64,000 bases of DNA from an uncultured Spirochaetota bacterium (lineage in GTDB: Bacteria; Spirochaetota; Spirochaetia; SZUA-6; Fen-1364), in NCBI GenBank assembly GCA_963820525.1, contig CAWGAA010000003.1, forward strand, positions 32,001 to 96,000, written 5' to 3'. Shown piece by piece: positions 1 to 64,000 of this stretch. The notes beneath the pieces are model-generated. The model had not been told where the DNA came from and ran no database searches. It saw only the letters and a list, made by a program, of their open reading frames with translations. The position numbers and the translations under genes are program-made. Positions within the stretch are counted from its first letter, which is position 1; each line of letters begins with the position of its first letter.

Positions 1-1
1 C

Positions 2-499
2 ATCAGACGGGAAAAGGTCTATTCAATTCGCTTCATGGAGGATCGCCGGGCCTGGATCCAGCTGGAGTGCGATGAGTGTCTGACCGCAATCCTCCATTGC
101 GTCCACAACCAGGACCGCTTCATCTACCTGATGCGGACTCTGGCCCACCTCGGATTCGCCCAGATTGGCGAGGTCTTGGGCCTCCAGGAAGCGGCTGCCC
201 GCCAGAGCTACAATCGCGCCCGGCGAAAAATCGGCAATTTCCTGAGCTCGCAATGCCTGCTCTACAATCCCGACGGCAATTGCCGCTGCCGCATGAAGGC
301 CCCCATCAAGAAGAATTACAAAGCGTCCGAGTACCGCAAGGTAAGGGAGCTTTCTCGCCGCATCATGTTCATGGAAGCGGCTGAAACCTTCAACCCTCCC
401 AAGGAGTACTGGCGCGGGCTTCTCGGCATGGCCGCGCCCGAACCCTGCAAGAGCAGCGCCGGCTCGAGTAAAAACCCTGCGGCGGTCTGTCACGATTGA
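2..499 (+). CDS. ECF-type RNA polymerase sigma factor, C-terminal part (5' end outside window), Cys-rich
   Basis: Frame is open from base 2. Region-4-like HTH (GFAQIGEVLGLQEAAARQSYNRARRKI) is followed by CLLYNPDGNCRC. Confidence 0.7.
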   Translation: MRREKVYSIRFMEDRRAWIQLECDECLTAILHCVHNQDRFIYLMRTLAHLGFAQIGEVLGLQEAAARQSYNRARRKIGNFLSSQCLLYNPDGNCRCRMKAPIKKNYKASEYRKVRELSRRIMFMEAAETFNPPKEYWRGLLGMAAPEPCKSSAGSSKNPAAVCHD

Positions 500-541
500 C
501 TCACGGTCGGCCACCAAACACGGCAGAGGAGGAAAATCGCC

Positions 542-967
542 ATGCCCGATCTGAACCTGGTCGCCCCGTGCGGCCTCGACTGCGCCAATTGCGAGCTTTT
601 CATCCCGAACAATCGAACCGATGTCTGGCAGCGCGCCGCCGCAAGATTGAACAAGAAGCCCGAGGACGTAGCCTGCAAAGGCTGCCGTGCCAACAACGGC
701 TGCACGGTCCACATGGATTGCGCCACCCTGGCATGCGTTGCGAAGAAAGGCTTGATCTTCTGCAGCGAGTGCGAGGAGTTCCCCTGCTCCCGTCTCATGC
801 CCGCCGCTGACGGGGCGAGATTCTACCCCCACAATTACAAGCTCTACAATCTCTGCCGCATCAGGCTTCTGGGGCTGGAAAGATTCCTGGAAGAAGCCCC
901 GATCATCCGCAAGCGTTACTTCCATGGCAAGTTCGTCGTCGGCTTGGGCCCTCAGGATCCGCAATGA
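542..967 (+). CDS. DUF3795-like Cys-rich protein
   Basis: APCGLDCANC...CKGC...C...C...FCSECEEFPC pattern; GAGGAGG RBS upstream. Confidence 0.8.
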   Translation: MPDLNLVAPCGLDCANCELFIPNNRTDVWQRAAARLNKKPEDVACKGCRANNGCTVHMDCATLACVAKKGLIFCSECEEFPCSRLMPAADGARFYPHNYKLYNLCRIRLLGLERFLEEAPIIRKRYFHGKFVVGLGPQDPQ

Positions 968-1028
968 TGCGCCGCGGCCCGCCGCCCTGCTGTCCCTGCC
1001 GCGCGCCATGGACACCGCGGCGGCGTTT

Positions 1029-1084
1029 CAAGCAGGCGCTCGGCTTAGGGATTTCCGAGGCGGCAAGCAGGCGCTCGGCTTAGG
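1029..1084. repeat. 21-bp direct repeat CAAGCAGGCGCTCGGCTTAGG, two copies
   Basis: Exact copies at 1029-1049 and 1064-1084; partial copy TCAAGCAGGCTCTCG at 1881-1895. Confidence 0.85.
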
Positions 1085-1130
1085 CTCGGGTATGCTGCCG
1101 CTATCCAAGCGCCGGCGGTACTGGTAAGAT

Positions 1131-1538
1131 ATGGCCGCAATGCCCAACAGGTGTCAGGATTGGCTTGACCAGGCTGTAAGGAACCTCGAGCAAGCGGAAG
1201 CGTCTCGGAAGGATGACCGGCACGAGTGGGCGTGTTTCGCCGCCCAGCAGGCCGCGGAGCTTGCCGTGAAAGCCCTCCATCTCTGGCACGGACAGGAAGC
1301 GTGGGGCCATACAGTTGCCCGGCTGCTCGCAGACCTTCCGCAGCCCGCGCCGCGGGAACTCATGGAGAGGTCGAAAGTGTTGGACAATTTCTACGTTCCC
1401 ACGCGCTATCCGAACAGCCATCCCGAGGGTGCACCCTTCCACCATTACGGAGAGTACCAGAGCGGGGAGGCGATCCGCTATGCCGGTGAGATCATTGACT
1501 ACGTCCGTGCTCGCATGGCCGAAAAAAGAGAAGGTTGA
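1131..1538 (+). CDS. HEPN domain protein (HEPN-MNT pair)
   Basis: WLDQA..LEQA; WACFAAQQAAELAVKA; WGHTV; YVPTRYPNSH (RX4H). Confidence 0.88.
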   Translation: MAAMPNRCQDWLDQAVRNLEQAEASRKDDRHEWACFAAQQAAELAVKALHLWHGQEAWGHTVARLLADLPQPAPRELMERSKVLDNFYVPTRYPNSHPEGAPFHHYGEYQSGEAIRYAGEIIDYVRARMAEKREG

Positions 1539-1866
1539 TTCCTCGCTTCGGGTCTGGGCGCGCGGCTGTGCCAGATCCCTTCGCGAGCTCCTGGCCATCG
1601 GATACATCGGCTCCTACGCCAGGGGGGATTGGGGCGTGGGCAGCGACATAGACCTGATCGCTATCCTTGAAAAAAGCGATATTCCCTTTGAAAACAGGCC
1701 TCTCGCCTTCGACACGACCTCCCTGCCGGTACCCGCCGATATGCTTGTGTACACGCGTGAGGAGCTTTCTGCGGTCATGAGCCGAGGCGGACGTTTTGCG
1801 GCTACGTTGCAGCGGGAAATGCAATGGGTGTGGCAGCGCTCCGACTTCCGGGGTTTACCGGACTGA
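1480..1866 (+). CDS. Minimal nucleotidyltransferase (MNT)
   Basis: GSYARGDWGVGSDID (GSX10DXD). ATG at 1480 follows GGGGAGG and overlaps the HEPN 3' end. Confidence 0.85.
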   Translation: MPVRSLTTSVLAWPKKEKVDSSLRVWARGCARSLRELLAIGYIGSYARGDWGVGSDIDLIAILEKSDIPFENRPLAFDTTSLPVPADMLVYTREELSAVMSRGGRFAATLQREMQWVWQRSDFRGLPD

Positions 1867-2081
1867 CTCCACGAAAGTCCTCAAGCAGGCTCTCGCCGCG
1901 CATCCGTTCTCGTCATTTGATGCGCCGGGACTGGGAACCAGGGTGAGCGCTGCCGCCGCAAGAATGATTATGGCGGCGACTCGCAGGATGGATGCTATCC
2001 TTTGAACGTCCAATTTGAGGGTGGCGAATGTTTAGCAGGCTCCTTCTCACCACAGTACTCGCGCTGCTTCTCGGAGCGTTC

Positions 2082-2235
2082 CTCCCGCCGCAATAGAGAA
2101 TGGCAGCATGACCCTGATCTCCCTGTTCACTCCGGAGGGGCTGGTAAAGGTGGTCGCACCGTGAAGTTCAAAGCCATGTAGGCGCTTGCCGCGGGAAAGA
2201 AGAGGTAGCAGGCGGCAATCAGGAAAGGGTCCATG
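2082..2235 (-). pseudogene. hgcA: Fragment of the hgcA 3' region (last TM segments)
   Basis: Aligns with 28212-28366 (7 substitutions and a 1-nt deletion by manual count). Confidence 0.9.
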
Positions 2236-2528
2236 AAAGATCGGCGTTGAGGTCGATGTCGAGCCCATCGCGCTCAGCGTAGACGCGGCGATCGCCTGTG
2301 GGCTGATCCTTGGTGCATGCCGAATCCCCCGGCGCCGTCGTCATAGCGGTGAGCGATGACGGCCGCGGGCTTCCACCCGGCCTTGATTTCCGCAACTCCC
2401 CGTCCCCCGGGCTTCAAATCGTCAACATCATGGTTCGTAGACTAAATGGGACGATATCGCTCGGGGAGGGCGAGGGAACGAGTTTCAGGATCGCCTTCCC
2501 CGAGGAGACTGACGGCGCCACTGCGTGA
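2236..2528 (+). pseudogene. Remnant of a sensor histidine kinase C-terminus (HATPase_c)
   Basis: KIGVEVDVEPIALSVDAAIACGLI continues in another frame as VSDDGRGLP...GLQIV...GTSFRIAFP; N-box and N-terminus are absent. Confidence 0.7.
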
Positions 2529-2570
2529 ACCGGCCCGCGGGCTGCCGTCATCCACTCAGTCGCCGGAGGC

Positions 2571-4744
2571 TTAGGGCGGGAGCATCCAGTTGCCGTAATC
2601 CGTTCCCAGCCACACGGTTCCGTCATGAGGGCTTACCGTGATTGCCCACACGGTCAAGTCCGGCCCAAGATTGGCGCTGATGTTATCCCAGCTCTCGCCC
2701 GAGTCGGTCGAGCGGAAGATTCCCCGGGCAATGCCGTGCCACACCTCCATTTGACCTGCATAGATCGTCTGGGGCCGGGTAGGGTCCACGGCGATCCAAC
2801 GGAAGCAGAGGTCGCCGAAGAAATTCCTCTCAGGCCATTACCATTACGGTCGTCGCGCACCGTCCATCCGGCGCCGTCGAATATCCAGACTCCTGCGTCA
2901 CCGGCCGCATAGAGACGGTTGGGATCTCCCGGGTCCACATCCACCTCGCCGAGCGCACCGCTGATTCTGCCCGGCAGGGGTGTCCACGTGTCTCCCTGGT
3001 CGGAGGAACGAAGCACCTGCCACTCCCAGCCTCTCGCGTCCTTTTGAACGGCGGCAAACACCACATCCCCATCGCTCGCGAGCATTGCCTTGATCGGATA
3101 CTGCAGCGTGGTCCACGTCCTGCCGCCGTCGCGGGAGCGCAGGCTGTCGTTCACGCGGCCCGCGTACACGATGTTCGGCTTTTGAGGGTGAAAGGCGAGG
3201 AACACGTAATAGCCCACGCTGTCTTTCTGAACCTGCCAGGTGCGGCAGTCGTCTTCGGTCGTACAAATGACCTGCTCGTTCCAACTCCCGACCACGCCGA
3301 TGAGCTTACGGGAACCGGGTGTGGGATCGTATGCGCCGACATTCATCGTAAATGCGCTGGTCCAGCCCTTGATCTGATATTGGCGCGGGGGCGGGCAGTA
3401 GCTAAAGGTGTCCCCGCCATCGGTCGTCAACGTGGTGCCGTAATCAAGGTGGAAGAAAACCATCTTCTTCGGGTCGTCGGGACGGAATGCGATCGAGGTG
3501 CGGCCAAGACGCCGGAAACCGCTGATTCCATCGGATGAATACGTCCAATTCCTTCCGCCATCCGTGGTTTTCCGCACGGACATCAGCACTTGGAACGCGA
3601 TATTGGGGTCCGAGGGGTGGGCCACGATCGGTTCGACCCAATAGTGCTCGGCGCTCGAGGGGTTGTCTGAAAAACAGCGCTCACGAGACTGGACGTGATG
3701 CCAGCTCGCTCCGCCATCGTCCGACCAGCACGGGAATCTCTCCCCGCCGGCCCAATTCGCATCCGCATAGAGCCGCAGTGGATTCACCGGGCTGGAGCAG
3801 ATGCATGCCCAACACGCCGTGGCATCCCAATCCAGGATTCCGTTCATCCGTTTCTGGAAGCTCCGCCCCCCGTCGCCGGATCGCCAGATGCCGCCGGTTC
3901 CCGCGGCCACGGTGAGAACCTCCGGGTCCTTTGCATTGACCGTGATCCCGAGGATCGGGACGGATGCGGGCAGGTTTCCGCCGATCCGCGCGAATGATTC
4001 CCCCGCGTCGTCGCTGCGGAACAAGCCCGTATCCGCCGCCACGAACAGCAGCCTGTGGTTCATCGGGTGCAGGACGACCGCATTGATGATCGTATCGGCA
4101 AGCCCTAGCGATCGCCAGGTGCTGCCCGCATCCGTCGTCACGAGCAGGCCGTCGCCGTGCGTCGCAGCATAGACGGTGCGGTGCTGCGTCCCGTCGAAGC
4201 TATCCGGATCGAAGGCAAAAAACTCGTTCTGCGCCTTGTTGATGTTCTTGGTCAGGAAACCGGCGTTGTGGAGCAGAGCCCAGCTTTCCCCGCCGTCTAT
4301 GCTGCGGTAGATGCCGTCGGCCACGGGGTCGCGATAATCGGCGGGATTGTCGGATCCCCGCATGCCGGCCGCCCAGAGGATGTACGGGCTGGCCGGATCG
4401 AAGGCCACTGACTGCACCCCATTGGACATGATGCCGCTTCGCTTGGGCTTCCAGGAGCGGCCGCCGTCGGTGGAGAGGTACACCGCGGCCGTGTCGATGC
4501 TCACGGCAAGGCAGCTTGGATCGGCGGCGCAGATGGCAATCGACTGCGCCATCTGTCCCATCTCCCCGCCGGCATAGCCCTTGGCCTTCTGAGCGGCCGT
4601 CCGCATCGGAACGCGAACCCAGGGGAAATCGGCGGTGCCTGGTGCTTGCTGAACGGGGGAATTGATCTGTGTTGTCGGAGCGCTCGTGCAGCTCACGATG
4701 ATGACAACAGAGAGAAGGATCAATGCAGAAGCGTTATTTTTCAT
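2571..4744 (-). pseudogene. Lipoprotein with BNR/Asp-box beta-propeller repeats (VPS10/GH74-like); frameshift near 2825
   Basis: Lipobox-like IIVSC and many S-x-D-G-G-x-S/T-W repeats; the C-terminal repeats continue in ORF 2571-2789 in another frame. The frameshift may be a sequencing error. Confidence 0.7.
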
Positions 4745-4978
4745 TTGGACATTTCCCTCCTTGATGATCAGCTATTATTCGATAGCTGAAATAAAAGCCG
4801 AGGACTGAAGGTGATGAGTTCGGTCGAACCGGCTCCCACTTTCATGCCGAGGCCATTTCTGCCTCCGAATAGCCCCGAGTTGCCGAATGGAGGCGACGCA
4901 TAAACGTGAGAATATTACCCTACATCCCGGAAGCCTCTACCGGACAAGTGTAGGTCAGCAACCGTTTTGGGCAGACTC

Positions 4979-6103
4979 TCAGAAAGAAAAGAACTTTGCT
5001 AGGGTTCCGTTACCGCTGACCCACCCCTGGGCGCCCTGGTATCCTGTTCGGGCTACGATATGATAGTTGGGAGAACCAAGAAGTTTCTTCATCAGTTCCA
5101 AAGGGAAAGCCGCTTCAGAGGATGAGCCTTTCATGGCGCAGTTTAGTGTTTTACTGACTTCACTCCAATTCTTTCCGTTGGTGTCCATCCTGCCAATCTG
5201 GGCAAGCCAACGGTTGGCCGCCTGTGGGTTGCTGTCTAAAAAGATCTGGATAACAAGCCAACTTCTCGCGGATTTCACGTCGAGGCCGTATGAGGGATAT
5301 TTATGGCTCGTATCGAAATTGTTGGGATGGAAAAATGAGCTCGGTGTCGTGTCCTTGATGCCAAATCTCATGTAGAACTTGTCCGAGTCAACCGCCAGAT
5401 AGACTTTATCGATACTCAAGCTACCCGTCTTAGCGGAGAAAGAATTGGAAAACGCGGGCGGAACGCCATTCCAATCATCGAAATTGCCATCGATCGTGAT
5501 TGAAGCTTTCGGCAGTGAATCATAACTCGACAATTCTTGCTTCACTACCGCCTGCGGCTGGGCGACAGTCGGCGCCTTTGCCTCCACTGTTATTGACTCC
5601 CCGGGTTGCGCGGCTTCGCTGGTGCTTCGTGTCCCGGCGGCGAGCTTGCTCCCTACCCGCTGCGCGATCTTCATGGTAACCGACGCTTTGCCCTCCTCCT
5701 CATCCGAGGCCTGCCCCGTAATCTCCCCGGTCTTTACGTCAATCATTTTTGCGGTTACGAAGTAGGCCCCGCTCACGACGGAGACCTGCGCCACAACTAC
5801 ATAGGCGGCGCCCAGCCTCGTGTTGAGCTGCTCTCCCGCCTTCTTGATCTCAGCATCGCTCACGAGGCCCGACATTTGAAACTCAATCTCCTTCAGGCTT
5901 TGGCCGACTGTTGTCCTGTCCAATACTATATACTTTCCCGATTCCACCAGCTGTTCGCTGATCTTTTCCGTAACCACGACCGACACGCTCTTCTCCACGT
6001 CCTTGGGAAGAAGGGTGTCCAGCACGGCGACTTTCGGCAGTTGTGCGAAAGCGACAATCGATATAAAAAAGAAGAACACGAGAGGGAAGCGTTTTAATTT
6101 CAT
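4979..6103 (-). CDS. Secreted protein: CsgG/TolB-N-like domain plus C-terminal DOMON/CBM9-like domain
   Basis: Signal peptide; KVAVLD...LDRTTV..LKEIEFQMSGLV...AKMIDVKTGEI; ITIDGNFDDW...VYLAVDSDKFYM. Confidence 0.6.
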   Translation of the reverse strand: MKLKRFPLVFFFFISIVAFAQLPKVAVLDTLLPKDVEKSVSVVVTEKISEQLVESGKYIVLDRTTVGQSLKEIEFQMSGLVSDAEIKKAGEQLNTRLGAAYVVVAQVSVVSGAYFVTAKMIDVKTGEITGQASDEEEGKASVTMKIAQRVGSKLAAGTRSTSEAAQPGESITVEAKAPTVAQPQAVVKQELSSYDSLPKASITIDGNFDDWNGVPPAFSNSFSAKTGSLSIDKVYLAVDSDKFYMRFGIKDTTPSSFFHPNNFDTSHKYPSYGLDVKSARSWLVIQIFLDSNPQAANRWLAQIGRMDTNGKNWSEVSKTLNCAMKGSSSEAAFPLELMKKLLGSPNYHIVARTGYQGAQGWVSGNGTLAKFFSF

Positions 6104-6409
6104 GGGTTACTCCATTACGGCCTTGCCCAAGTTTTCCATGAGGGCCATGAGCACAGTGACGCTCATCAGACGCTGCTAGTATACACTCCCTGTCAATCGC
6201 CTTCATCGCCCATGTTCGCCGGTCTTCTGAAAGTGCTGTCACCGAGTCTTTCAAACCTCACGTAAATCGCTGCACGTTTCCGCTGTCGGGCCGAACGACG
6301 AGATGCGGCTCGCTGCCGAGACATTTCTCGGCTCGCGAAAAGGGTTCATAAGCGTCAAAGGCACGGCCGAAGCGATGGCCCTTCCGTCGGCATAGCGGGC
6401 AGCGCGCCC

Positions 6410-6825
6410 TCAATTACAGCAGCCGCTCTTCGCTCCACTGCCCCCGCCGCAGTCAGAGGCCGCGGCCGTGCTATTGCCGTCGGCCGACCCGGCCTTGCCT
6501 GCTGCTTGGCCGGCCTCTCCGCATCCGCCTGCCCCTGCCGCTCCCCTGCTCTCCCCACCGCACCCACAAGAGGGCTCTCTGCCGGTAAGGGCGCCGTTGA
6601 TGATCGCCGCGGCGCAACCTACGCCGCTTTTCACCTTTTATGGCTCCAAAGCGGCAGTTGGCTTCGCAGGCGCCGCACTCCATGCACAGGTCGCGGTCGG
6701 TGAGCAGGGCCTTGCCGCCGTTCACCCTATCGGAGTCCGGCATGAACACGCCGTGGGGGCACACCTCCCAGCAGCGGCCGCAGCCCGTGCACGCGGCCGG
6801 ATCGTAGGTCAGGGTCACAACGATC
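6410..6825 (-). pseudogene. hgcB: Second hgcB copy: 5'-truncated, +1 frameshift near 6635, fused to an istA fragment
   Basis: CTGCGRCWEVCPHGVF, CMECGACEANC, GVGCAAAII and terminal GCCN; highly similar to 27737-28145. Confidence 0.9.
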
Positions 6826-7202
6826 ATGGCCTCGCCATACAATCGCGCAATCTCCCCCTCGCTGGGAATCTCCGTGCGCACATCCAGCCAGCCTTCCCGA
6901 AGTGCGAGGTCCCGGACGGCCCGGATAACCGTCTTATGTCGACCCGTGTCCCGATGGATGGCTTTTACCGACTGGCCGAGCCGAAGCCGCTGCACGATCT
7001 CCCGTAGCTCCACCATTTGTACCCTCCTTGGCATGTTCCCCTCCCTGCGCCGATGGATGATGAGATCCATCATGGCATAGGGGGTCGTTATTCCTGCCGA
7101 GAGGGGGGGTCGCCAAACGTGCCGACCGGGGGGTCGTTTTACTTGACGGGGAGGGGGTCGCTATAAATGACGGACTGGGGTCGTTTACTATGCCGGTTTA
7201 CA
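6826..7202 (-). mobile_element. istA: IS21-family left end with truncated istA (HTH only)
   Basis: MPRRVQMVELREIVQRLRLGQSVKAIHRDTGRHKTVIR; terminus TGTAAACCGGCA at 7202; GGGGTCG repeats at 23-25 bp spacing. Confidence 0.8.
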
Positions 7203-7232
7203 CCAGGGGGTCGCTTACAATGCCGATTTACA
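7203..7232 (-). mobile_element. Isolated second IS21-type terminal repeat
   Basis: TGTAAATCGGCATTGTAAGCGACCCCC is similar to the end at 7202 and in the same orientation. Confidence 0.65.
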
Positions 7233-7470
7233 TGGGCGGGCTGCGGTATCATTCCACGTCCGATTCGCTGTAGGCTCGCCGCGTGCGTCTGTGGCGTCCT
7301 CCTGGTCTGTTGTTTTTCACCAACTCAACTAAACCAGATGAGGACGCCTCTTTTCTATCCTCAATTGTGCGAAAGAAAATATACGTTATCGAGCTGAATG
7401 TTGGCGCAGACCAAATCAATAACAAGAAATGCCATTCAGCGAATTGGCCTACTTTTTCAGCGATCCCTGA

Positions 7471-8796
7471 CTAATAGTCTTTGCCGAGAACCGCCGGTGG
7501 AATCTTACCATGCAACTTGAACCAGCGGATTGGGTTGTCCCTCAGTAGCCACTTGCCAACACTGAAAGCCCTTTCTTCGGTCATGGACTTCTCCATTACC
7601 TTGTCAGCAAGCACCTTCGCGATGTTCTCTCTCGCCATCACTGCGTGTCCGTAGCTTCCTTCAATGAAAATGAAATCTCCTCCAAAACCATGGATCTTGT
7701 TTGCCGGAATAGCATCCAGAAAATCGCTCAAGGCCCGACGCCCCGCAGCAGGATTGATGACCCACATCCAACAGAAATCCACTGTTACATTGGGAAAGTT
7801 CTTGGCCAATGTCACCAGCTCCTCCTGGTAGGGGTAGCTTATGTGGTAAATATCGAAGCGCACCTTTGGGTACTTGAAGAATAGGTTTGCCAGCAGTGTT
7901 GCCCTCGAGTTGCCGATAGTATTCCCGTTTCCCTCCTGTAAGCCCGTATGGAACTTCACCGTAAGGTCTTCCCTCGCACATTGCTGCAAGCTGAAATGAA
8001 CAAGATAGTCCTGAACCGCCCGCAACTCATCAATCGAAGGTAGACCAATGTTGCGCTCCCAGGCTGCATTCAAGAGGCGATTGAATATGGGCTCGATCTC
8101 CGACCGGGAGCGATCGGGAAACGCAATCGGCCGGAAATACGCCAGCGGGATCTTTAGCGCAGCAGCTTGCGATGCGTACGCCCTGAAACGCTCTTCAATG
8201 GATTCCAGGTAGTCGTCGAGGCAAAGTATTTCCCGCCCCCAGTGATCCTGCCAGCCCACCTCTTGTATCATTAGATGAGGAGAGAGCAAGTCCTGTATGA
8301 ATAGGCTGCGATCATAGTCCGGCGTCCACATTCGAGGGATAGGCCCAAGCCTGTCAAGACGGTTCCATAAAGCTATTGCTATCCCGGCTTTATTGAACGC
8401 CTCACGGTAGAATCCTGGCCTTCGTCGTTCATTCATTAGTTTTGACAACGGCTCTACCGTATTCTCGTTCAAGCCCTCCAACCCGTATAAGTCGCGGACA
8501 GCAAGTTCGAGGCAACGCCCGTATCCCGTTCCCCGCACGAAACCCCAGTAGGGTTCGATCAGCTTCCACTTCTCCCGTGGGCTCAATGTGTGGTCAGTCT
8601 GAACCTTCTCGACATCCTCCAAAGGGCAGCCAGCAGAGACGAGGTCACAATTTGCATAATGGACAAAAAGTCGCCCGAAGTCGACGCGCTGAGCGCACAG
8701 CTCTTCCTCTGTGTCCAGGTGTTCGTGCGTATCGATAATGCGTACGCTATCCAGATACTTTCGTATTTCCCCTTCAAGCCCTCTATCCGTAGGCAT
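7471..8796 (-). CDS. Amidohydrolase-superfamily protein (amidohydro_2/uronate-isomerase-like)
   Basis: IIDTHEH, KFHTG, DIYH, VDFCW, KIHGFGGD metal-binding motifs. Confidence 0.8.
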   Translation of the reverse strand: MPTDRGLEGEIRKYLDSVRIIDTHEHLDTEEELCAQRVDFGRLFVHYANCDLVSAGCPLEDVEKVQTDHTLSPREKWKLIEPYWGFVRGTGYGRCLELAVRDLYGLEGLNENTVEPLSKLMNERRRPGFYREAFNKAGIAIALWNRLDRLGPIPRMWTPDYDRSLFIQDLLSPHLMIQEVGWQDHWGREILCLDDYLESIEERFRAYASQAAALKIPLAYFRPIAFPDRSRSEIEPIFNRLLNAAWERNIGLPSIDELRAVQDYLVHFSLQQCAREDLTVKFHTGLQEGNGNTIGNSRATLLANLFFKYPKVRFDIYHISYPYQEELVTLAKNFPNVTVDFCWMWVINPAAGRRALSDFLDAIPANKIHGFGGDFIFIEGSYGHAVMARENIAKVLADKVMEKSMTEERAFSVGKWLLRDNPIRWFKLHGKIPPAVLGKDY

Positions 8797-8986
8797 AGCG
8801 ACCTCCAGTAATTATTGTAACCTCTCGAGCCCGCTCAAAGCACAGCTCAGCATCCGCGGAGAAAATGCACCACCTCGAAATTCGTAAATAGAGAATTCAC
8901 CTATCCTTTCCTACCCGATCTGAATTCATTCAGCGCTACGACCGCGCTTGCGGCGCTCCCTATTATCAGAATTTGATATGTCCGTT

Positions 8987-10492
8987 TTAGGTTAAGTACA
9001 TGCCAATGCGCTCACTGATTTCCTCGTAGCTCAAATGCCTTTCATTCAAATCTTCCAGCTCACCAGCAATTCTGAAATCCCTAAATACAAGTATGCGCCT
9101 GGCTAAATCTATCATTTCAGCCATCTCCGATGAGATCAAGATAATACTTTTACCCTCATCATTTGCCATTTTCCAGATCAAGTCATGTATATACTCTTTG
9201 GCTCCTACATCAACGCCAATTGTTGGCTCATCGAGTATCAGGATATCGCAATCGGCGACAAGAGATTTGGAAATAGACACTTTCTGCTGATTCCCGCCGG
9301 AAAGATTGTTGACTATCTGCATAGGCGATGGCGTCCGTATGTCCAGTTTTTGTATCATTGACATTGTCTGTTCAAATTCTTTTCTAGGACTTATAAAGCG
9401 CGTTATTCGTGATGCAAGCCTTTTCCATATCGTTATATTGACGTTCGTATTCACAGATGCGCTTAGTATTAGACCCTCTTCTCTTCTGTTTTCTGAGATA
9501 TAGCCTATTCTGTACTTCTGCAGACTGTCATGTACTGAGGTGATTTTTGCTTTTTGGCCTTTCACGATTATCTGACCCGATTCATACGGGTATTCGCCTA
9601 TGACTGTCTTTGCTAGTTCTGTACGCCCTGAGCCAACCAGTCCGTAAAGTCCAAGTATCTCACCTTTATAAAGCTTGAGACTTATATTCTTAAACAACTT
9701 GCTAGTCAGATTTTGCAGTTCGAAAACTGGAGCCGACCTGTCACTCTTGAGATAGCCTCGCCACTCATCTCTTGGATTCCGACCTATCATCATGTTGACA
9801 ATATTCTCTCTCAACAAGCCTTCGACAGCTCGCGTGCCTACGCATCTTCCATCACGCAGGACGGTTACCACATCGCAAATCTCTAGTACTTCCTCCAGTT
9901 TATGTGACACAAATACAATGACCACGCCTTGTGATTTCAGTTTTCTTAGCAGCCTGAACAGGTTTTCGACTTCATTTGACGTCAGTGAAGACGTAGGCTC
10001 GTCCAGCAGCAAGACCTTCGCGTCTGCCGATAGCGCTTTTGCGATTAGGGCCAACTGTTTTTGAGCTGTGCTCAATCGCCCTATTTCGATATTCGGCGGT
10101 ACGTTCAAGCCCACTATTTGCATGTACTTACTTGCTTCTTTTTTCAGTTTCTTCCAGTCGATGGCAAGCGATTTTTTAAATAGGTAGAGCTTATCCAGCA
10201 TGATGTTTTCTGCAACAGTGCTCAGAGGGATTACTTGAATTTCTTGGCTGACAAGGCTTATTCGCCTATCGATTGCATCCTTGAAATCATGAAGGGCGAG
10301 CGCTCTTCCGTCGAGAAAGATTTCGCCCTCATCGGGCTTGTAGACACCACACATGATGTTGATCAATGTTGATTTTCCCGCTCCGTTTTCGCCTAACAGA
10401 GCATGTATCTCGTTTTCATTGAACGCCATCGATACATTATATAGCGCCTTAACCCCGGGAAAGGATTTGCTTACTGATTTGATCTCAAGCAC
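8987..10492 (-). CDS. Sugar ABC transporter ATP-binding protein (RbsA/MglA type)
   Basis: GENGAGKST; two NBD halves; LSGGNQQKV; DEPTIGVDVGAK. Confidence 0.95.
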   Translation of the reverse strand: MLEIKSVSKSFPGVKALYNVSMAFNENEIHALLGENGAGKSTLINIMCGVYKPDEGEIFLDGRALALHDFKDAIDRRISLVSQEIQVIPLSTVAENIMLDKLYLFKKSLAIDWKKLKKEASKYMQIVGLNVPPNIEIGRLSTAQKQLALIAKALSADAKVLLLDEPTSSLTSNEVENLFRLLRKLKSQGVVIVFVSHKLEEVLEICDVVTVLRDGRCVGTRAVEGLLRENIVNMMIGRNPRDEWRGYLKSDRSAPVFELQNLTSKLFKNISLKLYKGEILGLYGLVGSGRTELAKTVIGEYPYESGQIIVKGQKAKITSVHDSLQKYRIGYISENRREEGLILSASVNTNVNITIWKRLASRITRFISPRKEFEQTMSMIQKLDIRTPSPMQIVNNLSGGNQQKVSISKSLVADCDILILDEPTIGVDVGAKEYIHDLIWKMANDEGKSIILISSEMAEMIDLARRILVFRDFRIAGELEDLNERHLSYEEISERIGMYLT

Positions 10493-10515
10493 AAATCCGC
10501 CCTTTTCTTCGCAAA

Positions 10516-10548
10516 ATGTCCTGCCGGCCCGTAAGGCCGGTAGGACAT
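10516..10548. terminator. Intergenic stem-loop between SBP and ATPase genes
   Basis: ATGTCCTGCCGGCC-CGTAA-GGCCGGTAGGACAT inverted repeat. Confidence 0.6.
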
Positions 10549-10564
10549 GATTCGTAAATCACTC

Positions 10565-11587
10565 TCACTTAGAGAGATACTTCACTGTCAGATCAGCTTT
10601 GATTTGCGTTGTTACCTTTTTTAGATCTTCCTTGTAGGTCCTTACATTGTCCTTATTCAGAACAACGATTCCAGCGTTTATCAAATATGGGGCTCCCTTG
10701 GCCGGCTTATAGCCTTTGGCCATGAGCTCCAATATCGACATCGCCAGATATCCTTGACCATACGGGTTTTGTGCGATTGAGCCATCAAGGTATCCCTTCT
10801 CAATTGCATCGAGAATAATGGGGTCATCGTCTATCCCAACGCACCTCAAGTGAATTCCGTTCTTCTTCTCGAAGTCCGTGAGGAACTTCGCAAGAGCAAC
10901 CGTAGGCACAAAACCTGTTACGATCGCTCCCTTGACGTTCGTCATGTTTGCAGACACAGCAGCTTCGATCTTCTCGATAGCCTCCTGCTCAGATCTGATG
11001 TTCGCAATATCCACAAGGGTTATATCTGGATACTTCTCTTTTACCTCATAAATTGAATCTTTGCGAATCTTCGTGTTAGGGTCTTCGAGGAGTTCAAGTA
11101 CGTTGATGATTGTTCCCCTACCTCCAACTGCCTTGAATACGGTCTCAGCAGCTATCTTGGCGGCATAACCCACATCTGTCATCACTGCGAAGCTGGCTGG
11201 AGTAGGCTGAATGGATGAAGCACCATATTGTACAATGGCACCGCCTTGCTTCACGACTTCAGAATAAAGACCGTTACTCGCACTTGGATCAGAAGGAAAA
11301 GCGGCCATGAACTTATAGCCTTGAGCAACGAGAGCAAGAACACCTGTGTTCATGCTGTCCTGGTTCCAATCCGGGCCTACTTGGATTTTTACTTCGATGT
11401 TCGGATTGTCAGCGGCAAAACCTTCCGCCCCCTTCTTGCACGCTTCACCGAATGGATGTGGAGCCGGGTAATACCAGCCGAGCTTGATTTTCCCTCCTCC
11501 TTTTTCACCAGCGCCTCCTGCCCACAGGCAAAACGTGCCTGCCAGTAGCATTAGAATTGCCGCTGCAAGGATTTTCGAACTTTTCAT
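10565..11587 (-). CDS. Sugar ABC transporter substrate-binding protein (RbsB-like)
   Basis: Signal peptide; VGIDDD...GSIAQNPYGQGY. Confidence 0.9.
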   Translation of the reverse strand: MKSSKILAAAILMLLAGTFCLWAGGAGEKGGGKIKLGWYYPAPHPFGEACKKGAEGFAADNPNIEVKIQVGPDWNQDSMNTGVLALVAQGYKFMAAFPSDPSASNGLYSEVVKQGGAIVQYGASSIQPTPASFAVMTDVGYAAKIAAETVFKAVGGRGTIINVLELLEDPNTKIRKDSIYEVKEKYPDITLVDIANIRSEQEAIEKIEAAVSANMTNVKGAIVTGFVPTVALAKFLTDFEKKNGIHLRCVGIDDDPIILDAIEKGYLDGSIAQNPYGQGYLAMSILELMAKGYKPAKGAPYLINAGIVVLNKDNVRTYKEDLKKVTTQIKADLTVKYLSK

Positions 11588-11661
11588 GACTCGCTCCTCC
11601 TGTGAATTCTTCGATCGCTCCTTAATAATCCATCAACGATGGATCAATACACATTCCTGCC

Positions 11662-12627
11662 TCAGGTCCTTTCTCCCTTTGCGATTCGCATGCGGAAGAA
11701 GTCAACTCCGACAGCGAGTAGAATGATAAAACCAAGGAAAGTGGACTCGAAATAGATGTTGACTCCAAGCATGATAAGTCCATTGCGGATAAGCGCCATC
11801 AACAAGCCAGAGAAAAAGAAACCAAAAGGGGCTACTGTTCCACCTGCCAGTGACGTTCCGCCTAAAATGGAGACGGCAAAAGAAACAATCAACCAATCCT
11901 GTCCAGTTGCGGGTTGAGCAGTCCCCATGCGTGAAATCCACAACATAGCTGATATTGAGGCGAGAACACCTGAAATGATGTGAGCGAGCATAATCATTCT
12001 GTCAGTCTTTATACCCGAGAGTCTTGCGGCCTGTATGTTCCCGCCGGTAGCCAGCAAGTGTCTGCCCACTATTGTAAATCGAAACACGTAGAAACCGATA
12101 CAAAGCATGGCGATCATCAGAATAAGCATTAGAGGGAATCCTCCCACATCCCCTTTGCCTATGATAGTAAAGGAATCCGATATCAGATATGGCTTTCCTT
12201 TGGATATGCCATTCAATAGGCCGAGGTACACAAAACTCGTTGCGAGCGTGACGATAAATGTGTTCAAGCCCATTTTTGTTATAATCAGACCATTCACTGA
12301 ACCTGCTACAAAGCCTACCAGCAGTCCAGCGGCCACTGCTATTAAAGGATGAACATGAAACACTTCCATCATTACGCCCACAATGACCGTTGTGAGGCCT
12401 CCAATTGAGCCGAGGGACAGGTTCATCCCCCCTACCACTAGCACTACTGCCTGTCCCAGGGCGATGAAAACGTTCTGTGACGCTGAGCGAAACACATTGA
12501 AAAGGTTGAACGGTGTGAAAAAGGCCTCGGCAGAGACTGAGAAGACGATGAACAGAACAATCGTCGCAATAATAGTACTGGAATCGTTGCGCTTTAGAAA
12601 TGAACGGAAGATATTCTGCTTCTGCAT
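11662..12627 (-). CDS. Sugar ABC transporter permease (RbsC-like)
   Basis: GGMNLSLGS; ATGGNIQAARLSGI; ILGGTSLAGG. Confidence 0.93.
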   Translation of the reverse strand: MQKQNIFRSFLKRNDSSTIIATIVLFIVFSVSAEAFFTPFNLFNVFRSASQNVFIALGQAVVLVVGGMNLSLGSIGGLTTVIVGVMMEVFHVHPLIAVAAGLLVGFVAGSVNGLIITKMGLNTFIVTLATSFVYLGLLNGISKGKPYLISDSFTIIGKGDVGGFPLMLILMIAMLCIGFYVFRFTIVGRHLLATGGNIQAARLSGIKTDRMIMLAHIISGVLASISAMLWISRMGTAQPATGQDWLIVSFAVSILGGTSLAGGTVAPFGFFFSGLLMALIRNGLIMLGVNIYFESTFLGFIILLAVGVDFFRMRIAKGERT

Positions 12628-12903
12628 CTTTGCTAGCTCTGAAACTTCATTCGATTTGCAGAGGCTAGATACACATTATCGTCGCGCTGTTTCCTGAAAG
12701 CAATATCTAAAAAGCTATACTTTCCCTTTAAAAAATTGACAAATTCACCCTTAAAACTTGAAACTGGGCTATTTTCTCTTTTTGAGAAGAATTTCCAAAG
12801 GGTCTTCCAGATACAAGACAAGGCTGCAGCAATATCCGCAGAACAGAGACCCACTGACGAGTGCGGCTTGAATCTCTCAATCCGCACGACAAGCTGCCCC
12901 GGT

Positions 12904-14634
12904 TCAGGCCCTTATCCTTAGCTGCGATGGATAAAATCCCTTATACTTTTTGAAGAGGGTGTAGAAATAGCTTACATTCGAATACCCGACGCGCTTCGCA
13001 ACCTGGCACGCCTTTAGGGTTTTGAACCGGAGGAGCTCTTCAGCCTTCCGCAGTCGAAGGTCGTTCAGATAAGTCGTGAAAGACATCCCTATTGCGTCGT
13101 GCAACAATCGCCCAAGGTACGTAGAGGAGAGATTGAACTGACAAGAAAGCACCTTCAGTGAGAGCTGCTCAGAGTAGTTCCTATTGACGTACCGGATTAT
13201 TCTATCTATCTTGCTTTCAGCCCGCTTCTCAAACATGATGGTTCTGATCACATCTTTCGAGATCCGACAAAGCCATTCCAGGGTTTTTCTTGGTGTCTTC
13301 TGGTTGAAGAGGTTCTTATAAAGACTCTCGAAGTCACTCAAGAGGGTCTGTTCATCCAAATCATTGATTCTCAGGAGATGAATGAGAATTGAGAGAACTT
13401 CGATTGAGAAGCCGCGGAAGAACTCCGGCGTTATGAGCTCTGACTCAACAAATGTGTTGTAAACATCCTCGAAGAACTTATCGACCTGGGTTTCATCCCC
13501 GTTTAGGATGGAAGCGGTGAGGAGCTGTAAAGAGACGCTGGAAAACTCAGGCTTCTTTAGCAGGAAGTCATCGACATTTTCCCGGGTTATGATGTTCACA
13601 GGAAGATTGTTGACAGGTTCGATAGCTAGGCCGTTGAACCAGTCAGCAGCTATCTTCATTGGCAGGGCGCCATCCGCCTGAGCAGGCTGGAATGTGAGCG
13701 CGTGGAGTTTTCCTTCCTTCACCAGCTGCATTCCCTTCTGCGTGTTGCCTGCGCTAACCATGATGATATCTTCTCTTCCAGCCTTCCTTATCGCCTCGTT
13801 GATCCCGTCCAGCCATGTTCTGTCGTCTGGGCATATGATCCCCTGTAATCCATGCCCGAACCTCCTGATCCAGCCCGTCACCAAGTTCATAGTCCTTTCG
13901 GCGCTAATCTCACCTTCTTTCCCAGCCGGACTCATTGCCAGACACTTCATCTTCGGGGCGAACTTCTTCAACTCCGTAATGACAGAGTATGTTCTGGAGT
14001 AATAGCAGGAGGTCCCCGGTAGGTGGCGGACGATAACATACCCGCCTTCGAATCCCATGCTCTTAGCGAAATGCCGCGCTAGAATTCGAAACGACCCCCA
14101 ATCGTCAGGGCCACACCAAGAGATGATGTACTTATGCGCTTCGACTTTAGGCATCAGGTTGCTTACGATTATCGGGATACGCTGCGCGTGCATTTCCTTT
14201 ACCCAACTCGTGCACGCCTCTATGTTAATGGGCACCAAGATCACGAGGTCTGGCTTCTCCCGGATCGCCTTTGAAACTTGCCTGCTCTGTCCTTCCATGG
14301 TCATATCCGCAGTCAGCGTCAGTAGCCTGACACCATATCTTTCCGCGATCTTGGATAGACCTTCAGCAAAAGCAGGAAAATACGGATGACGCGTGCCTGG
14401 CTGTAGGTAAACAACTTTCTTGCCCTTGGGGCCGTTTCCCGGGGATTCTGGCAGATTGACTTTCTTGATCCCCCAACCTGCATACTCCATGTTGTACCAG
14501 TGCCGTTCATCATCTCTTGGAAATCGCTCGGCTCTCTGTGGGCGGGGCGGGATGTCCTTGCCCTTCGTGTTCCACAATATCAGTAGACGGTCTTCACTAA
14601 AAAGCATACGGAATCTCCAATAAAAGGGCCCCAC
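12904..14634 (-). CDS. AraC-family regulator with N-terminal sugar-binding (periplasmic-binding-protein fold) domain
   Basis: RbsB-like domain (PDLVILVP, GIICPDD) plus C-terminal AraC HTH (VAKRVGYSNVSYFYTLFKKYKGFYPSQLR); start uncertain. Confidence 0.85.
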   Translation of the reverse strand: MGPFYWRFRMLFSEDRLLILWNTKGKDIPPRPQRAERFPRDDERHWYNMEYAGWGIKKVNLPESPGNGPKGKKVVYLQPGTRHPYFPAFAEGLSKIAERYGVRLLTLTADMTMEGQSRQVSKAIREKPDLVILVPINIEACTSWVKEMHAQRIPIIVSNLMPKVEAHKYIISWCGPDDWGSFRILARHFAKSMGFEGGYVIVRHLPGTSCYYSRTYSVITELKKFAPKMKCLAMSPAGKEGEISAERTMNLVTGWIRRFGHGLQGIICPDDRTWLDGINEAIRKAGREDIIMVSAGNTQKGMQLVKEGKLHALTFQPAQADGALPMKIAADWFNGLAIEPVNNLPVNIITRENVDDFLLKKPEFSSVSLQLLTASILNGDETQVDKFFEDVYNTFVESELITPEFFRGFSIEVLSILIHLLRINDLDEQTLLSDFESLYKNLFNQKTPRKTLEWLCRISKDVIRTIMFEKRAESKIDRIIRYVNRNYSEQLSLKVLSCQFNLSSTYLGRLLHDAIGMSFTTYLNDLRLRKAEELLRFKTLKACQVAKRVGYSNVSYFYTLFKKYKGFYPSQLRIRA

Positions 14635-14896
14635 GAAGCATTGAAGGCACGGTCAGCGAGCGATTGATAGCAACTACTATAGGTCCTCTGCGGGTGATTG
14701 CCAAGTGGTGAGGCCGCGAGGCGGCATAAAGCGGGTCTTGCAAGCCGTGAGCTGCGGATTGAGTAGCCGCCCATGAGGGGCATCAAGGGGAGAATCGACG
14801 CGCGAGTTGCGGCGGGCAGAAGAAGGGATGCCATCGCTCTCTGTATCCACACTGAAAGGACGGACTGGCCCCCAGGGTGGAGGGAGGGGAGAGGAA

Positions 14897-16637
14897 TCAG
14901 TTCAGCGACGCGGGGTGCAAGCCGGGTGGAGCCTTGCCGGTCTTGATGAGATGTCGCAGGATCTTGAGGACCTGCTTGGGGTCTGTGATGACGGCAAGCA
15001 CCTTCATCGGTTCGCCGCATCGCGCGCAGATCAACGGATCCGCGTCGTAGACCTTCTTGATCAGCCGAGCCCAGGCGGCACGGCTCTGCTTGGCCGACAC
15101 GGAGTCATCGGATTGGTGATCGTCGGGTGCACTGATGCGAACGGAAAGGTGGGGTGAATGCGCGCTCTTCCAGCCGTCGGGAGCGAGCCGCACGATGTAC
15201 GGGCTGGTAAGCCATGTGCCTCGACCGCGCGAGGAGTACAACCCGTAGCCGCGGATCAAGCGTGTGCGCGAGTCGGGCAGGTGCTGCAGGACCTCGGCGA
15301 CAAACTCGGTGGCGGGGAAGACTTTGGTGTCGGTGCGGAAGTAGTCGTTGTAGGGGGCATGGTAGACGACGGTATCCGTGCCTCCCTCGTCCACGAGAAG
15401 CTTCTTCAGCGAAAGGGGCGGCCGCACGATGTACTGCGAGAGCGCTTGGGGGCCTTGAGGGAACCCACGGGGATGCGGACGGATCCGTCAACGGAGAAGC
15501 CGGAGTGAGTCCAATCGACCATGCTCCTCGCCAGTCGTTTGTTCAAGAGCTTCCGCTGCAGGAAGAACGCGATGACCCTCTGGCGGAACCATGCACTCAT
15601 CTTCGCGAGGTCCACGACGGGGAGGTGGATGAATCTCCCTGTTGACACCGCTCGGAAACTGACCCTTTCACCGCCCGGAAATTGACCCACCTCCAGCCCT
15701 ATCTCCGGTAGAATCAGGTTGCCTAAACCAATCCACCGGAGGGAAGGATACTGAAGATGGGTCAAGCGCATGTTATCAGGCACAAGGTCTTCATAGAAGG
15801 CCGTTCCATTCGTCAGGTCACCGCACGCACAAACGAAAGGCAAAAGGAGGGCGAGAAGCTTCGGGTTCAGCATAAGGAGCCCGAGTGACACGGTGTGTCG
15901 CTTCATGTATAGTCCCTACGGCTGGGGTGGGTCAATTTCCGAGCGGTGAAGTGGATCAATAACCGAGCGGTGTTAGCACTCCCCTCCTTGTCGAACCCTC
16001 CCTCCAGGAAAAGCCCGTGCCAGTGCGGGTTCCATCGAGCGAATTCCCCCGAGCTCTGGAACACGATGACGCCGCCGGTGCGGATCTCCTTGCCCGCGGC
16101 TGCCATGGTGAAATCCCGTACAAACCCATAGACGAGTCGGCTGATCTCGCCGTGAAGCCGGCGGTCGTGACGGAAGAACACCCGCAGCACCTTGGGCACG
16201 GTGAAGACGAACTGCCGATGAGGCAGCCGTAGCAGCAGTTGCTCATTCATGTACTCGCCGAACAGGAGGGTCCGTTTCTGGGAGCAGGAGGGACAGAGGT
16301 GGAATACCTTGCAGGAGAAGGGTCGAAAGTATTCGGTCCTGCATCGCGGGTTGGTGCACTGGATGCGCGCGATCCCCTTGGTGTAGTCGCCGCACTCAAG
16401 AAACCGCTCCACAGCCTTGGTGAGCCGATCCAGGCGGAACCGTCCCACACGCCGGGCGTAGTGCGCCTCGTATCGTGCCGAGAAGCCCCCAAAGTGGGTA
16501 CGGAACAGACTCTGGAGCGAGCTGGTGCCCCGCTGCCGGTATGTTCCGGGTGGCGTCGCATCCAGGGACAGCGCCAGTTGCTCTGCCACAAGGGAGTAGA
16601 TGGCCTCAAGAGCGTGCCGCTTGCTTCCTGCGGGCAC
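14897..16637 (-). pseudogene. HUH transposase split by a MITE insertion and a frameshift near 15450
   Basis: Pieces in ORFs 15903-16637, 15406-15906 and 14897-15427; removing the insert and one TSD copy restores ...FDKEG-RFIHLP in frame. Confidence 0.85.
15640..15978 (+). mobile_element. 339-bp internally deleted IS21-family element (MITE) with 5-bp TSD CTCCC
   Basis: Ends TGTTGACACCGCTCGG / CCGAGCGGTGTTAGCA; CTCCC at 15635-15639 and 15979-15983; internal istA-like start LKMGQAHVIRHKVFIEGRSIRQV. Confidence 0.88.
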
Positions 16638-16649
16638 GTCCGACGCAAA

Positions 16650-17161
16650 ATGCTCTGGATTGGTGGTTCACCTGTTCGGGAAAGAGTACATGCGCCGATT
16701 ATTTGTCCAAGGAATATGGTTTTCAGGTTTATAGATGTGATGATTATATGTATAAACATATTGAAAAGTCCGATTCTGTAAAGAACCCGACAATGCATAA
16801 ACTTAAAGACATGACGTGGAATGAGATTTGGATGCGACCGGTTGACGACCAGATAATTGATGAAATCAATTTTTATTATGAAGAATTTGAGATGATTATT
16901 GAAGATATTGACGGGATGGAGTATTCAAATGGAATAGTAATTGAAGGAGCTGCAATTTTACCGGATTTGTTAAAAACTATTGGTGTAAAAGATAACCGTG
17001 TGCTATATTTGTTGCCTACTAGAGGATTTCAATATGAAAAATATTCAAAAAGGGAATTCATTAAAGATATTTTAAAGGAGTGCCTAAACCCGGAAAAAGC
17101 TTTTATAAACTGGATGGAAAGAGATCAAGGACTCTCAAAATATACCCTAACGTTGCAATAG
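16650..17161 (+). pseudogene. AT-rich P-loop (kinase-like) protein remnant
   Basis: LWIGGSP / CSGKST Walker A split by a 1-nt frameshift; IVIEG Walker B; markedly AT-rich; probably truncated. Confidence 0.65.
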
Positions 17162-17371
17162 ATCAGGGAGTTAAACGGCTGGGGCAAGACTTTCCATATA
17201 ATGCATTATTTCCTTTCGAGTTACTTCATTGCCACTCATAGTCAAACGAAAACGACCATGAGGTCGGGTCAAACGCCCTGGAGATATAACCGAAAGTTGT
17301 GGATGAGGCAAGAAAAAGAGCGTATCCTTCGATGTCCATCAGCCAAACGAAACACCGAAAGGAGTACGCTC

Positions 17372-17803
17372 ATGGAGAAAGACAAAGGTAGTACAGTCAG
17401 CCACAAGATTCAAGAGCAAACATCCGGGATGCTCCTGGAAGAGCTCGCCCGTAAGGGAGCTCAGCAGATTCTGGCACAAGCCTTGGAGAACGAAATCAGT
17501 GAGTTCATCGAGAAGTACCAACAAAGCAGCGATGCGGAGGGCAGGCGGCAGGTTGTCCGCAACGGCTACATGCCTGCCCGCGATCTGGTGACGGGGATCG
17601 GGCCCGTGACGATTCGCCAACCGCGCGTTGACGATCGGCGGCTCGAGGAGACCGAGAGGTTCAGCAGTCGGATATTGCCACGATATTTGAGACGTGTGGC
17701 GAGCGTGGATAACCTGATTCCGATCCTCTATCTCAAGGGAGTGAGCACGGGGGACTTTTCCGAAGCCTTGGAAGCGATCCTTGGCCCGGGTGCTCCCGGG
17801 TTA
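17372..17803 (+). mobile_element. IS256-family transposase, N-terminal fragment
   Basis: VVRNGY...TGIGPV.IRQPRVDDR...FSSRILPRY...LYLKGVSTGDFSEALEAILG; the DDE core is missing. Confidence 0.88.
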
Positions 17804-18996
17804 AGGATGTCGGCGTACGCCGCCCCGTCCTTGAACAAGGGCAGGGACTTGGAGCGGTCCGCGATGGCGAGAATGAGCGGCATGTACTCCGCGTACCTCG
17901 TGATGCCGGCGCCATACGCCTCTTTGGTGACGGGGAGCTTTCCCCAATTGTTGAACTGCCACTGCTGGAAGTCCTTGGAGAAGATGATCTCCCTGATGAA
18001 CGCCTTGGCGACGTCCTTGTTCTTGCTCGCGCTGGGGATCCACACGGAGTGCGTCCATATGATGCTTCCGTTCTTATCGGATCCGGGCCAGCTCACGTAC
18101 CCGATCGAATCTACGGGCTTGCCCGCGCTCAGGACGAGCTCCATCGTGTGGCCCTGCGCGGCAAAGAAGGACCCGGCCTTCCCGGTTTTCCACGCCTCGT
18201 AGCCCGCCGTATCGGTGACGGTGTAGTTCGCGAGCTTCTGCTTGTTCAGCTCCTGGAGCATTCCCAGCCACTTCTTGGCGGCCTCGCTCGACACGTCGTA
18301 GCCCTTCCCGCTCTTGTCCATGAAGGTTCCCGTCATGGCAAGCAGCGGCGCCACGTAGTTGTACTGGATGAACTCCTTGTCCCAGATCTGGACCTGGGCG
18401 CCCTGGTCCGCGTTCGGGGCCATCTTTTTGAACCAGTCGAAGAACGCGGGATCGTTGAAGGCGGGGATGGGCGCCGGCTTGCCGCCGACCCAAAGAACGG
18501 ACGCCTTCATGATCTCGGTGTTGATCCCGACGATCGCAACCTCACCCAGGAAGGGAATGACGGGACAGTAGCTGCCGCTTCCGTCGGCCTTCTTGAAGAG
18601 GCCCTCCCTGAGGAAGCCGCTCACGAAGTTTTCCTTCGCCATGTTGCCCGTGAGCATGTCGTCGAGGGGCTCCAGCCAGGCTCCCTGCCTGAGGATGTCG
18701 GCGAACTGAGCGCCCGTACCGGTCACGAACAGGTCGAACGAGGCCTGACCGGCCTGCCACTCCGGGATATACGCGGGGCCGCCCCACTTGTCCACGGTAA
18801 CGAGCTCGATCTTCACGTTGGGATGCGCCTTCATGAAGGTCTCGATCGACGGCACGAGGGCCGTCTTTGTCTTGGCCCAGGTCTGGGTCGCGATCGTCAG
18901 GGTCCTCGGCCCTGACGCGGAAATGTCCTTCTGTCCCCCGGCGAACAGGGTCGCCGCCGCGAAGACAAGAATGAGCAGGACAACGAGCTTCTTCAT
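17800..18996 (-). pseudogene. Carbohydrate ABC substrate-binding protein (family 1), 3' end replaced by IS256 DNA
   Basis: MKKLVVLLILVFAAATLFAGGQK signal; family-1 SBP motifs; reads into the antisense of IS256 after AAYADILN. Confidence 0.8.
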
Positions 18997-19306
18997 CGTC
19001 ACTCCTCCTTTGATGATTTGGCGATTTCCGAACGAGCCGTACCGGAAAACCCGGCGCGATTCGATCGGCATATTAATAGAAGGCAATATGCATGCCAGAT
19101 CGCGCGAATGATAGATGATTTCCTCGATTTGCCCTGACGATAACTCTTTATCCCGGAAGGAAAAGAAAAGTAGTTTTATGGATCGACGTGCGCCCCCGCC
19201 GAGCCCGACTCATGCCCGGCGTCAAGGCGGCAAAGAATTCCTCCCCACCGGCAATATTTGCCTCTCGCGCCAAGGCCTGCCGTACGCCTGCAAGTGTTCC
19301 CCTTCG

Positions 19307-19335
19307 TTGACAGGCTCACCCTCCGGTTGTAGGCT
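19307..19335 (+). promoter_or_regulatory. Putative sigma70 promoter of the AraC gene
   Basis: TTGACA-17 bp-TAGGCT. Confidence 0.5.
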
Positions 19336-19370
19336 TTCCGCGAAGATCCGACCATGGCTCGTGGAGGCCC

Positions 19371-21681
19371 TTGATGCAGAATGGGAGGCGGCGAACGAAG
19401 AAAGCGCGGACCTCGATCCTTCGGCTTTCGTACTTCCGCCGGATCTTTCTCTATTTCACCGCTCTCGTATCCGCGGTGGTGATCGCGAGCGCGGTAGCCT
19501 CATACCTTGTCGCCCGCGCCCAGATCCTCCGCGCGGTCAATGAACGCTCCGAGCGGGACCTCGAGCGGATCGCCGCGTCGTTTTCTTCGATTGTCGCATC
19601 TTCCATCATCCCGGCGGCCGAGCAGGTCTACGAATCCTTCCCCGTGCAGAAGCTGATCTACGGCAGCGCCCTCACGGACCGGGAGCGCCTGGACGCTACC
19701 CAGCTCCTCGACCGTTTCAAGCTCGCCAATCCCCTCATCGACTCCATCGTCGTCTACAACCATCAGTCCTCGTTCTTCTATTCCACCAAATGGGGGCCGC
19801 GGCCGGCGTCGGATCCTGCGATGAGCGGATTGAGCGCGCTTTTGAGCGACATCTCGGTCTTTCCCCTCTACCGCATCATCCCGAGAGTCGCGGAGGGAAC
19901 CCGCCTCTTCACCGTCATCGTCGGATATCCGCCGAGAACCGAAAAGAATCTTCTCGGGGCCCTCGTCGTGAACGTCAACGAACCGGCGGTGAGGTCGCAG
20001 ATCATCGGCGGGATCGAAAGCCAGGGAGGGAGCCTATCGATCCTCGATGGAAGCGGGATCATCCTCTCCGCTTCGGATCCCGTGCTGTTTGGAGCGCGCG
20101 CCTCGACGGGAGGGGCCCTTGCCCAAGCCATAGCCGCCCAGCAGCTGCGGGGTTTTTTCGACAACCCCAAGGAGCGGGAAAGGGTCTCCTATTATCGGGA
20201 TCCCGCGGGGGAATGGCTCTATGTATCCGCGATCCCCGATGCCGTGCTTTTCGCGGAGATCGCCCAGAGGCGAAACCAGCTCGTGCTCGTCTTCGGCGCC
20301 CTCTTCGCCCTCGCGCTCCTGCTCGCGCTCACGACCACCCGCTCCGCCGCGGTTCCTGTGGAGCGGCTCATCGGCCAGGCGCGCGCGCTCCACGAGGAGT
20401 TCCTCGACATGGACCACAGGGGTCCGGCCGGGGATGAGGTGGCGCTCGTATCGGAAACAATGCGCCAGCTCGACGAACGGCTTCGAGCGGTGCGGCTGGC
20501 CATTGAATCGGGAGCCGCGTATCGCGAACGCCGCGCGCTCGGGCGCCTGCTCAGGGGTGAAACCCTCGGCCCGGAGGAAGTCGATGCGCTCAAGGCGAGG
20601 ATCGCCGTCGACGACACCAGTCCGGCCGTCATCGTGCTCGCATCACCGGAACCAGACGGCGTCGGCGCGAAGAGCAACACCGCCCCGGCAGTATTGCATA
20701 GCGGTGAGGAGGCGCCGCCCGATTTCAGCGCCTTCACGGCGGAATTGGAGAAAGCCGTACCCTGCGTTCTGGCCAGCGCGCAGCTCGCGCGGGAGGGGGT
20801 TGCGGCCGTCGTCTCTCCGGGGGATCAATCCACGCTCATCACCGCGCTGGAGCTGTTCGTCGCGGAAAGAGCGGGGTCCTGGACCTTCGGGGTGAGCGAT
20901 GCGGTGGACGAATGGGACGCGCTCCCGGACGCCTTCGAATCCGCCCGCCAGGCCCTCCACTATCGCTTTCGTTTCGGGAAGGGCGCCGTCATCCCCGTCT
21001 CGAAATGCGTCGCCGAACGCCCCTACACCATTCCCGACGAGCGCCTGCGGAGATTCGCCGAGCACGCCCGTCTGCTGGAATCCGAAGAGACCCTCCGCGT
21101 CGCGGGGGAGCTGCTACAAGAAGTGCGCGCGTATACGTATGAGGACTTCATATTCCTGACGCAGCACCTCCTCTACGCCCTCGAACGCCTTTTGCTCGAA
21201 TCGCGCTCGGACGCGCACAACGATCTCGGGGCACTTCCGGTCGTACCGAATGAACACGAAATGGGCGGACACGCCGGAGCACGTTCTGCGGGTCATCGAA
21301 AAATTCTATAGAACGTACGCCGCGCATGGCCGTTTCCAGGCCGGGGACAGGACGGTGAACCTCGTTTCGGAGATTAAAAGGATCGTCGCGGAGAACATCG
21401 GAGATCCCAACCTCGGGGCAAAGCTCATCGCGGAGCGGGTTATGCTCTCCGTGAATTACGTGCGCGGCACCTTCAAACAGGCGACGGGGGGATCCCTCTC
21501 CACTTTCATTACCGACCTCCGCATCGAGAAGTGCGTCGCGCTTCTTCGCGCGACGCAGAAATCCGTGAAGGACATCTGCGCGGAGGCGGGGTTCGCCAAC
21601 TACACCTATTTCTTCACTCTTTTCAAGAAACGAACGGGACACACGCCGCAGGATTATCAGCGCGCGAATCAGAGTTCCTGA
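19371..21681 (+). pseudogene. Membrane-anchored AraC regulator (TM-Cache-like-TM...HTH), frameshift near 21240
   Basis: Two TM helices flank an extracellular domain; the AraC HTH is in ORF 21250-21681 (EAGFANYTYFFTLFKKRTGHTPQDY). May be a sequencing error. Confidence 0.75.
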
Positions 21682-21802
21682 TGGAATTCCCGGATCCGGA
21701 TGCGCGGTTTTCGAAGGAACCGGTGGAATTCGGAGTTTACGGCGCGATGAGCCTCCCCAATAATCGGTCGGAACGAAACGCCGAAGCAAGGAGGATTCCG
21801 AA

Positions 21803-23104
21803 ATGAGACAAAGCAGATCGACAGTACTTTTCATTGCGCTGCTCGTAATGATGCTCCTGGCGGTCCCGATGGTGTTCGGGACCGGGGCATCGGAGGCCGC
21901 GAAAGGGCCTGTGACGATCAAGTACCTGTTGTGGCAGGACCCTACGTACTCGAGCATCATCCAGGCGTTCAATGACTCCCAGAAGGCCATCATCGTGGAT
22001 CCCCAGGTCATTGACTCCGCGGATTACGAGACAAAGCTCACGACGATGCTCGCCGGCGGGGCGCAGATGGACGCCTACATGCAGAAGCGCCAGACCGACA
22101 TGTTCACCCAACACGCCAACGGGTACATTGAGCCGCTGGACGCGCTGATCAAGAAGTACAACTACGACAGGTCGGGGATCGATCGCTTCCTGTCCGCGGT
22201 CACGGTGGATGGAAAGGTCGTCGCCGTGCCGTTCCGCGGCGCCTCGTATTACACCTACTTCAATAAGAAAATCTTCGCCGCCGCGGGGATGGAAACGCCG
22301 GATGTATACGTGAAGCGCGGGGAGTGGACCTGGAAAAAATTCATTGAGGTGGCGGAGAAGCTTTCCACGGGGGATGGAAGGATCTACGGCGGACTGTTCT
22401 ACACGTGGGCCGCCTGCTCCGTCATCCCCGCGATCCAAAACAACATCAAGTTCATCACCCAAGACGGGAAGATCGACATCGATGACAGCGTCCTGCAGAG
22501 CTTCAAGATAAGGAAGGAGCTGGAGAGCAAGAAAGCGATCATCCCGCTCGTCGAGCTGCTCACCACGAAGCTTCACTACTCCAACGCGTTCTTCAAGGGA
22601 AACGTGGCGATGCTCCTTATCGGGGAATGGTTCCCCGGGATGATGATGAACGCGAAGGACAAGAACCAGCTCGAGGGATTCACGTGGAACGATTGGAGCG
22701 TCACCCGGCTCCCCTGCGACCTTCCCACGTACGTCTCCATGGGCTCGCCGACCTTCAGCCACGTATCCTCCAGCTCCAAGCAGAAGGACGCGGCCTTCAA
22801 TTTCATCGGCTGGATGGGAAGCGCTGCCGGGGCGGAGATCGTGGCAAAGGCCGGATTCCTTCCGGCGGTCATGAGCCCCGCGGTGAAAAAGGCGCTGGGA
22901 TCCGCGCTTCCCGACGATCAATCCCTCACCTATTTTACAGAACCCGCGAAGGTGCTCCCGGGCTGGTACACGAAGTACGGCTCACGCGTGGAGCAGGCGC
23001 TCAACGTCGTCATTCAGAAGTACCTCCTCAACGAGATGTCTGACTCCGAGCTCATGAGCACGCTGCGCAGCGCATTCCAGGAGATCGTGAACACGACCAA
23101 CTAA
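21803..23104 (+). CDS. Carbohydrate ABC substrate-binding protein (family 1)
   Basis: Signal peptide; DYETKLTTMLAGG; YFNKKIF; WTW; FFKGNVAM. Confidence 0.92.
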   Translation: MRQSRSTVLFIALLVMMLLAVPMVFGTGASEAAKGPVTIKYLLWQDPTYSSIIQAFNDSQKAIIVDPQVIDSADYETKLTTMLAGGAQMDAYMQKRQTDMFTQHANGYIEPLDALIKKYNYDRSGIDRFLSAVTVDGKVVAVPFRGASYYTYFNKKIFAAAGMETPDVYVKRGEWTWKKFIEVAEKLSTGDGRIYGGLFYTWAACSVIPAIQNNIKFITQDGKIDIDDSVLQSFKIRKELESKKAIIPLVELLTTKLHYSNAFFKGNVAMLLIGEWFPGMMMNAKDKNQLEGFTWNDWSVTRLPCDLPTYVSMGSPTFSHVSSSSKQKDAAFNFIGWMGSAAGAEIVAKAGFLPAVMSPAVKKALGSALPDDQSLTYFTEPAKVLPGWYTKYGSRVEQALNVVIQKYLLNEMSDSELMSTLRSAFQEIVNTTN

Positions 23105-23119
23105 GGACCCAAAAGGAAA

Positions 23120-23145
23120 GGGCGCGCGGGACGGTCCGCGCGCCC
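23120..23145 (+). terminator. GC-rich stem-loop after the SBP gene
   Basis: GGGCGCGCGG-GACGGT-CCGCGCGCCC. Confidence 0.6.
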
Positions 23146-23165
23146 TCATGTGAAGGAATAAGGCG

Positions 23166-24065
23166 TTGAGGAAATACCGGACCAATACACCCGCACTCGT
23201 CGTCGCCGCATTTCTGCTCCCCAGCCTACTGGGATTCGTCGTCTTTCTCCTTATCCCGATGATCGCGACGCTTGGGCTCTCCTTCACCAACTACTCGGGA
23301 GGGAGACGGTTGAACTGGCTGGGCATCACCAATTACCTTACGGCGTTTGCCAGCCCGGGATTCCTGCAATCGCTTTGGGTGACGGGCAAATTCGTCGTCA
23401 TGGCCGTGATAGCTCAACTCGTGCTCGGCCTCGTCTTTGCCCTGCTTTTAAATCGACGCCGGGCGGGAAGAACGATGTTTCGAAGCCTCTTTTTCCTTCC
23501 CTGCATCCTCTCCTCGATCGCCATATCTCTCGCCTTCATGATTATCTTCAATCCGACGGTCGGACCCCTGAATGAGCTTCTCCATTCCATTGGTCTACAC
23601 GCTGTTCCCTGGCTCACGAGCCCCAAAACGGCGCTCCTTACGATCGTGATCGTCACGGTCTGGCAATCATTCGGCTACTACATGGTGCTTTTCATCGCCG
23701 GGCTTCAAACCATCAATCCCGCCCTGTACGAGAGCGCGGATTTGGATGGGGCGACGCCGATGCAGAGGCTCATTGCGATCACCCTTCCCATGATCAGTCC
23801 GACGACGTTCTTCTGCGTAACGACGGCGATCATTCGCGGATTCCAGGTCTTCGATCAGGTCTACATGATGACGGGGGGAAGGTTCGGGGGCGGCCCCGCC
23901 GGCGCAACATCGGTCCTTGTATTCGACATCTATGCAAACGCCTTCCAAGTCTTGCGAATGGGCTACGCCTCCGCGGAGGCCACCATTCTCCTTCTCTTCC
24001 TCTTCGTCATCACGTTCATCCAGTACAGGGCTCAGAGGGGATGGGTAACCTATGATACCGCGTGA
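23166..24065 (+). CDS. Carbohydrate ABC permease (MalF-like)
   Basis: EAA-like motif LYESADLDGA; multiple TM segments. Confidence 0.93.
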   Translation: MRKYRTNTPALVVAAFLLPSLLGFVVFLLIPMIATLGLSFTNYSGGRRLNWLGITNYLTAFASPGFLQSLWVTGKFVVMAVIAQLVLGLVFALLLNRRRAGRTMFRSLFFLPCILSSIAISLAFMIIFNPTVGPLNELLHSIGLHAVPWLTSPKTALLTIVIVTVWQSFGYYMVLFIAGLQTINPALYESADLDGATPMQRLIAITLPMISPTTFFCVTTAIIRGFQVFDQVYMMTGGRFGGGPAGATSVLVFDIYANAFQVLRMGYASAEATILLLFLFVITFIQYRAQRGWVTYDTA

Positions 24066-24891
24066 GAGCTCGCTCCCCCGCCGGCTTTTACAGACGCTCG
24101 CCATTTACCTGGCTCTCGCTGTCATGGCGGTGATAGTCCTCTTTCCCTTGCTGATCATCGCCTCGTCCTCGTTCAAGAACGAGGGAGAAATATTCAGCTG
24201 GCCCCTGACCATCGTCCCCCACCATCCCATTTTCTCGAACTTTGAGGCCCTCCTGGACCGCTTCCCTCTTTATATATGGAATTCGGTCAAGGTGACGGCC
24301 GCGATCGTCGCCGTGCAATTCATTACGTCCACCACCGGGGCATATGCGTTCTCGAAATTGCGCTGGCGGGGGAGGGACGCCCTTTTTCTGCTCTATATCG
24401 CTTCCATCATGATCCCCTCCAACTCGGTCATCATACCGCAATTCATCATCGTCCGTTCCCTTGGATTGTACGACACCCACGTGGCGCTCGTCCTCGTCTC
24501 CGCTTTCAGCGCCTTTGCGGTCTTCCTCACCAGGCAATACTTCCTCACGATCCCCGATTCACTCCTTGAAGCGGCGCGGATCGACGGCGCGTCGGAGTTC
24601 AGGATCTTCTCCCGGATAATGCTCCCGTTGTCGAAACCCATTGCGGTGACCGTGATAATCTTCTCCTTCCGTTACTTCTGGAACGACTTTTTCACCCCCC
24701 TTATCTATCTCACCTCCCCGGTCCTGAAGACCCTCCCCCTCGGAATGGCGGAGTTCGCCACCGAATACAGCGTCTCTTACGGTCCGCAGATGGCGGCGGC
24801 CCTCATTTCGATTCTTCCCGTGCTTGTGATCTTCATCATGGGACAACGCTATTTCGTAGAGGGTGTCGTGGCCTCGGGGATCAAGGGATGA
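24052..24891 (+). CDS. Carbohydrate ABC permease (MalG-like)
   Basis: IPDSLLEAARIDGA; WNDFFTPL. Confidence 0.93.
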   Translation: MIPRESSLPRRLLQTLAIYLALAVMAVIVLFPLLIIASSSFKNEGEIFSWPLTIVPHHPIFSNFEALLDRFPLYIWNSVKVTAAIVAVQFITSTTGAYAFSKLRWRGRDALFLLYIASIMIPSNSVIIPQFIIVRSLGLYDTHVALVLVSAFSAFAVFLTRQYFLTIPDSLLEAARIDGASEFRIFSRIMLPLSKPIAVTVIIFSFRYFWNDFFTPLIYLTSPVLKTLPLGMAEFATEYSVSYGPQMAAALISILPVLVIFIMGQRYFVEGVVASGIKG

Positions 24892-26703
24892 GCGAGAACC
24901 GGCCTTCGAATTTCGATCCCGGCATACACGTCGTCCACTACGCGGACGAGTTCAGGGCCCAGCGGTTGGATCATCGGACGCTCATCAACGATTTCGGACG
25001 GCAGCGCGAACCACTCGACGGAGAGTGGAGCTTCGTCGTGGACCAGTACGACAGCTTCCTGCGCCTCCGCTGGTTCGAGGAGCGCGAGAGGGATCCCGAA
25101 GGCCGGCCCCTTCCCCGGGATTACGATTTCGAGGCGTGGGAACGGATGCCCGTTCCCTCCTGCTGGAACGTGAGAAAGCCCGATTACCTCCTGTACGAGG
25201 GATCCTCGGTCTACACGCGAACCTTCCCATACAAGCCGGCGCAAGCGGGGCGCGCCCGTCAACCCCGCGTGTTCCTCAAGGTCGGCGCGGCCAACTACGA
25301 ATGCTTCGTTTTCCTGAACAAACGCTGCCTGGGCTCCCACCTGGGAGGCTCGACGCCGTTCTTCGTGGAGGTCACCCCGCACCTCCTGCCGGACAATCGC
25401 ATATCCCTCGTCGTGAACAACCGCAGGGAGAGCTTCCACGTCCCGGCGGACAATACGGACTGGTTCAATTACGGGGGGCTGTACAGAAGCGTGGAGCTGA
25501 TCTACGTTCCCGAGACCTTTATCAAGACCTACCAGGTCTCTCTTGTGCCCGGAGGCAGATTCGGCGCATTACGCGCGATGGTGGACCTCGACGGTTCCGA
25601 TGCGGAGGGGGAAGCGACCCTCCGCATCCCCGAGCTCGCGGTGGAGACACGGTTCGCCGTGTCCAAGGGGCTCGGCGCCTGTGAGCTCGAGGCTTACCCC
25701 AAGCTTTGGTCCCCGGAGTCGCCGAAGCTCTACAACGTAGAGATCTCCTATTCCGGTGGATCAGTGACAGACGTCGTGCGCGATAGAGTGGGATTCCGGG
25801 AGATCGCAACGCGCGGAACCTCGCTCCTGTTGAATGGAAAGCCGATCTACCTCAGGGGCGTGAGCTGCCATGAGGACAGCGTGGAGAACGGGAAGGCGGT
25901 ATCGCCCTCCGAGATCAGGGGAATGCTGGAGACCGTGCGGGAGCTCGGCTGCAATTTCCTGCGCCTCGCGCACTACCCCCACGCGGAGGAAGCGGCCCGG
26001 ATGGCCGACGAGCTGGGGATGCTCCTCTGGGAGGAAATCCCCGTGTATTGGGCGATCGACTTCGCGAATCCCGAAACATTCGCCGATGCGTACAACCAGC
26101 TCTCGGAAGCTCGTGCTCCGCGACCGCAACCGCGCCAGCGTGATCCTTTGGTCCGTGGGAAACGAAAATCCGGACAGCGACGAGCGGCTCTCCTTCATGT
26201 CGAGGCTCGCCAGCCGGGCGCGGGAGCTCGATCCCACGCGGCTCGTGACCGCAGCATGTCTCTGGGACACGCGGAACATGCGCATCGCGGACCGGCTTGC
26301 CGAGCACCTCGACGTACCGGGGATCAACGAATACTACGGCTGGTACGTCATGGGCTTCGATCGCCTGGAGCGGTTCTTCCGCGGGAGCGCCCCCGGCAAG
26401 CCGGTCATCGTGAGCGAATTCGGTGCCGATGCTCTGGCCGGGCATATTGGGGAAAAGAATGAGCTTTTCGGCGAAAACTATCAGCTCCACGTCTACCGCG
26501 AACAGATCAGGGTGATAAGCAAAGCCGATTACGTGGTCGGAATGACGCCGTGGATCCTCTTCGATTTCCGCTGCCCGCGGCGGACCAACGCGTTCCAGCG
26601 GGGATACAACCGCAAGGGATTGGTCGCCGCAGACCGCGTCCAACGGAAGCTTGCGTTCGCCGTTCTACAAGAGTATTACCGCGAGCGTGCTGAAAAGGAT
26701 TAG
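24888..26703 (+). pseudogene. GH2 beta-glucuronidase-like glycoside hydrolase, frameshift near 26108
   Basis: LRGVSCHED, LRLAHYPH, then in another frame WSVGNE, VSEFG and YNRKGL (N-x-K motif typical of GUS). May be a sequencing error. Confidence 0.8.
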
Positions 26704-27224
26704 CCGCGGGCGGAACGCTCACGCCCCGCCGTGAGCCCGTCCAGGTCGAGCCGCATCGTTTCCCCGTCGAAAAACTCCACGGTCAGTGCTCCGCCATCAA
26801 GGGTCGCCCTTACAACAAGTCCCTCGAGCTGATCGAAGGCTTCGGGCTCGAGGCGGGCCACGATGAGAGCGGCGAAATAGTGCACACCGGCGGGAAGAAG
26901 CCGAATGCCCAGCGTGGGAACGACGCTCCTCAGATAGCGCACGTTCCCCCCCGTGTCCTCTTCTCCAGGGCTTCCCGTGGAAGCAGTCTCCCAACCCGCA
27001 AGCCCGCGTATGAAGCTGACCCTATTTCCCGCCCTGGCGTACCCGGCGGGAGAGTCCGAACACCGTATCTCCGGCTCGCCCTCGTCCCATCCCAGGGGAT
27101 ATCCGCCCTCGCGGAAAAAAAGCGGCCTTGTGCACTCCACGCGATGGACCGTGATGAGGATATCGCCCTTCACCGCGACCCATCCCGAGCCGTGCCCTCC
27201 CTCATCGGTCTCCAGAAGGGGATA
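26700..27224 (-). pseudogene. C-terminal remnant of an unknown protein, truncated by the ISCR oriIS end
   Basis: Protein-like sequence YPLLETDEGG...; the N-terminal part of ORF 26700-27413 is IS DNA. Confidence 0.5.
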
Positions 27225-27697
27225 ATTGATAGTAACTACTATAGGTCCGTCTGCGGGTGATTGCCAAATGGTGAGGCCGCGAGGCGGCAAAAAACGGGTC
27301 TTGCAAGCCGTGAGCTGCGGATTGAGTAGCCGCCCGTGAGGGACATCATGGGGAGAATCGACGCGCGAGTTGCGGCGGGGAGAAGAAGGGATGCCATCGC
27401 TCTCTGTATCCACACTGAAAGGACGGACTGGCCCCCAGGGTGGAGTGAGGGGAGAGGAATCAATTCAGCGACGCGGGGTGCAAACCAGGTGGAGCCTTGC
27501 CGGTCTTGATGAGATGTCGCAGGATCTTGAGGGCCACTGCTTGGGGTCTGTGATGACGGCAAGCACCTTCATCGGTTCGCCGCATCGCGCGCAGATCAAC
27601 GGATCCGCGTCGTAGACCTTCTTGATCAGCCGAGCCCAGGCGGCACGGCTCTGCTTGGCCGACACGGAGTCATCGGATTGGTGATCGTCGGGTGCAC
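27225..27697 (-). mobile_element. Second, truncated copy of the ISCR-like element (oriIS plus transposase 3' end)
   Basis: Near-identical to 14663-15132. Confidence 0.92.
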
Positions 27698-27736
27698 CGA
27701 CCAACGCTTATGATCACTTGGATGCGTTGCGCGCCC

Positions 27737-28159
27737 TCACTTGCAGCAGCCGCTCTTGGCGCTCCCGCCGGCGTCGGCAGCCGTCACCCCGCTTATGCTG
27801 CCGGCCGACCCGGCCTTGCCTGCTGCTTGGCCGGCCTCTCCGCATCCGCCTGCCCCTGCCTCTCCCGTGCTCTCCCCACCGCATCCGCATGCCGACCCTC
27901 TGCCGGTAAGGGCGCCGTTGATGATCGCCGCGGCGCATCCCACGCCGCTTTTCACTTTTATTGCTCCAAAGCGGCAGTTGGCTTCGCAGGCGCCGCACTC
28001 CATGCACAAGTCACGGTCGGTGAGAAGGGCCTTGCCGCCGTTCACCCTTTCGGAGTCCGGCATGAACACGCCGTGGGGACACACCTCCCAGCAGCGGCCG
28101 CAGCCAGTACACACGGCCGGATCGTAGGTCAGGGTCACCACGTTCGCTATGTATTTCAT
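27737..28159 (-). CDS. hgcB: Mercury methylation ferredoxin HgcB (2x[4Fe-4S]) with extended Gly/Ala/Cys tail
   Basis: CTGCGRCWEVC, CMECGACEANC, GVGCAAAII, terminal GCCK; ATGA overlap with the hgcA stop. Confidence 0.95.
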   Translation of the reverse strand: MKYIANVVTLTYDPAVCTGCGRCWEVCPHGVFMPDSERVNGGKALLTDRDLCMECGACEANCRFGAIKVKSGVGCAAAIINGALTGRGSACGCGGESTGEAGAGGCGEAGQAAGKAGSAGSISGVTAADAGGSAKSGCCK

Positions 28160-29190
28160 AGAAGGCTCCATTCCTTCAGCTTGGAAAGCACAAGGGCGGC
28201 CATGCTCAATACTCCCGCCGCGATATAGAATGGCAGCATGACCTTGATCTCCTTTTTCACTCCGGAGGGGCTGGTGAAGGTGGTCGCACCGGTGAAGTTC
28301 AAAGCCATATAGGCGCTTGCCGCGGGAAAGAAGAGGTAGCAGGCGGCAATCAGGAAAGGGTCCATGCCGGCGGCCAGGCCCAGGCCGTGCAGCAGTGCCG
28401 CGGTTCCCGCCGCTCCCAGGATCCACCCTTTCACGGAGAACAGGCGGAAGGGAATAAAGGGCAGGAGCACGGGGGCAAGGAACGAGCCGCAAAGGATAGA
28501 TGCCAAGCCCAAGGCGAACAGGGGCAGACCATTGGTCCACCCTCGGCTGAAGACTATTCCCGCAGGCGTCACGCCCATGATCACGAACGCGGCCAGGAGA
28601 AACGCGGGGTAGCGCATGAGGGATTGGCTCAGCTCCATGGGGGCCAGGGTGAGCCGCTCTGTAATGCCGAAACGCACGCGCCGCATCTCCGGGCTCGCCT
28701 TCATGCCCGCGCTCATGTACGCGGGGAGGTCCCGCGCGCGCACCGGCCCGAAGCGGACACGGAACCCCGTCCTCTGCTCCACGACGTGGGCGCGGATCCC
28801 GGGGGCGCCGAGCTGGGGAAGGATGATGGTCCTATGGCGCACTACTTCGGCCAGCCGTGTCGCCTCGATCCGCTCCACCAGCTCTTCGGTGCCGAAGGTC
28901 CCCTTTCCAGCGGCGCACCAGACGTTGATGCCCTTCGTGTCCAGAACGAGGATCCAGCCGTCGATGCCGCCCAGCTCGCGGCGAAGGGTATCGAAGCTGA
29001 GCTTGTAGTTGGCGCTCGCGAAAACGGGGGAATCGAAGCCGGGGCTGCCCATGGCGTACAACCCCTGCGGCACGCTGTATCGGTTGCGATAGCTTCCGAT
29101 GCGGCAGCGCACGGCTCCCCACCTGTCTTCAGGCGACCATGCAGGGTTGGTTCTCAGGTACCTGGGTGGTGAAAGTATCGCGCTCGGCAT
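28156..29190 (-). CDS. hgcA: Mercury methylation corrinoid protein HgcA
   Basis: Cap-helix motif TKGINVWCAAGKG; ANYKLSFD; ILPQLGAPG; GPVRARDLP; C-terminal TM domain with NFTGATTFTSPSGVKKE. Confidence 0.97.
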   Translation of the reverse strand: MPSAILSPPRYLRTNPAWSPEDRWGAVRCRIGSYRNRYSVPQGLYAMGSPGFDSPVFASANYKLSFDTLRRELGGIDGWILVLDTKGINVWCAAGKGTFGTEELVERIEATRLAEVVRHRTIILPQLGAPGIRAHVVEQRTGFRVRFGPVRARDLPAYMSAGMKASPEMRRVRFGITERLTLAPMELSQSLMRYPAFLLAAFVIMGVTPAGIVFSRGWTNGLPLFALGLASILCGSFLAPVLLPFIPFRLFSVKGWILGAAGTAALLHGLGLAAGMDPFLIAACYLFFPAASAYMALNFTGATTFTSPSGVKKEIKVMLPFYIAAGVLSMAALVLSKLKEWSLL

Positions 29191-29223
29191 CGAGTGCCAG
29201 GGTACGCCGGGCGGAAATGCCTG

Positions 29224-30504
29224 TCAATTCGCCAGATGGGGCGTCGGCCGCTCCCCCTTCACCCGCATTGCGGCAAGGTGGCCCAGGAACACAACGGAGC
29301 TTGCAAGGAGGAAACCCGCCGCGGCCGCGAATGTCCGTGAATACCCCTGCCCCCTGATGAGATAGCCTCCCGTCACGGCGGAGAAGGCAAGCCCAAGGGT
29401 GGTTGCCATGTTGGCTACTCCGGACATGAGGGGACGCCAGCGTGAAGTGACGATCTGCAGGATATAGACCTGCATGGCCGCCTCGTTGATCGAGTTGGCC
29501 GCCGTCATTCCCGCCCACCCGAGCGCAGCCGCCGCCCAGTGCGGGAAAATCGAGAGGGGAACGACGCTCGCCATCATGACAAGGAGGCTCACCAGGGAAA
29601 CAGGACCTGTTCCCCTGCGTTTTGCCAGGACGGGCATGAGCGGGGTGAACGCGATTGCGGCAATCGAGGAGACGCTCACCAGGAGCCCGACCAGCGCGGT
29701 GGGAAGCCCGAGCTTCTCGTCGAGGTAGACGTTGTAGAAGTTGAGCACGCCCCCGTAGCCCATCTCGCGGAGGAAGCGTATCAGCGCGATCACGGAAACG
29801 ATCCCGAGGGGAAAGCGCCGCACCGAGGCCCTCTCCCTCTCCTCGCCGCCCGGAGCTTCGCGGAACATCGACAGGGCGACCAGACCCGGGATGAGAATGA
29901 CCACCGCCGTCCAGAGCGAAAAGCCATAGGGAGCGGGAGAGGAGAGCGAGCCGAGGTTCAGAGATGAAAAGAGCTGGGGCAGGAGGCCCCCGATGAGGCT
30001 GCCGCCGAAGGACGTGAGGGATACGATCGTGCCGTTGAAGGCGAAGGCGTAGGTGCTGGATCCTCCCCCGGCCGCGCTCATCAGGGCCGGGTTGGAGTTC
30101 ACCAGGAATATCGCACCGCCGATTGACGAAAGCACCCGGGAGGCGACGAGCGTCTCCATGACGCCTCCGCCGGGCAGGAAGGCAGCCACCGGCGCCATCC
30201 CCCAGCCCGCAATCGCCATGATGCCGCCCGATATCATCGACCGCCGGATGCCGAAGCGCACCCCGATCGCTCCGGCGGGCACGCTTGCCGCCATGTGGAT
30301 GATGTATCCGAGGAAATTGAGATTCCCCATCACCTCGGTTCCATATCCGAGACGGCGCACGAAGAGGTTGGTGAGAAGATACGTGATGCCCCAGTAGGTG
30401 AAACCGAGGAGACCGGCTACGGTGAACAGCAGGTAGACATTGCGGTCGAAACCTCGAATCGCGGAAGCCCAGCTCTGCCGCTGCCCCCTGTCAGGTTCTC
30501 TCAC
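29224..30504 (-). CDS. MFS transporter
   Basis: About 12 hydrophobic segments; motif-A-like GAIGVRFGIRRS; start taken at GTG 30504 (uncertain). Confidence 0.85.
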   Translation of the reverse strand: MREPDRGQRQSWASAIRGFDRNVYLLFTVAGLLGFTYWGITYLLTNLFVRRLGYGTEVMGNLNFLGYIIHMAASVPAGAIGVRFGIRRSMISGGIMAIAGWGMAPVAAFLPGGGVMETLVASRVLSSIGGAIFLVNSNPALMSAAGGGSSTYAFAFNGTIVSLTSFGGSLIGGLLPQLFSSLNLGSLSSPAPYGFSLWTAVVILIPGLVALSMFREAPGGEERERASVRRFPLGIVSVIALIRFLREMGYGGVLNFYNVYLDEKLGLPTALVGLLVSVSSIAAIAFTPLMPVLAKRRGTGPVSLVSLLVMMASVVPLSIFPHWAAAALGWAGMTAANSINEAAMQVYILQIVTSRWRPLMSGVANMATTLGLAFSAVTGGYLIRGQGYSRTFAAAAGFLLASSVVFLGHLAAMRVKGERPTPHLAN

Positions 30505-30628
30505 CTCCGAGTCCCCCGATCCCCAATGTCTTAAAGTATCGCGGAGGCCGGGCAAGAGGTCAACGCGTTGCCCCGGAAATCGCGGCCCTTCCGCATCGCC
30601 CAACGCCGCGCTATGATGGGCCTCGCAG

Positions 30629-31423
30629 ATGGCACGAATCCTCATCGGCACGAGCGGCTACTCTTACGACGATTGGGTGGGGCCCCTCTATCCCCCGGGA
30701 ACTCCCAAGAGCGGCTTCCTCTCCCTCTACGCCCGGGAGTTCCCCATTGTGGAGCTCAACTTCTCCTACTATGCCCAGCCGAGCCCCCGCACTCTCCAGA
30801 GAATGGTGGAGAACACCCCCGAGGGGTTTCTCTTCTCCCTGAAGGCGCATCGAAGCATGACTCATGAGATCTCGGATACCTGGGAGAAGGACGTGGCAGT
30901 CTTCCGCGAGGGGATCCAACCCCTCGTGGAGGCGGGCCGCCTGAGCGCGGTGCTTCTCCAGTTCCCCTACAGCTTCGCCTACACTCCGGAGTCCCGGCAG
31001 AGGCTTGCCGCCCTCTGCGACAGGCTCTCGGGCCTGCCGCTCGCCGTCGAGTTTCGAAAAAGCGAATGGCAGAAAGACGCGGTTCTCGAGGGGCTTCGCC
31101 GGCGGTCGATCGGCCTGGTGAGCGTGGACGAGCCAGACCTTCCCCGCCTGCTCAAACCCACAGCCGAGGTCACCGCGGATCTTTCCTATGTTCGATTTCA
31201 CGGCAGGAACAAGGAAAACTGGTGGGCCGGAGACAACGCCTCCCGCTACGATTACCTCTACGGCAGAGAGGAGCTCATTCCATGGGTGCAGAGGATCAAG
31301 GAGATCCTCCACAGGGCCCGCGTGCTCCTTTTGTTCTTCAACAACCACGCGAGGGGAAGGGCGGTTCAGAACGCCCGGGAGATGCGGGAAATCCTCCGCG
31401 AGGAGGGGCTCCCGGTCGCGTGA
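30629..31423 (+). CDS. DUF72 (YecE-like) protein
   Basis: IGTSGYSYDDW.G.LYP; VELNFSYY; LLQFP; AVEFR; YVRFHGRN; YDYLY; FFNNH. Confidence 0.93.
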   Translation: MARILIGTSGYSYDDWVGPLYPPGTPKSGFLSLYAREFPIVELNFSYYAQPSPRTLQRMVENTPEGFLFSLKAHRSMTHEISDTWEKDVAVFREGIQPLVEAGRLSAVLLQFPYSFAYTPESRQRLAALCDRLSGLPLAVEFRKSEWQKDAVLEGLRRRSIGLVSVDEPDLPRLLKPTAEVTADLSYVRFHGRNKENWWAGDNASRYDYLYGREELIPWVQRIKEILHRARVLLLFFNNHARGRAVQNAREMREILREEGLPVA

Positions 31424-31450
31424 GCCCCACTCCCTGCCCTCCCGTTCGCG
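31377..31450 (+). repeat. 74-bp direct repeat, copy A (DUF72 3' end and flank)
   Basis: Matches 39303-39376 with 5 mismatches. Confidence 0.92.
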
Positions 31451-31544
31451 AACGGGTGGGAAACCGTGTACGCGTTCTTCGGCATCTCTTCATCCAAGGA
31501 TTCTTCCCGGGCACCGAATCAGTCCGGGACCATGCGGAAGAGCT

Positions 31545-32366
31545 TCAATTATGGGGATGAGCCCGCCGACTCTCCAGCCAGACGGCCAGCCTGGCGAAAT
31601 AAGAGTCATTCGGATTCGAATCGACCGCCTTCAAGAGGGCATTCACAACGTATTTAACCTGACCGTGGATGGGGCTAGTCGGGAAGCACTCCACGAGCGA
31701 GCATCCCGTCTTCAACGCGGCATCGGTGTAGTCGGGGTCGAACTTCATGTATCCGGCGAATCTGATCGGGACCTCCTTTTTCAGGAGGGAGACAACCTCG
31801 TCCTTCGTGTCCTGGAAGAACACCGCAGCCTCTTCGAGGTGCCCGGCGTTCATGACGACGACGGCGATCGGCGTGTTTATATCGCGCCCGGCGAGAGTCC
31901 GGGCAGCCTGGTATACCCAACCGGGAGTGGAGGGCCCATTCACCACGAAAAGGACCACCTCGTCGGCGGGTGTGGGAAGTCCGGTCTCAGGGATGGAGGA
32001 TCCGCGAATAAGCACAGTGCCGTATCTCGATCCCTCCGCGAGAAAAAGCTTTTTCTGCCGCGCGTCGGAGAGGCAGGCGCACAGGTTACTCAGCCGGATG
32101 GCGGGGATGGCTGCGGCGGTGTAGTGCTCGAAGTGCTTGTCCAGCCTGTCCCGCGCGGCCGCCCGAGACTGCTGCATGCTGAAAGGGGGCGAATCAGTGA
32201 AAACCGCGAGCGGCGAATTGCCCTTCGACGCAAGCTCCACGAGGAGGTTTTCCAGAGCGAGAGTCGTGAATCGTTCATCCGCGTTTCCCACACAGAACAA
32301 GGCGTGCGTTCCCCGCGGGGACTGCTGCCCCGCCCCCGGTGCGGGCCGCTCTGACGAGCCGCTCAT
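31545..32366 (-). CDS. MinD/FlhG/FleN-like protein lacking a recognisable Walker A motif
   Basis: ADEVVLFVV...VYQAARTL...IAVVVMNA..LEEA...FAGYMKFD...SLVECFPTSP resembles the FlhG C-terminal half. Confidence 0.55.
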   Translation of the reverse strand: MSGSSERPAPGAGQQSPRGTHALFCVGNADERFTTLALENLLVELASKGNSPLAVFTDSPPFSMQQSRAAARDRLDKHFEHYTAAAIPAIRLSNLCACLSDARQKKLFLAEGSRYGTVLIRGSSIPETGLPTPADEVVLFVVNGPSTPGWVYQAARTLAGRDINTPIAVVVMNAGHLEEAAVFFQDTKDEVVSLLKKEVPIRFAGYMKFDPDYTDAALKTGCSLVECFPTSPIHGQVKYVVNALLKAVDSNPNDSYFARLAVWLESRRAHPHN

Positions 32367-34477
32367 GCCGACCCTCCCGAGCGGCGCATCGCCTCGGCGA
32401 GGGCGTCGATGTGCTCCTTATCGAATTTGCGGCCGACCCCATCCCTGATCACCGCGATCGCCGCCTCGTAACTGAGCTTCTCCCGATAAGGCCTGGCGCT
32501 TGTGAGCGCCACGTAGGTCTCCGCCACCCCAATGAGCTTGGCGAATAGGGGGATCTTCGGCCCCTTCAGGCCTTTCGGATATCCCGAGCCGTCGTTGCGT
32601 TCATGGTGGTAGAGGATGCCGTCCTTGAACTCCTCCGGCATCTTCATCCCTTTGAAATATTCCACGCCCTTCTTCGTGTGGCTGCGTATGAACTCGAAAT
32701 CTTCCTCTGTCAGCACCGGTTTGCCGAGGATGCGCACAAGCCTGTCGGGGTCCAGAAGCAGGTAGCCCGCATCGTGGGCCAGGGCGGATTTGTAGAGAAG
32801 CTCGGCGTCCGCGGTGGACAAGCCGAGCCCCCGGGCCATGCCCCGGGCGACTCTCGCCGTGACCGTCGAGCGTTCCCGGTCCTTAAGGATTTTTCTCAGA
32901 TTCTCCGTGATCTCCATGAGCTTCGGAAGACCGAGCGGGGAATCGTCGGCCTCCTGCGTGGCCCCCTGGCCAAGCATGGGGAGGAGAGCCCTTCCCTCGC
33001 GGGGCCTACCCGCCAGCGTCTCGCGCACAAGACTCTCGGCCTTCTCTCTGAGGTAATCGTCATGCTCGGTCAGGAAAGGAAAAAGCACGGGCAGGATGGC
33101 GCGGGGGTCGCTGCCGTCCTCCTCCATGATTCTGTTCTCGACCACCTTGAGGATCTCTATCCTGAGGTCTTTCTCCAGCTCGCCGATGTACTCGCGAACT
33201 GTTTCCCACTTCAGGCTCCCCTGCTTCATCTGCTCGTGCATCCGCCTGATTCTCTCCGCCCGCATGAGATCACGGTACATCCCGGCGTCCCCCCCGGAAG
33301 GCGCCGTTTCGGCTGGTTTTTCAGTCTCCGGGTAAAATTCGAGCAGCATCGATTCGCCCACGGCTGCACGGCCCCGCTCCTGTTTTTCGGCCTCGCCGCC
33401 GAATGACATCGCCGGATACGCCAGGGCGGTCTCCCTCGAGCCCAGCACGCGCCTGCGGCGGAGCTGGGCGCGCACGATCAGTAGAATAAACAAAATCACG
33501 AGAAGGGTGACTATTCCCAAGCCGCCGAAGAGGAAGAGATTACGCGCCGAGAGCGTCTGGAACTGAAGCTGGTAGAGCTTATTCTGCTCCGCGAGTTGAT
33601 CGGCGAGATACTTCGTGCCCTCCTGGCTCGCGGCGCCCTGCATGTCTATGTTTTTCTGGTAGAGCTGGAGAAGCTCGGTGAGCGCTTTTGCGTCCCTGCT
33701 GGCCGTCTGGTCGTTGTTTTGGACCCGCTGGTTCAGCTGTTCGATCATCGTTCTATACCGTTCCATGTCCATCTTCAGCGCCTGACTCTCGCCCTGGGCC
33801 GCGAGCGCGGACGCTCGAATGGCTTCCAGTTGCCGCTCGGCTTCCTCTTTCTGCCGCTCCAGCTCGGTCTTGAGGGCGGCGCTCTCCTGGGTGGCGGTGG
33901 ACGTCGACGCGCGGAGGGCCGCCAATTCCTGCTCGGTTTTCTCCAGTTTATCAAGGGCCTCCTTGTAGACAGCGGAGCCCTCCACCAGCGCGGGCGTGGC
34001 GCCACCGACTGTCGTTCCCCCCGTGGCCGTTCCTCCGGCAGCCGTGCTCCCCGCCGTCTCCGTCCCGCCGCCCGTCGCTCCCGCGCCTTGCGTCGTGGGA
34101 GCTTTCTGCGCCGCTTCATCCGCCTCGTTCTTCAAGGCATTGATATTCATCTCGGCTTTCATTTGCCAGAAATACTTTGAAGCGATCTGGTTTGTCGGCG
34201 AGAGCTTCACCGCGTTCTTGAAACACTCGTAGGCGTTCTTGAAATTACGCCGACTGTACTCTTTCGCTCCGATGTCCGCGTACGCGTCGGCCAATGATCT
34301 TTTCGCTGTCGTGTTGGTCGGGCCGCTCGACAGGGCAACACCGAGGGTCTTCAGGGCGTCCGCCGCGTTTCCCGCCGCGTACTCGGACTGCGCCTGCTTG
34401 ATGAGATCGTCCAGACCGGCTGCGGAAAGACCGACGACGGCCAGGAAGAGTAGGAGCGAAACGGCCGATTTCTTCAT
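32363..34477 (-). CDS. Signal peptide-TPR-coiled coil-TM-HD-GYP domain protein
   Basis: MKKSAVSLLLFL signal; TPR-like helices; long coiled coil; TM LFLFGGLGIVTLLVILFILLIV; AHDAG and HHERNDGSGYP. Confidence 0.88.
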   Translation of the reverse strand: MKKSAVSLLLFLAVVGLSAAGLDDLIKQAQSEYAAGNAADALKTLGVALSSGPTNTTAKRSLADAYADIGAKEYSRRNFKNAYECFKNAVKLSPTNQIASKYFWQMKAEMNINALKNEADEAAQKAPTTQGAGATGGGTETAGSTAAGGTATGGTTVGGATPALVEGSAVYKEALDKLEKTEQELAALRASTSTATQESAALKTELERQKEEAERQLEAIRASALAAQGESQALKMDMERYRTMIEQLNQRVQNNDQTASRDAKALTELLQLYQKNIDMQGAASQEGTKYLADQLAEQNKLYQLQFQTLSARNLFLFGGLGIVTLLVILFILLIVRAQLRRRRVLGSRETALAYPAMSFGGEAEKQERGRAAVGESMLLEFYPETEKPAETAPSGGDAGMYRDLMRAERIRRMHEQMKQGSLKWETVREYIGELEKDLRIEILKVVENRIMEEDGSDPRAILPVLFPFLTEHDDYLREKAESLVRETLAGRPREGRALLPMLGQGATQEADDSPLGLPKLMEITENLRKILKDRERSTVTARVARGMARGLGLSTADAELLYKSALAHDAGYLLLDPDRLVRILGKPVLTEEDFEFIRSHTKKGVEYFKGMKMPEEFKDGILYHHERNDGSGYPKGLKGPKIPLFAKLIGVAETYVALTSARPYREKLSYEAAIAVIRDGVGRKFDKEHIDALAEAMRRSGGSA

Positions 34478-34497
34478 GGCTACATTTCTCCTTCTGC

Positions 34498-37400
34498 CTA
34501 CGGCCTGTACGTGACCGCGACGTGGCCGTAGCGGCCGGCGGGCATGCTCGCGAGCGTGGTCCATGTGCCGGGAGTCGCGGGAGGGGGGAGCGAGGTCAGG
34601 TTGCAGAGGTTGCTCAGATCGAACGAGTACACATTGTTCACGCCGCTGGCGGAGGCCAACAAAGTTGAAGTGCCGCCGAAAACGTACATGATCGATCCTG
34701 AAAGGGCGGCGGAGCTGAACCCATACGATTGGGGAAAGACGCCGGTGGTGCCGCCGTTCGCCCAGACGGCCGTGCCGGTGAATGGATAGTACAGGAACTG
34801 AAATACATTGGTCGGCGTGCTTGTTGCGCCCATTCCATTGACGATGAAGCACTGGGGGGTTCCCGAAAGGGCGGTGAATCCCCCGACGATCGCCATGATC
34901 GTGGGACCCGAGGTCGGCGTATATATCACGCCGGATATACCGGTTCGGGCAAGGGCGGTATATGGCGTAACGCCTATATTCAAGACGACTTCCTGGCCCG
35001 CCGTGAGGCCTCCCGTGGTGGGGGGACTTGAGACGGCAAGTCCGTCATGCGTGGAGGCCGGCGTGGCTGCGGCCGTGCGCCCGCCGAAATTATAGATGAC
35101 GTCGCCGTACGCGAGTGCGAAGCGTTCTGACCCGGCTGCGCCGAATGCGACCTTCCCGGTATACCAACTGCCGGCTGCGCCGGAAACGGGCGTGTACTCG
35201 TATGTGGTAGTCGTGGCCGCGCCCGCCCATGCCACGCCGGCTGCGCCCGTGGTTCCGCCCAATACGTAGATTCTATTGTTCACTACAACCGCGTGGATGT
35301 TCGCCTTTGCGACGGGCATCTGGGCCGGCACGGGGCTGGTCTGCCATGAATTGGCTGCTATATTATAGATCTGCACCGAGCTGAGAACGGCGCCGCTTGA
35401 ATTGAATCCGCCGATCACGTAGATGTTCCCTCCCAATGAGCACGCCGCGGCGAAACTCACGGGAGTGGGCAAGGTAGTGACGGCTTGATACCAGGTATCG
35501 ATTACCGGATCGTACAGATCGACATTGGCGACAACCGAACCGATGAGATTCGTCGAGAGCCCGCCGATCATCCATATCCCGCGCTGTTTCTTCGCCAAGG
35601 TGGGTTCCGCCTCGGTCGGGGTGAACGAGTTTTCGGCGCTCACCACGAAGGGCAGGGTCGCGCTGTAATTCTTCACCCTGTAATAGTAGACTTGGTTGCT
35701 CGTCAGCCCCGAAAGGGTGACCGAGTGCGAGGTGCCGGCGGTCTGCGACTGGATCGTAGAATACGCGTAGGTGCCTGACCCGGCGTGGGACACTGTGTCG
35801 TACTCCACGAGGTGGGTCGTGGCTACGTTCGTCGTCCAGGTGATGTCGGCCGTGGTCGATGATGTGGGTGTCGCCGTGAGAAGCGTCACAGCTATCGCGA
35901 TGGTTGTGGTGAAGGTGTACCCGCTGTCCACCTTCGCCGGTCCCGTGCCCACGAAATTCCTGAGTTGGTAGGAATATTGGGTCGACGGGCTGAGCCCGGA
36001 CAGGGTGATCGTGTGCGAAGTGGTAGGCGTGGTGGATTGCAGCGTGGCGTACGTGTAGGTACCGGGGATGGTGCCGTACTCGACAAGGTGGGTGGCGGCG
36101 ACGTTCGTCGTCCATGCGATGTTCGCAGTCGTCGCCGCCGGCGTCGCGGTAGGCCCCGCGGAGACGGTGATGGCGGGCGTCGTGAAGGAGCTCTCGGTGC
36201 TCACGGAGTCGGGCATGGATGGATTGAAATTCCATACCCGGTAGTAGTACTTGGTTGATTCCGAGAGTCCGGAGAGGGTAACGGAGTGGGATGTCGCGGC
36301 CGTCTGTGAAACCGCGGTCGCGTACGCGTAGGTTCCGGTCGCGGTGCCGTATTCCACGAAGTGGGTGGTGGCCACGTCCGTGGTCCAGCTGATCGTGGCC
36401 GCGCTGGGCGACGTGGGTGTCGCCGTGAGGAGCGTCACCCCTATTTGGACAACGGCCGTCGTGGTGAACGAATAGGGGCCGTCCACCTTCGCCGGTCCCG
36501 CGCCCACGAAGTTCCTGAGCCTGTAAAAATATTGGGTCGACGGACTGAGCCCGGACAGGGTGATCGTATGCGAAGTCGCGGCGGCCCCCGACGAGTACGC
36601 GGAATATTCATAGGTACCGGAGACGGTACCGAAATCCACCACGGCCGTCGTGGCGACGTTCGTCGTCCATGAGATGTCCGCCGTCGTTTCCGACGGCGTT
36701 GCGGTAGGCCCGCCGGTGACGGTGATCGTGTTCGTCGTGAAGGATCTCTCGGTGCTCACGGAGTCGGGCATGGACGGGTTGAAATTCCTCACTCTGTAGT
36801 AATACACGGTGGATTCCGCGAGCCCGGAGAGGGTCACGGAGTGGGACGTATTGGCCGTCGGCGAAAGTACGGTCGCGTACGCGTAGGTGCCGGACACGGT
36901 GCCGTATTCCACGAAGTGGGTGGTGGCCACGTCCGTGGTCCAGGTGATATCGGCCGTGGTCGGCGATGTGGGTGTCGCCGTGAGGAGCGTCACCTGGATC
37001 ACCGGCGTAGCCGTGGTTGCGAACGAGCCCTCCGCACTCAACGTGGCGGGCATCGTCGTGTGGAAATTCCGAACCCGATAGTAGTACGTGGTCGATGCAG
37101 CAAGCCCCGTCAGGGGGACGGAGTGGGAGGTGTCGGCGGTCAGTGACTGGATCGTTGAAAGGTCGAGGCTGCCGGAAGTCGTGCCGTATTCCACGAGGTG
37201 CGTTGTCGGCACGTCCGTGATCCAGGCGACATTGGCCGTCGTTTGCGATGAGGTCGCCGCGAGCCCCGTCACTTGGATTCCCGGGAATGCAATCGTGGTG
37301 AACGTGTTCTCCGCGCTCTTCGAAGCCGACATCTCGGCGTCGATGTTGGTCACCCGATAGTAGTACTGGGTAGATGCCGTGAGTCCCGACAGGGTGACGG

Positions 37401-37662
37401 AATGTGAGGTGTCGGGGGTCTGCGACTGGGCCGTCGCATTGGAATACGCTCCCGAGACCGTTCCATATTCCACGAAATGGGTGGTCGGTTTCTCCGTGGT
37501 CCACGCGATAGTCGCACCCGTTTGCGAGGCCGTCACCGAAAGCCCCGTAATGACGACCGACTTCGTGCCCGGCGGAGTCTCAAGCAGCGACCCGTTGCAT
37601 GAGGCGAGCGCGACCGTCAACGCCATATACAGGAAAGGCTTCATGAATGATTTCCCTTTCAC
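34498..37662 (-). CDS. Surface lipoprotein with 7 Fn3-like repeats and a C-terminal Kelch propeller
   Basis: Lipobox LASC; seven W-T/I-T...VEYG...HSVTLSGL...YYYRV units; Kelch motifs IYVIGG, IYVLGG, MYVFGG. Confidence 0.88.
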   Translation of the reverse strand: MKGKSFMKPFLYMALTVALASCNGSLLETPPGTKSVVITGLSVTASQTGATIAWTTEKPTTHFVEYGTVSGAYSNATAQSQTPDTSHSVTLSGLTASTQYYYRVTNIDAEMSASKSAENTFTTIAFPGIQVTGLAATSSQTTANVAWITDVPTTHLVEYGTTSGSLDLSTIQSLTADTSHSVPLTGLAASTTYYYRVRNFHTTMPATLSAEGSFATTATPVIQVTLLTATPTSPTTADITWTTDVATTHFVEYGTVSGTYAYATVLSPTANTSHSVTLSGLAESTVYYYRVRNFNPSMPDSVSTERSFTTNTITVTGGPTATPSETTADISWTTNVATTAVVDFGTVSGTYEYSAYSSGAAATSHTITLSGLSPSTQYFYRLRNFVGAGPAKVDGPYSFTTTAVVQIGVTLLTATPTSPSAATISWTTDVATTHFVEYGTATGTYAYATAVSQTAATSHSVTLSGLSESTKYYYRVWNFNPSMPDSVSTESSFTTPAITVSAGPTATPAATTANIAWTTNVAATHLVEYGTIPGTYTYATLQSTTPTTSHTITLSGLSPSTQYSYQLRNFVGTGPAKVDSGYTFTTTIAIAVTLLTATPTSSTTADITWTTNVATTHLVEYDTVSHAGSGTYAYSTIQSQTAGTSHSVTLSGLTSNQVYYYRVKNYSATLPFVVSAENSFTPTEAEPTLAKKQRGIWMIGGLSTNLIGSVVANVDLYDPVIDTWYQAVTTLPTPVSFAAACSLGGNIYVIGGFNSSGAVLSSVQIYNIAANSWQTSPVPAQMPVAKANIHAVVVNNRIYVLGGTTGAAGVAWAGAATTTTYEYTPVSGAAGSWYTGKVAFGAAGSERFALAYGDVIYNFGGRTAAATPASTHDGLAVSSPPTTGGLTAGQEVVLNIGVTPYTALARTGISGVIYTPTSGPTIMAIVGGFTALSGTPQCFIVNGMGATSTPTNVFQFLYYPFTGTAVWANGGTTGVFPQSYGFSSAALSGSIMYVFGGTSTLLASASGVNNVYSFDLSNLCNLTSLPPPATPGTWTTLASMPAGRYGHVAVTYRP

Positions 37663-37675
37663 GGCTCCCTCCGTT

Positions 37676-38560
37676 TCAGAAGCTGTAGGCCGCGCCGATC
37701 GAAACCGACGGCAGGTGAAGCAAAGTACTTGTCTGTTGCACCGCGAGCCATCTTCCGCCGAGTCGGATCAGCAGGCGCGAGCTCAGATAGAAATCCAATC
37801 CCAGGTTCGCGCTGTAGACGAGATCGATCTCACCCCTCGAGGAGCCCGCCGCCTGGTCGCTCACCCCAATATACGCGATACCCGCGCCAAGGCCGAACCA
37901 GGGAACGAGATTCTTGATGACGGGTAGGGATGAAGACCAAAAACCGAGGTAACGGTAGATCGGGCAGGCGGTGGCCGTGGTGACGCTGTAGGAGAGGTTC
38001 CGGCCGGCGAGATAGGGCACAAAGAACTGCGAAATATCGAGACCCGCGAACAGCCCTCTGACGATTGGGAGGTTGACCTCCGCGAATGCGGAAGCCAAGA
38101 AGCCCGGACCGAACGACGCGCCAAGCGGACCAACGGTCAGATCGTACCCTCCGGTAAGCCCTACGTGGATGGGGAACCCGTAGTAGAGATTTCGCTGCGC
38201 CGGGTCCTGAATTCTGCGAATGCTGTCCGACGGAATGGTGAGCTCGCCGAAATCGAGATCGACGAAAAGCCCTATATCGGGGTCGAAATTCTTCACCTTG
38301 CCGCGTATGACGGAGCCGTCATTAAGGATGATCTCCACGGGCTGGACGCTGAGGGCGCTGTAGTCGGTCTCCATTTTAATCAACGCAGTGGAGGTCAATC
38401 GAATGGTTTTTCCGAACACATCGAGCGTGACGAACCCCCCCTCCGCGGAAGCCACCTGCCCCAGGAATATCGTGCCGTCTTCCGTGCGTATCACGTCGCT
38501 GAATGCAGGAGCGGTGATTCTGCAAACGATGATCAGGAGAAAGAGAACGCGGTTTCTCAT
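37676..38560 (-). CDS. Outer-membrane beta-barrel protein with duplicated small N-terminal domain
   Basis: Signal peptide; two D/N-G-x-x-x-x-G-x-V units; amphipathic strands PWFGLGAG, NLGLDFY; C-terminal YSF. Confidence 0.7.
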   Translation of the reverse strand: MRNRVLFLLIIVCRITAPAFSDVIRTEDGTIFLGQVASAEGGFVTLDVFGKTIRLTSTALIKMETDYSALSVQPVEIILNDGSVIRGKVKNFDPDIGLFVDLDFGELTIPSDSIRRIQDPAQRNLYYGFPIHVGLTGGYDLTVGPLGASFGPGFLASAFAEVNLPIVRGLFAGLDISQFFVPYLAGRNLSYSVTTATACPIYRYLGFWSSSLPVIKNLVPWFGLGAGIAYIGVSDQAAGSSRGEIDLVYSANLGLDFYLSSRLLIRLGGRWLAVQQTSTLLHLPSVSIGAAYSF

Positions 38561-38893
38561 TCAAAAGCCTCCCGGAATATCCGTTTCGCGAAAATAAAGT
38601 TACCTCTTGAACTTTCGGGGCCGAGAATGAGCGCGCGGCGGGCGGATCGTAGGATACGGCCATATCCTTGACGGCGAGGCGCTTTGAGCGCGGTCAAGAG
38701 TTTTGCAACGCACTCTTTTCCTTTAACGGCTATCATATAACCACCTCTGCCGGCCTTCTCCTAAAGGACTGCTCCTTGGCGGCGGCCATGAAAAAACAGC
38801 ATTGGAATCACCTAGCCGCCATATGCCTCAGTTTACAATTATATGCGTGTGACGCGCGGAATGCAATAAACGCGCGCCTTCTCTCCCCCTGGC

Positions 38894-39218
38894 TTACACT
38901 GAGCTGATCGAGATCTCCCGGCTCTTCAACCCGGAGCCCGGGATCACGAGTCTCCGGACACCTGAGTCCGTCCGTGCCCGAATCGATTCCGGATTAAGGA
39001 TGAGGCGATCGTGATCCCCCAGTAGGAAGAGCGCCCTCTCCCTCATTACGGCAAACTCTTCCGATTCGAACGCCCTTCTTCGGTGAACCATCAAGGACCG
39101 ATCGTTGAAATGCTTCAACAACATGAACCAAAGATCGAACAGCAGGGGATTGTCCAAAAGCACACTTCCTGGAGGGGAAGAGGGCTTCCGGCAGGAATGT
39201 CGTTATCATCCTCCAGAA
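38894..39218 (-). pseudogene. C-terminal gene remnant (possibly alpha/beta-hydrolase) cut by the ISCR oriIS end
   Basis: ALFLLGDHDRL...RLVIPGSG; abuts the third oriIS copy. Confidence 0.35.
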
Positions 39219-39303
39219 CGATTGATAGTAACTACTCTAGTGTCCTCTGCGGGTTATTGCCAAGTGGTGAGGCCGCGAGGCGGCAAAAAACGGGTCTTGC
39301 AAG
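39219..39303 (-). mobile_element. Third (85-bp) copy of the ISCR-like oriIS end
   Basis: Matches 14661-14744 with few mismatches. Confidence 0.88.
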
Positions 39304-39376
39304 GGACATGCGGGAAATCCTTCGCGAGGAGGGGCTCCCGGGCGCGTGAGGCCCACTCCCTGCCCTCCCATTCGCG
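39303..39376 (+). repeat. 74-bp direct repeat, copy B (duplicate of the DUF72 3' end)
   Basis: Encodes MREILREEGLPGA*, versus MREILREEGLPVA* at the end of DUF72. Confidence 0.92.
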
Positions 39377-39380
39377 CTTT

Positions 39381-40052
39381 TCAGTCTTCTTCCGGCTCTT
39401 CCAGGTCGCTCGCTTCGATGGCAACGCTCTGCTCGTCCCCGGTCTTCGGGTCAATCGTGAGGTCGAACGTGTACTGGTCCATATCCTCGTCGGCGGACAT
39501 GACGTTGTACTTCACCTTCGCGTCCCCGATGGGTACCAGGACGGTGTACGACTCTCCCGCGCTCAGGATCGTGTCCTCGTCCAGAAGATCCACCCCCCAC
39601 GCGTCGGAATCCGAGGGGGACATGAAGAGGTAGTACATGTCGTAGTCCGTCTTGTTTTCGATCTGGAGCTTCACGAACGTGAAATCCTTGGGGGAGCTTT
39701 TCAGGTTTTTCCTGGTGAAGGTGATGATGCCTTCCTTGCCGTCGGTGAGCGTGAAATCGTACAGCTCGAAGACGTTCCCCGCCTCGTCCGTCGCCATGAT
39801 GTCGAACTTGAACGAGGAGCCGGGATAGTGGACGACGTATCCGATGGATTTCCCGTCGCCGAGATGGTACTCCGCCCCCACGATATCGGGCCCCCACTCC
39901 TCGCTGTCCGACGGGGAAAGGAATATGGTCTGGATGTTCTTTCCCGTCGCGTTCTTGAACTCGATGCGGTTGAGCTCTTCCGGATCGAAAGCGAACAGGA
40001 TCGCGAAACCTGCCAATAAGAAAGAAAGCGAAAGCACGTTCCTCTTCGACAT
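39381..40052 (-). CDS. Secreted acidic protein with two tandem homologous domains
   Basis: Signal peptide; NATG..IFLSPSDSEEWGPDIV and NKTD..LFMSPSDSDAWGVDLL. Confidence 0.75.
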   Translation of the reverse strand: MSKRNVLSLSFLLAGFAILFAFDPEELNRIEFKNATGKNIQTIFLSPSDSEEWGPDIVGAEYHLGDGKSIGYVVHYPGSSFKFDIMATDEAGNVFELYDFTLTDGKEGIITFTRKNLKSSPKDFTFVKLQIENKTDYDMYYLFMSPSDSDAWGVDLLDEDTILSAGESYTVLVPIGDAKVKYNVMSADEDMDQYTFDLTIDPKTGDEQSVAIEASDLEEPEED

Positions 40053-40209
40053 CGCCCGTCCCCCCTCGTATCCGTCTACTATAGCCCACGAGAATCACGG
40101 TTTCAATGTTTCGATCGGGCCCGTCTCTGGCTGAAGGCGCTACCGCGAGGGAGATGATGACGAAGGGGCCGCGGACTTCGGTCCGCGGAGAGCACCTCCC
40201 GTGCAAACC

Positions 40210-41016
40210 CTAGAAGCTCTTAAGCGAGCCGGGCGGGAAATCCCACTCCGGTGTTCGAAGCCCTGTGCCGCCGGGATTGCGGTACCAGGGGTTGATCGGC
40301 TCGTCGCTCTTCAGAATCTGGATTTCCTGGGCCGGCATGTAGCTCTGGGCGAGCAGGAAAATCTTCCCAGTAACGCGCGGACTTTCGGCCACATCCACTA
40401 CGATGACGGCATGTCCTGGGCTGCCGCCCTGGATGAAGATGTCTCCGATGGCGATTTCTTCAACGCTCTTTCTTGAGAGCTGGCGCGAAAGCGACAGGGT
40501 ACCGGCATAGCCATAGATGAACAGCAGGTACTCCTCGAACACCGGCCGGGAGACTCCCCGCCTGCCGGTCCGTACCCACCGCACGCTGTTGTTCTTCACC
40601 CTGGGCCTGTACCCATCCATCCACCGCGAGAAGGGGGCATCCATTCCGTTGGTAATGGAAAAGCTTATCTCGCTGTATCGCTTTGCGGAATAGAGCCATT
40701 CACCCCTCAGCTTCATGATGGCATCTGCGCACTGAAGCAGGTCCATGTCCCCGACCGGCAAATCCACCACGGATTCGTAGACGTCACGAGTCTTAATGCG
40801 CCCGTCGAAGTAGTGGACCTTCTCTCCATACTTCTTCAAAGGAAGGTTTCTCAGATACTCGGCAAAGCTCCCGCTCTCCACCGCGCGCCTCGAGAACCCG
40901 TCCGGAGCGCGGAAGCGCGCCCCGACGGTCATGCCCGAAGGATCGATGAGGCTGCTCTGGGCACATGCGTCGAGAGCGGCGAGACAGAGGAGAACCGGGA
41001 GCAAGACCGATTTCAT
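40210..41016 (-). CDS. DUF4846-like secreted protein
   Basis: SFAEYLRNLPLK; DLLQCADA; YAGTLSL; GGSPGHAV; LAQSYMPAQ. Confidence 0.8.
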   Translation of the reverse strand: MKSVLLPVLLCLAALDACAQSSLIDPSGMTVGARFRAPDGFSRRAVESGSFAEYLRNLPLKKYGEKVHYFDGRIKTRDVYESVVDLPVGDMDLLQCADAIMKLRGEWLYSAKRYSEISFSITNGMDAPFSRWMDGYRPRVKNNSVRWVRTGRRGVSRPVFEEYLLFIYGYAGTLSLSRQLSRKSVEEIAIGDIFIQGGSPGHAVIVVDVAESPRVTGKIFLLAQSYMPAQEIQILKSDEPINPWYRNPGGTGLRTPEWDFPPGSLKSF

Positions 41017-42044
41017 TGCGGCACGATCACGGTGCGTATCCCGCCCTCGAACCTTTCCAGCGCGTCGAGGGCATCATTGACGGCTTCGGCGTCCAGCGGG
41101 ATGGTGCGCGTGACAACGCGCGAGAGGTCCAGCGCACCCTCTCGCGCCAGCTCGATCAGGGGGGGAAGCTCGTGGAGCAGGTGATCGTTTGAGCCGATCA
41201 GCTCCGCCTCGTTTCCCAGAAGCTCCCTGTAGGTGTCGAGCTGGAGCGGCTCGTCGCTTATCCCGACGATCACGGCCCGGCCCCGGACGGCGAGGCTCTG
41301 CACCGCCTGGCGCATAGTCTGCGCCCTGCCCACCAGCTCGAGGGCTACGTCAACGCCCTGCCCATCCGTCAGGCGGCGGATCTCGGCCACGGGGTCCACC
41401 GTGCGGGCGTTCACCGCCCTGGCGCCGAAGCTCGCCGCCAGGGCGAGCTTTTCCTCGTTCCTGTCCACGGCAAAGACGCGCAGCGCGCCGAAGGCCTTTG
41501 CCAGCTGCACGGCGGACATCCCCAGCCCCCCGATTCCGAAGACCGCGACGGTTTCACCCACATCCATGCCCGATTTTCGAAGGGCATGGTAGGAGGTCGC
41601 CGAAGCGCACATGAGCGTAGCCCCCTGCTCGAAGGGAATCTCATCGGGCAAGGGCACGGCATTGCGCTCCGGAACCGCTATGTACTCGGTGTAGCCTCCA
41701 TCCCTGTAATGGCCGATCATGAGGCACGTGGAGCAGAATTGCTCGTTGCCCTTCCTGCACTGCGGGCATTCGCCGCAGGTGATGTTGTAATGGAGGCAGA
41801 CACGGTCCCCTTCCGCGCGTTCCGTCACCTCGGCGCCCACCCGCGCCACTACCCCGGCCACCTCGTGTCCCAGGGTCATGGGCAGGGGTCGGACCGGCGA
41901 CCTCCCCGCCCGGTAGTGGACGTCGGAATGGCAGATGCCGGCGGCGCGGACGCGCACCAGGACGTCCTTCGGGCCAATCTCGGGCACGGGAACCTCTTGA
42001 AGCTGGAGAGGCCGCCCCACCTCGATCAAACGCACCGCTTTCAC
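41013..42044 (-). CDS. Zinc-dependent alcohol dehydrogenase (MDR family)
   Basis: GICHSD, GHE, CGECPQC...C, GIGGLG. Confidence 0.93.
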   Translation of the reverse strand: MKAVRLIEVGRPLQLQEVPVPEIGPKDVLVRVRAAGICHSDVHYRAGRSPVRPLPMTLGHEVAGVVARVGAEVTERAEGDRVCLHYNITCGECPQCRKGNEQFCSTCLMIGHYRDGGYTEYIAVPERNAVPLPDEIPFEQGATLMCASATSYHALRKSGMDVGETVAVFGIGGLGMSAVQLAKAFGALRVFAVDRNEEKLALAASFGARAVNARTVDPVAEIRRLTDGQGVDVALELVGRAQTMRQAVQSLAVRGRAVIVGISDEPLQLDTYRELLGNEAELIGSNDHLLHELPPLIELAREGALDLSRVVTRTIPLDAEAVNDALDALERFEGGIRTVIVPQ

Positions 42045-42102
42045 TGCACGTCCTCCCTTTGGCGGCCAGCATCGACGGAGGCGGCCGCCTCCCTGCTGCG
42101 GC

Positions 42103-42663
42103 TCAAAACCACTTCGAGACTTTCAAGCCCGGCTTCCACTGCACCACATATTCTACGGCCTGCCGGGGCGTGGAAACCACGGCGTACAGGGCGCGGAAAA
42201 CGGGCTTTGCGAACTTCTCGGCATACAGCCGCTCGAAGACGTTCACGAGGGGGTCGTAGAACCCCTCTGTATTGACGAAGGCCACCGGTTTCGACAAGAG
42301 GCCGAGCTGGCCCAGGGTGATGATCTCCAGCACCTCCTCGAGGGTCCCGAAACCCCCGGGAAGGGAAATGAAGGCGTCCGAAAGCTCCTCCATCTTCGCC
42401 TTTCTCTCCCTGAGGTCCGCGGTGACAACGAGGCGGTCAACGTCCGAGTCGGTCCTTTCGGCGATGAATCTCGGGATCACCCCGGTTACGGCCGCCCCGT
42501 TCTCCCGGGCGGCCCGGGACACCGCGCCCATGAGCCCGAAACGTCCGCCGCCGTAGATGAGGGAGTGGCCCTCACGCGCGATACGGGCGCCAAGGTCGGA
42601 CGCCGCCGCCACGTAGCCGTCCGCCACGGCGCTGCTGGAGGAGCAGAAGACGCAGATGTTCAT
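42103..42663 (-). CDS. LOG-family nucleotide phosphoribohydrolase
   Basis: ICVFCSSS; YGGG..GLMG; PGGFGTLEE. Confidence 0.92.
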   Translation of the reverse strand: MNICVFCSSSSAVADGYVAAASDLGARIAREGHSLIYGGGRFGLMGAVSRAARENGAAVTGVIPRFIAERTDSDVDRLVVTADLRERKAKMEELSDAFISLPGGFGTLEEVLEIITLGQLGLLSKPVAFVNTEGFYDPLVNVFERLYAEKFAKPVFRALYAVVSTPRQAVEYVVQWKPGLKVSKWF

Positions 42664-42795
42664 GGAGTGCCTTTCCTCTTGCGCCACTGTACCCAAGGCC
42701 CCTCGCCTTGATCAAGGCGAGGCTCTCACGGCGCGGAAGGCGCGCCTTGACGGGCGACGGGCGCCGCGCCGCCCTCTTGACACGATGGGCCACCC

Positions 42796-42834
42796 ACTGT
42801 ATTTTTATGCGGTCCAGCTGAATAAATATCCAAC
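42796..42834 (+). promoter_or_regulatory. Tandem ARG boxes (ArgR operators)
   Basis: ACTGTATTTTTATGCGGT and GCTGAATAAATATCCAAC: two 18-mers 3 bp apart, directly upstream of argR. Confidence 0.8.
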
Positions 42835-42869
42835 GCGCCGAGGCAGGGGCTGGAAAGGGAGAGCACGCC

Positions 42870-43334
42870 GTGAGCACCCGGAGCACGCGCTTCGCCGCCA
42901 TTCGCAGGATCATCGCGGGCAGGAGCGTGGACAGCCAGGAGAGACTGATCGAGCTCCTGCGCCGGGAAGGCTTCCAGGCCACCCAGGCCACCCTGTCCCG
43001 GGACCTGAAGTCCCTGGGCATCGGGAAGGTTCCCCGGCAGGACGGCGGATACACGTACACCCTTCCCGACCCGGAGGTCAAACCCGGCAAGGACTCGACC
43101 TTCGTGGCGGACTTCATGCGGGGATTCCTCTCGCTGGAGTTCTCCGGAAGCTTCGGGCTCATCAAGACCCTGCCCGGCCATGCGAGCAGCGTCGCCTCGG
43201 CCCTGGACAACCTGCGGATCCGGGAGATCCTGGGAACGATCGCGGGGGACGACACGATTTTGGTCATCCCCCGAAGCGGAGTGACGCGGCCCCGCCTGCT
43301 GGCCGCCTTGCGCAAGCGCCTGCCCGAGCTTTGA
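42870..43334 (+). CDS. argR: Arginine repressor
   Basis: TQATLSRDL; KTLPG; GTIAGDDT. Confidence 0.96.
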   Translation: MSTRSTRFAAIRRIIAGRSVDSQERLIELLRREGFQATQATLSRDLKSLGIGKVPRQDGGYTYTLPDPEVKPGKDSTFVADFMRGFLSLEFSGSFGLIKTLPGHASSVASALDNLRIREILGTIAGDDTILVIPRSGVTRPRLLAALRKRLPEL

Positions 43335-43367
43335 AAGCTCGGGCGAGCGACAGGAGGAGCACATCGA

Positions 43368-44429
43368 ATGAAGACAGCGGTTCTGGGAGCCACCGGCTAC
43401 ACCGGCCTCATCCTTTTGCGGCTGCTCGCGGAGCATCCCGACGTCACCGATATTCTTCCGGTTTCATCTTCCCACGCGGGACAGAGCGTGCGGTCCGTCG
43501 ACCCCGGGCTCGCCCCGGCCATCGAGCGGAAGCTGAAGCTTTCCGATGGAAAGCTCCTCACCATGGCGCAGGCGGTTCAGGCCGTCGAAGGCCCCGGGAT
43601 CGACGCCGTTTTCGCCGGCCTGCCTCACCTGAAATCGGCGGAGCTGTGCGCGCCGTTCATCGGAAGGAGCGTCGTTATCGACCTTTCCGCGGACTTCCGC
43701 TTCCGCGATCCCGAGGCCTTTGCCCGGACATACGGCGCCCCGCACCCGAAGCCGGAGCTTCTGGACAAAGCGGTGTACGGCCTTGCCGAGTGGCATCGCA
43801 ATGCAATCAAGAACGCGGACCTCATCGCGCAGCCCGGCTGCTACCCCACCGCAACCCTCCTTCCGCTCCTCCCTCTGGCCAGGGAAGGTCTTCTGAAGGG
43901 GACGGTCATCGCCAATGCCATCTCGGGCATCTCGGGGGCCGGCAAGAAGGAGCGGATGGACCTGTTGTACTGCGAGCGCACGGAGAACGCGGGAGCGTAT
44001 AACCCCGGAAAAGTGCATCGCCATGCGCCGGAGATCGAGAAGGAGCTGAAGGCCGCTGCGCCTTCCCTGGACCTGCTCTTCACGCCTCACCTCGCGCCGA
44101 TCAAGAGAGGCATGGCGGTCACCACCGTGGTCGAGCTTGCCAAGGACCTGCCGGAGAGCGGCGCGGGAAGCGTCGAATCGGTGTATCAAATCTATTATGG
44201 AAGCGCGCCGTTCATCTGCCTGGCGGCCGCCGGGCGAATTCCGCAGACCCGGGAGGTCTGGGGCTCCAACCGCTGCGACATCGGCTGGCATCGCGAAGGC
44301 CGCCATCTCATTCTCTTCTCAGCCATCGACAACCTTGTGAAGGGCGCTTCCGGCAATGCGCTTCAATGCATGAATATCCGCTTCGGCCTCGACGAAACGG
44401 CGGGGCTTCGCGCCTATGGGGAGCTGTGA
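43368..44429 (+). CDS. argC: N-acetyl-gamma-glutamyl-phosphate reductase
   Basis: GATGYTG; IDLSADFR; PGCYPT; SGISGAG; DNLVKGASG. Confidence 0.97.
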   Translation: MKTAVLGATGYTGLILLRLLAEHPDVTDILPVSSSHAGQSVRSVDPGLAPAIERKLKLSDGKLLTMAQAVQAVEGPGIDAVFAGLPHLKSAELCAPFIGRSVVIDLSADFRFRDPEAFARTYGAPHPKPELLDKAVYGLAEWHRNAIKNADLIAQPGCYPTATLLPLLPLAREGLLKGTVIANAISGISGAGKKERMDLLYCERTENAGAYNPGKVHRHAPEIEKELKAAAPSLDLLFTPHLAPIKRGMAVTTVVELAKDLPESGAGSVESVYQIYYGSAPFICLAAAGRIPQTREVWGSNRCDIGWHREGRHLILFSAIDNLVKGASGNALQCMNIRFGLDETAGLRAYGEL

Positions 44430-44430
44430 C

Positions 44431-45198
44431 GTGGAAACGGTCCTGGTAAAAATCGGGGGAAAGACGGCGGAGAAGGAAGAGCGGCTGCGCCGGCTCTGCG
44501 CCGAAATGGCCGGGCTGTCCAGACGCTCGCGGTTTCTGCTCGTGCACGGGGGCGGCGCCGAGGTGACGGCCTTGTCGTGGAGACTCGGGATCGAGGCTGT
44601 ATTCACGGACGGGATCCGGCAGACCTCTCCGGCGGAGATGGACATCGTCGACATGGTGCTTTCGGGAAAGATCAACAAGCACCTGGCACGGCTCTGCACC
44701 GCATTCGGGGTCAAGGCGGTGGGGATAAGCTGCTCGGACGGCGGGGTCCTTATCGGCAGACCCGCAGGCGGGGAGGCCGGAAGCAGGACGGGAGAGGTGG
44801 AGGCCGTGGATCCCGCGCTCCTGGTGCTGCTCTTGAAGGCCGGCTATCTGCCCGTGATCTCCCCGACTTCGATGGACCGCCAGGGCCTCGGCCTGAATAT
44901 CAATGCCGACTCCGCCGCTTTCGCTCTGGCGGCCTCGCTATCAGCCGACTCTCTGGTGTTCCTCTCCGACATCCCCGGCATCCTGCGTGACGGCGAAGTC
45001 ATTCGGGACATCACGGCGATCGAGGCGAAAGCCCTCATTGACGCCGGGGTTGTCACGGGCGGAATGATCCCCAAGGTCACGGCCTCTCTCGACGCCATCT
45101 CTCACGGGGTGCGGAACGTGATCATCGGCCAGTACGACGGGGAGGGGGCACTCGCAGCCCTCCTCGATGGGAAACGGGGAACCCGCATCCGCAGGTGA
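44431..45198 (+). CDS. argB: Acetylglutamate kinase
   Basis: VKIGG; VHGGG; LNINAD; GGMIPKV. Confidence 0.96.
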   Translation: METVLVKIGGKTAEKEERLRRLCAEMAGLSRRSRFLLVHGGGAEVTALSWRLGIEAVFTDGIRQTSPAEMDIVDMVLSGKINKHLARLCTAFGVKAVGISCSDGGVLIGRPAGGEAGSRTGEVEAVDPALLVLLLKAGYLPVISPTSMDRQGLGLNINADSAAFALAASLSADSLVFLSDIPGILRDGEVIRDITAIEAKALIDAGVVTGGMIPKVTASLDAISHGVRNVIIGQYDGEGALAALLDGKRGTRIRR

Positions 45199-45216
45199 CC
45201 TGAAAGGACGAAAGGA

Positions 45217-46410
45217 ATGCAGGAAAAATCGGCCATGACGGGAGACCTCCCCCTCCCCAAGCAGTACGGCACGGAGCTTCTGGTCATCTCGCGGGGGGAC
45301 GGGGCGTGGCTGGAGGATGTGGCGGGCAAGCGGTACCTGGATTTCGCGGGCGGGATCGCGGTGAATGCCCTGGGATACGGCAGGGAAGACCTGGCGCGGG
45401 CGGCGTACGAGCAGATAAAGAAGCTGCCCCACGTCTCCAACGTTTTCACCACGGAGCCGGCGCTGGCGCTTGGCCGCGCGTTGATCGCCTCCGGGCCCTT
45501 CGCGGCGGTACACTTCGGAAACAGCGGCACCGAAGCGAACGAGGCTGCGCTGAAGTACGCGCGCCTCTATGCGGCCCGCACCAGGGGCAAGGGGCACGAG
45601 AAGCTGCTCTGTTTCGCCAACGCGTTCCATGGCCGCACGATGGGCGCCCTCTCCTGCACGCCAAACCCCAAGTACCAGGGCCCGTACGAGCCGCTCATTC
45701 CCGGGGTCTCCGTGGCGCCCTTCAACGACGTGCGCGCCCTGGAGAAGACGCTGAGCGCGAAGTACGCCGGGGTGATCGTCGAGGTGATTCAAGGCGAGGG
45801 GGGCCTCGCCGTCATGACGGACGAGTTCGCGCGGGCGCTCAACGCGGCGTGCCGCAAGCACGACGTCATTCTCATCGCGGACGAGGTGCAGACCGGAATG
45901 GGCCGCACGGGCAGCCTCTACGCTTCCAGCGCCGTGGGACTCGAGCCTGACATCATAACGCTCGCCAAGCCGCTGGCCGGCGGGCTTCCCCTTTCTGCGA
46001 CGCTTATCCCCGCCAGGATCAACGATCTGATCCACTTCGGAGATCACGGAACAACCTTCGGCGGCGGGCCGGTGACCACAGCGGTGGCAATGAAGGTCTG
46101 GCAGACCATCAATCAGCCCGGCTTCCTCGATGATGTGCGGCGCAAGGGAGAGGTGCTGAGGAAAGCCCTCGAAGGGCTCAAGGCAGGCAGCCCGCGGGTC
46201 GGCGAGCTTCGGGGAATGGGGCTCCTGCAGGGTTTCGAATACAAAAGCGAGGGTGCGGACGATGTCGCCGCGCTTCTTGCCCGGCTGCGGGACAAGGGGC
46301 TCCTGGCCCTGCGCTCCGGCTCGAGCGTTCTTCGCATCGCGCCTCCCCTGGTGATCGGGGAGGATGAAATTGCACAAGGCGTCGACATCATCAGGGAGGC
46401 ATTGTCATGA
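45217..46410 (+). CDS. argD: Acetylornithine aminotransferase
   Basis: [46 protein letters not shown]. Confidence 0.94.
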
Positions 46411-47654
46411 GTGAAGGAAACGGATTCAAGACGGAGGCAAAGCGGAAGGAGGTGAAGAAGATCGTCCTGGCATACTCGGGCGGCCTGGACACCTCGATCA
46501 TCATCCCCTGGCTGAAGGAGAACTACACGGGCGCCGAGGTTGTGGCCGTGTGCACCGACGTGGGCCAGAACGAGGACCTCTCCGGCCTGGAGGAGAAGGC
46601 CAAGGCATCGGGCGCATCTAGGCTGCACCTGCTGGATCTGCGGGAAGAGTTCGTCCGCGACTACCTCTTTCCCCTGCTGCGCTCGGGCGCGATCTACGAG
46701 GGCAAGTACCTTCTGGGCACCTCCATCGCCCGGCCGCTCCAGGCAAAGGCCCAGGTGGAGGTGGCCCTGAAGGAAGGCGCCGACGCGGTGGCTCACGGCT
46801 GCACGGGCAAGGGCAACGACCAGGTCCGTTTCGAGCTCGCCTACAAGGCGCTCGCTCCCCAGCTCACCGTCATCGCCCCCTGGAGGCTGTGGAGCATCCG
46901 CTCCCGCGAGGAGGCCATCGATTTCGCCAAGACCCACGACATCCCGCTGGGAAACATCTCCAAGAAGAACATCTACTCCCGCGACATGAACGTCTGGCAC
47001 ATGAGCCACGAGGGAGGAGATCTCGAGGATCCCTGGAACCGGCCCATGGAGAGCCTCTTCCAGCTCAGCAAGTCCCCCAAGGACGCGCCGGACAGGGAAA
47101 CCGAGGTCACCATCGATTTCGAGAAGGGAATCCCCGTGGCGGTGAACGGAAAACCGATAGCGGCATTCGAGCTGCTGAAAGCCGTAAACGCGATCGGCGC
47201 GGAGAACGGCATCGGCCGCTCCGACGTGGTGGAGAACCGCCGCGTCGGGATGAAGAGCCGGGGGGTCTACGAGACGCCGGGAGGAACGATCCTCTACACG
47301 GCGCTCCGGGAGCTGGAAATGCTCACCCTGGACGCCGACACCCTGCACTTCAAGCAGTCCGTGGCGCCCGCCTACGCGGACCTCGTATATGGAGGAAAAT
47401 GGTTCACCCCGCTTCGGGAAGCGCTGGAGTCGTTCATGGAGAAGGTCTCGGAACACACGACGGGGTCAGTTCGGCTGGTCCTCTACAAGGGCAACATCGT
47501 CATCGCGGGGCGCAAGTCTCCCTACTCGCTGTACCTGAAGGACCTCGCCTCCTTCGGCGCTTCCAGCTACGATCACGCCGACGCCACCGGATTCATCAAC
47601 CTCTACGGCCTTCCCGCCCTGGTATCGTCGCTGGTGCGGGGAGCGAAGAAGTAG
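46407..47654 (+). CDS. argG: Argininosuccinate synthase
   Basis: [37 protein letters not shown]. Confidence 0.98.
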
Positions 47655-47658
47655 GGAC

Positions 47659-48123
47659 ATGGAGCGCGCCGGGATCCTGCGGCCGACGATGCGGCACGTG
47701 GAGGGCATCTTCCAGCTCGTCACGAGGATGTCCTCCCGCGGCTTGATGCTGCCCAGGAGCAAGTACCAGATCGTCACGTCGCTTACCAACTTCCTCATCG
47801 CGGCGGACAGCCGGGGAAACGTCGTGGGATGCGGCGGGCTTTTCCCCCTGTGGACGGACATCGGAGAGATCCGCTCCCTCGCCGTGGATGAAGAGCGGCA
47901 GGGCGCGGGGATCGGAAAGATGCTCGTGGAAGCCCTCCTGGAGGAGGGCCGGCGCCTGGAGATTCCCGAGGTGCTGGCCCTGACCTACCAGGCCGAGTTC
48001 TTCAGCAAGCTCGGCTTCACGCTCACGGACAAGGACAGATTCCCCAGGAAGATCTGGCGCGAGTGCCTCGAGTGCCCCAAGCTCGAGGCATGCGACGAGA
48101 CGGCTATGCACATGCTCCTCTGA
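47659..48123 (+). CDS. argA: Short GNAT N-acetylglutamate synthase-like acetyltransferase
   Basis: MLPRS; EIRSLAV; ALTYQ.EFF; PRKIWRECLECPK..CDE; located in the arg operon. Confidence 0.8.
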   Translation: MERAGILRPTMRHVEGIFQLVTRMSSRGLMLPRSKYQIVTSLTNFLIAADSRGNVVGCGGLFPLWTDIGEIRSLAVDEERQGAGIGKMLVEALLEEGRRLEIPEVLALTYQAEFFSKLGFTLTDKDRFPRKIWRECLECPKLEACDETAMHMLL

Positions 48124-48333
48124 AGCGGGGGGCCGGAATGCCGGCATGGTCCTGAGCGCCGCGCCTCGCGGTGAGAAGATTTTCCAACGGAACGTCCGGG
48201 AAAAAATGCTTGCGTGGTGAAGAAAAACCGGATATAGTCGTTCTGCATTGGTCATGATCTCTGTTGCTTTTCGTTCTGCACCATCCTACTCATGCCCCAA
48301 TCAATTTCAGCTTCTCGAAAAAGGAGTGTCTCT

Positions 48334-48609
48334 ATGGCTGTGAATCTCTACGTAGGGAATCTTCCCTACCGGATTGACGAGGATTCCCTGCGTCAATTGT
48401 TCACCCCGTACGGCGGCGTCGAATCGAGCAAGGTCATCAAGGACCGCCAGACCGGCCGTTCCAAGGGCTTCGGGTTCATCGAGATGACGAGCCAGCCCGA
48501 GGCTGAAGCCGCGATCAAGGCGCTCAATGAGTCCGCGCTCGACGGAAGGAACATCAAGGTCAACTTTGCAAAGCCGAAGGAGCCCGGCCATCGGGGGATG
48601 GAGGAATAG
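48334..48609 (+). CDS. RRM RNA-binding protein
   Basis: RNP2 LYVGNL and RNP1 KGFGFIEM. Confidence 0.95.
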   Translation: MAVNLYVGNLPYRIDEDSLRQLFTPYGGVESSKVIKDRQTGRSKGFGFIEMTSQPEAEAAIKALNESALDGRNIKVNFAKPKEPGHRGMEE

Positions 48610-48635
48610 GTAATCCCTGTTCTATCCTCAGATGG

Positions 48636-48669
48636 AGCCCGAAGCCTGAGCCGGCTTCGGGCTTTTTTT
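48636..48669 (+). terminator. Rho-independent terminator
   Basis: AGCCCGAAGCC-TGAGCC-GGCTTCGGGCT followed by a T run. Confidence 0.85.
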
Positions 48670-50323
48670 ATACGAAAACGTAACGCTTTTTCTGAAATAG
48701 ATTAGCGATGAGCAGGAGAAGCAACACGATACCCAGGCTTTGGGGAAAGTAATCTCCAAACCGCGTGTAGAAGGTAAGGTTTTTTTCCTTATATATCGGG
48801 ACTTCAATCGAAAGCCATTTCCTTTCGAACAATGGCAGGCTTGCGAGAATCTCTCCCTTGGGGCCGACAACCGCCGTGACCCCGCCATTGGTTGATCGGA
48901 CCAGGACCCGCCTGTTCTCGACCGCTCTGAGGCGCGCAACCTGGAAATGCTGGATCTCGGATGAGTTCGTCTTGGACCAATAATCGTTTGTCAGGTTGAT
49001 CCACATGTCGGCCCCATCGAGGATGAAACGACGGCAGAGGTCCGAGTAGGCGTCTTCGAAGCAGATGGGCCCGCCGAACGTGAAGCTTCCCCCGGATGAG
49101 AGGGGAGCGGTAAAAATCGTGATCCTGCTTCCCATGGTCCAGGCATTGGTGATTCCAACCACCCGCCTGAAAAACTCGGCCACTACCTTGTGCTCCGAGA
49201 AAGGGATGTTCTCCGCAAAGGGAACGGGATGGATCTTTCCATAGGTATCGAGAACCTTCCCCTCCGGCGACATGAGGACGGCCCCGTTCATAAACTGCTG
49301 CTTCTGGAGGTCCAAGACCACCACGCCACCGAAAAAGGTATGAATCCCGATCTGCCTGGCGAATGGCATGAGGCGATTGTTCCGGGGGCGGAACTGCCTG
49401 TCGGCCATCACCCAGATGCTGGACACCGAGCCTTCGCTCCAGACGGCAAGGTCTGCGGGAAGCTTTGTCTGTCTCAAGCCCTCGAGGGTCAGCTCCTCGT
49501 TGATGGCCACGCTCTCAGTCACCGCCGCGCCTTCGTTCCACGGATCGATGTCCTGCTGGACCAGGAGGAGCTTGACCGTGCCCGTCGAGGGGACCGGCTG
49601 GGCCATCCTGTACAGCCCGTACGCGAGGACCAGCGCAATCACGATCAGGCCGAAGGCGGCTTGGCGTGGGAAGAGCCCGAGCCGGAACGCCGGCTTTATC
49701 AGGATCCCGTCTTGCAGAGCCGAGCGTGAATCCCACGGCGGGGCCGCCCGACAGGCGAACAGGATCCCTTCGGCGATGAGGGCGTTCACCGCAGCCATGA
49801 GAAGCGACAGGCCCCAGACTCCGGTGACATCGATGAACTGGATCAGCGGGAGCACGTTCTCCACCGGATATGCGACGAGGCCCCAGGGAAATCCGAGGTA
49901 CCCGATGGACTTGAAGTATTCGTAGACGGCCCAACCCGCCGCGAGGAGGAACGGCCTGTAGGCCGGCCTCATCCTGCTGAAACCGCGGAGAAAAGGAAAC
50001 AGGAGCGAGTTGTAGCCGGCGTATCCCAGGATGACTCCGCCGTACGTCCACACCGAGTAGCCTTGAAAGAACATGAGCCAGTAGTTGGCGAGGGCCGTGG
50101 ATAGCGCCCCGAAGAGCACGCCGAGAAGCGATGCGAACCCGAAGGTGGGAGCGCGGCTGATTGCGATGAATACCGGCACAAGACAGACGATCCCGATTGC
50201 CGCGTTGCCGTAATTGAACAGCTCATTCGGCAGACCCAGCGGCAGGAGCACGGCGGAGAGCGCCGCAAGGCCGACGAGGGGCCACCTCGACGAAGGCGGA
50301 AAAGCGGCTGTTTCGATATTCAT
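48668..50323 (-). CDS. lnt: Apolipoprotein N-acyltransferase
   Basis: GFPWG; WSE; YGKIHPVPFAE; ICFED; NLTND; RAVENRR; RSTNGG. Confidence 0.93.
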   Translation of the reverse strand: MNIETAAFPPSSRWPLVGLAALSAVLLPLGLPNELFNYGNAAIGIVCLVPVFIAISRAPTFGFASLLGVLFGALSTALANYWLMFFQGYSVWTYGGVILGYAGYNSLLFPFLRGFSRMRPAYRPFLLAAGWAVYEYFKSIGYLGFPWGLVAYPVENVLPLIQFIDVTGVWGLSLLMAAVNALIAEGILFACRAAPPWDSRSALQDGILIKPAFRLGLFPRQAAFGLIVIALVLAYGLYRMAQPVPSTGTVKLLLVQQDIDPWNEGAAVTESVAINEELTLEGLRQTKLPADLAVWSEGSVSSIWVMADRQFRPRNNRLMPFARQIGIHTFFGGVVVLDLQKQQFMNGAVLMSPEGKVLDTYGKIHPVPFAENIPFSEHKVVAEFFRRVVGITNAWTMGSRITIFTAPLSSGGSFTFGGPICFEDAYSDLCRRFILDGADMWINLTNDYWSKTNSSEIQHFQVARLRAVENRRVLVRSTNGGVTAVVGPKGEILASLPLFERKWLSIEVPIYKEKNLTFYTRFGDYFPQSLGIVLLLLLIANLFQKKRYVFV

Positions 50324-50529
50324 TGTCGTGGAACGAGGGTAGCCGAAGCCGCCTTTCTCGGCAAGGGAGGCTGTCCTGCCGCGGGCCGCGCTGGAACTGG
50401 CGCGCGGCGGCGCGGCAGGGCATGGCGCCCGCGGCTACGCGGGCCGCGATGCAACCGACGCGCGGCGGGGCCGGGAGCATGGCGCCCGCGCCTCTGCGGG
50501 CCGCGTTTCGCCGCCCCGAGCATGGATTC

Positions 50530-50559
50530 TTGACAACCGGCGCCCTCGTGGAGTAAATT
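50530..50559 (+). promoter_or_regulatory. Putative sigma70 promoter of the tRNA
   Basis: TTGACA-18 bp-TAAATT, 13 nt upstream of the tRNA. Confidence 0.6.
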
Positions 50560-50572
50560 GCGCCTGAAAAAT

Positions 50573-50647
50573 CGGGCTGTAGCGCAGCTGGTTTAGCGTA
50601 CTTGCTTGGGGTGCAAGGGGTCGGCGGTTCAAATCCGCCCAGCCCGA
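50573..50647 (+). tRNA. tRNA-Pro(GGG), CCA not encoded
   Basis: Acceptor CGGGCTG/CAGCCCG; anticodon arm CTTGC-TTGGGGT-GCAAG; T-loop GTTCAAATC. Confidence 0.95.
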
Positions 50648-50673
50648 TTTTCTTCATCACGACCCGCCAAAAA

Positions 50674-50928
50674 TCATAGGATTTCACCCTTCACAAGTTG
50701 CCACTCAAGAGATTCCCGATCCCTTCTGATGATGAAGAGTTCTCCGGCCGAAGTGCGGACCTTGAAGTAATCCGCTGCTGCAATGGCCGGATCCCGGCTC
50801 GCCTGAAACCACCTATCGACGATTTCCTCTACGTCAAAGCGTCGGTTGTTCCAGGAGAAAGAGCGGGGCGTCTCATCGGATTTGTAGCCCGCGTAGCAGT
50901 CGACTCGGATCGGAACAAGGCGGAGCAT
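50674..50928 (-). CDS. Small hypothetical protein (DUF6504-like)
   Basis: IRVDCYAGYK.DETPRSF.W...VEEIVDRW...YFKVRT. Confidence 0.6.
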   Translation of the reverse strand: MLRLVPIRVDCYAGYKSDETPRSFSWNNRRFDVEEIVDRWFQASRDPAIAAADYFKVRTSAGELFIIRRDRESLEWQLVKGEIL

Positions 50929-51186
50929 GTGCGGCGTTGAATATACTCTCTTGCATCTTTCTTCGCCAGTCGACGGGCAACGACCTGAGATCGCTTTCAT
51001 GCTGGAATGGGTGGAAAAGTATCGCTGATTGCCTCCGCGACGAACGCGGAAGAAGCACGAGAGGGCTCTCGCAAACTTGAGACCCCGCCATCGCTGGGCC
51101 TTCGCCGATCAAGCGTTTGACTGTTGCGGGGACGAGTGATAAGATCCGTTGGTTCTCGTTAATAACGTGCTATAAGGAGGAACGAA

Positions 51187-51699
51187 ATGAAGAAGTTTCT
51201 AATGGGCATCCTTGTTATGTTATGTTCTTCGGCCATCGCGATGGCGAGTCCAAACGACCAGAAAAGGGACGGCCATGGCGATTTCCTGCATTTTACCCTG
51301 GAAATTGAAGGCTTGTCTGTTGCAACTTTCACTTCTGTTCATGGGTTGGATATTGAAACCGAGATTATTGAATACAGGGATGGCGAAGACCAGATATTAA
51401 GGAAGCGTCCCGGCAGCACCAAATTTAGCAATCTTGTTTTGAAAGGGGGGACACTTCTCTCCAACGAGCTCTGGGCCTGGTATTGGAGCGTTCTTCAGGG
51501 AAGAGTCGAAAGAAAGAGCGGGTCTGTGGTGGTGACGAACAGCAGTGGAGTGGAAATTGTGCGTTACAATTTCTTTCACGCTTTTCCGTGCAAGTGGAAG
51601 GGATTAAGTTTTGATGGTTTTATGATGGAGAAACCAGTGGAGGAGATCGAATTGGCTGTGGAAGAAATAGCGAGAGTTTCCGGCGGAGACCAGGGTTAG
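51187..51699 (+). CDS. T4 gp19-like tail-tube protein with N-terminal signal peptide (orphan)
   Basis: FTLEIEG..F..VHGLDIETEIIEYRDG...RKRPG.TKFSNLVLKGG...LWAW...RKSGSV...AFPCKW...EEIELAVE; AAGGAGG RBS. Confidence 0.85.
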   Translation: MKKFLMGILVMLCSSAIAMASPNDQKRDGHGDFLHFTLEIEGLSVATFTSVHGLDIETEIIEYRDGEDQILRKRPGSTKFSNLVLKGGTLLSNELWAWYWSVLQGRVERKSGSVVVTNSSGVEIVRYNFFHAFPCKWKGLSFDGFMMEKPVEEIELAVEEIARVSGGDQG

Positions 51700-51802
51700 G
51701 GGAACGCCGACAATCAAGAACTTGTTGCCGAATGGGCCGGCAGATCGAGCATCCGCCGGCCCATTCGCTTAGGGGAACGCTGCAGCTTCGAACACCGGAA
51801 CG

Positions 51803-51967
51803 TCAGGCATTGCCCCTCTTGCCCGCTTCCTTCTGCACCTTTTCAATTGACCGCTTCGCCTCGAGCAGTATCGCCTTCATCCGATCGAGGTCGCCCAATC
51901 GCGCGCTGTTGCCATCCTGGCGCGCCGCTTTCTCGGCTTCCTGCACCACGCCGATGAGATCGTTCAC
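51803..51967 (-). CDS. 54-aa helical ORF coupled to the SCO gene (not in the ORF track)
   Basis: GTGA overlap with the SCO stop; MNDLIGVVQEAEKAARQDGNSARLGDLDRMKAILLEAKRSIEKVQKEAGKRGNA. Confidence 0.35.
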   Translation of the reverse strand: MNDLIGVVQEAEKAARQDGNSARLGDLDRMKAILLEAKRSIEKVQKEAGKRGNA

Positions 51968-52710
51968 TCGCTCAAGAGCAATCGAACATCCGTGACGATG
52001 TCGGAGGGCGTTGCGCTCTCGTCCAGATCCACCCGAATTCTTCCGGATCGATCTATGATCTTGAAGGCCGTGGCGTGGGACACATCGTAGCCGCCGCCGA
52101 ATTGCCGCGCGACCGTCTGCGCCAGACTCCTGTCTTTTTCTGAAAGCCCCTTCGCGTATTCTTCGCTCACCGCCTCTTGAGCAGTCGATCCGCTTTCGTA
52201 GTGGTGCTCGGATGCCGCGGAGACATCGGCAAGGTAGCCCTGCCAGACCGGCCTGACTGATGAGAGAGGACCGGTGACGAAATGCCAGGCATCGAAAAGC
52301 CCCACCTCCCTGCTGTATGCCGCGATCGCCTCCGGAGTATCCCGCGCCGGATCGGTTGTCACGGTGACAATCGAGACATTCCTCGCATCACTGCCCAGGA
52401 GCGCGTAGGCCTCTTTCAGCTTGACCGAAAGGAATGGGCACTCATCCGTGCAGTGCGTGAAGATGAACGTGACTACCACGACCTTCCCGCTCGTGTCGGC
52501 CATGCGGAAGGGCATGCCATGCTGGTCGGTGAGCGTAAAATCCTCCGCGGCCGGCGGGTTTGCATAGATCGTGGCTCCAATGAGCCCGGAGGCATTGGCG
52601 CGATCGTCGATCTCGACGTACGCCATCGATGTCCCCGCGGAAGCAAGGAGCACCCAGAGAAAAGCCGTCATGAGCCTCCGTGCCTTCATTGTATGAACCT
52701 CATGATTCAC
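51964..52710 (-). CDS. SCO1/SenC family copper-binding protein
   Basis: DFTLTDQHG; FIFTHCTDECP; TTDPARDTPE; YDVSH. Confidence 0.9.
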   Translation of the reverse strand: MNHEVHTMKARRLMTAFLWVLLASAGTSMAYVEIDDRANASGLIGATIYANPPAAEDFTLTDQHGMPFRMADTSGKVVVVTFIFTHCTDECPFLSVKLKEAYALLGSDARNVSIVTVTTDPARDTPEAIAAYSREVGLFDAWHFVTGPLSSVRPVWQGYLADVSAASEHHYESGSTAQEAVSEEYAKGLSEKDRSLAQTVARQFGGGYDVSHATAFKIIDRSGRIRVDLDESATPSDIVTDVRLLLSE

Positions 52711-52823
52711 TATACGCAGAGACAGGGGGATCCGGTTTTACGAGCGTCACGGCAAATCATGTGCGGATACCGGCCATGGAAGAGGCGCCTCTTAATATAG
52801 TAGATTAGCACTGAGGCCACTGC

Positions 52824-54533
52824 ATGGGGACAATAAACGAGACCGAAGAGCTCTGGAGCCTGGTGAGGCGGAGCATCGTGGGATGGAACGCTTTTGTGGA
52901 CACGCCTTTCGGCAGCCGGAGGCTGACCTATGCCGATTACACGGCCTCCGGGCGCGCCGTAGGCTTTCTTGAAGACTACCTGCGCAGGGTCCTCGAGCTG
53001 TATGGCAATACGCACACTGAAGATGATGCCACCGGGATAGCGACATCCCAGCGGTTGCTCCAGGCGGAGAAGACGATCAAGCGGTTCGTGAACGCTGGAA
53101 AGGACTACAGGCTCATCGCCGTTGGATCCGGGACAACGGCCGCGGTGCACCTTCTTCAACAGATCCTCGGCGTTTACATCCCCCCTGCGGCGAAAGACAT
53201 GCTCGGAAAGCTGGTGAAAGATCGCCTGCCCGAGCAGGAGTTCGAGGGGCTGTCCCGCCACCTGCGGGAAGCGCGGCCCGTGGTCCTGGTAGGCCCCTAC
53301 GAGCATCACTCCAACGAAGTCTCGTGGAGGGAATGCTTCGCGGAAGTGGCGGAGGTGAATCTCACGGCGGACGGGCTTCTGGACCTGGAAGACTTGGAGA
53401 GAAAGGCGTCAAGCGAGAAGTACCGCGGCCGCCGGATGATCGGAGCGTTTTCGGCCGCTTCCAATGTCTCCGGCGTCAAGACGCCGGTCTATGAAGTGGC
53501 GAGGATCCTCCACCGTCATGGAGCCCTTGCTTTCTTCGATTTTGCCGCGCTTGCCCCGTACGAGCGCATCGATGTCAATCGGGACGCGCAGTCGTACTTC
53601 GATGCCATCTACTTCTCCCCGCACAAGCTCATGGGAGGCCCGGGGGCGTGCGGGATCCTCGTCATTCACAGGAAGATCTACCGCGCGGACCTCCCGCCGA
53701 CCGTCGGTGCGGGAGGAACCGTGGATTTCGTAAACTTCGATGGCCAGGAATACAGCCCCGATATCGAGGTACGGGAGAAGCCGGGGACGCCGGGAATAAT
53801 GCAGACCCTCCGCGCCGCCCTTGCCGTCGAGCTGAAGGAAGCCCTTGACCCGCAGATGATCGAGCGGCGCGAAAAAGAGATTACGGCGGAGGCCAGCCTT
53901 CGTCTCCATGGACACCCGGCCATCGAGCTCATGGGAGACGTGGAGCCGCAGCACCGGCTTCCCATTTTCTCCTTCAACATCAGGGTCGGCACTTCGTATC
54001 TTCATCCCCGCTTCATCGCGACGCTCCTCAATGACCTGTTCGGCATCCAGAGCAGGGCCGGCTGCTCGTGCGCCGCCCCCTACGGCCACCGCATCCTCCA
54101 CATCGACGAGGAGAAATCTCGGGCGCTGCGGCGCACCATCATGCGCGGTAATGCCGGACTGAAGCCGGGATGGGCCAGGGTCAACTTCCACTTCCTCCAC
54201 ACCGGGGAGGAGTTCGACTTCATCTGCCGGGCTGTACTCTTCATCACCGAATGGGGCAGCAGCTTCCTCCCCCTCTACAGCTTCGATATCCACACCGGCA
54301 AATGGCGGCATAAGGACTACCATCCCGCCCCGGTGTCCTTCGGGCTGGAGGAGGCTCTGCGGCCGGGCGGCGGCAGCGCGGGCGGTGGGGAGAGCGATGC
54401 CGCGCCTCTGGGAAAGCTCTTCGACCGCTACTTAAGGGAAGCGGAGGAGCTGGCCCGAACGCTCAAGGAAAAGTACGCGGACCAGGAGCTGAAGACGACG
54501 GAGAAAGCCCTGATTCCTTTCGTGTATATGTAA
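52824..54533 (+). CDS. Class V PLP-dependent aminotransferase/cysteine-desulfurase-like protein
   Basis: YADYTASGR; EHHSNE; SPHKLMGG; QSRAGCSCAAPY. Confidence 0.88.
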   Translation: MGTINETEELWSLVRRSIVGWNAFVDTPFGSRRLTYADYTASGRAVGFLEDYLRRVLELYGNTHTEDDATGIATSQRLLQAEKTIKRFVNAGKDYRLIAVGSGTTAAVHLLQQILGVYIPPAAKDMLGKLVKDRLPEQEFEGLSRHLREARPVVLVGPYEHHSNEVSWRECFAEVAEVNLTADGLLDLEDLERKASSEKYRGRRMIGAFSAASNVSGVKTPVYEVARILHRHGALAFFDFAALAPYERIDVNRDAQSYFDAIYFSPHKLMGGPGACGILVIHRKIYRADLPPTVGAGGTVDFVNFDGQEYSPDIEVREKPGTPGIMQTLRAALAVELKEALDPQMIERREKEITAEASLRLHGHPAIELMGDVEPQHRLPIFSFNIRVGTSYLHPRFIATLLNDLFGIQSRAGCSCAAPYGHRILHIDEEKSRALRRTIMRGNAGLKPGWARVNFHFLHTGEEFDFICRAVLFITEWGSSFLPLYSFDIHTGKWRHKDYHPAPVSFGLEEALRPGGGSAGGGESDAAPLGKLFDRYLREAEELARTLKEKYADQELKTTEKALIPFVYM

Positions 54534-54731
54534 GTGAGACCGCGGATTGCAGCGGCGCTTGAATTGAGACGCGGGTCGCGATTGTCGCCCGATCCGGACC
54601 GGCCGAAATAACGAGAAATCATCCCCTGTTGCATGACTTTCGATCCATGACCAATTCATGACCATCGGCACTCACCGTCACGGCGGTCATTTCGTCATAG
54701 TGTAATCACCTTGGATTCGAGGAGGAACTTC

Positions 54732-55670
54732 ATGAGCTTTGTAGAAATCAAGAACCTGACGAAACGCTATGGAAGCATGACCGCCGTTGACGGCATCAGC
54801 TTCACTATCGAGGAAGGAGAGCTTTTCAGCCTTCTGGGCCCCAACGGCGCCGGCAAGAGCACCTGCATTGGAATGCTGGCTATGCTTACGGAGCCCAGCG
54901 CGGGCGACGCGACGATCGGAGGGCTCTCCGTGCGCGGTAGAAGCCGCGAGCTTCGACGCGGCTGCGGCCTGGTTCCCCAGGAAATAGCGCTCCACGAGGA
55001 GCTGAGCGGCCGCGACAATCTGTTGTTCTGGGGGAGGCTTTACGGCCTTGCGGGGCGCGCTCTGCGCCGGCGCGTGGATGAGCTTCTCCAGCGCATCGGC
55101 CTCAGCGAAAAGGCCTCCAAGCCGGTCAAGAGCTACTCCGGAGGGATGAAGCGCCGCATCAACCTCGCTGCCGGCCTCATCCACAAGCCGAGACTGCTCT
55201 TCATGGACGAACCGACCGTAGGCATCGATCCCCACAGCCGTCGGGCCGTGCTGGACCTGATCGGCGAGCTCAAGCGGGAAGGGACCACGATCCTCTACAC
55301 AACCAACCACATGGCGGAGGCCGAGGAGCTTTCGGACCGCGTGGGCATCGTGGATCATGGCAGGCTCATGGCCGTCGGAACCTGCGCGGAGCTCGCGTCG
55401 AGCATCGGCGGAAACCAGCTTCTGCGGCTGACATTCACGGAAGAGTCCGCCGGGGCCCGGCTTGCCGACCTGCTGAACCGCCTGCCCGGCGCCCGCCTGG
55501 AGACCGAGGGGGCTTCCCTCTCCGTGCTCGCACCCCGGGTACGCGAGCTTCTGCCGCGGGTGATCGAGGCCGCTTCTTCCGCCGGGGCGGTCCTCCAGGG
55601 CGTCGAGATCAGGGAGCCGGACCTGGAGACCGTTTTCCTCACCTATACGGGCCACGAGCTCAGAGACTGA
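54732..55670 (+). CDS. ABC-2 type exporter ATP-binding protein
   Basis: GPNGAGKST; YSGGMKRR; DEPTVGID. Confidence 0.93.
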   Translation: MSFVEIKNLTKRYGSMTAVDGISFTIEEGELFSLLGPNGAGKSTCIGMLAMLTEPSAGDATIGGLSVRGRSRELRRGCGLVPQEIALHEELSGRDNLLFWGRLYGLAGRALRRRVDELLQRIGLSEKASKPVKSYSGGMKRRINLAAGLIHKPRLLFMDEPTVGIDPHSRRAVLDLIGELKREGTTILYTTNHMAEAEELSDRVGIVDHGRLMAVGTCAELASSIGGNQLLRLTFTEESAGARLADLLNRLPGARLETEGASLSVLAPRVRELLPRVIEAASSAGAVLQGVEIREPDLETVFLTYTGHELRD

Positions 55671-55682
55671 AAGGAGGACACG

Positions 55683-56438
55683 ATGTCGTTATTCATAATC
55701 GCCTGGCAGGATCTGAAAAGGATGGCAAAGGATCCTGTGGGCCTTGTTCTCATTCTCGCCACACCGCTCGTCTTGATCGTGTCACTCGGAATGGTGTCGG
55801 GCCGCTATCCCGGAAGCCCGGCCCCGGCGGATGGATTCGATGCGCTCTCATACATAGCGCCGGGCATGGCCCTGTTCTTCGTCATGTTCGCCGTGACGCG
55901 CGCAACGCGGATGCTCGCGGAGGACGCGGATCGCGGCCTGAGAGACCGCCTTCGGGCCGCCCCTCTCCGCCCGGTGAGTCTTCTGCTCGCCGGGAGCCTC
56001 TCATTGATTGCCCTGGTGTTCCTCCAGCTGCTCGTGCTCGTCGAGATATCGACGCTTCTCTACCGGCTGAGCTGGGGAGGACAGGGAGAGGTGATCCTGT
56101 TGTCCCTCGCTTTGGCCGGCGCGGCGGGGGGTTGGGGGGCGCTCCTTGCAGCGGTGGGGCGCACACCCACCCGCATCGGCGCCGTCGGCACAGCCCTCAT
56201 GCTGATCTTCGGCATCGTCAGCCGCAGCTTCGCGGCGGTGATCCCAGCGCCTCCGTGGATGGAGAGCGTGGCGCGCATCACTCCAAACTGGTGGGGGATC
56301 CACGGCTTTACCGAGCTTGCCTTCGGAGGCGGTCTCGCCTCCATCGCTTCAGATATCGCCGCGCTCATTGCCATGGGCGCAGCGCTGTTCGCGCTCGCGC
56401 GGTTCGCGGCGCTGATTCGTCCGGGAAAAAGGAACTAG
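55683..56438 (+). CDS. ABC-2 type permease
   Basis: Six TM segments; ITPNWW; follows the ATPase. Confidence 0.85.
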   Translation: MSLFIIAWQDLKRMAKDPVGLVLILATPLVLIVSLGMVSGRYPGSPAPADGFDALSYIAPGMALFFVMFAVTRATRMLAEDADRGLRDRLRAAPLRPVSLLLAGSLSLIALVFLQLLVLVEISTLLYRLSWGGQGEVILLSLALAGAAGGWGALLAAVGRTPTRIGAVGTALMLIFGIVSRSFAAVIPAPPWMESVARITPNWWGIHGFTELAFGGGLASIASDIAALIAMGAALFALARFAALIRPGKRN

Positions 56439-56440
56439 CC

Positions 56441-57550
56441 ATGTCAGCAGTTTTCGCCGTTCTCCTGAAAGACCTCAAAGTCCGCTTTTCCACGCCGATT
56501 GAGCTCGCATTCTTCCTCATCCTGCCGCTTCTCTTTACGGTCGTGCTGTCGGGCACGCCATCGGGAAAGACAGAGGCCCGTGAGAACCGCCCCCTGGTGC
56601 TCATAGCGGACGGAGTTCGCTCCACCTCGAGCGGCAAGCTCGCCGAGGCCCTCGCGTCGCTTCCCGGTATCCGGGCGCGCGTTACCAACGACCCCGCGGA
56701 GCTTCTTCGCTCCAGCGAGACCGATCTGCTTCTCTGGATCACGCCCTCGTCCGAGGGGCAGGCGTCGTTTCATGTCGCTTTCAAGCCTTCACCCTGGCAC
56801 GGTGTATCCCCTGCCGTGCAGAGGCTCGGCGCCCTGATCCCCACAGCAGACCCGCTCTCGGAGGATGCAATGAGGCAAGGGTTTGCCGCGGCGGCCTCGG
56901 AGCCGGCATCTACGCCCCAAACGGTGGAGTCTGCAGACCCATCGGACCGCGCGGTTACGGGGAACGCAGGCCAGATCGTCACCTGGGTGCTTGTGCCGCT
57001 CCTCGGCATGGGATCCATCTTCATCTCCGAGCGCAGGCGCGGCACCCTGCGGCGCGCCGCCGCGAGCCCGGCAGGGAGGCCGGCGCTGACCGCGGGAACC
57101 GTGGCGGCGGAGTTCGCGGCTGCCGCCGTGCAGATCGGCCTGCTCCTCCTGTTCGGCTCTCTCATCTACGGATTGCCCGCGGGGTCCCATCCCCTGGAGC
57201 TTGCCCTCCTTTCCCTGGCGTTCTGCGCAGCCGGCGCCGCCCTTGGCGCCGTGCTCGGCCTTGTGTGCCGCACGGAGAGACAGGCCGGTGCCATGAGCAT
57301 CAGCGCGGCCATGATCCTGGCGGTCTTCGGCGGCTGCTGGTATCCGTCATCGCTCTTTCCGGCCGGCTTGAAAAAAGTGCCGGCTTTCAATCCGGCGGGC
57401 TGGGCCATGGATGGCTTCACGTCGCTTCTGTCGCCGGCGGGAAGCGCCGGAGGGGCTCTTCAGGACGCGCTGAAGCTTGCCCTTTTCGCGCTGGCCCTCC
57501 TTTTCATCGTGCTCGCCGCATCCCGCCTTCGGCGAGACAACACGGCATGA
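56441..57550 (+). CDS. ABC-2 type permease
   Basis: ERRRGTLRR; FGGCWYP; NPAGWAMDGF. Confidence 0.85.
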   Translation: MSAVFAVLLKDLKVRFSTPIELAFFLILPLLFTVVLSGTPSGKTEARENRPLVLIADGVRSTSSGKLAEALASLPGIRARVTNDPAELLRSSETDLLLWITPSSEGQASFHVAFKPSPWHGVSPAVQRLGALIPTADPLSEDAMRQGFAAAASEPASTPQTVESADPSDRAVTGNAGQIVTWVLVPLLGMGSIFISERRRGTLRRAAASPAGRPALTAGTVAAEFAAAAVQIGLLLLFGSLIYGLPAGSHPLELALLSLAFCAAGAALGAVLGLVCRTERQAGAMSISAAMILAVFGGCWYPSSLFPAGLKKVPAFNPAGWAMDGFTSLLSPAGSAGGALQDALKLALFALALLFIVLAASRLRRDNTA

Positions 57551-57569
57551 ACGGCGCTATAGTAGGCGA

Positions 57570-58751
57570 ATGAAGCAGCCTTCCACCGCGGGAGGGTTCA
57601 AGAAACCAGGCCAGATCCTCCATGCGGCGGCCTACCTGGCGGTTGTCGGGATCGCGCTCGCCGAGGGGCTGCAGCTCTGGCCGGACATCCGCCTCTATCC
57701 GACGCTCGCCCTCCTGGCCCTCTATACCGCGCTCCTGGCGTTCAGCTTCAGGGTAATGGGCCGGCAAGACAAGAAACTGTTTATCGCATTGACGATCGCC
57801 GAAACACTGTCCGGGGTCGGGGTGATGGTGCTGGGGTCCGGCTACTCCCTGGGAAGCGCTCTCTTCTTCATCCTGGGCACCCTCGTGGCCATGAGTCTCC
57901 CGCTTCTCTGGGCATTGGCATGGGAAACCGTGTTCCTGGGGCTGATCGTTTTCGGATTCACCTATCATGCATCAGAGGGATGGTTCCCGCTCTTCCTCTC
58001 CCTTGTTCCAGCCTTCTTCGGCCTGGTTTCGTTCTCCTTTGCCCTGAAGAGCTCCCACGAGGCGCGCGCGGAAAGCCAGCGCCTCCTCGCCGAGCTTACC
58101 GCGGCGCAGGATCAGCTTCGCTCAATGGCGGTCCTGGAAGAGCGGGAGCGGCTTGCGCGGGAGATGCACGACTCCGTCGGCCACCGCCTCACCGTGGCGA
58201 CGGTCCAGCTGGAGGGGGCGGCCCGTCTGGTTTCGCGCGACCCCGATCGAGCGGAACACATGATCGAGACTTCGCGCGATCAGGTGAGGGAAGGGCTCGC
58301 CGAGCTTCGTCGGGCCGTAAGCGCCCTTCGATCCACGGGGGAGGGAAGCGGTCCCCTTGCCGAAACCCTGCACGCGCTCGCCGCCGCTTTCCAGCGGGCA
58401 TCGGCAACGAGCGTCGAGCTCCGGATCGCTCCCGGCTTCGCGGAGCCCGATGCCGAACGGAGGCTGGTTATCGTCCGCACGGCGCAGGAAGGCCTCACCA
58501 ATGTCCAGAAGCACGCGGAGGCGACGCGCATAGAGATGAGCGTCGCGTTGAAGGGCGGGGCGTATCTGTTTTCATGCGCCGACAACGGCCGCGGCCCGGC
58601 GGGCGGGCCGCGCGATCCGCTCGCCGCCTCGGGGTTCGGCCTTCGCAATCTCGGGGAGCGCGCGGCCGCGTTCGGCGGACGGGTGGAGCTCAAGGCGCGG
58701 GAAGGCGGAGGGGCCGACCTCGTGCTCGTGCTCCCCACCGGCCTCGGGTGA
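57570..58751 (+). CDS. Sensor histidine kinase (HisKA_3, DesK/LiaS-like)
   Basis: ERERLAREMHDSVGH; QEGLTNVQKHA; DNGRG; GFGLRNL. Confidence 0.93.
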   Translation: MKQPSTAGGFKKPGQILHAAAYLAVVGIALAEGLQLWPDIRLYPTLALLALYTALLAFSFRVMGRQDKKLFIALTIAETLSGVGVMVLGSGYSLGSALFFILGTLVAMSLPLLWALAWETVFLGLIVFGFTYHASEGWFPLFLSLVPAFFGLVSFSFALKSSHEARAESQRLLAELTAAQDQLRSMAVLEERERLAREMHDSVGHRLTVATVQLEGAARLVSRDPDRAEHMIETSRDQVREGLAELRRAVSALRSTGEGSGPLAETLHALAAAFQRASATSVELRIAPGFAEPDAERRLVIVRTAQEGLTNVQKHAEATRIEMSVALKGGAYLFSCADNGRGPAGGPRDPLAASGFGLRNLGERAAAFGGRVELKAREGGGADLVLVLPTGLG

Positions 58752-58756
58752 AGATC

Positions 58757-59434
58757 ATGGCGGGGAAAAAGCGGAGCGTCCGCGGCGTCGGCGTTCTCAT
58801 CGTTGACGATCAGAAGCTCATGCGCGAAGGGCTTCGCACGCTCCTGGAGCTGGAGGGAATCGAGGTCCGGGGCGAGGCGCACGATGGGGCATCCGCGGTG
58901 GAAGCGTACGGGAAGCTGCGGCCCGAAGTGGTTCTCATGGACATCAAGATGCCCGCGATGGACGGCGTGGAGGCGACGAGGCGCATCCGCGCTGGGGACC
59001 CGGATGCGAAAATCCTCGTCCTCACCACTTTCGATGAGGATGCCCTGGTATTCGAGGCCATTCGCGCCGGGGCCCGAGGCTATCTCTTGAAGGACCTGTC
59101 GGGCGCCGAGCTGGCCGAAGCCGTGCGCGACGTCGCGGCCGGCGGCTCCGCGCTTCCCCCGCTCCTGACGAGGCGTGTCGTCGAAGCCTTCGCCCGTCTC
59201 GCCCCGCCCGCCGCCGGGGCAGATCGCCGCCTGCCGGAGCCTCTCACCTCCCGAGAGCGGACCGTGCTTGCTCTCATTGGGCGCGGCCTGTCGAACAAGG
59301 AGATCGCGGGCCGGCTTTTCCTGGCCGAGGGCACGGTGAAGAACCACGTGAGCACGATACTGCAGAAGATCGGCGCGCGCGACCGCACGCAGGCCGCCCT
59401 CGCCGCCCGCGAGCTCGGCCTCCTCGAGAAGTGA
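58757..59434 (+). CDS. NarL/LuxR-type response regulator
   Basis: IVDD; MDIKMP; LTTFD; GLSNKEIA...EGTVKNHV. Confidence 0.95.
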   Translation: MAGKKRSVRGVGVLIVDDQKLMREGLRTLLELEGIEVRGEAHDGASAVEAYGKLRPEVVLMDIKMPAMDGVEATRRIRAGDPDAKILVLTTFDEDALVFEAIRAGARGYLLKDLSGAELAEAVRDVAAGGSALPPLLTRRVVEAFARLAPPAAGADRRLPEPLTSRERTVLALIGRGLSNKEIAGRLFLAEGTVKNHVSTILQKIGARDRTQAALAARELGLLEK

Positions 59435-59501
59435 TCCAGCCTGCGGCCGGCATCTCCGGAAGGGGCCCGCCTTCATGGGCGCCTGCCGGAGACTCGGGGC
59501 G

Positions 59502-60461
59502 CTAGGGCACGATCCGCGTGCCCGTTTCACCCCGAAGGGCGCGCCCGATGCACTCGGGACTGGTGATGATGGCTTCCTTTCCGCCCGCCTCGAGGTAGGA
59601 GATCACGGCCTGGATCTTCGGTGCCATCGATCCTTTGGCGAAGTGGATACCCTCGGCGAGGTAGCGCCTGGCCTCGGCCAGAGAGAGGCGATCCACCCAT
59701 CTCTCTGAGGGCCTGCCGAAGTCGAGCGCCACTTTTTCCACCGCCGTGGCGATGATGAAGAGGTCTGAGCGAAGCTCGCTGGCCAGGAGGCTGGAGGCGT
59801 AATCCTTGTCGATCACCGCCGCCACCCCCCTGTACTCGCCCTCGCCCACGTCGATCACCGGGATGCCGCCGCCGCCCACCGTGATCACGACCACTCCGAT
59901 CCCGATCACCGCCTTGATGGAATCCAGCTCCACGATCTCCTTGGGAAAGGGCGATGGGACCACGCGCCGCCAGCCGCGCCCCGCGTCCGCGACCACGGCC
60001 CATGACATCGTGCGCTTCCGCCGCTCGGCCTCGGCCTCGTCCATGAAGCCGCCGATGGGCTTCGACGGATTGGCGAAGGCGGGATCGCTCTTGTCCACGA
60101 GCACCTGCGTGATGATGGTGGCCACGTTCTTGTGGATGCCGCGGTGGAACAGCTCGTTCTGCAGGGCCTGCTGAAGCTCGTAGCCGATGGCACCCTGGGT
60201 GTCCGCCACGCACACGTCCAGGGGCACCTCGTGCATCCCCTCCGTCTTGTGCGCGATCTCGGACCTGCGCAGGATGAAGCCTACCTGCGGCCCATTTCCA
60301 TGGCCGATGGCGAGCTCCCACCCCGCCGATATCATGTCCGCGAGGTAGCGGGCGGTTTCCCGAAGCGCGTCTTCCTGGTCCTCGACGCTCTGGTGCCTCG
60401 GGTCCTTGATCAGCGAGTTCCCCCCGATGGCGACGACGGCGACTTTGCTAGGCTCGGCCAT
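59502..60461 (-). CDS. arcC: Carbamate kinase
   Basis: AIGGNSL; HGNGPQVG; KPIG; WRRVVPSP; VIDKD; GSMAPK. Confidence 0.95.
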   Translation of the reverse strand: MAEPSKVAVVAIGGNSLIKDPRHQSVEDQEDALRETARYLADMISAGWELAIGHGNGPQVGFILRRSEIAHKTEGMHEVPLDVCVADTQGAIGYELQQALQNELFHRGIHKNVATIITQVLVDKSDPAFANPSKPIGGFMDEAEAERRKRTMSWAVVADAGRGWRRVVPSPFPKEIVELDSIKAVIGIGVVVITVGGGGIPVIDVGEGEYRGVAAVIDKDYASSLLASELRSDLFIIATAVEKVALDFGRPSERWVDRLSLAEARRYLAEGIHFAKGSMAPKIQAVISYLEAGGKEAIITSPECIGRALRGETGTRIVP

Positions 60462-60687
60462 AGGCCACCCCCGATCACCGATATTTGTACATCCGCGGTA
60501 TTGCGCCGTCAACGTGTAACCAAATCGCGCCCAACGTGGTTTTATCTAGTGAGGCATCGCAGGAGAACGCGGCGCCGCGCGAGGGCGCGGCCAGGCTCTC
60601 ACGGGAAGGCCGAAGAGCATTTGTATGTGCGAAGCCTCGGGGCGGCCGCCGGCGCGAGATCCTCTTTTCGGCGACCGCCCGCTTTTT

Positions 60688-61407
60688 TTATCGGCGCTGG
60701 GGATCGCCGCGGCTTTCCGGGGATCCAGCTCGCGTCATGCCGAGGAGGGCGGTCCCCAGAAACCAGAGAATCGTCGTGAAGAAAACGGCCCATTCCACGG
60801 CGGCAAGGGGCCAGAACGCCGGCCTGTGGGAAAACGCTCCCGGGTCCAGCGGATTCAGGCCCCCGGGAGTCTTCACGGAAGCCATGATCAGAAAGGCGGC
60901 GTAGGCCGCGGCGGCGGGAAAGCTGAATATCGCGGCCGCCTTGTGGAGACGGGCGGCGCCGCGCCTCTGCGCCAGGATCGCAATCCCGAAGAACAGCACG
61001 GTTGCCAGGCCGAGCCGGAAGAACCACATGGCGGAAAAAATGTGCGGCCCGAGGTTGTTCATGGGGAACAGACCAACCGCGGAGCAGAATACCCCCGCGC
61101 CCGCCGCCGCGGCCATGCCGAGGTAGGCGGCCGCGTTGCGGATCCGCAGGCCGAGACCGACGGCGTAGGGGATGAAAAGGAGCCCCGAGACCATCATGCC
61201 GGCATTGAAGAGCCATGCGCCGCGGGAGACCCCGATGCGGCCGAGCTCCGAGATGAAGTGGTTGGAAAGCGAGTAGCCTTCGCCGCCCCTGCCCTGGAAT
61301 ACAAGCGCGGTGGCGAAAACGGCAAGGCATGACAGGACGCTTCCCGCCGCCCCAAGATACGCAGAAACCTCGATGAACCCCGCGGCAAACGCCGAGTCTT
61401 CCTTCAT
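60688..61407 (-). CDS. DUF998-like membrane protein
   Basis: YS..NHFISELG; FNAGM; VGLFP...H; multiple TM segments. Confidence 0.7.
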   Translation of the reverse strand: MKEDSAFAAGFIEVSAYLGAAGSVLSCLAVFATALVFQGRGGEGYSLSNHFISELGRIGVSRGAWLFNAGMMVSGLLFIPYAVGLGLRIRNAAAYLGMAAAAGAGVFCSAVGLFPMNNLGPHIFSAMWFFRLGLATVLFFGIAILAQRRGAARLHKAAAIFSFPAAAAYAAFLIMASVKTPGGLNPLDPGAFSHRPAFWPLAAVEWAVFFTTILWFLGTALLGMTRAGSPESRGDPQRR

Positions 61408-61490
61408 GGCTGCTCCATCCCTTCAAAAGATACACCATCCGCCTCTGGCATGAAAACCGGTCCGGCGCTACAGTATCACCCGGAGAGTCC

Positions 61491-61802
61491 GTGAGCATCT
61501 TCGAGATCATCATGCTGGCCTGTTTCGGCGCGGCCTGGCCGTTCTCCATCTACAAGTCATGGAAAACCCGGCAGGTGGCGGGAAAAAGCCTTCCCTTCCT
61601 GCTCGTCCTTTTCGTGGGCTACATTGCGGGAATCCTGCACAAGCTGTTCTTCCGCTACGACCTCGTTATCTTTCTCTACATTCTCAACGCCGCCATGGTG
61701 GCCGCCGACATCGCTCTGTACCTGAGAAACCGTCTCTACCACGTGCGGCGGAGCCTCGCCGAAGCCCAGGATCAAGGCGGCGGGAAGAAGGGGGCATTGT
61801 GA
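61491..61802 (+). CDS. Small three-TM membrane protein (PQ-loop/SemiSWEET-like)
   Basis: FEIIMLACFGAAWPFSIYKS...GKS...GY..GILHK. Confidence 0.6.
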   Translation: MSIFEIIMLACFGAAWPFSIYKSWKTRQVAGKSLPFLLVLFVGYIAGILHKLFFRYDLVIFLYILNAAMVAADIALYLRNRLYHVRRSLAEAQDQGGGKKGAL

Positions 61803-62284
61803 GCGTCCTGATCGCCTACCGGTCGAAATACGGGGCCACCGCCGACTGCGCCCGCGCGCTTGCGGCCCGCATCCGCGTCCAGACGAAGCTCGCCGACCTT
61901 GCCCGCGACCGGCGTCCCGATGTGGCGGCCGCCGACGTTGTCCTGATCGGAGGGTCGATCTATGGAGGCAAGATTCAGAGGGAGGTCCCCGCGTTCTGCG
62001 ACCGCCAGCGCGAGCTTCTTCTCGCGCGGCCCGTGGGGCTTTTCATCTGCTGCCTCTACCGCGACGAGCATGCAATGGCACAGCTCTCATCGGCGTTTCC
62101 CGACTGGCTTCTCGCCCATGCGTTTGCGCGAAGCTGGTTGGGGGGAGAGATTCATCGCGACAGGCTAACCCTCTTCGACCGCGTTCTCATCCGAAGCTTG
62201 CCGCAGTCCATCCACGACATCGCCACCGTCCGTCGGGAGGCGATCGAGGAGCTTGCGGCGGCGGTCAACGCCCTGGGCCGGTGA
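61799..62284 (+). CDS. Flavodoxin-like protein (HemG/Flavodoxin_5 type)
   Basis: IAYRSKYGAT; VLIGGSIYGG; GLFICC. Confidence 0.85.
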   Translation: MSVLIAYRSKYGATADCARALAARIRVQTKLADLARDRRPDVAAADVVLIGGSIYGGKIQREVPAFCDRQRELLLARPVGLFICCLYRDEHAMAQLSSAFPDWLLAHAFARSWLGGEIHRDRLTLFDRVLIRSLPQSIHDIATVRREAIEELAAAVNALGR

Positions 62285-62329
62285 TAGGCTGGGGAGCGCC
62301 GGCCGTGAAAGAAACGGGCTTCCTGTGCT

Positions 62330-63175
62330 CTAGTTCGCTATCGTCGGATAAAGTCTCGCACCGATGGCTATGAGCAGAGTCGTGGCGCCAAGGAGCACCA
62401 GGATGTCCACGCCCGTCCCGTACGTGGATGTGCCGCCGGCCAGCATCAGCGCGCGCAGGGCATCGACCTGGTAGGTGAGAGGGTTGCCGCGCGATATCAC
62501 CTGCAGCCATCCCGGCATGATGGAAATGGGGTAGATGGCATTGCTGGCGAAAAACAGGGGCATGGTGAGGATCTGCCCGATTCCCATGAAGCGCTCCCGA
62601 GTCTTGACGAGGCAGGCGATGATGAGGGAGAAGGTCGAGAATAAGGCCGCGCCCAGAATCACGGTGAGCACCACGGCGGCGAGGGCGGCGGGGTTCCAGT
62701 TCATCCGCACGCCCATGAGCAGGGCGAGGATGTAGATGATGACTGCTTGCGCGAGCCCGCGGACCCCCGCGGAAAGCGCTTTACCCAGGACGAGGGCTGA
62801 GCGCGGCGTGGGGCTCACCAGGAACTTGTGAAGGATCCCCAGGTCCCGCTCCCAAATCACGGAGATCCCGTAGAAGATGGCGATGAAGAGCACGCTCTGG
62901 GAAAGGATGCCGGGGGCCATGAAGTCGATGTAGCGCATGCTCCCCGTGGGGATGGCGCGCACGCGGGTGAAGACCTGGCCGAAAACGAGCAGCCACAGCG
63001 CCGGCTGCACCGCCCGCGTGGCAAGCTCCGTGGGATCGTGGCGGAGCTTTCGCGCCTCGAGCTCCGCGATGGTGAGAGTGCGGCCGATGAAGCTGGCCAG
63101 GGCCTTGAATGGATTCCACCGCCGGGCGATCGGCTCAACCGAGGCGCCGAACAGCCCTTCGAGTTCTTCTGACAT
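62330..63175 (-). CDS. ABC-2 type permease (DrrB-like)
   Basis: QPALWLLVFG; FMAPGI; PLFFASNAIYP; NPLTYQVDALR. Confidence 0.92.
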   Translation of the reverse strand: MSEELEGLFGASVEPIARRWNPFKALASFIGRTLTIAELEARKLRHDPTELATRAVQPALWLLVFGQVFTRVRAIPTGSMRYIDFMAPGILSQSVLFIAIFYGISVIWERDLGILHKFLVSPTPRSALVLGKALSAGVRGLAQAVIIYILALLMGVRMNWNPAALAAVVLTVILGAALFSTFSLIIACLVKTRERFMGIGQILTMPLFFASNAIYPISIMPGWLQVISRGNPLTYQVDALRALMLAGGTSTYGTGVDILVLLGATTLLIAIGARLYPTIAN

Positions 63176-63941
63176 CGCGATAGCTCCCTCCGGATTCGAT
63201 ATTGTTTCCCGTGTAGTGGATGAAAACATCATCCAGCGTGGCCCCTTCCCGCTCGATCGAGGCTTTCAGCTCCCCCGGCGTCCCATGCGCCACCATCTTG
63301 CCCAGGTGCATGATCGCAACCCTGCTGCAGATGTTGTCGGCCTCCTCCATCAGGTGGGTGGTGAGGACAATGGTCATGCCGAGGCGCATTCGAAGCCGCT
63401 CGATGTGTTCCCAGACGGCGCGCCGCGCTGAGGGATCCAGGCCCACCGTCGGCTCGTCGAGGAACAGCACCCGGGGGTTGTGCAGCATCGATTGGGCGAT
63501 CTCCAGGCGGCGGATCATCCCCCCCGAGTACTGGCGGACCAGCTTGCCGCCCGAGTCCTCCAGGCCCATGAAGCGAAGCGCCCCCTCAACCCGCGCCCGC
63601 CGCTCCGATCGGGGAAGCTCGTAGAGCTTGGCGAAGATGAGCAGGTTCTCGTAGCCGGTGAGCGTCCCGTCCGCCGAGATCATCTGCGGGACATACCCGA
63701 TCAGCCTCCTCACCTGACGCGCCTGACGGGCCACATCGAAACCCGCAACGCGGGCCTTCCCCCCGGTGGGGGCGAGGAGCGTAGTGAGCATCTTGATGGT
63801 CGTTGTCTTTCCCGCGCCATTGGGGCCCAAAAGGCCGAACACCTCCCCCTCCTCTATCGAAATGGAGAGATGATCGACGGCGGTAAGGGAGCCGAACACG
63901 CGGGTGAGGCCTTCAGTTTCGAGGATTGCCATTCTTTTCAC
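63135..63941 (-). CDS. ABC-2 type ATP-binding protein (DrrA-like)
   Basis: GPNGAGKTT; YSGGMIRRLEIA; LDEPTVGLD; TTHLMEEA. Confidence 0.94.
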   Translation of the reverse strand: MKRMAILETEGLTRVFGSLTAVDHLSISIEEGEVFGLLGPNGAGKTTTIKMLTTLLAPTGGKARVAGFDVARQARQVRRLIGYVPQMISADGTLTGYENLLIFAKLYELPRSERRARVEGALRFMGLEDSGGKLVRQYSGGMIRRLEIAQSMLHNPRVLFLDEPTVGLDPSARRAVWEHIERLRMRLGMTIVLTTHLMEEADNICSRVAIMHLGKMVAHGTPGELKASIEREGATLDDVFIHYTGNNIESGGSYRDVRRTRRAVRRLG

Positions 63942-64000
63942 AATTCCTCCTCACCGGCATCGCGCGCGGGAAAGAGCGGCGAACGATCCATTGAGCACAA

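Follow-up and report, generated by a model that had tools for sequence, protein, structure and literature searches.

The hgcAB genes of an uncultured sediment spirochaete (Spirochaetota) are flanked by about 45 kb of added DNA, and the question is by which route this DNA came to lie on both sides of the gene pair. In the window, meaning the whole stretch of 64,000 nt that was analysed (GCA_963820525.1, CAWGAA010000003.1:32001-96000), the seams of the added DNA consist of dead ends of IS91/ISCR-type elements and of diverged duplicate pieces of hgcA, hgcB and the neighbouring DUF72 gene (Table 1). The corrinoid protein HgcA and the ferredoxin HgcB both score above their curated cut-offs, and their genes are adjacent, the ATG of hgcB overlapping the hgcA stop codon in an ATGA.

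Table 1. Features of the hgcAB locus, in positions counted from the first letter of the window.
Feature	Position	Strand	Remarks
A', hgcA 3'-part fragment	2082..2235	-	154 nt; equals 28212-28366 at 94.8%, with 7 substitutions and a 1-nt deletion
B_1, hgcB pseudogene copy	6402..6827	-	1-nt indel near 6634 deletes the C-terminal CC tail
istA-like (IS21 family), first 82 codons	6828..7073	-	in-frame fusion to B_1; 4 of 5 plasmid matches annotated istA, 29-36% identity
Cargo A	7471..14634	-	amidohydrolase, sugar ABC transporter (ATPase, binding protein, permease), AraC/PBP regulator; GC 43-52%
IS#1, full-length, dead, single-Tyr IS91-family element	14662..16665	-	oriIS at 14662; transposase in three frames
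MITE-like insert, single-copy, in IS#1 transposase	15636..15989		about 57-nt imperfect inverted ends, 15645-15701 and 15917-15973
IS256 (Mutator) family transposase fragment	17201..18202	+	
Cargo B	17728..26703		two solute-binding proteins, dCache sensor, two ABC permeases, GH2 glycosidase split into two ORFs
oriIS-proximal stub, 473 nt	27225..27697	-	oriIS and last ~80 transposase codons, 2-nt frameshift
Filler, 31 nt, between stub and hgcB	27698..27728		same filler on contig L098
hgcB	27737..28159	-	141 aa, C-terminal SGCCK; NF040864 111 bits (cut-off 99)
hgcA	28156..29190	-	344 aa, contains the cap-helix motif GINVWCAAGK; NF040863 399.8 bits (cut-off 275)
MFS transporter	29224..30651	-	member of the conserved block
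DUF72 gene	30629..31423	+	intact; hairpin downstream at 31437-31460
Cargo C	31451..39220		two unknown ORFs, HD_5-domain protein, 1054-aa surface protein (seven tandem repeats and Kelch domains), further unknown ORFs
oriIS stub, 83 nt	39221..39303	-	ends ...CTTGCAAG
D', DUF72 3'-end copy	39304..39376	+	93%; cut directly after hairpin loop
Segment W	39377..42102	-	223-aa unknown ORF, DUF4846, Zn-alcohol dehydrogenase; relatives lack W at this site
LOG-family (PF03641) gene	42103..42696	-	ancestral right-hand neighbour of DUF72

Relatives give ABC-hgcB-hgcA-(MFS)-DUF72-LOG as the ancestral order, and this genome has therefore gained 34.9 kb to the left and 10.7 kb to the right of the block. The LOG-family gene comes after DUF72 in all three of the fetched genomes of relatives and in each of the 10 metagenome loci with a right flank, and the order ABC-ABC-hgcB-hgcA is found in the relative genome G004 as well as in five of the six metagenome loci whose left flank is long. 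The block hgcB-hgcA-MFS-DUF72 is an old part of the chromosome in this spirochaete family. The first-pass annotation had expected empty sites joining DUF72 to the gene at 39381 and hgcB to the DNA left of 6402. Relatives instead have DUF72 adjoining the LOG-family gene, and in the nearest ones hgcB adjoins the ABC transporter that in this genome lies 34.9 kb away. Most of the inserted genes are accessory: neither DUF4846 nor the YARHG protein was found in any of 15 same-family genomes, the BNR protein occurs in one of them, and the HD protein is matched by its C-terminal HD domain in all 15 and over its full length in none. The AraC/PBP regulator of cargo A, which is full length against its orthologues, has such orthologues in 9/15 same-family genomes, so not all of the cargo is foreign.

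One IS91-family element is represented by three co-oriented oriIS ends, at 14662, 27225 and 39221 and with spacings of 12,563 and 11,996 nt, which bears out the earlier observation of three same-orientation ends about 12 kb apart. They are linked by direct repeats, 14663-15132 matching 27225-27697 (96.6%, 473 nt), 27225-27307 matching 39221-39303 (94%) and 14658-14744 matching 39216-39303 (92%), and the window yielded no inverted repeats. Since their terminal sequence TATAGTAGTTnCTATC recurs in six more copies, carried by contigs C1 and C2 of this genome (n=9 in all), the window ends are element ends and not chance matches. The left end given for IS#1 is an estimate, set where the homology among four relatives starts, about 110 nt upstream of the TYRQRG codons. 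For both stubs, the distance to the repeat boundary is 0-31 nt. The tetranucleotide beside oriIS is GTTC at 39221 and GCTC at 14662, with none at 27225, so that GTTC, from the IS91-family target tetranucleotide 5'-GTTC/CTTG, accompanies one of the three window ends; the C2 subfamily has (G/C)TTN after 8/8 ends. Compared with shuffled sequence, the oriIS ends folded no better (z -0.1 to -1.06 and +0.41). The ends had also been described as abutting or truncating a minus-strand gene, of which the abutting applies loosely, the cargo A regulator starting 27 nt from the 14662 end, and truncation is not apparent; the nearest minus-strand ORFs at 27225 and 39221 match no family.

PF14319 (Zn_Tnp_IS91) and PF04986 (Y2_Tnp) match the transposase pieces of the window, and intact copies elsewhere in the genome reach 137.2 and 130.5 bits on the NCBI IS91 model NF033538 (cut-off 125). 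The single-Tyr motif SQYIVRPP noted before is present, inside a transposase that is broken into three frames. In our alignment A1, ALSQYIARPP stands opposite KYIGRYTHR of a Y2 paralogue from the same genome, with Ala in place of the first Tyr, the second Tyr kept and the HUH motif (HWH/HLH) retained. On sequence grounds, an assignment of the elements to the IS91 family with one predicted catalytic Tyr, as in ISCR elements, is supported; a section of PMC10288648 describes IS91 as Y2 and ISCR as Y1. The label ISCR-like thus stands as to the family and the single Tyr and falls short on the ISCR clade Ia model NF052416 (130.1, 98.7 and 102 bits against a cut-off of 925), which models one clade and leaves the wider ISCR group possible. 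Many copies in the genome have a sharp oriIS end and, as seen for the C2 copies, a ragged opposite end. The notion of an active platform is not supported: IS#1 has a dead transposase, only stubs remain at the other two ends, and the proposed search for intact transposases yielded none of the window subfamily in the genome, the nearest intact copies having 71-78% DNA identity.

The hgcB duplicate (6402-6822 against 27729-28142, 89.1% identity) is a direct repeat, and B_1 scores 72 bits on NF040864, under the cut-off. Within the hgcB core, 7/9 differences between B_1 and the intact gene are synonymous, and B_1 was therefore under selection for most of its separate history, like an allele of another lineage. 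A Pfam search of the istA-like piece fused to it gave no match. Repeat D (31377-31450), comprising the last 47 nt of DUF72 and 27 nt downstream, recurs in direct orientation at 39303-39376 with 93.2% identity; it spans 74 nt with a longest identical run of 19 nt, which is short for an anchor of RecA-type recombination, and the hairpin cut in D' contains GTTC. The fragment A', overlooked in the first-pass annotation, is a third duplicate. The duplicates thus measure 74, 154 and 424 nt and, with the oriIS repeats included, the copies have diverged by 3.4-11%. A layout of repeat, IS stub, oriIS, cargo and repeat occurs twice, with the hgcB pair and with the DUF72 3'-end pair, in agreement with the ISCR1-like arrangement proposed earlier; the minus-strand order of blocks was also given correctly for both cases, save that the DUF72 gene itself lies on the plus strand. 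A role of the gene ends as homology anchors would be compatible with this layout, as would an origin in another lineage with the divergence of the copies.

That the duplications are an assembly artefact, with two strains joined in one contig, is very improbable, even if the genome is a metagenome assembly, related strains exist and the 89-97% identity between copies is what co-occurring strains would show. Instead of long collinear stretches, the duplicates form short pieces with novel joints; the assembly has four contigs, this one of 1.08 Mb; and loose contig ends of sequencing run X1 at 27225, 27697 and 28142 continue into the flanks of each repeat's other window copy, from which we conclude that the duplications, for which the earlier reading had allowed this origin, are real. 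The independent 6-kb contig L098, from a bin of another phylum, has the same hgcB-filler-stub joint, without a substitution over 27660-28216, joined to unrelated DNA with a HEPN-DUF499 gene. It carries the last 56 nt of hgcA beside hgcB and the oriIS stub, and its join falls on the exact nucleotide where A' ends. The contig speaks for mobility of the module of hgcB, filler and stub; alternatively, it may represent a single junction where an insertion interrupted hgcA. A contig of run X5 (98-99% identical) spans the junction of D' and W, which together with the divergence of the copies makes the structure old, not current. Related strains with 90-99% identity are present in several wetland and sediment runs. 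Neither the empty-site joint nor the circle junction that had been suggested as tests was seen in four runs of short contigs, with at least 30 letters required on the shorter side.

The reading that we favour, at about even chances, is that of an old mosaic built by one-ended rolling-circle transposition together with homologous integration of sister-lineage DNA, ISCR1-like in layout and at present reduced to decayed remnants. Both ends of the hgcB-hgcA-MFS-DUF72 block would have become entry points for accessory DNA in this lineage, and we infer the following order of events. A single-Tyr IS91-family element, or its origin-side stub alone, would have been placed 39 nt downstream of the hgcB stop; elements of this kind, which begin rolling-circle copying at oriIS, often run past the other end, and in this way the adjoining hgcB and hgcA would have been carried along, and the resulting units of stub plus gene end would have been inserted into other DNA. 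Such DNA could have returned and been integrated by homologous recombination via the carried gene end, leaving beyond the cargo a second, diverged copy of that gene end (hgcB 6402-6827; DUF72 3' end 39304-39376), and more units may have been stacked directly on existing oriIS ends. The IS21 and IS256 elements and the MITE-like insert probably also took part in remodelling the locus. For IS91, sections of PMC13181058 and PMC6218425 describe one-ended transposition as frequent, 82 bp of the oriIS end as enough and up to 40 kb as mobilisable. At this locus the signs of one-ended transposition are indirect, namely the ragged left ends, the stubs and tandem stubs, and the module on L098. Even so, the mosaic needs extra separate insertions, of W between D' and LOG and of the segments X1, A' and Z between B_1 and ABC.

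Without any rolling-circle capture, the locus would be a recombination hot spot of sister strains, in which a partial second allele (A', B_1, D') was later cut by ordinary IS insertions and deletions, the oriIS stubs being decayed insertions. Debris of four kinds of mobile elements (IS91, IS21 and IS256 families, MITE-like insert) suits such a history, as do the diverged copies with their mostly synonymous hgcB core differences, which fit allelic DNA of another lineage, and the related strains in the wetland and sediment runs. The breakpoint common to A' and L098, with GGGAG on both sides, could moreover represent the two junctions of one hgcA insertion. We nevertheless consider it unlikely, since both stubs lie so close to a repeat boundary, which would hardly happen by chance in about 45 kb, two cargo segments extend precisely to where the next co-oriented oriIS has its terminal base, and a simple second allele would have placed A' on the opposite side of B_1.

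The stops at oriIS would also be explained by one-ended transposition alone, with successive units inserted beside an existing oriIS and the gene fragments being carried or early-termination pieces as in Helitrons. Segments 14662-27224, of which cargo B continues to the last base, and 27225-39220 each halt at the base before the next co-oriented oriIS; cargo C terminates in GAAC beside oriIS; D' is cut directly after the loop of a GTTC-holding hairpin; C2:13306-14803 holds stubs of 681, 681 and 137 nt in tandem; and the 83-nt stub is close to the 82 bp given as sufficient for IS91 in the section of PMC13181058. Omitting homologous integration would, however, make the hgcAB block an import, yet it has kept its ancestral neighbours and orientation, the oriIS side of B_1 is without a stub, and the breakpoint tetranucleotides differ across junctions, which renders this second alternative quite improbable.

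The oriIS next to hgcAB lacks a transposase but looks complete, and the gene pair is on the side that rolling-circle copying would take along. As a tentative extension, one-ended transposition of the IS91/ISCR type, with related transposases acting in trans, may be a natural vehicle that moves mercury-methylation genes between genomes, with the duplicated gene ends as its footprints. This style of gene capture is already known; new is the link to hgcAB, which had no previously reported transposon association.

Complex class 1 integrons with ISCR1 have a duplicated 3'CS layout, for which a model of circle formation plus recombination exists. The locus shares with them a conserved segment, an element on its terIS side, oriIS, variable cargo and a partial second copy, along with a single-Tyr transposase. 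Its element sits 39 nt after the hgcB stop, comparable to ISCR1 at 24 bp downstream of sul1, where the variable region lies beyond oriIS (in a section of PMC6218425). IS91, IS801 and IS1294 likewise encode an HUH transposase whose N-terminal domain binds zinc; as set out in parts of PMC13181058, their two ends are unlike and lack inverted repeats, their one-ended transposition carries flanking DNA and a short oriIS suffices, traits that the elements here may share. Those elements, however, have two catalytic Tyr residues (Y249 and Y253 in IS91; part of PMC5714925) instead of one, and GTTC beside oriIS is restricted here to a single window end. Helitrons, according to PMC4778049, capture flanking genes or fragments when the terminal hairpin is bypassed; the likeness is an analogy only, as they are eukaryotic and encode a Y2 Rep fused to a helicase. 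Unlike in ISCR1, the transposase stays below the clade Ia cut-off, at 130 bits, the anchors are chromosomal genes (hgcB, DUF72) and not an integron segment, the cargo consists of metabolic and surface genes, the element copies are stubs or dead, and the duplicates, the shortest of 74 nt, have 89-93% identity. Among annotated relatives, the nearest one found is the rmtE2-adjacent IS91-family element, which we take to be ISCR20. It is located on the E. coli plasmid pS68 (NZ_KU130396.1), thus on a plasmid of clinical bacteria next to a resistance gene, and is distant (40% identity over 376 aa, E 4e-107), but it shares the single-Tyr motif, and a captured gene lies past the element.

The source genome assembly consists of four contigs (5.05 Mb), with the window lying at 32001-96000 of contig C3. 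Repeat finding together with a self-BLAST of the window revealed five pairs of direct repeats outside a tandemly repeated surface-protein gene. Four of these pairs had been recognized in the first-pass annotation, while the hgcA fragment was overlooked. The hgcA and hgcB genes overlap by ATGA and the motif GINVWCAAGK is present in HgcA. Beyond hgcAB follow an MFS gene and then the DUF72 gene, which is located on the plus strand and not, as formerly assigned, on the minus strand.

Repeat pairs, genes and element pieces in the window
Feature	Position	Strand	Identity or evidence
IS end and transposase 3' part	14663-15132 vs 27225-27697		96.6% identity
IS end	27225-27307 vs 39221-39303		94% identity
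hgcB repeat	6402-6822 vs 27729-28142		89.1% identity
hgcA 3' part	2082-2235 vs 28212-28366		94.8% identity
DUF72 3' end	31377-31450 vs 39303-39376		93.2% identity
hgcA	28156-29190	minus	NCBI curated model, 399.8 bits (cut-off 275)
hgcB	27737-28159	minus	NCBI curated model, 111 bits (cut-off 99)
DUF72 gene	30629-31423	plus	
IS91-family transposase pieces	14897-16637	minus	three frames
IS#1, IS91-family element	14662 to ~16665		full length yet dead
MITE-like insert in IS#1	15636-15989		354 nt

The insert interrupting the IS#1 transposase gene relative to the copies on contig C2 has imperfect inverted ends of about 57 nt, and no second copy of it was found elsewhere in the genome. The genome contains 17 matches to the Y2_Tnp family that form two groups, six strong ones with E values of about 1e-60 (group A) and a set with weaker scores that includes the window copy (group B). 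Intact proteins of group B (453 and 597 aa) score above the cut-off of the IS91 model and below that of the model for ISCR clade Ia. Alignment A1 shows the two-Tyr motif KYIGRYTHR in the group A protein and ALSQYI(A/V)RPP in group B, where Ala takes the place of the first Tyr. As the catalytic residues of IS91 are given as Y249 and Y253 (PMC5714925) and ISCR elements are described as Y1 (PMC10288648), the earlier claim of an ISCR-like single Tyr was correct. The closest plasmid relative, 40% identical and likewise with one Tyr, adjoins rmtE2 on an E. coli plasmid; the nearest relatives of the IS stem from spirochaetal MAGs. The start of C3 (600-3685) is occupied by an IS256-family element, present three times in the genome at 94% identity, and by the left portion of an IS91 copy of the C2 type.

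Nine aligned copies, three from the window, five from C2 and one from C1, meet at TATAGTAGTTnCTATC downstream of the transposase stop and diverge directly beyond it. The C2 copies share this sharp end and have varying start points on the other side; between 13306 and 14803, C2 carries tandem origin-side stubs of its IS91 subfamily (681, 681 and 137 nt) with the same oriIS terminus, which looks like repeated insertion beside an oriIS. The letters past CTATC in the C2 copies (GTTT, GTTT, GTTC, CTTA, GTTA, GTTC, GTTT and CTTA) resemble the IS91-family target tetranucleotide, described with T at the second place (PMC13181058). GTTC stands beside an oriIS of the window at the 39221 end only. Over about 60 kb of C2 (5700-67100), a single-Tyr IS91-family element, 99% identical between copies, occurs at least eight times in one orientation, complete or in part; several breakpoints recur at one internal site (C2a coordinate ~66405).

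Both further origin ends in the window belong to stubs, a 473-nt piece at 27225 with a 2-nt frameshift and an 83-nt piece at 39221, the latter about as long as the 82 bp of oriIS end described as enough for IS91 transposition (PMC13181058). Folding energies of the oriIS hairpins were no better than those of shuffled sequence. TTCTGGAG..GATGA flanks both the 27225 end and the 39221 end, a likeness dismissed as a signal with 29 of 300 shuffles scoring equally well. A common cleavage motif was set aside as inconsistent: GTTC, GAAC or CAAG occurs at or beside the breakpoints 2081, 28146, 31450, 39220 and 39303 and is missing at 2235, 6401, 27224 and 27697.

The segments 14662-27224 and 27225-39220 each stop one base before the next co-oriented oriIS. 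The 473-nt stub is followed by a 31-nt filler of unknown origin, after which the hgcB repeat begins 8 nt beyond the stop codon, so that 39 nt separate the origin-end stub from the hgcB stop, with the hgcAB pair itself intact. With CTTGCAAG as its end, the 83-nt stub passes without a gap into the DUF72 3' copy, which ends directly past a hairpin loop; the hairpin is complete in the full-gene copy only. The outer hgcB copy (6402-6827) has its own ATG, lacks the CC tail owing to a 1-nt indel and is fused, with the frame kept, to codons 1-82 of an IS21-type istA, a stretch for which Pfam returned nothing significant. No hidden homology (E < 0.03) was detected beside the outer hgcB copy, beside the hgcA fragment, around the filler or between the cargo C start (31451) and the segment 39377-42102. 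The region upstream of the ABC transporter genes showed no homology to the island, and the 39381 gene was ruled out as a copy of the LOG-family gene (E 0.62).

Since the 40 relatives collected include no genome of the same genus, the comparison was made at the level of gene order. According to match coordinates, DUF72 is followed after 4-65 nt by a convergent LOG-family gene (homologue of 42103-42696) in G004, G007, G022 and all ten metagenome loci that extend far enough to the right; full-length DUF72 matches in the metagenome scan did not exceed 76% identity, and one partial match reached 83%. In the closest relative, G004 (hgcA 69% identical), two ABC transporter genes lie 76 nt beyond hgcB. 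Their homologues in the source genome precede the window in the same orientation (C3:21269-24869). A long left flank was available for six metagenome loci, five of which have the hgcB-ABC order; L030, G007 and G022 deviate from it. The ancestral neighbors are thus separated here by 34.9 kb (ABC gene to hgcB) and 10.7 kb (DUF72 to LOG gene), and both gaps consist mostly of accessory DNA. An empty site with DUF72 beside the 39381 gene had been predicted; the relatives instead place DUF72 beside the LOG gene. The three genes at 39377-42102 belong to the added DNA.

Among 15 same-family genomes, the DUF4846 and YARHG proteins have no match, the BNR protein has one, and the HD protein is matched via its C-terminal HD domain only, never at full length. 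The AraC/PBP regulator of cargo A (7471-14634) has orthologues in nine of the 15 (60-66% identity). That cargo A is a relocated orthologous operon was rejected, as the regulator alone is orthologous in G004 and the transporter genes are 26-38% identical. About 9 kb from this orthologue, the single-Tyr IS91-family transposase recurs in G004 as a fragment (L090, contig C9, 8602-8805; 68% identity over 68 aa).

Complex class 1 integrons with ISCR1 have a duplicated 3'CS, and a circle model accounts for their formation. The proposed analogy in layout holds: here too, the element follows closely on the 3' end of a conserved gene, with cargo beyond the oriIS and then a partial second copy of that gene. 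ISCR1 itself is described 24 bp after sul1, with the variable region beyond its oriIS (PMC6218425). On the left side, a stub located downstream of hgcB would, by one-ended copying, take itself and hgcB into circular DNA made of 6826-27224, and this circle would integrate via recombination within hgcB into a chromosome free of the stub; these steps would reproduce the left side exactly. With an anchor of 74 nt, this scheme would also reproduce the right side, if 39377-42102 was already present.

Scanning genome contigs with the transposase C-terminus showed hgcB in a further setting, on a contig of 6009 nt (L098/L105) from the bin of an Acidobacteriota MAG. Its order is a HEPN_Swt1-DUF499 gene, about 310 nt, the last 56 nt of hgcA, hgcB, the same 31-nt filler and the same stub, with the contig ending inside the oriIS. 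The HgcB protein is identical to that of the window and no substitution separates the contig from window 27660-28216; about 20 differences distinguish the stubs. Homology ends within hgcA at GGGAG|TATTG. Allowing for the GGGAG common to both, the hgcA fragment of the window stops at this very nucleotide, coming from the opposite side. The bin contained neither hgcA nor DNA of window 1-6401. The 1108-aa HEPN_Swt1-DUF499 protein (L105, G041:C133, 1408-4734), whose gene immediately precedes the displaced hgcB module, is defence-like. As its homologues occur, patchily, in four of the 40 spirochaete relatives (54-58% identity), the contig may come from a sister strain and have been mis-binned. It can be read in two ways: as a one-ended rolling-circle unit (oriIS, stub, hgcB, partial hgcA) with a variable end in hgcA, or as one junction of an insertion into hgcA whose other junction is the A'|Z joint at the hgcA fragment of the window. 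Under either, the hgcB-filler-stub module occurs in more than one context.

We regard one-ended copying with circle integration as having an even chance of being the correct account of the window. Against it speak the short 74-nt anchor, the additional insertions required and the lack of any read from a circle or an empty site. Circular junctions had been suggested as a check, and none was seen in four short-contig runs, nor was an empty-site read. In these runs, with at least 30 letters demanded on the shorter side, no joint of 31450 to 39377 or of hgcB to other DNA qualified; such missing joints in short-contig runs prove nothing either way. The listed joints, with sides between 21 and 32 letters, jump across unrelated spans. 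One record (X4, 18) begins 30 letters to the left of 31450, one short of what the bridging rule demands. Another record (X5, 30) bridges 39376|39377, the joint of the DUF72 3' copy and the adjoining segment. Wetland and sediment runs contain related strains at 90-99% identity. That the arrangement is an assembly artefact seems scarcely credible to us.

The structure is old and shared and represents neither a recent nor an active event. In the hgcB core (nt 22-210), seven of nine differences are synonymous, compared with about 40% expected under a simple model of in-place decay from the start (rough binomial P ~0.03), so the outer copy probably served as a working allele in another place during most of the time since it separated. 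The remaining repeat pairs diverge by 3.4-7%. Recombination between strains combined with ordinary IS decay is a doubtful, if serious, competitor of circle integration. Stacking through one-ended transposition alone we consider improbable. A mosaic test of the recombination model that used L098 was uninformative because L098 matches hgcB_2 at every site.

The patchy distribution of hgcAB is ascribed to horizontal transfer, and we know of no vehicle for it. A methylator genome survey reports no hgcA close to any insertion sequence or transposase (PMC7438021). Our search of article texts found no later report of hgcA or hgcAB with a transposase, insertion sequence or mobile element. The association with hgcAB is what is new here. 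Both the element and this manner of capture are already known, and as a mobile-element finding alone the locus is ordinary. An intact hgcAB pair lies near an IS91/ISCR-type origin end, with diverged spare hgcA and hgcB pieces nearby. If confirmed, this would offer a concrete, testable route to move or rearrange methylation genes and extend ISCR-style gene gathering beyond antibiotic resistance.

Within cargo C, a 1054-aa surface-type protein (34498-37662, minus) combines seven tandem repeats of about 276 nt (purple-acid-phosphatase N/fn3-like) with Kelch propeller domains. A GH2 glycosidase on the plus strand (24888-26703) is split, probably by a frameshift, into overlapping ORFs at 24888-26462 and 25870-26703. 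Adjoining the hgcA fragment, opposite-strand overlapping ORFs at 1101-1866, one with a nucleotidyltransferase (NTP_transf_2) domain, may form a toxin-antitoxin-type module.

Follow-up and report, generated by a model that had tools for sequence, protein, structure and literature searches.

Intact hgcAB beside a truncated IS91-family element with an ori-type terminus in a spirochaete genome

Introduction

ISCR elements, for instance ISCR1 in complex class 1 integrons, are found beside captured resistance genes, and ISCR copies normally retain an intact transposase. For hgcAB, trees show extensive transfer.

According to the accessible text of PMC13181058, transposition in the IS91 model begins at oriIS, which follows tnpA on its downstream side, and proceeds to terIS; if it is not terminated there, DNA lying beyond is carried along. 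In an experimental mini-IS91 described in the same text, 89 bp of terIS and 82 bp of oriIS were placed around a marker. A printed oriIS consensus was found neither there nor in the accessible part of PMC12772301. For hgcA, McDaniel et al. 2020 describe no copy near any known insertion sequence (IS) or transposase (PMC7438021, accessible text), and hgcA was found on none of 18,731 plasmids (PMC9690531, accessible text).

We analyzed a 64,000-nucleotide stretch of a spirochaete genome, referred to as the window, in which an hgcAB pair lies next to the remnant of a rolling-circle element. Like IS91, IS801, IS1294 and IS1294b, the parent of this remnant has Zn_Tnp_IS91 and Y2_Tnp domains and two unlike ends, and a conserved ori-type hairpin terminus follows the transposase gene, with the cargo on the ter side. 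Unlike these elements, it is present beside hgcB as a 476-bp stump that has neither a transposase nor a recognisable GTTC/CTTG, and it is known here from sequence alone. As with ISCR, a rolling-circle element without a ter end is fixed beside genes that it could carry; in contrast to ISCR, it fails the ISCR_clade_Ia model, and the cargo is the chromosomal, vertically inherited hgcAB rather than a resistance gene. The order of hgcA and an overlapping hgcB, the cap-helix motif and the chromosomal location are those of published hgcAB loci, whereas an IS stump at 36 nt and a decayed second copy within 64 kb set the locus apart from the loci in the accessible text of PMC7438021 and PMC9690531.

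Results

The hgcAB genes are intact, as the initial annotation had stated, and both products score above the NCBI equivalog thresholds: HgcA reached 399.8 bits against NF040863 (cut-off 275), with a Pfam CdhD match at 1.9e-14, and HgcB reached 113.5 bits against NF040864 (cut-off 99). The HgcA cap-helix reads GINVWCAAGK and fits the form G(I/V)NVWC(A/S/G)(A/S/G)GK as printed in the accessible part of PMC9690531; its residues N89, V90 and C92 do not vary across 10 sequences of the family. HgcB contains two 4Fe-4S (Fer4) motifs according to Pfam and has a long, Gly/Ala-rich tail with CCK as its last residues. Its gene overlaps the hgcA stop through ATGA, with its end at 28159; the end given earlier, 28162, was 3 nt too long. 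Judged by these profile and motif matches, hgcA and hgcB form an intact gene pair for predicted mercury methylation. All features are listed in Table 1.

Table 1. Features of the hgcAB locus, its decayed copies and related IS91-family sequences
Feature	Position	Strand	Basis
Decayed hgcA 3' fragment, codons ~275-326	2082..2235	-	94.8% (BLAST)
Decayed second hgcB	6402..6825	-	88.9% (BLAST); alignment and ORFs
Copy A, longest copy of the stump's IS subfamily	14663..16637	-	IS91-domain matches, collinear comparison
Conserved ori-type terminal motif, 20 nt, small hairpin	27225..27244	-	Recurrence at IS91-family ends
5'-truncated IS91-family stump (copy B), 476 bp	27225..27700	-	Similarity to copy A
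Spacer between hgcB stop and stump, 36 nt	27701..27736	-	Alignment and blastn-short
hgcB, intact, 140 aa	27737..28159	-	NF040864 and two Fer4 motifs
hgcA, intact, 344 aa	28156..29190	-	NF040863, Pfam CdhD and cap-helix motif
MFS transporter, start codon uncertain, upstream of hgcA	29224..30651	-	Pfam MFS_1 2.6e-20
DUF72 gene, divergent from MFS-hgcAB	30629..31423	+	Pfam DUF72 2.2e-65
74-bp segment recurring in the scar	31377..31450	.	93.2% to 39303-39376
Scar (copy C), 156 bp	39221..39376	-	Matches 27225-27307 and 31377-31450
Apparently intact IS91-family transposase frames	C2:57077-58501; C2:65399-66799; C2:44769-46109; C1:1302635-1300836

On the same strand as hgcB and directly beside it lies the 3' end of an IS91-family element. 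The adjacency reported initially therefore stands, whereas the intervening gap, given as 40 bp, measured 36 nt. Roughly the first 10 nt of this spacer are common to a decayed hgcB copy in the window, and the remainder is unique in the genome as searched with blastn-short. The stump is 96.4% identical over 476 bp (BLAST) to positions 14663-15135, i.e., the 3' end of copy A at a distance of 12.5 kb, or 97.0% identical when only substitutions are counted (14 positions differ), which cannot be chance. It comprises the final ~80 transposase codons (27460-27700) and a 235-nt 3' tail; everything upstream of these codons is gone, the catalytic domain as well as any ter end. Its 79-aa frame gave no Pfam match and hence holds no catalytic domain, neither Zn_Tnp_IS91 nor Y2_Tnp. 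The description as a truncated copy that keeps its ori-type end without its 5'/ter end was thus confirmed. The label ISCR found no support: with the clade Ia model (NF052416) we obtained 23, 43, 63 and 128.6 bits at a cut-off of 925, and the IS91 model NF033538 is passed by an intact relative elsewhere in this genome (135.6 bits, cut-off 125). As the adjacency of hgcB and stump occurs once, in a genome rich in IS, no enrichment statistic is applicable. An ORF fragment past the ori end (26700-27239) had no homologue in 40 relatives, and hence it cannot tell whether a gene was cut.

The tail of the stump terminates in the 20-nt motif CTATAGTAGTTACTATCAAT (27244 to 27225). This motif or a close variant closes 13 of the 14 IS91-family 3' ends printed from this genome; it also closes copy C, and 13 further occurrences were found in the public loci L019-L029. 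The terminus is identical in copies A, B and C through the last conserved base, and the sequences beyond it diverge at once. Two hairpins, ATAGT-N4-ACTAT and GCCGC-ctc-GCGGC, can be drawn at the ori end. Fold z-scores for single-stranded DNA (-1.06, 0.30 and -0.10 for the ori ends, -1.74 for the edge at 31370-31460) were not significant in any case, so that structure is argued from the visible palindromes only. Among 27 ends, the four bases following the motif vary and no GTTC/CTTG tetranucleotide is recognisable beside the end; the part derived from the target may be the final four bases of the motif itself (CAAT, CATT, CGTT, CCTT).

Copy A is the only close (97%) copy of the stump and is broken. 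Its pieces match Zn_Tnp_IS91 (3.9e-14) and Y2_Tnp (1e-6), and its transposase is spread over three frames and interrupted at 15642-15989 by a 348-bp insertion that has 58-bp inverted repeats; collinear comparison revealed an uninterrupted counterpart in the public locus L026. Elsewhere in the genome there are three to four apparently intact IS91-family frames of 447-600 aa, with transposases 64-71% identical to that of copy A. The 3' tails of these intact elements have only the last ~20 nt in common with the stump. The initial annotation had envisaged a transposase supplied in trans; none appears ready, given that the sole close copy is broken and that the intact enzymes, at this identity, belong to elements with unrelated subterminal sequence. 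No ter end was definable for the stump's subfamily, either when the regions upstream of copy A and of the copies on C2 and C1 were aligned or when copy A was aligned with L026 and L027. A left edge could be placed for the C2 subfamily only, the ter end of which does not finish at GTTC.

New in this analysis is a 156-bp scar (copy C) linking the ori end with the cluster's far edge. In it, 83 nt of the ori end are directly joined to a 74-bp segment made up of the last 47 nt of DUF72 and 27 nt beyond. The scar hence equals the hgc block minus 27308-31376, with the ends in the same order and orientation. Where the shared sequence stops there is a perfect 16-nt palindrome, CCCGTTCGCGAACGGG (31441-31456), which contains GTTC; the shared part reaches 2 nt beyond the palindrome's centre, and the break lies 3 nt after this GTTC. 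In other samples the junction was seen as a joint from 27306 to 31377 (one contig, run X3) and, in run X4, as a loose end at 27307; in this contig mapping, joints with sides below 30 nt inside hgcA stem from hgcA of other organisms. The ori piece of the scar has 3 mismatches to copy B and 5 to copy A, and the two scar halves differ from their parent sequence at 3/82 and 5/74 positions, respectively. Past the ori end, the flanks of copies B and C share TTCTGGAG...GATGA, with a score that was reached by 29 of 2000 shuffles. With 83 nt of ori and 74 nt at the opposite edge, the scar is near the minimal functional end sizes of mini-IS91; unlike there, its 74-nt edge is host DNA (the DUF72 end) instead of an IS ter end, and it is single copy.

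Two further fragments of the genes are found in the window. The decayed hgcB begins at codon 8 and extends 10 nt beyond the stop, is shifted in frame by a 1-nt insertion and is 90.4% identical to the intact gene when only substitutions are counted (94.7% within the ferredoxin region). An HTH-like N-terminal fragment that we could not assign to a family is fused to its 5' end, and the alignment showed no stump after it. The hgcA fragment carries a 1-nt deletion and is 95.5% identical by substitutions only. In the genome, we found one scar of this type and no full-length daughter of the block. From the scar together with the hgcA and hgcB fragments, we conclude that the block, or most of it, was probably copied once and that the copy then decayed.

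HgcA of this genome falls into a clade of 11 rows that contains same-family genomes only (SH-aLRT support 100), and 22 of the family's 24 genomes contain HgcA. The gene order DUF72-(MFS)-hgcA is conserved, with DUF72 and hgcA syntenic in all six relatives and MFS in five; DUF72 is 68-72% identical in the six. RpoB identity to relatives is 88-90% within the family for long matches (82-92% for short fragments) and 76-81% outside, and HgcA identity, at 57-69% within and 50-55% outside, follows the same order. From the family grouping and the 6/6 synteny we conclude that the cluster is inherited and that the stump arrived later. On the hgcB side, the cluster varies within the family, since hgcB adjoins hgcA in no genome but this one and that of its closest relative and is absent within 9 kb in the other five of six relatives.

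Neither an IS91 transposase nor the ori motif was detected at 80 hgcA loci from the genome_contigs set (1.17 Mb), at 80 metagenome loci (0.64 Mb) or at 11 loci of relatives, where the result for the 160 public loci is biased towards missing such links because contigs of short-read MAGs are prone to end at IS copies. HgcA was found on none of 72,556 plasmids, nor on 50,697 phages or IMG/VR contigs, in line with the published plasmid result (PMC9690531). No report of IS-linked hgcAB was found in the freely accessible literature. The initial annotation had proposed a vehicle that would account for hgcAB transfer, and had named an HgcA tree following the species tree, conserved synteny and a lack of circles or other IS-linked cases as refuting it; this is largely the picture obtained, with a family-only HgcA clade, conserved synteny and no other IS91-linked locus.

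Discussion

We consider it probable that vertical inheritance of the cluster, a passive dead stump and copying of the block by means other than a transposase jointly explain the locus. The DUF72/MFS/hgcA/hgcB cluster would be an old, vertically inherited chromosomal part of this spirochaete family that, in this genome, is set within a stretch full of insertion-sequence debris. An IS91-family element would have inserted into intergenic DNA just after hgcB, either abortively, i.e., by a rolling-circle copy that ended too early, or completely, with the 5' ~1.5 kb lost later. The presumed remainder would be the stump, which encodes no enzyme and has no ter end yet preserves an intact ori-type terminus of the family. 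The scar and the hgcA/hgcB fragments would be what is left of a second, 4-10% diverged copy of the block. For this copy, duplication, recombination or import of DNA from a near relative is somewhat more likely than transposase action; the flank shared by copies B and C is as expected if flanking DNA was copied too, and does not fit a clean transposition starting at the ori end.

The stump is a passive remnant that did not bring hgcAB to the locus and shows no sign of moving it now. In the initial annotation, a transposase acting in trans was proposed to be able to move oriIS-hgcB-hgcA(-MFS) as a unit. Orientation and geometry of this proposal hold: hgcB, hgcA, MFS and DUF72 lie on the cargo side of a ter-less ori-type end, which suits one-ended transposition, and a compatible IS91-family transposase in trans could, by this geometry, start at the ori end and copy through hgcB-hgcA-MFS-DUF72. 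The ready transposase and the role as a vehicle that accounts for the occurrence of hgcAB are not supported. That the stump is a working origin at which resident IS91-family transposases can mobilise hgcAB at present is improbable in our estimate, even though its terminus is preserved to the last conserved base as in copies A and C, 476 bp are kept where 82 bp suffice in IS91 (PMC13181058, accessible text), and the genome has apparently intact frames, one of which passes NF033538, in elements whose ends carry a related 20-nt motif. Against it stand the low identity of these transposases to that of copy A, the restriction of shared 3' sequence to the last ~20 nt, the variable flanks after the motif, among which the tetranucleotide required in IS91 is not identifiable, and the lack of any direct sign of activity. 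We regard it as highly improbable that the adjacency of hgcB and stump is an assembly error in which repeat copies were misjoined. The hgcB/stump junction rests on the assembly alone, and no listed contig bridges 27700-27737, an absence that is uninformative in itself. Small indel errors do occur in the window: contigs of X1 (three contigs), X3 and X5 lack a base at 27249, and X1 lacks 2 nt at 27535. However, the genome consists of four contigs totalling 5.05 Mb, so long reads probably spanned the 476-bp repeat; one short-read X1 contig bridges the junction of ori and flank (26816-27264) with 0 mismatches, and the 14 differences from copy A mark the stump as a distinct copy.

A past movement is less improbable. 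The block 27225-31450 might already have moved at least once by one-ended rolling-circle transposition of the IS91 type, starting at the ori end of the stump and stopping at the GTTC palindrome after DUF72 as a pseudo-ter; the daughter would have landed at 39.2 kb and then lost its inner 4,069 bp, leaving the scar as its remnant. We hold this to be rather unlikely. The scar consists of both block ends with order and orientation kept, and its junction is real in other samples. Its left edge is the exact IS terminus, and its right edge lies within 2 nt of the centre of the GTTC-containing palindrome, which is the expected look of a product of one-ended transposition whose interior was lost afterwards. 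These edges count against the explanation by inheritance and a dead stump, as do the end lengths close to those sufficient for mini-IS91, the closer match of the scar ori piece to copy B than to copy A, the apparently intact transposase frames in elements with the same terminal motif and the variable hgcB side of the cluster. In IS801 and IS1294, cleavage takes place at 5'-GTTC beside a subterminal palindrome, with termination failing in 1-14% of events (PMC13181058, accessible text), and the two scar halves have diverged from the parent to a similar degree. On the other hand, the flank beyond the scar ori end resembles that of copy B, which is unexpected at a new target site, and the break is displaced from GTTC itself. 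GTTC is weak evidence, because the only ter end that was mapped, that of the C2 subfamily, does not finish there, and no ter end is definable for the stump's own subfamily. There is a single scar and no full-length daughter, and the same scar would result from a templated repair patch or from segmental duplication and a later deletion. That the 4.2-kb block (ori end-hgcB-hgcA-MFS-DUF72) acted as a transposable unit via a trans-acting IS91-family transposase, with the scar as a gutted daughter, we put forward as an unlikely, tentative proposal. If true, it would provide the first molecular trace of hgcAB being carried by a transposon.

The locus is a rare physical link of intact hgcAB to a rolling-circle element, together with the wreckage of a second copy in the same 64 kb. 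With the genes inherited and the IS dead, it is no explanation for how hgcAB is distributed. It offers, however, a concrete and testable geometry for hgcAB movement, and it illustrates that hgcAB can occupy rearrangement-prone, IS-rich DNA with duplication and loss under way.

Apparently intact hgcAB adjoins an IS91-family stump

HgcA and HgcB both scored above the cut-offs of their NCBI equivalog models, and the HgcA cap motif is GINVWCAAGK, with C92 invariant among ten family sequences; from this, both genes appear intact as far as sequence can tell. The motif agrees with that printed in the accessible part of PMC9690531. Only one intact hgcA was found in the whole genome. HgcB has 140 aa compared with 93 positions in the family model; its terminal CC(K/N) follows a stretch of about 45 aa rich in Gly and Ala (27737–27900), a tail also found in a decayed hgcB copy (6410–6570), with a 6-nt indel.

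The IS tail beyond hgcB shares 96.4% identity over 476 bp (97.0% for substitutions only) with 14663–15135 of copy A, the longest copy of this IS91 subfamily in the window and the only close copy of the stump. The stump comprises the last ~80 transposase codons and a 235-nt tail; these codons lie past the catalytic domain and gave no Pfam match. Upstream frames of copy A match Zn_Tnp_IS91 and Y2_Tnp, we hence assign the family as IS91. On a different contig, an intact relative passed the NF033538 cut-off (135.6 vs 125). An ISCR label was dropped, as this relative scored 128.6 vs 925 on the ISCR clade Ia model.

The stump ends in CTATAGTAGTTACTATCAAT, which, as such or as a close variant, terminates 13 of 14 IS91-family 3' ends printed from this genome, and the motif also ends a third copy (copy C). 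Sequence beyond the motif diverges at once between copies, and the ori-type end of the stump is therefore complete. Outside this end, no GTTC/CTTG-type tetranucleotide was recognised. Eleven public loci retrieved by the motif held 13 occurrences, with about four matches to the pattern expected by chance in 596 Gb (arithmetic); six of these loci are from spirochaete MAGs, two of them with a full IS91 transposase. Four public spirochaete MAG contigs (L019, L021, L023, L028) have the 20-nt motif without an IS91 transposase in the available DNA, in several instances where a contig ends; they are possibly solo ori stumps similar to that of the window, or else contigs that broke at IS copies.

The initial annotation had placed intact hgcAB 40 bp from a truncated ISCR copy that keeps oriIS. 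The intact pair, its adjacency to the stump and a complete ori-type end on a truncated element were borne out; the distance is 36 nt, and the family is IS91 rather than ISCR.

Features of the hgc block, the scar and other parts of the window
Feature	Position	Strand	Remarks
MFS	30651→29224	minus	upstream of hgcA
hgcA	29190→28156	minus	399.8 bits (cut-off 275)
hgcB	28159→27737	minus	113.5 bits (cut-off 99)
Spacer		minus	36 nt, between hgcB and IS tail
IS tail	27700→27225	minus	476 bp
Decayed hgcA 3' fragment	2082–2235		95.5% to intact
Short frame beside decayed hgcA	2310–2528	plus	presumably resembles ATPase end of a histidine kinase
Decayed hgcB	6402–6825		90.4% to intact; 94.7% in ferredoxin part
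N-terminal HTH-like fragment, ~82 aa	6826–7073	minus	continues in frame into decayed hgcB at codon 8; taken by us as IS21-type transposase start; Pfam on fused frame, ferredoxin domains only
P-loop kinase-like gene	16475–17161		5' end apparently clipped by copy A
Degraded Mutator/IS256-family transposase	17201–18202	plus	Transposase_mut 3.8e-12; adjoins copy A
GH2-family glycosidase gene	24888–26703	plus	two overlapping frames (524 aa + 277 aa), both matching Glyco_hydro_2 domains; frameshifted pseudogene or assembly indel
1054-aa frame	34498–37662	minus	long internal repeats (units ~1.3 kb, 66–70% nt identity); seems to encode a repetitive protein of surface type
Scar, ori piece (copy C)	39221–39303		repeats last 83 nt of ori end
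Scar, DUF72 edge	39303–39376		93% copy of 31377–31450 (last 47 nt of DUF72 + 27 nt beyond)

The window has one base at 27249 that is missing from short-read contigs of runs X1, X3 and X5, and two at 27535–27536 that are missing from those of X1; these extra bases probably represent small insertion errors in the assembly. Artefacts of this sort may also account for some frameshifts, e.g., those of the stump and the GH2 gene, and perhaps of parts of copy A; the 348-bp insert that interrupts copy A is of another kind.

hgcAB was not brought by the IS

HgcA matches were present in 33 of 41 related genomes, including 22 of 24 from the same family. DUF72 and hgcA were syntenic in all six relatives fetched with 19 kb context, with the MFS gene between them in five. 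In the HgcA tree (89 rows; 2 of 91 sequences were left out for short or interrupted matches), the window protein falls into an 11-row clade (SH-aLRT 100) made up of its own family only. RpoB identity was 88–90% within the family for long matches (82–92% for short fragments) and 76–81% outside, HgcA identity 57–69% and 50–55%, respectively, and identity to relatives declines in the same order for both proteins. Because of this family-wide occurrence, kept synteny, family-only clade and RpoB-like order, we conclude that the IS did not bring hgcAB; the initial annotation's link between the element and horizontal transfer of the genes fails as an account of their source.

One result cuts the other way, i.e., the variable hgcB side of the cluster. 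Among the six relatives, hgcB adjoins hgcA only in the closest one, as in the window genome; in the other five, tblastn (E<1) found no hgcB within 9 kb of hgcA. In L016, a SAM-methyltransferase-like gene converging on hgcA takes the place of hgcB. These five loci (L014–L018; G007, G022, G015, G019, G021) are from a neighbouring genus and have the orthologous DUF72-MFS-hgcA cluster. A further hgcA, more distant (~50% identity), is present in many of these genomes.

We screened hgcA loci by tblastn with the IS91 transposases of this genome and by an ori-motif regular expression. Neither was found in 80 genome_contigs loci (the best 80 among 598 relatives, with a median length of 15 kb, a total of 1.17 Mb and 33 loci ≥20 kb) or in 80 metagenome loci (the best 80 among 581, with a median of 5.7 kb and a total of 0.64 Mb), and tblastn found no IS91 transposase in 11 relatives' loci. 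The screen is biased against IS neighbours because short-read contigs break at repeats. No HgcA match turned up among 72,556 plasmids, 50,697 phages or the IMG/VR contigs. Across the loci screened, IS91 linkage of hgcA is not general.

Mobility of the stump

According to the accessible part of PMC13181058, IS91 transposition proceeds from oriIS, located downstream of tnpA, to terIS; termination fails in 1–14% of events and adjacent DNA is then carried along. For the ori end, the terminal 82 bp together with the flanking tetranucleotide are enough; the active strand is the bottom one. By this model, the transferred strand would begin at 27225 and cross the stump into hgcB, hgcA, MFS and DUF72, in line with the geometry initially proposed. 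As a vehicle for hgcAB at present, with a transposase supplied in trans, the stump is unproven.

Compared with an uninterrupted element in the public locus L026, copy A shows frame changes and a 348-bp insert (15642–15989) that has inverted repeats of 58 bp, and it is dead judging from its sequence. The insert, which splits the transposase (repeats at 15645–15701 and 15917–15973), resembles a MITE. Elsewhere, the genome has four long IS91-family frames (447–600 aa, 64–71% identity), the tails of which have only the terminal ~20 nt in common with the stump; cross-mobilisation by such resident transposases is conceivable. On contig C2 of this genome, a second IS91 subfamily is densely clustered at 5–67 kb, with at least 10 copies, full or partial, of which some lie inside others; at C2:14381 one ori end abuts another copy's tail.

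A scar at 39.2 kb

A new feature, overlooked in the initial annotation, joins an ori piece to the DUF72 edge. This scar therefore equals the hgc block minus 27308–31376, with order and orientation kept. Its junction is no assembly quirk, since one X3 contig contains the joint 27306→31377 and X4 a matching loose end. The window's first 7 kb are a patchwork of gene fragments. The scar and the decayed hgcA/hgcB pieces all differ from the intact block by 4–10%; one event would be consistent with this.

If one-ended transposition had given a copy whose interior was lost afterwards, one would expect an exact ori edge and another edge at a GTTC-bearing palindrome, as the scar shows: its right edge of common sequence lies 2 nt beyond the centre of the perfect 16-nt palindrome CCCGTTCGCGAACGGG. 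We nevertheless consider this action of a transposase rather unlikely. About 16 nt past the ori end resemble each other in the stump and copy C, with a score reached by only 29 of 2000 shuffles, which suggests that the flank was copied too; moreover, the break falls 3 nt after GTTC, the sole ter end mapped in this genome is not at GTTC, and no stump follows the decayed hgcB.

The scar could equally stem from segmental duplication, from a templated repair patch or from import of a near relative's DNA. Import finds a weak hint in two variant bases of the decayed hgcA fragment (28276, 28309) that recur both in a short X4 contig and in a longer X1 contig; the latter also has the fragment's 1-nt deletion and extends well beyond the fragment range. 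This could reflect a strain allele of hgcA, but cross-mapping of the decayed fragment or a chimeric contig may account for it as well.

The accessible part of PMC7438021 describes no hgcA near an IS, and our literature search on hgcA with IS or transposase returned no IS-linked case. Against this literature, intact hgcAB with an IS neighbour is unusual, and the scar renders the transposon idea testable.

Follow-up and report, generated by a model that had tools for sequence, protein, structure and literature searches.

Four adjacent genes of an uncultured Spirochaetota bacterium, here called A, B, C and D, may together form one self-contained, undescribed envelope-spanning second-messenger (c-di-GMP) module with a long history in the Spirochaetota; we favour this reading tentatively. 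The genes are tightly packed, co-directional ORFs on the minus strand at 31545-38560 of the window, by which we mean the whole 64,000-nucleotide stretch of DNA that was analysed. Many distant genomes with unrelated flanks share this arrangement, which puts it far beyond what chance would produce. Literature searches turned up no published description of an A-B-C-D module, in agreement with an earlier note on this DNA, which had not recognised it as a described system.

In the proposed mechanism, C would carry its head on a helical stalk whose ~130-180 residues measure roughly 20 nm, enough to reach the outer membrane. There the head would contact the Kelch propeller or N-terminal tether of B, the Sm/SH3-like domains of A, or both proteins. 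On the cytoplasmic side, C would pair with D through its Cmid and HD-GYP domains. Since D of the window's lineage is predicted not to bind ATP, it would be a fixed adaptor or regulatory subunit and not an ATP-driven switch. The occupancy or geometry of the contact between A/B and the TPR head would pass through the stalk and transmembrane helix to the HD-GYP domain, which may hydrolyse or merely bind c-di-GMP. What is sensed through this contact may be the binding of a ligand or partner to the Kelch propeller, or else the distance between the outer and inner membranes. Outside-in sensing would be the default direction because it is the usual logic for an N-terminal periplasmic domain combined with a C-terminal HD-GYP domain.

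Predicted products of the four genes

Genes A and B are separated by 13 bp (37663-37675) and B and C by 20 bp (34478-34497), and the stop of C and start of D share the 4 bp ATGA (32363-32366). The ORF coordinates thus reproduce exactly the co-directional arrangement given in the earlier note, whose domain assignments also hold for all four products after individual checks. Its distribution of the products over four compartments is consistent with the signal peptide, lipobox, barrel fold and transmembrane segment, as a predicted placement.

Table 1. Positions of the genes and their predicted features in the window
Feature	Position	Strand	Description
Gene A	37676-38560	-	ORF, 294 aa; signal peptide, two small Sm/SH3-like beta domains, 8-stranded OmpA/NspA-like outer-membrane barrel (predicted)
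Gene B	34498-37662	-	ORF, 1054 aa; predicted lipoprotein, seven Fn3-like domains as stalk, C-terminal Kelch beta-propeller
B Fn3-like array	35743-37548	-	Residues ~39-640; Pur_ac_phosph_N/fn3 in 7 stretches
B Kelch propeller	34501-35745	-	Residues 640-1054; common to all orthologues
Gene C	32363-34477	-	ORF, 704 aa from the ATG of MKKSAVS; predicted bitopic inner-membrane protein
C signal/anchor and TPR-like head	34073-34477	-	Residues 1-135; conserved NFKNAY...ASKYFWQMK...LKNE signature
C transmembrane segment	33455-33553	-	Residues ~309-341, followed by RAQLRRRR (positive-inside)
C Cmid domain	32993-33289	-	Residues 397-495; ~100 aa, helical, family-specific, without a Pfam family
C HD-GYP domain	32414-32875	-	Residues 535-688; HD_5 100.6 bits (cut-off 27.2)
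Gene D	31545-32366	-	ORF, 273 aa; MinD/FlhG fold without a nucleotide-binding P-loop (predicted)
D degenerate Walker A site	32262-32288	-	Residues 27-35, GNADERFTT, in place of deviant Walker A GKGGxGK[ST]T

Gene A had no match in a Pfam search, and the 19.8 bits of NCBIfam LA_3334 fell far short of its cut-off of 200. The AF2 model (pLDDT 84.4) matched NspA in Foldseek with TMt 0.82. In VIA comparisons of this model, the C-terminal barrel (residues ~124-294, ending in YSF) gave Z scores of 19.2 for NspA, 17.5 for OmpA and 17.1 for OmpW, and residues 20-121 resembled the Hfq/Sm fold (Z about 8). As the barrel is 8-stranded, we infer that the two Sm/SH3-like domains (residues ~23-64 and ~74-118) lie in the periplasm.

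Gene B starts with GTG, 6 nt downstream of GGAGG, and its lipobox (LASC, residues 19-22) contains a cysteine, Cys22, that is kept in nearly all of 25 orthologues. Pfam Pur_ac_phosph_N covered the stalk with 219 bits in its 7 stretches. The number of Fn3 copies differs among orthologues, from none in forms of 359-407 aa to several in forms of 664-1234 aa, so that the stalk ranges from 0 to 7 or more units. A DNA-level tandem repeat was looked for in the array and none was found. The propeller exceeded the cut-offs of Kelch families (Kelch_KLHDC2_KLHL20_DRC7, 109.8 bits), and its closest solved relatives in the PDB are the protein-binding Kelch domains of KLHL/Keap1 (E down to 9e-29). These relatives bear on a solute-sensing alternative resembling LuxP-LuxQ or ChvE-VirA, in which B would be a periplasmic, sugar-binding or mutarotase-like Kelch protein whose ligand-bound form docks on the TPR head, and A would only anchor the assembly to the outer membrane. 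The propeller does match Pfam NANM (E 6.6e-8) and, weakly, the NanM/YjhT mutarotase families of NCBIfam. However, mutarotase-type matches fall far under their cut-offs (26.7 against 416, 22 against 256 and 32.2 against 45), the periplasm would hardly accommodate a seven-domain Fn3 stalk, and we consider this alternative very improbable.

Gene C is predicted to run from a signal/anchor and TPR-like head through a Gly/Thr-rich linker and a long helical stalk to the transmembrane segment, Cmid and HD-GYP domains. Residues 1-27 and 309-341 form its hydrophobic segments; residues 186-316 are helix-prone, with just 3 Pro+Gly in 131 residues. The earlier note's HD-GYP protein with a TPR on a coiled-coil stalk is borne out for the HD-GYP domain and the stalk stretch; support for the TPR is weak, from TPR_1 at E=0.0012, which misses the Pfam cut-off, and from a designed TPR in the PDB at E=9e-4. 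Cmid, with invariant residues G420, W424, L438, E447, D473 and Y475, is single-copy in 24 of the 401 phylum genomes.

Recurrence of the gene neighbourhood

The survey covered 401 genomes of the phylum Spirochaetota and 40 relatives. A, B, C and D lie next to one another in 16 of the 401 and 3 of the 40, in at least 13 families. This gene-neighbourhood check, which the earlier note had suggested, thus runs counter to the possibility that the genes do not co-occur elsewhere. Ten of the phylum genomes have the four genes in this form (G000, G357, G096, G199, G069, G148, G350, G054, G214, G243) and six have a shorter form of C (G248, G356, G204, G232, G371, G428). The arrangement is also present in the MAG RBG_16_67_19 and two metagenome contigs (L012, L015). 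Among the relatives, G035 has the order C-D-A-B, and A-B is divergent from C-D, not co-directional, in G025 and G032. Flanking genes are unrelated from locus to locus.

The C-D pair is the most persistent part. All 21 phylum genomes with a confident C-type gene (Cmid E<=1e-20) have a MinD-type gene immediately downstream of it; in one of them, G062, this MinD-type gene was recognised by reading the DNA. A C homologue stands beside D in all three relatives that hold D and in 11 of 13 loci inspected in a second set, the other two being contigs of 1.1-1.6 kb without upstream room. The 4-bp overlap of C and D is usual across loci. Strong A homologues (full-length, E<=1e-40, among the 401 genomes) adjoin B and a C-type gene in 13 of 14 cases; in the remaining case A lies where its contig ends.

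Eight genomes (G160, G153, G062, G047, G100, G146, G076, G174) carry C-D with neither A nor B in the surrounding 8 kb or so, as does one truncated contig. A genome-wide search did not find A in G160, G153 or G100 and gave nothing beyond a weak, partial match in G047. The C-D pair can therefore function by itself, and A-B is dispensable. Together with the altered gene orders among the relatives, these loci would suit two linked but separate pairs, in which C-D serves inner-membrane signalling and A-B has a distinct role, for instance in adhesion or uptake, with no direct communication. We regard this as distinctly unlikely, given the near-constant company of strong A homologues and a linkage that outlasts both gene-order rearrangement and complete turnover of the flanks. 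Further, the periplasmic head of C differs with its neighbours: one signature is common to C genes beside A-B, and the clade without A-B has a different head. A-B also co-occurs with D proteins that have an intact Walker A. The associations among head type, Walker A state and the presence of A-B go back to one or two evolutionary events and are not independent replicates.

Catalytic residues of C and the direction of signalling

The HD-GYP domain of C matches 4mcw, 4r8z and 5z7c by sequence (E about 1e-18). It shares with the phosphodiesterases PmGH, PA4781, RpfG and V-cGAP3 the HD_5 domain and the core residues H568-D569, H600, H624-H625-E626, G632-Y633-P634 and R662, of which HD, H600, HHE and GYP show little or no variation across the C family. 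Four positions critical in PmGH differ: H189, K225, D305 and D308 correspond to R536, Y573, E653 and V656. The K225 equivalent is Tyr or Phe throughout the family; the other three are replaced (Arg, Glu, Val) in the window's clade, and other clades retain the H189 and D305 equivalents. PmGH activity is reported to be abolished by H189A, K225A and D308A, and RpfG to be active though it has no H189 equivalent (PMC4159591). The c-di-GMP turnover expected in the earlier note is compatible with the retained core motifs, but these replacements suggest that it may be wrong for the C of the window. Because catalytic residues are eroded in this clade, a binding-only role appears nearly as likely as turnover.

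Binding without cleavage is the premise of an inside-out receptor like LapD or DvhD, in which a change in C would pass outward through the transmembrane segment and stalk and the head would capture or release A/B, controlling the display or activity of an adhesin-like B. The substituted positions in the window's clade, the predicted loss of catalysis in D as well and the variable length of the B stalk, as is often found in adhesins, all favour such a receptor. Like the Lap (LapD/LapG/LapA) and Dvh (DvhD/DvhG/DvhA) systems, the module combines a membrane-spanning c-di-GMP-binding protein (binding being predicted for C) and a periplasmic protein-binding domain with adjoining envelope or surface genes. 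DvhD even uses an HD-GYP-like domain, with SQ for HD and MN for HH (PMC13090378). However, C retains H600 and GYP and also the HD and HH motifs, which DvhD has lost. The activity of RpfG and the H189 and D305 equivalents of other clades also weigh against a pure receptor. Compared with Lap and Dvh, the periplasmic domain of C is a predicted TPR head on a stalk and not LapD/MoxY or dCache, the module has an extra MinD-like partner, and it encodes neither a protease, BTLCP or other, nor a T1SS or a giant or cleavable adhesin. We thus hold inside-out signalling to be unlikely, though worth serious consideration, and retain outside-in sensing as the preferred reading.

Ancestry of D and comparison with known systems

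D is a predicted pseudo-ATPase that appears to descend from a MinD-class ATPase. It had no match in Pfam or NCBIfam, and its family profile found no PDB sequence but detected canonical GKGGxGKT ATPases. In alignments, the Walker A of D reads GNADERFT against GKGGxGKT, with both lysines and the glycines gone. The AF2 model (pLDDT 87.7) has the fold of the SIMIBI P-loop proteins of the MinD-ParA class. Its best Foldseek matches are FlhG (4rz2) and FleN (5j1j, 7ejw, 8p53), including FleN-FleQ complexes (E about 1e-10, TM 0.63-0.70), with MinD, ParA and BcsQ, the latter from cellulose secretion, lower in the list. Protein-language-model features also place D with MinD/ParA clusters. The proposed descent follows from sister-clade orthologues of D, which likewise lie downstream of C and have an intact or half-eroded Walker A. 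Those with an intact site are canonical members (GGKGGxGKT) that exceed the Pfam AAA_31/ParA/CbiA cut-offs. The tree of C has three clades, each with 100/99 support, matching the Walker A state of D (intact, partly eroded, eroded).

These results also bear on the proposal in the earlier note that D is FleN/FlhG-like and that the module tunes flagellar number or motility on surface contact by the Kelch tip. The likeness stands for fold and ancestry, and c-di-GMP is a common controller of motility. D itself was rejected as an FlhG, on its Walker A site, its lack of Pfam and NCBIfam matches and a canonical flhF-flhG-x-fliA locus on another contig (C1) of the same genome; BLASTP of D against that FlhG found nothing (E 3.5). 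FlhG and FleN depend on the Walker A lysines that D has lost. None of 21 scanned flanking genes has a flagellar or chemotaxis function, and nothing ties the module to such genes at any locus examined, so the motility link finds no support, and D is not in a division or partition locus either. BcsQ and FleN, like D, are partnered with a c-di-GMP-related protein; D has a membrane protein of the HD-GYP type as its partner, a combination for which the literature searches found no precedent, and no link of this kind between HD-GYP and FlhG or FleN was found in the portions of the literature covered. We give flagellar control the least credence.

The preferred outside-in module follows the logic of Rcs (RcsF-OmpA/OmpC-IgaA) and NlpE-OmpA-Cpx, where an outer-membrane lipoprotein and a barrel report across the periplasm to an inner-membrane protein in a manner dependent on periplasmic width. 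There is no component homology, and their output is a phosphorelay as opposed to the cyclic-dinucleotide domain here. Any threading of B through A is purely speculative, given how narrow an 8-stranded barrel is. The architecture predicted for C, a periplasmic TPR head followed by a long helical stalk, transmembrane segment and Cmid, is absent from Galperin's HD-GYP census, where a term search of the preprint gave 0 occurrences of 'TPR'. TPR domains that gate and localise a c-di-GMP enzyme are reported for RcbA/RcbB of Vibrio vulnificus, a conserved gene pair (PMC12282931); RcbAB differs from the module in being cytoplasmic, with GGDEF output and without envelope components or a MinD-like partner.

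Conservation of the four-gene unit

The four minus-strand genes for an outer-membrane barrel (A), a Kelch lipoprotein (B), an HD-GYP protein (C) and a MinD/FlhG-fold protein (D) form a conserved unit, within which C is in every case tightly linked to D and A is specific to the module context. The tightly packed block at 31545-38560 that the earlier note had described was borne out exactly by the ORF coordinates, with spacings of 13 bp (A-B) and 20 bp (B-C) and a 4-bp ATGA overlap between C and D. Shine-Dalgarno-like GGAGG/AAGGAG boxes precede B and C, and the longer ORF that extends upstream of the tabulated start of C overlaps B. A promoter and terminator scan gave nothing beyond shuffled expectation. 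Upstream of A, a gap of 820 bp is followed by a secreted-protein ORF unrelated to the module. This ORF (39381-40052, 223 aa, on the same strand as A) carries a signal peptide and two internal repeats with the motif (F/M)SPSDS(E/D)xWG(P/V)D; it matches no Pfam family and is not kept beside the module in related loci.

Coordinates of the module genes, the bordering gene and the additional HD proteins of a variant locus
Feature	Position	Strand	Description
A	37676-38560	minus	ORF, 294 aa
B	34498-37662	minus	ORF, 1054 aa
C	32363-34477	minus	ORF, 704 aa, counted from the ATG of MKKSAVS
D	31545-32366	minus	ORF, 273 aa
DUF72 gene	30629-31423	convergent	downstream border of the block
Extra HD proteins of the short-C variant	3178-4470 and 11122-12357 (in locus L089)		

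Close homologues of D are scarce (35 in a 5.8-billion-protein collection; 48 representative clusters in 1.84 billion). With D as query, the gene was found in 4 of 41 genomes (the window's own and 40 relatives) and gave no match in any of the 24 genomes of the same family, and a C homologue sits directly beside D in all three of the other genomes that hold it. C lies immediately upstream of D in 11 of 13 loci, the other two being contigs of 1.1-1.6 kb without room for it. The synteny check left out two contigs of 1.0-1.6 kb (L016, L017) and three short partial matches that are probably spurious (L009, L010, L022; E 2e-4 to 4e-4). The complete A-B-C-D set in the window's order recurs in the MAG 'Spirochaetes bacterium RBG_16_67_19' (L008) and on the metagenome contigs L012 and L015.

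A phylum sample of 401 evenly drawn genomes was profiled with A and with Cmid, the family-specific helical domain of C between its TM segment and HD-GYP. Cmid is single-copy in 24 genomes and reaches E<=1e-20 in 21, all of which carry a MinD-type gene directly downstream of C; the D-type gene of G062 was overlooked by the HMM and seen in the DNA from its SSGKGGAGKT motif. Weak Cmid matches in G065, G190 and G099 (E 7e-7 to 9e-4) have no D neighbour and were treated as outside the family. The A profile gave 14 strong full-length matches, of which 13 adjoin genes for a Kelch lipoprotein and a C-type protein and the last lies at a contig end. Genes A to D sit side by side in 16 of the 401 genomes (G000, the window's own, and G357, G096, G199, G069, G148, G350, G054, G214, G243, G248, G356, G204, G232, G371 and G428) and also in the relatives G035, G025 and G032; the adjacency covers 13 family codes in the two samples together. 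Absence of the set elsewhere would have counted against a module; its recurrence in these genomes and relatives clearly leaves the proposed unit unrefuted on this count.

The arrangement is variable. The order is C-D-A-B in G035, and in G025 and G032 the A-B genes diverge from C-D; several loci have two or three copies of B; G228 has A-B-C with D not detected, G084 has B-B-C-D with A absent, and in G110 and G138 the cluster runs off the contig. The flanks differ between loci (adenylate cyclase, aconitase, an ammonium transporter with PII, PheRS and others), and a comparison by tblastx and Pfam found no conserved gene in common. A short-C variant in family f62 (L089, L088, L092, L093) has a further HD_5/HD protein of 430 aa directly after D and another of about 400 aa roughly 2 kb upstream of A.

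Architecture of the barrel, the lipoprotein and the HD-GYP protein

The domain identities proposed for the four products hold according to Pfam, AF2/Foldseek and lipobox evidence. A matches no Pfam family. Its AF2 model, built from 15 homologues (pLDDT 84.4), has a signal peptide with a hydrophobic segment at 5-24, two small beta domains at 23-64 and 74-118 and, over 131-293, eight long strands, and the terminal F294 is invariant in the orthologue comparison. The barrel resembles NspA, the OmpA transmembrane domain, OmpW and the OprF N-terminal domain at Z of about 17-19 (19.2 to NspA, with TMt 0.82; 16.8 to OprF), and with its antiparallel strands, signal peptide and C-terminal aromatic residue the predicted model is of the 8-stranded OmpA/OmpX/NspA type. 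In OmpA-type 8-stranded barrels both ends lie on the periplasmic side, so the two small domains of A would be periplasmic. The N-terminal part also resembles Hfq/Sm folds (Z about 8), which in the model may reflect just a common small-barrel arrangement. Membership of the NCBIfam family LA_3334 was dropped at 19.8 bits against a curated cut-off of 200; A is at most a distant relative.

B is a Kelch-propeller lipoprotein, with the lipobox LASC (Cys22) after a signal peptide, seven Fn3-like (Pur_ac_phosph_N) domains and a propeller that passes the Pfam cut-offs for Kelch_1 (64.7 bits vs 20.1) and Kelch_KLHDC2_KLHL20_DRC7 (109.8 bits vs 50). The lipobox Cys is kept in nearly all orthologues, and among solved structures the propeller is closest to the protein-binding KLHL/Keap1 propellers. 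A sialic-acid mutarotase of the NanM/YjhT type was dropped, as the NCBIfam scores (26.7 vs 416, 22 vs 256.35 and 19.3 vs 243.2) fall far under the curated cut-offs. At the DNA level, Tandem Repeats Finder detected no repeat within the Fn3 array. The number of Fn3 domains in B varies, as does the stalk length of C, and neither tracks the other. Right behind the lipidated Cys, many B orthologues (loci L005-L077) have in common the motif C-[NGQ]-[GN]-x-L-L-(x)-x-P, present whatever the Fn3 number; judged from sequence, this motif could be a candidate sorting or docking tether.

C begins with a hydrophobic segment (residues 1-27) and a TPR-like head of weak signal (TPR_1, E 0.0012; designed TPR, E 9e-4), joined by a Gly/Thr-rich linker to a helix-prone stretch of 131 residues with just 3 Pro+Gly and 66% E/K/Q/R/A/L. 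A TM segment (309-341) followed by RRRR leads to the conserved Cmid domain (397-495; about 100 residues, of no known family) and then to an HD-GYP domain (HD_5, 100.6 bits vs a cut-off of 27.2), which matches PmGH, PA4781 and V-cGAP3 at E of about 1e-18. The orthologue in L015 (7395-9974) is an ORF of 859 aa, against 704 aa in the window, and its roughly 150 additional residues are ELEKQR-type repeats in the periplasmic stalk, so stalk length is not fixed. C genes beside A-B have the head signature N[FY]K[NT]AY..F..A[VM]K..P.[NH]..AS.[YW][FW]W.MK...[VI]..L[KT][ND][EK] or diverged forms of it, and the C clade without A-B has another TPR-like head (DDVATALYKEGLKKYIL...). This one clade split fits a head that would serve as the docking site for A/B.

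Residues of C were mapped onto the phosphodiesterase PmGH (PDB 4mcw) by HMMER alignment, HD-motif spacing and orthologue alignments, with a 4mcw chain offset of +6 relative to the paper. C retains H568-D569, H600, H624-H625-E626, G632-Y633-P634 and R662; across 14 orthologues H568 is nearly invariant (>=90%) and D569, H600, H624, H625, E626, G632, Y633 and P634 are invariant. The full PmGH ligand and catalytic set is absent: PmGH H189, K225, D305 and D308 correspond to R536, Y573, E653 and V656. The K225 equivalent is Tyr or Phe in all family members examined, and the sub-clade of the window with L008, L015, L082, L053, L054 and L056 has Arg, Lys or Ala for H189, Glu for D305 and Val, Thr or Ala for D308. 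In PmGH, H189A, K225A and D308A abolish activity and D305A lowers it, and RpfG is active despite a Phe at the H189 position (PMC4159591). DvhD, which lacks the HD and HH motifs, binds c-di-GMP without cleavage and signals inside-out (PMC13090378). By its residues C would be intermediate between active RpfG-like and binding-only DvhD-like cases; hydrolysis and binding alone would both fit. The main rival reading of the module enters here: C as an inside-out receptor of the Lap/Dvh type, with the missing PmGH ligand and catalytic residues on its side and the retained HD and HH motifs against it, is one we consider unlikely.

The MinD-derived protein D and the motility question

D matches no Pfam or NCBIfam family, including at the AAA_31, ParA and CbiA cut-offs. 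Its AF2 model (pLDDT 87.7) has a SIMIBI alpha/beta fold of the MinD type. The best Foldseek matches are FlhG (4rz2) and FleN (5j1j, 7ejw, 8p53 and 8pb9), followed by MinD, ParA, NifH and BcsQ; those to 4rz2, 5j1j, 7ejw and 8p53 have E 1.6e-10 to 2.3e-9, probability 1.00 and TM 0.61-0.70. An ESM Atlas feature search returned MinD/ParA clusters at 0.95, and canonical ATPases are among the weak matches of the D-family profile (E about 1e-10 to 1e-12). The same profile gave nothing meaningful among PDB sequences (sole match 3odp, E 0.38). Where MinD and FlhG have the Walker A sequence S-G-K-G-G-x-G-K-T-T, D reads V-G-N-A-D-E-R-F-T-T; GN.D.R is invariant in an alignment of 18 homologues, and the lysine motif is absent from all 42 D family representatives. 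As a possible counterpart of the C-terminal amphipathic membrane-targeting helix of FlhG/FleN/MinD ATPases, the model has a helix at 256-269, with YF.R.A kept in close homologues and a modest hydrophobic moment (about 1.0, Kyte-Doolittle).

Across the wider family, the gene downstream of C shows three Walker A grades. It is intact (GGKGGVGKTFF...DADINLSN) in the f26/f39/f57 clade and the short-C clade, where the orthologues pass the Pfam AAA_31/ParA/CbiA cut-offs; partly eroded in others (GSKRDVGKNT, GARNNIGMST, GSREGIGNSF and similar); and fully eroded in the window. When 26 C proteins are placed in a maximum-likelihood tree, they fall into three clades (support 100/99) that coincide with these grades, a match that amounts to at most two changes and so gives no statistical evidence for more than common ancestry. 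D therefore descends, in degenerate form, from a MinD/FlhG-class ATPase and has always been partnered with this HD-GYP protein. A link between the presence of A-B and Walker A erosion was dropped, in view of A-B-C'-D clusters with intact Walker A and of single tree events.

The structural likeness to FlhG and FleN is what speaks for the motility output of the earlier note, in which D would act FleN-like. The window's own genome has a canonical flagellar placement locus, flhF-flhG-ORF-sigma, on another contig (G000:C1, about 597,000-600,800; L062), comprising an SRP54-type GTPase flhF, an flhG with GKGGVGKT (AAA_31/ParA/CbiA), a 264-aa ORF without family and a sigma-70-family gene. D is preceded by an HD-GYP gene and lies outside any flhF-flhG-fliA context; a BLASTP comparison of D with the FlhG of the same genome gave E 3.5, and flagellar or chemotaxis genes number none among the 21 flanking neighbours scanned. 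D as the cell's FlhG was rejected on the canonical flhF-flhG of contig C1 and the missing Walker A lysines of D. The FleN-like output is thus left without specific support, and we regard it as very improbable.

Two further observations concern relatives of D. Family f32 has a canonical stand-alone MinD-like ATPase in 38 of 38 sampled genomes (loci L030-L052), the closest intact relative found by the D profile (SSGKGGxGKT...D.DINCSN). The SSGKGGxGKT motif is present in all five of these ATPases inspected; a C gene lies within 1.5 kb at 0 of 23 loci, and neither an HD-GYP gene nor flhF adjoins the ATPase. In family f26, each genome has one copy of the C-D pair. Genome G110 (L082) has the eroded-Walker-A type with B upstream and nests in the window's clade of the C tree, and eight others (L067-L075) have the intact type without A-B; the pattern hints at horizontal replacement or at old paralogues that were sorted.

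Proposed signalling role and genomic surroundings

For the module as a whole we favour, tentatively and at somewhat less than an even chance, a sensor that works outside-in and whose output is the hydrolysis or binding of c-di-GMP. A would lie in the outer membrane with its additional domains in the periplasm, B would be a lipoprotein, C would cross the inner membrane and D would be cytoplasmic. The TPR head of C would contact A/B, the stalk and TM helix would couple the head to the HD-GYP domain, and D would act as a fixed adaptor. Complex prediction for C(395-704) with D scored 0.00 in both runs, which weighs neither for nor against binding.

One quite improbable, spirochaete-specific version of the module is a periplasm-spanning 'ruler'. 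The stalked TPR head would be long enough to touch A/B at the outer membrane only in places with a narrow periplasm, such as those away from the ribbon of periplasmic flagella or those where the envelope is compressed on a surface, and local envelope geometry would thus set the local c-di-GMP state. D, as a MinD-derived pseudo-ATPase, would hold the complex at defined positions along the cell length. If true, this would be a spirochaete-specific mechano- or geometry-sensing device made from a catalytically eroded enzyme pair.

The components of the favoured outside-in module are known domain types, and its logic resembles that of Lap/Dvh and Rcs. The four-gene cluster had not been recognised as a described system, and a literature search at mostly abstract level agrees, having found no description of it, of the HD-GYP/MinD-like pair or of the TPR-stalk HD-GYP architecture. 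The term 'TPR' is absent from the accessible part of the Galperin HD-GYP census preprint, whose supplementary tables could list the architecture.

For work on c-di-GMP and on the spirochaete envelope, we consider the module of real interest. HD-GYP proteins are plentiful in spirochaetes, and to our knowledge few of them have known inputs or partners. Here one such protein gains three candidate partners in three compartments, in a testable four-component unit kept in at least 13 families of the phylum, and an outer-membrane barrel family almost confined to the module context is identified. A MinD/FlhG-class ATPase is always coupled to the HD-GYP protein, and its natural variants, whose ATP site ranges from intact to fully lost, allow the role of the ATPase for a cyclic-dinucleotide enzyme to be asked. 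If the contacts are confirmed, the module would be a new type beside Lap and Dvh among the few envelope-spanning second-messenger systems and would be relevant to the way in which spirochaetes perceive their envelope or surroundings.

The sequencing runs in which the stretch occurs are DNA only, from wetland, freshwater-sediment, sediment and soil metagenomes, and four of them contain at least half of its sequence words. These labels fit an environmental organism, although the best-matching run may be the window's own assembly sample. Elsewhere in the window, the segment 8001-14000 has a GC of 0.47-0.48, compared with about 0.57-0.65 in the remainder, and may be a foreign island. At 27737-29190 (minus strand) lie a ferredoxin-type 4Fe-4S protein and a match to the C-terminal part of CdhD, the CO dehydrogenase/acetyl-CoA synthase delta subunit; the next gene, at 29224-30651, encodes an MFS transporter.
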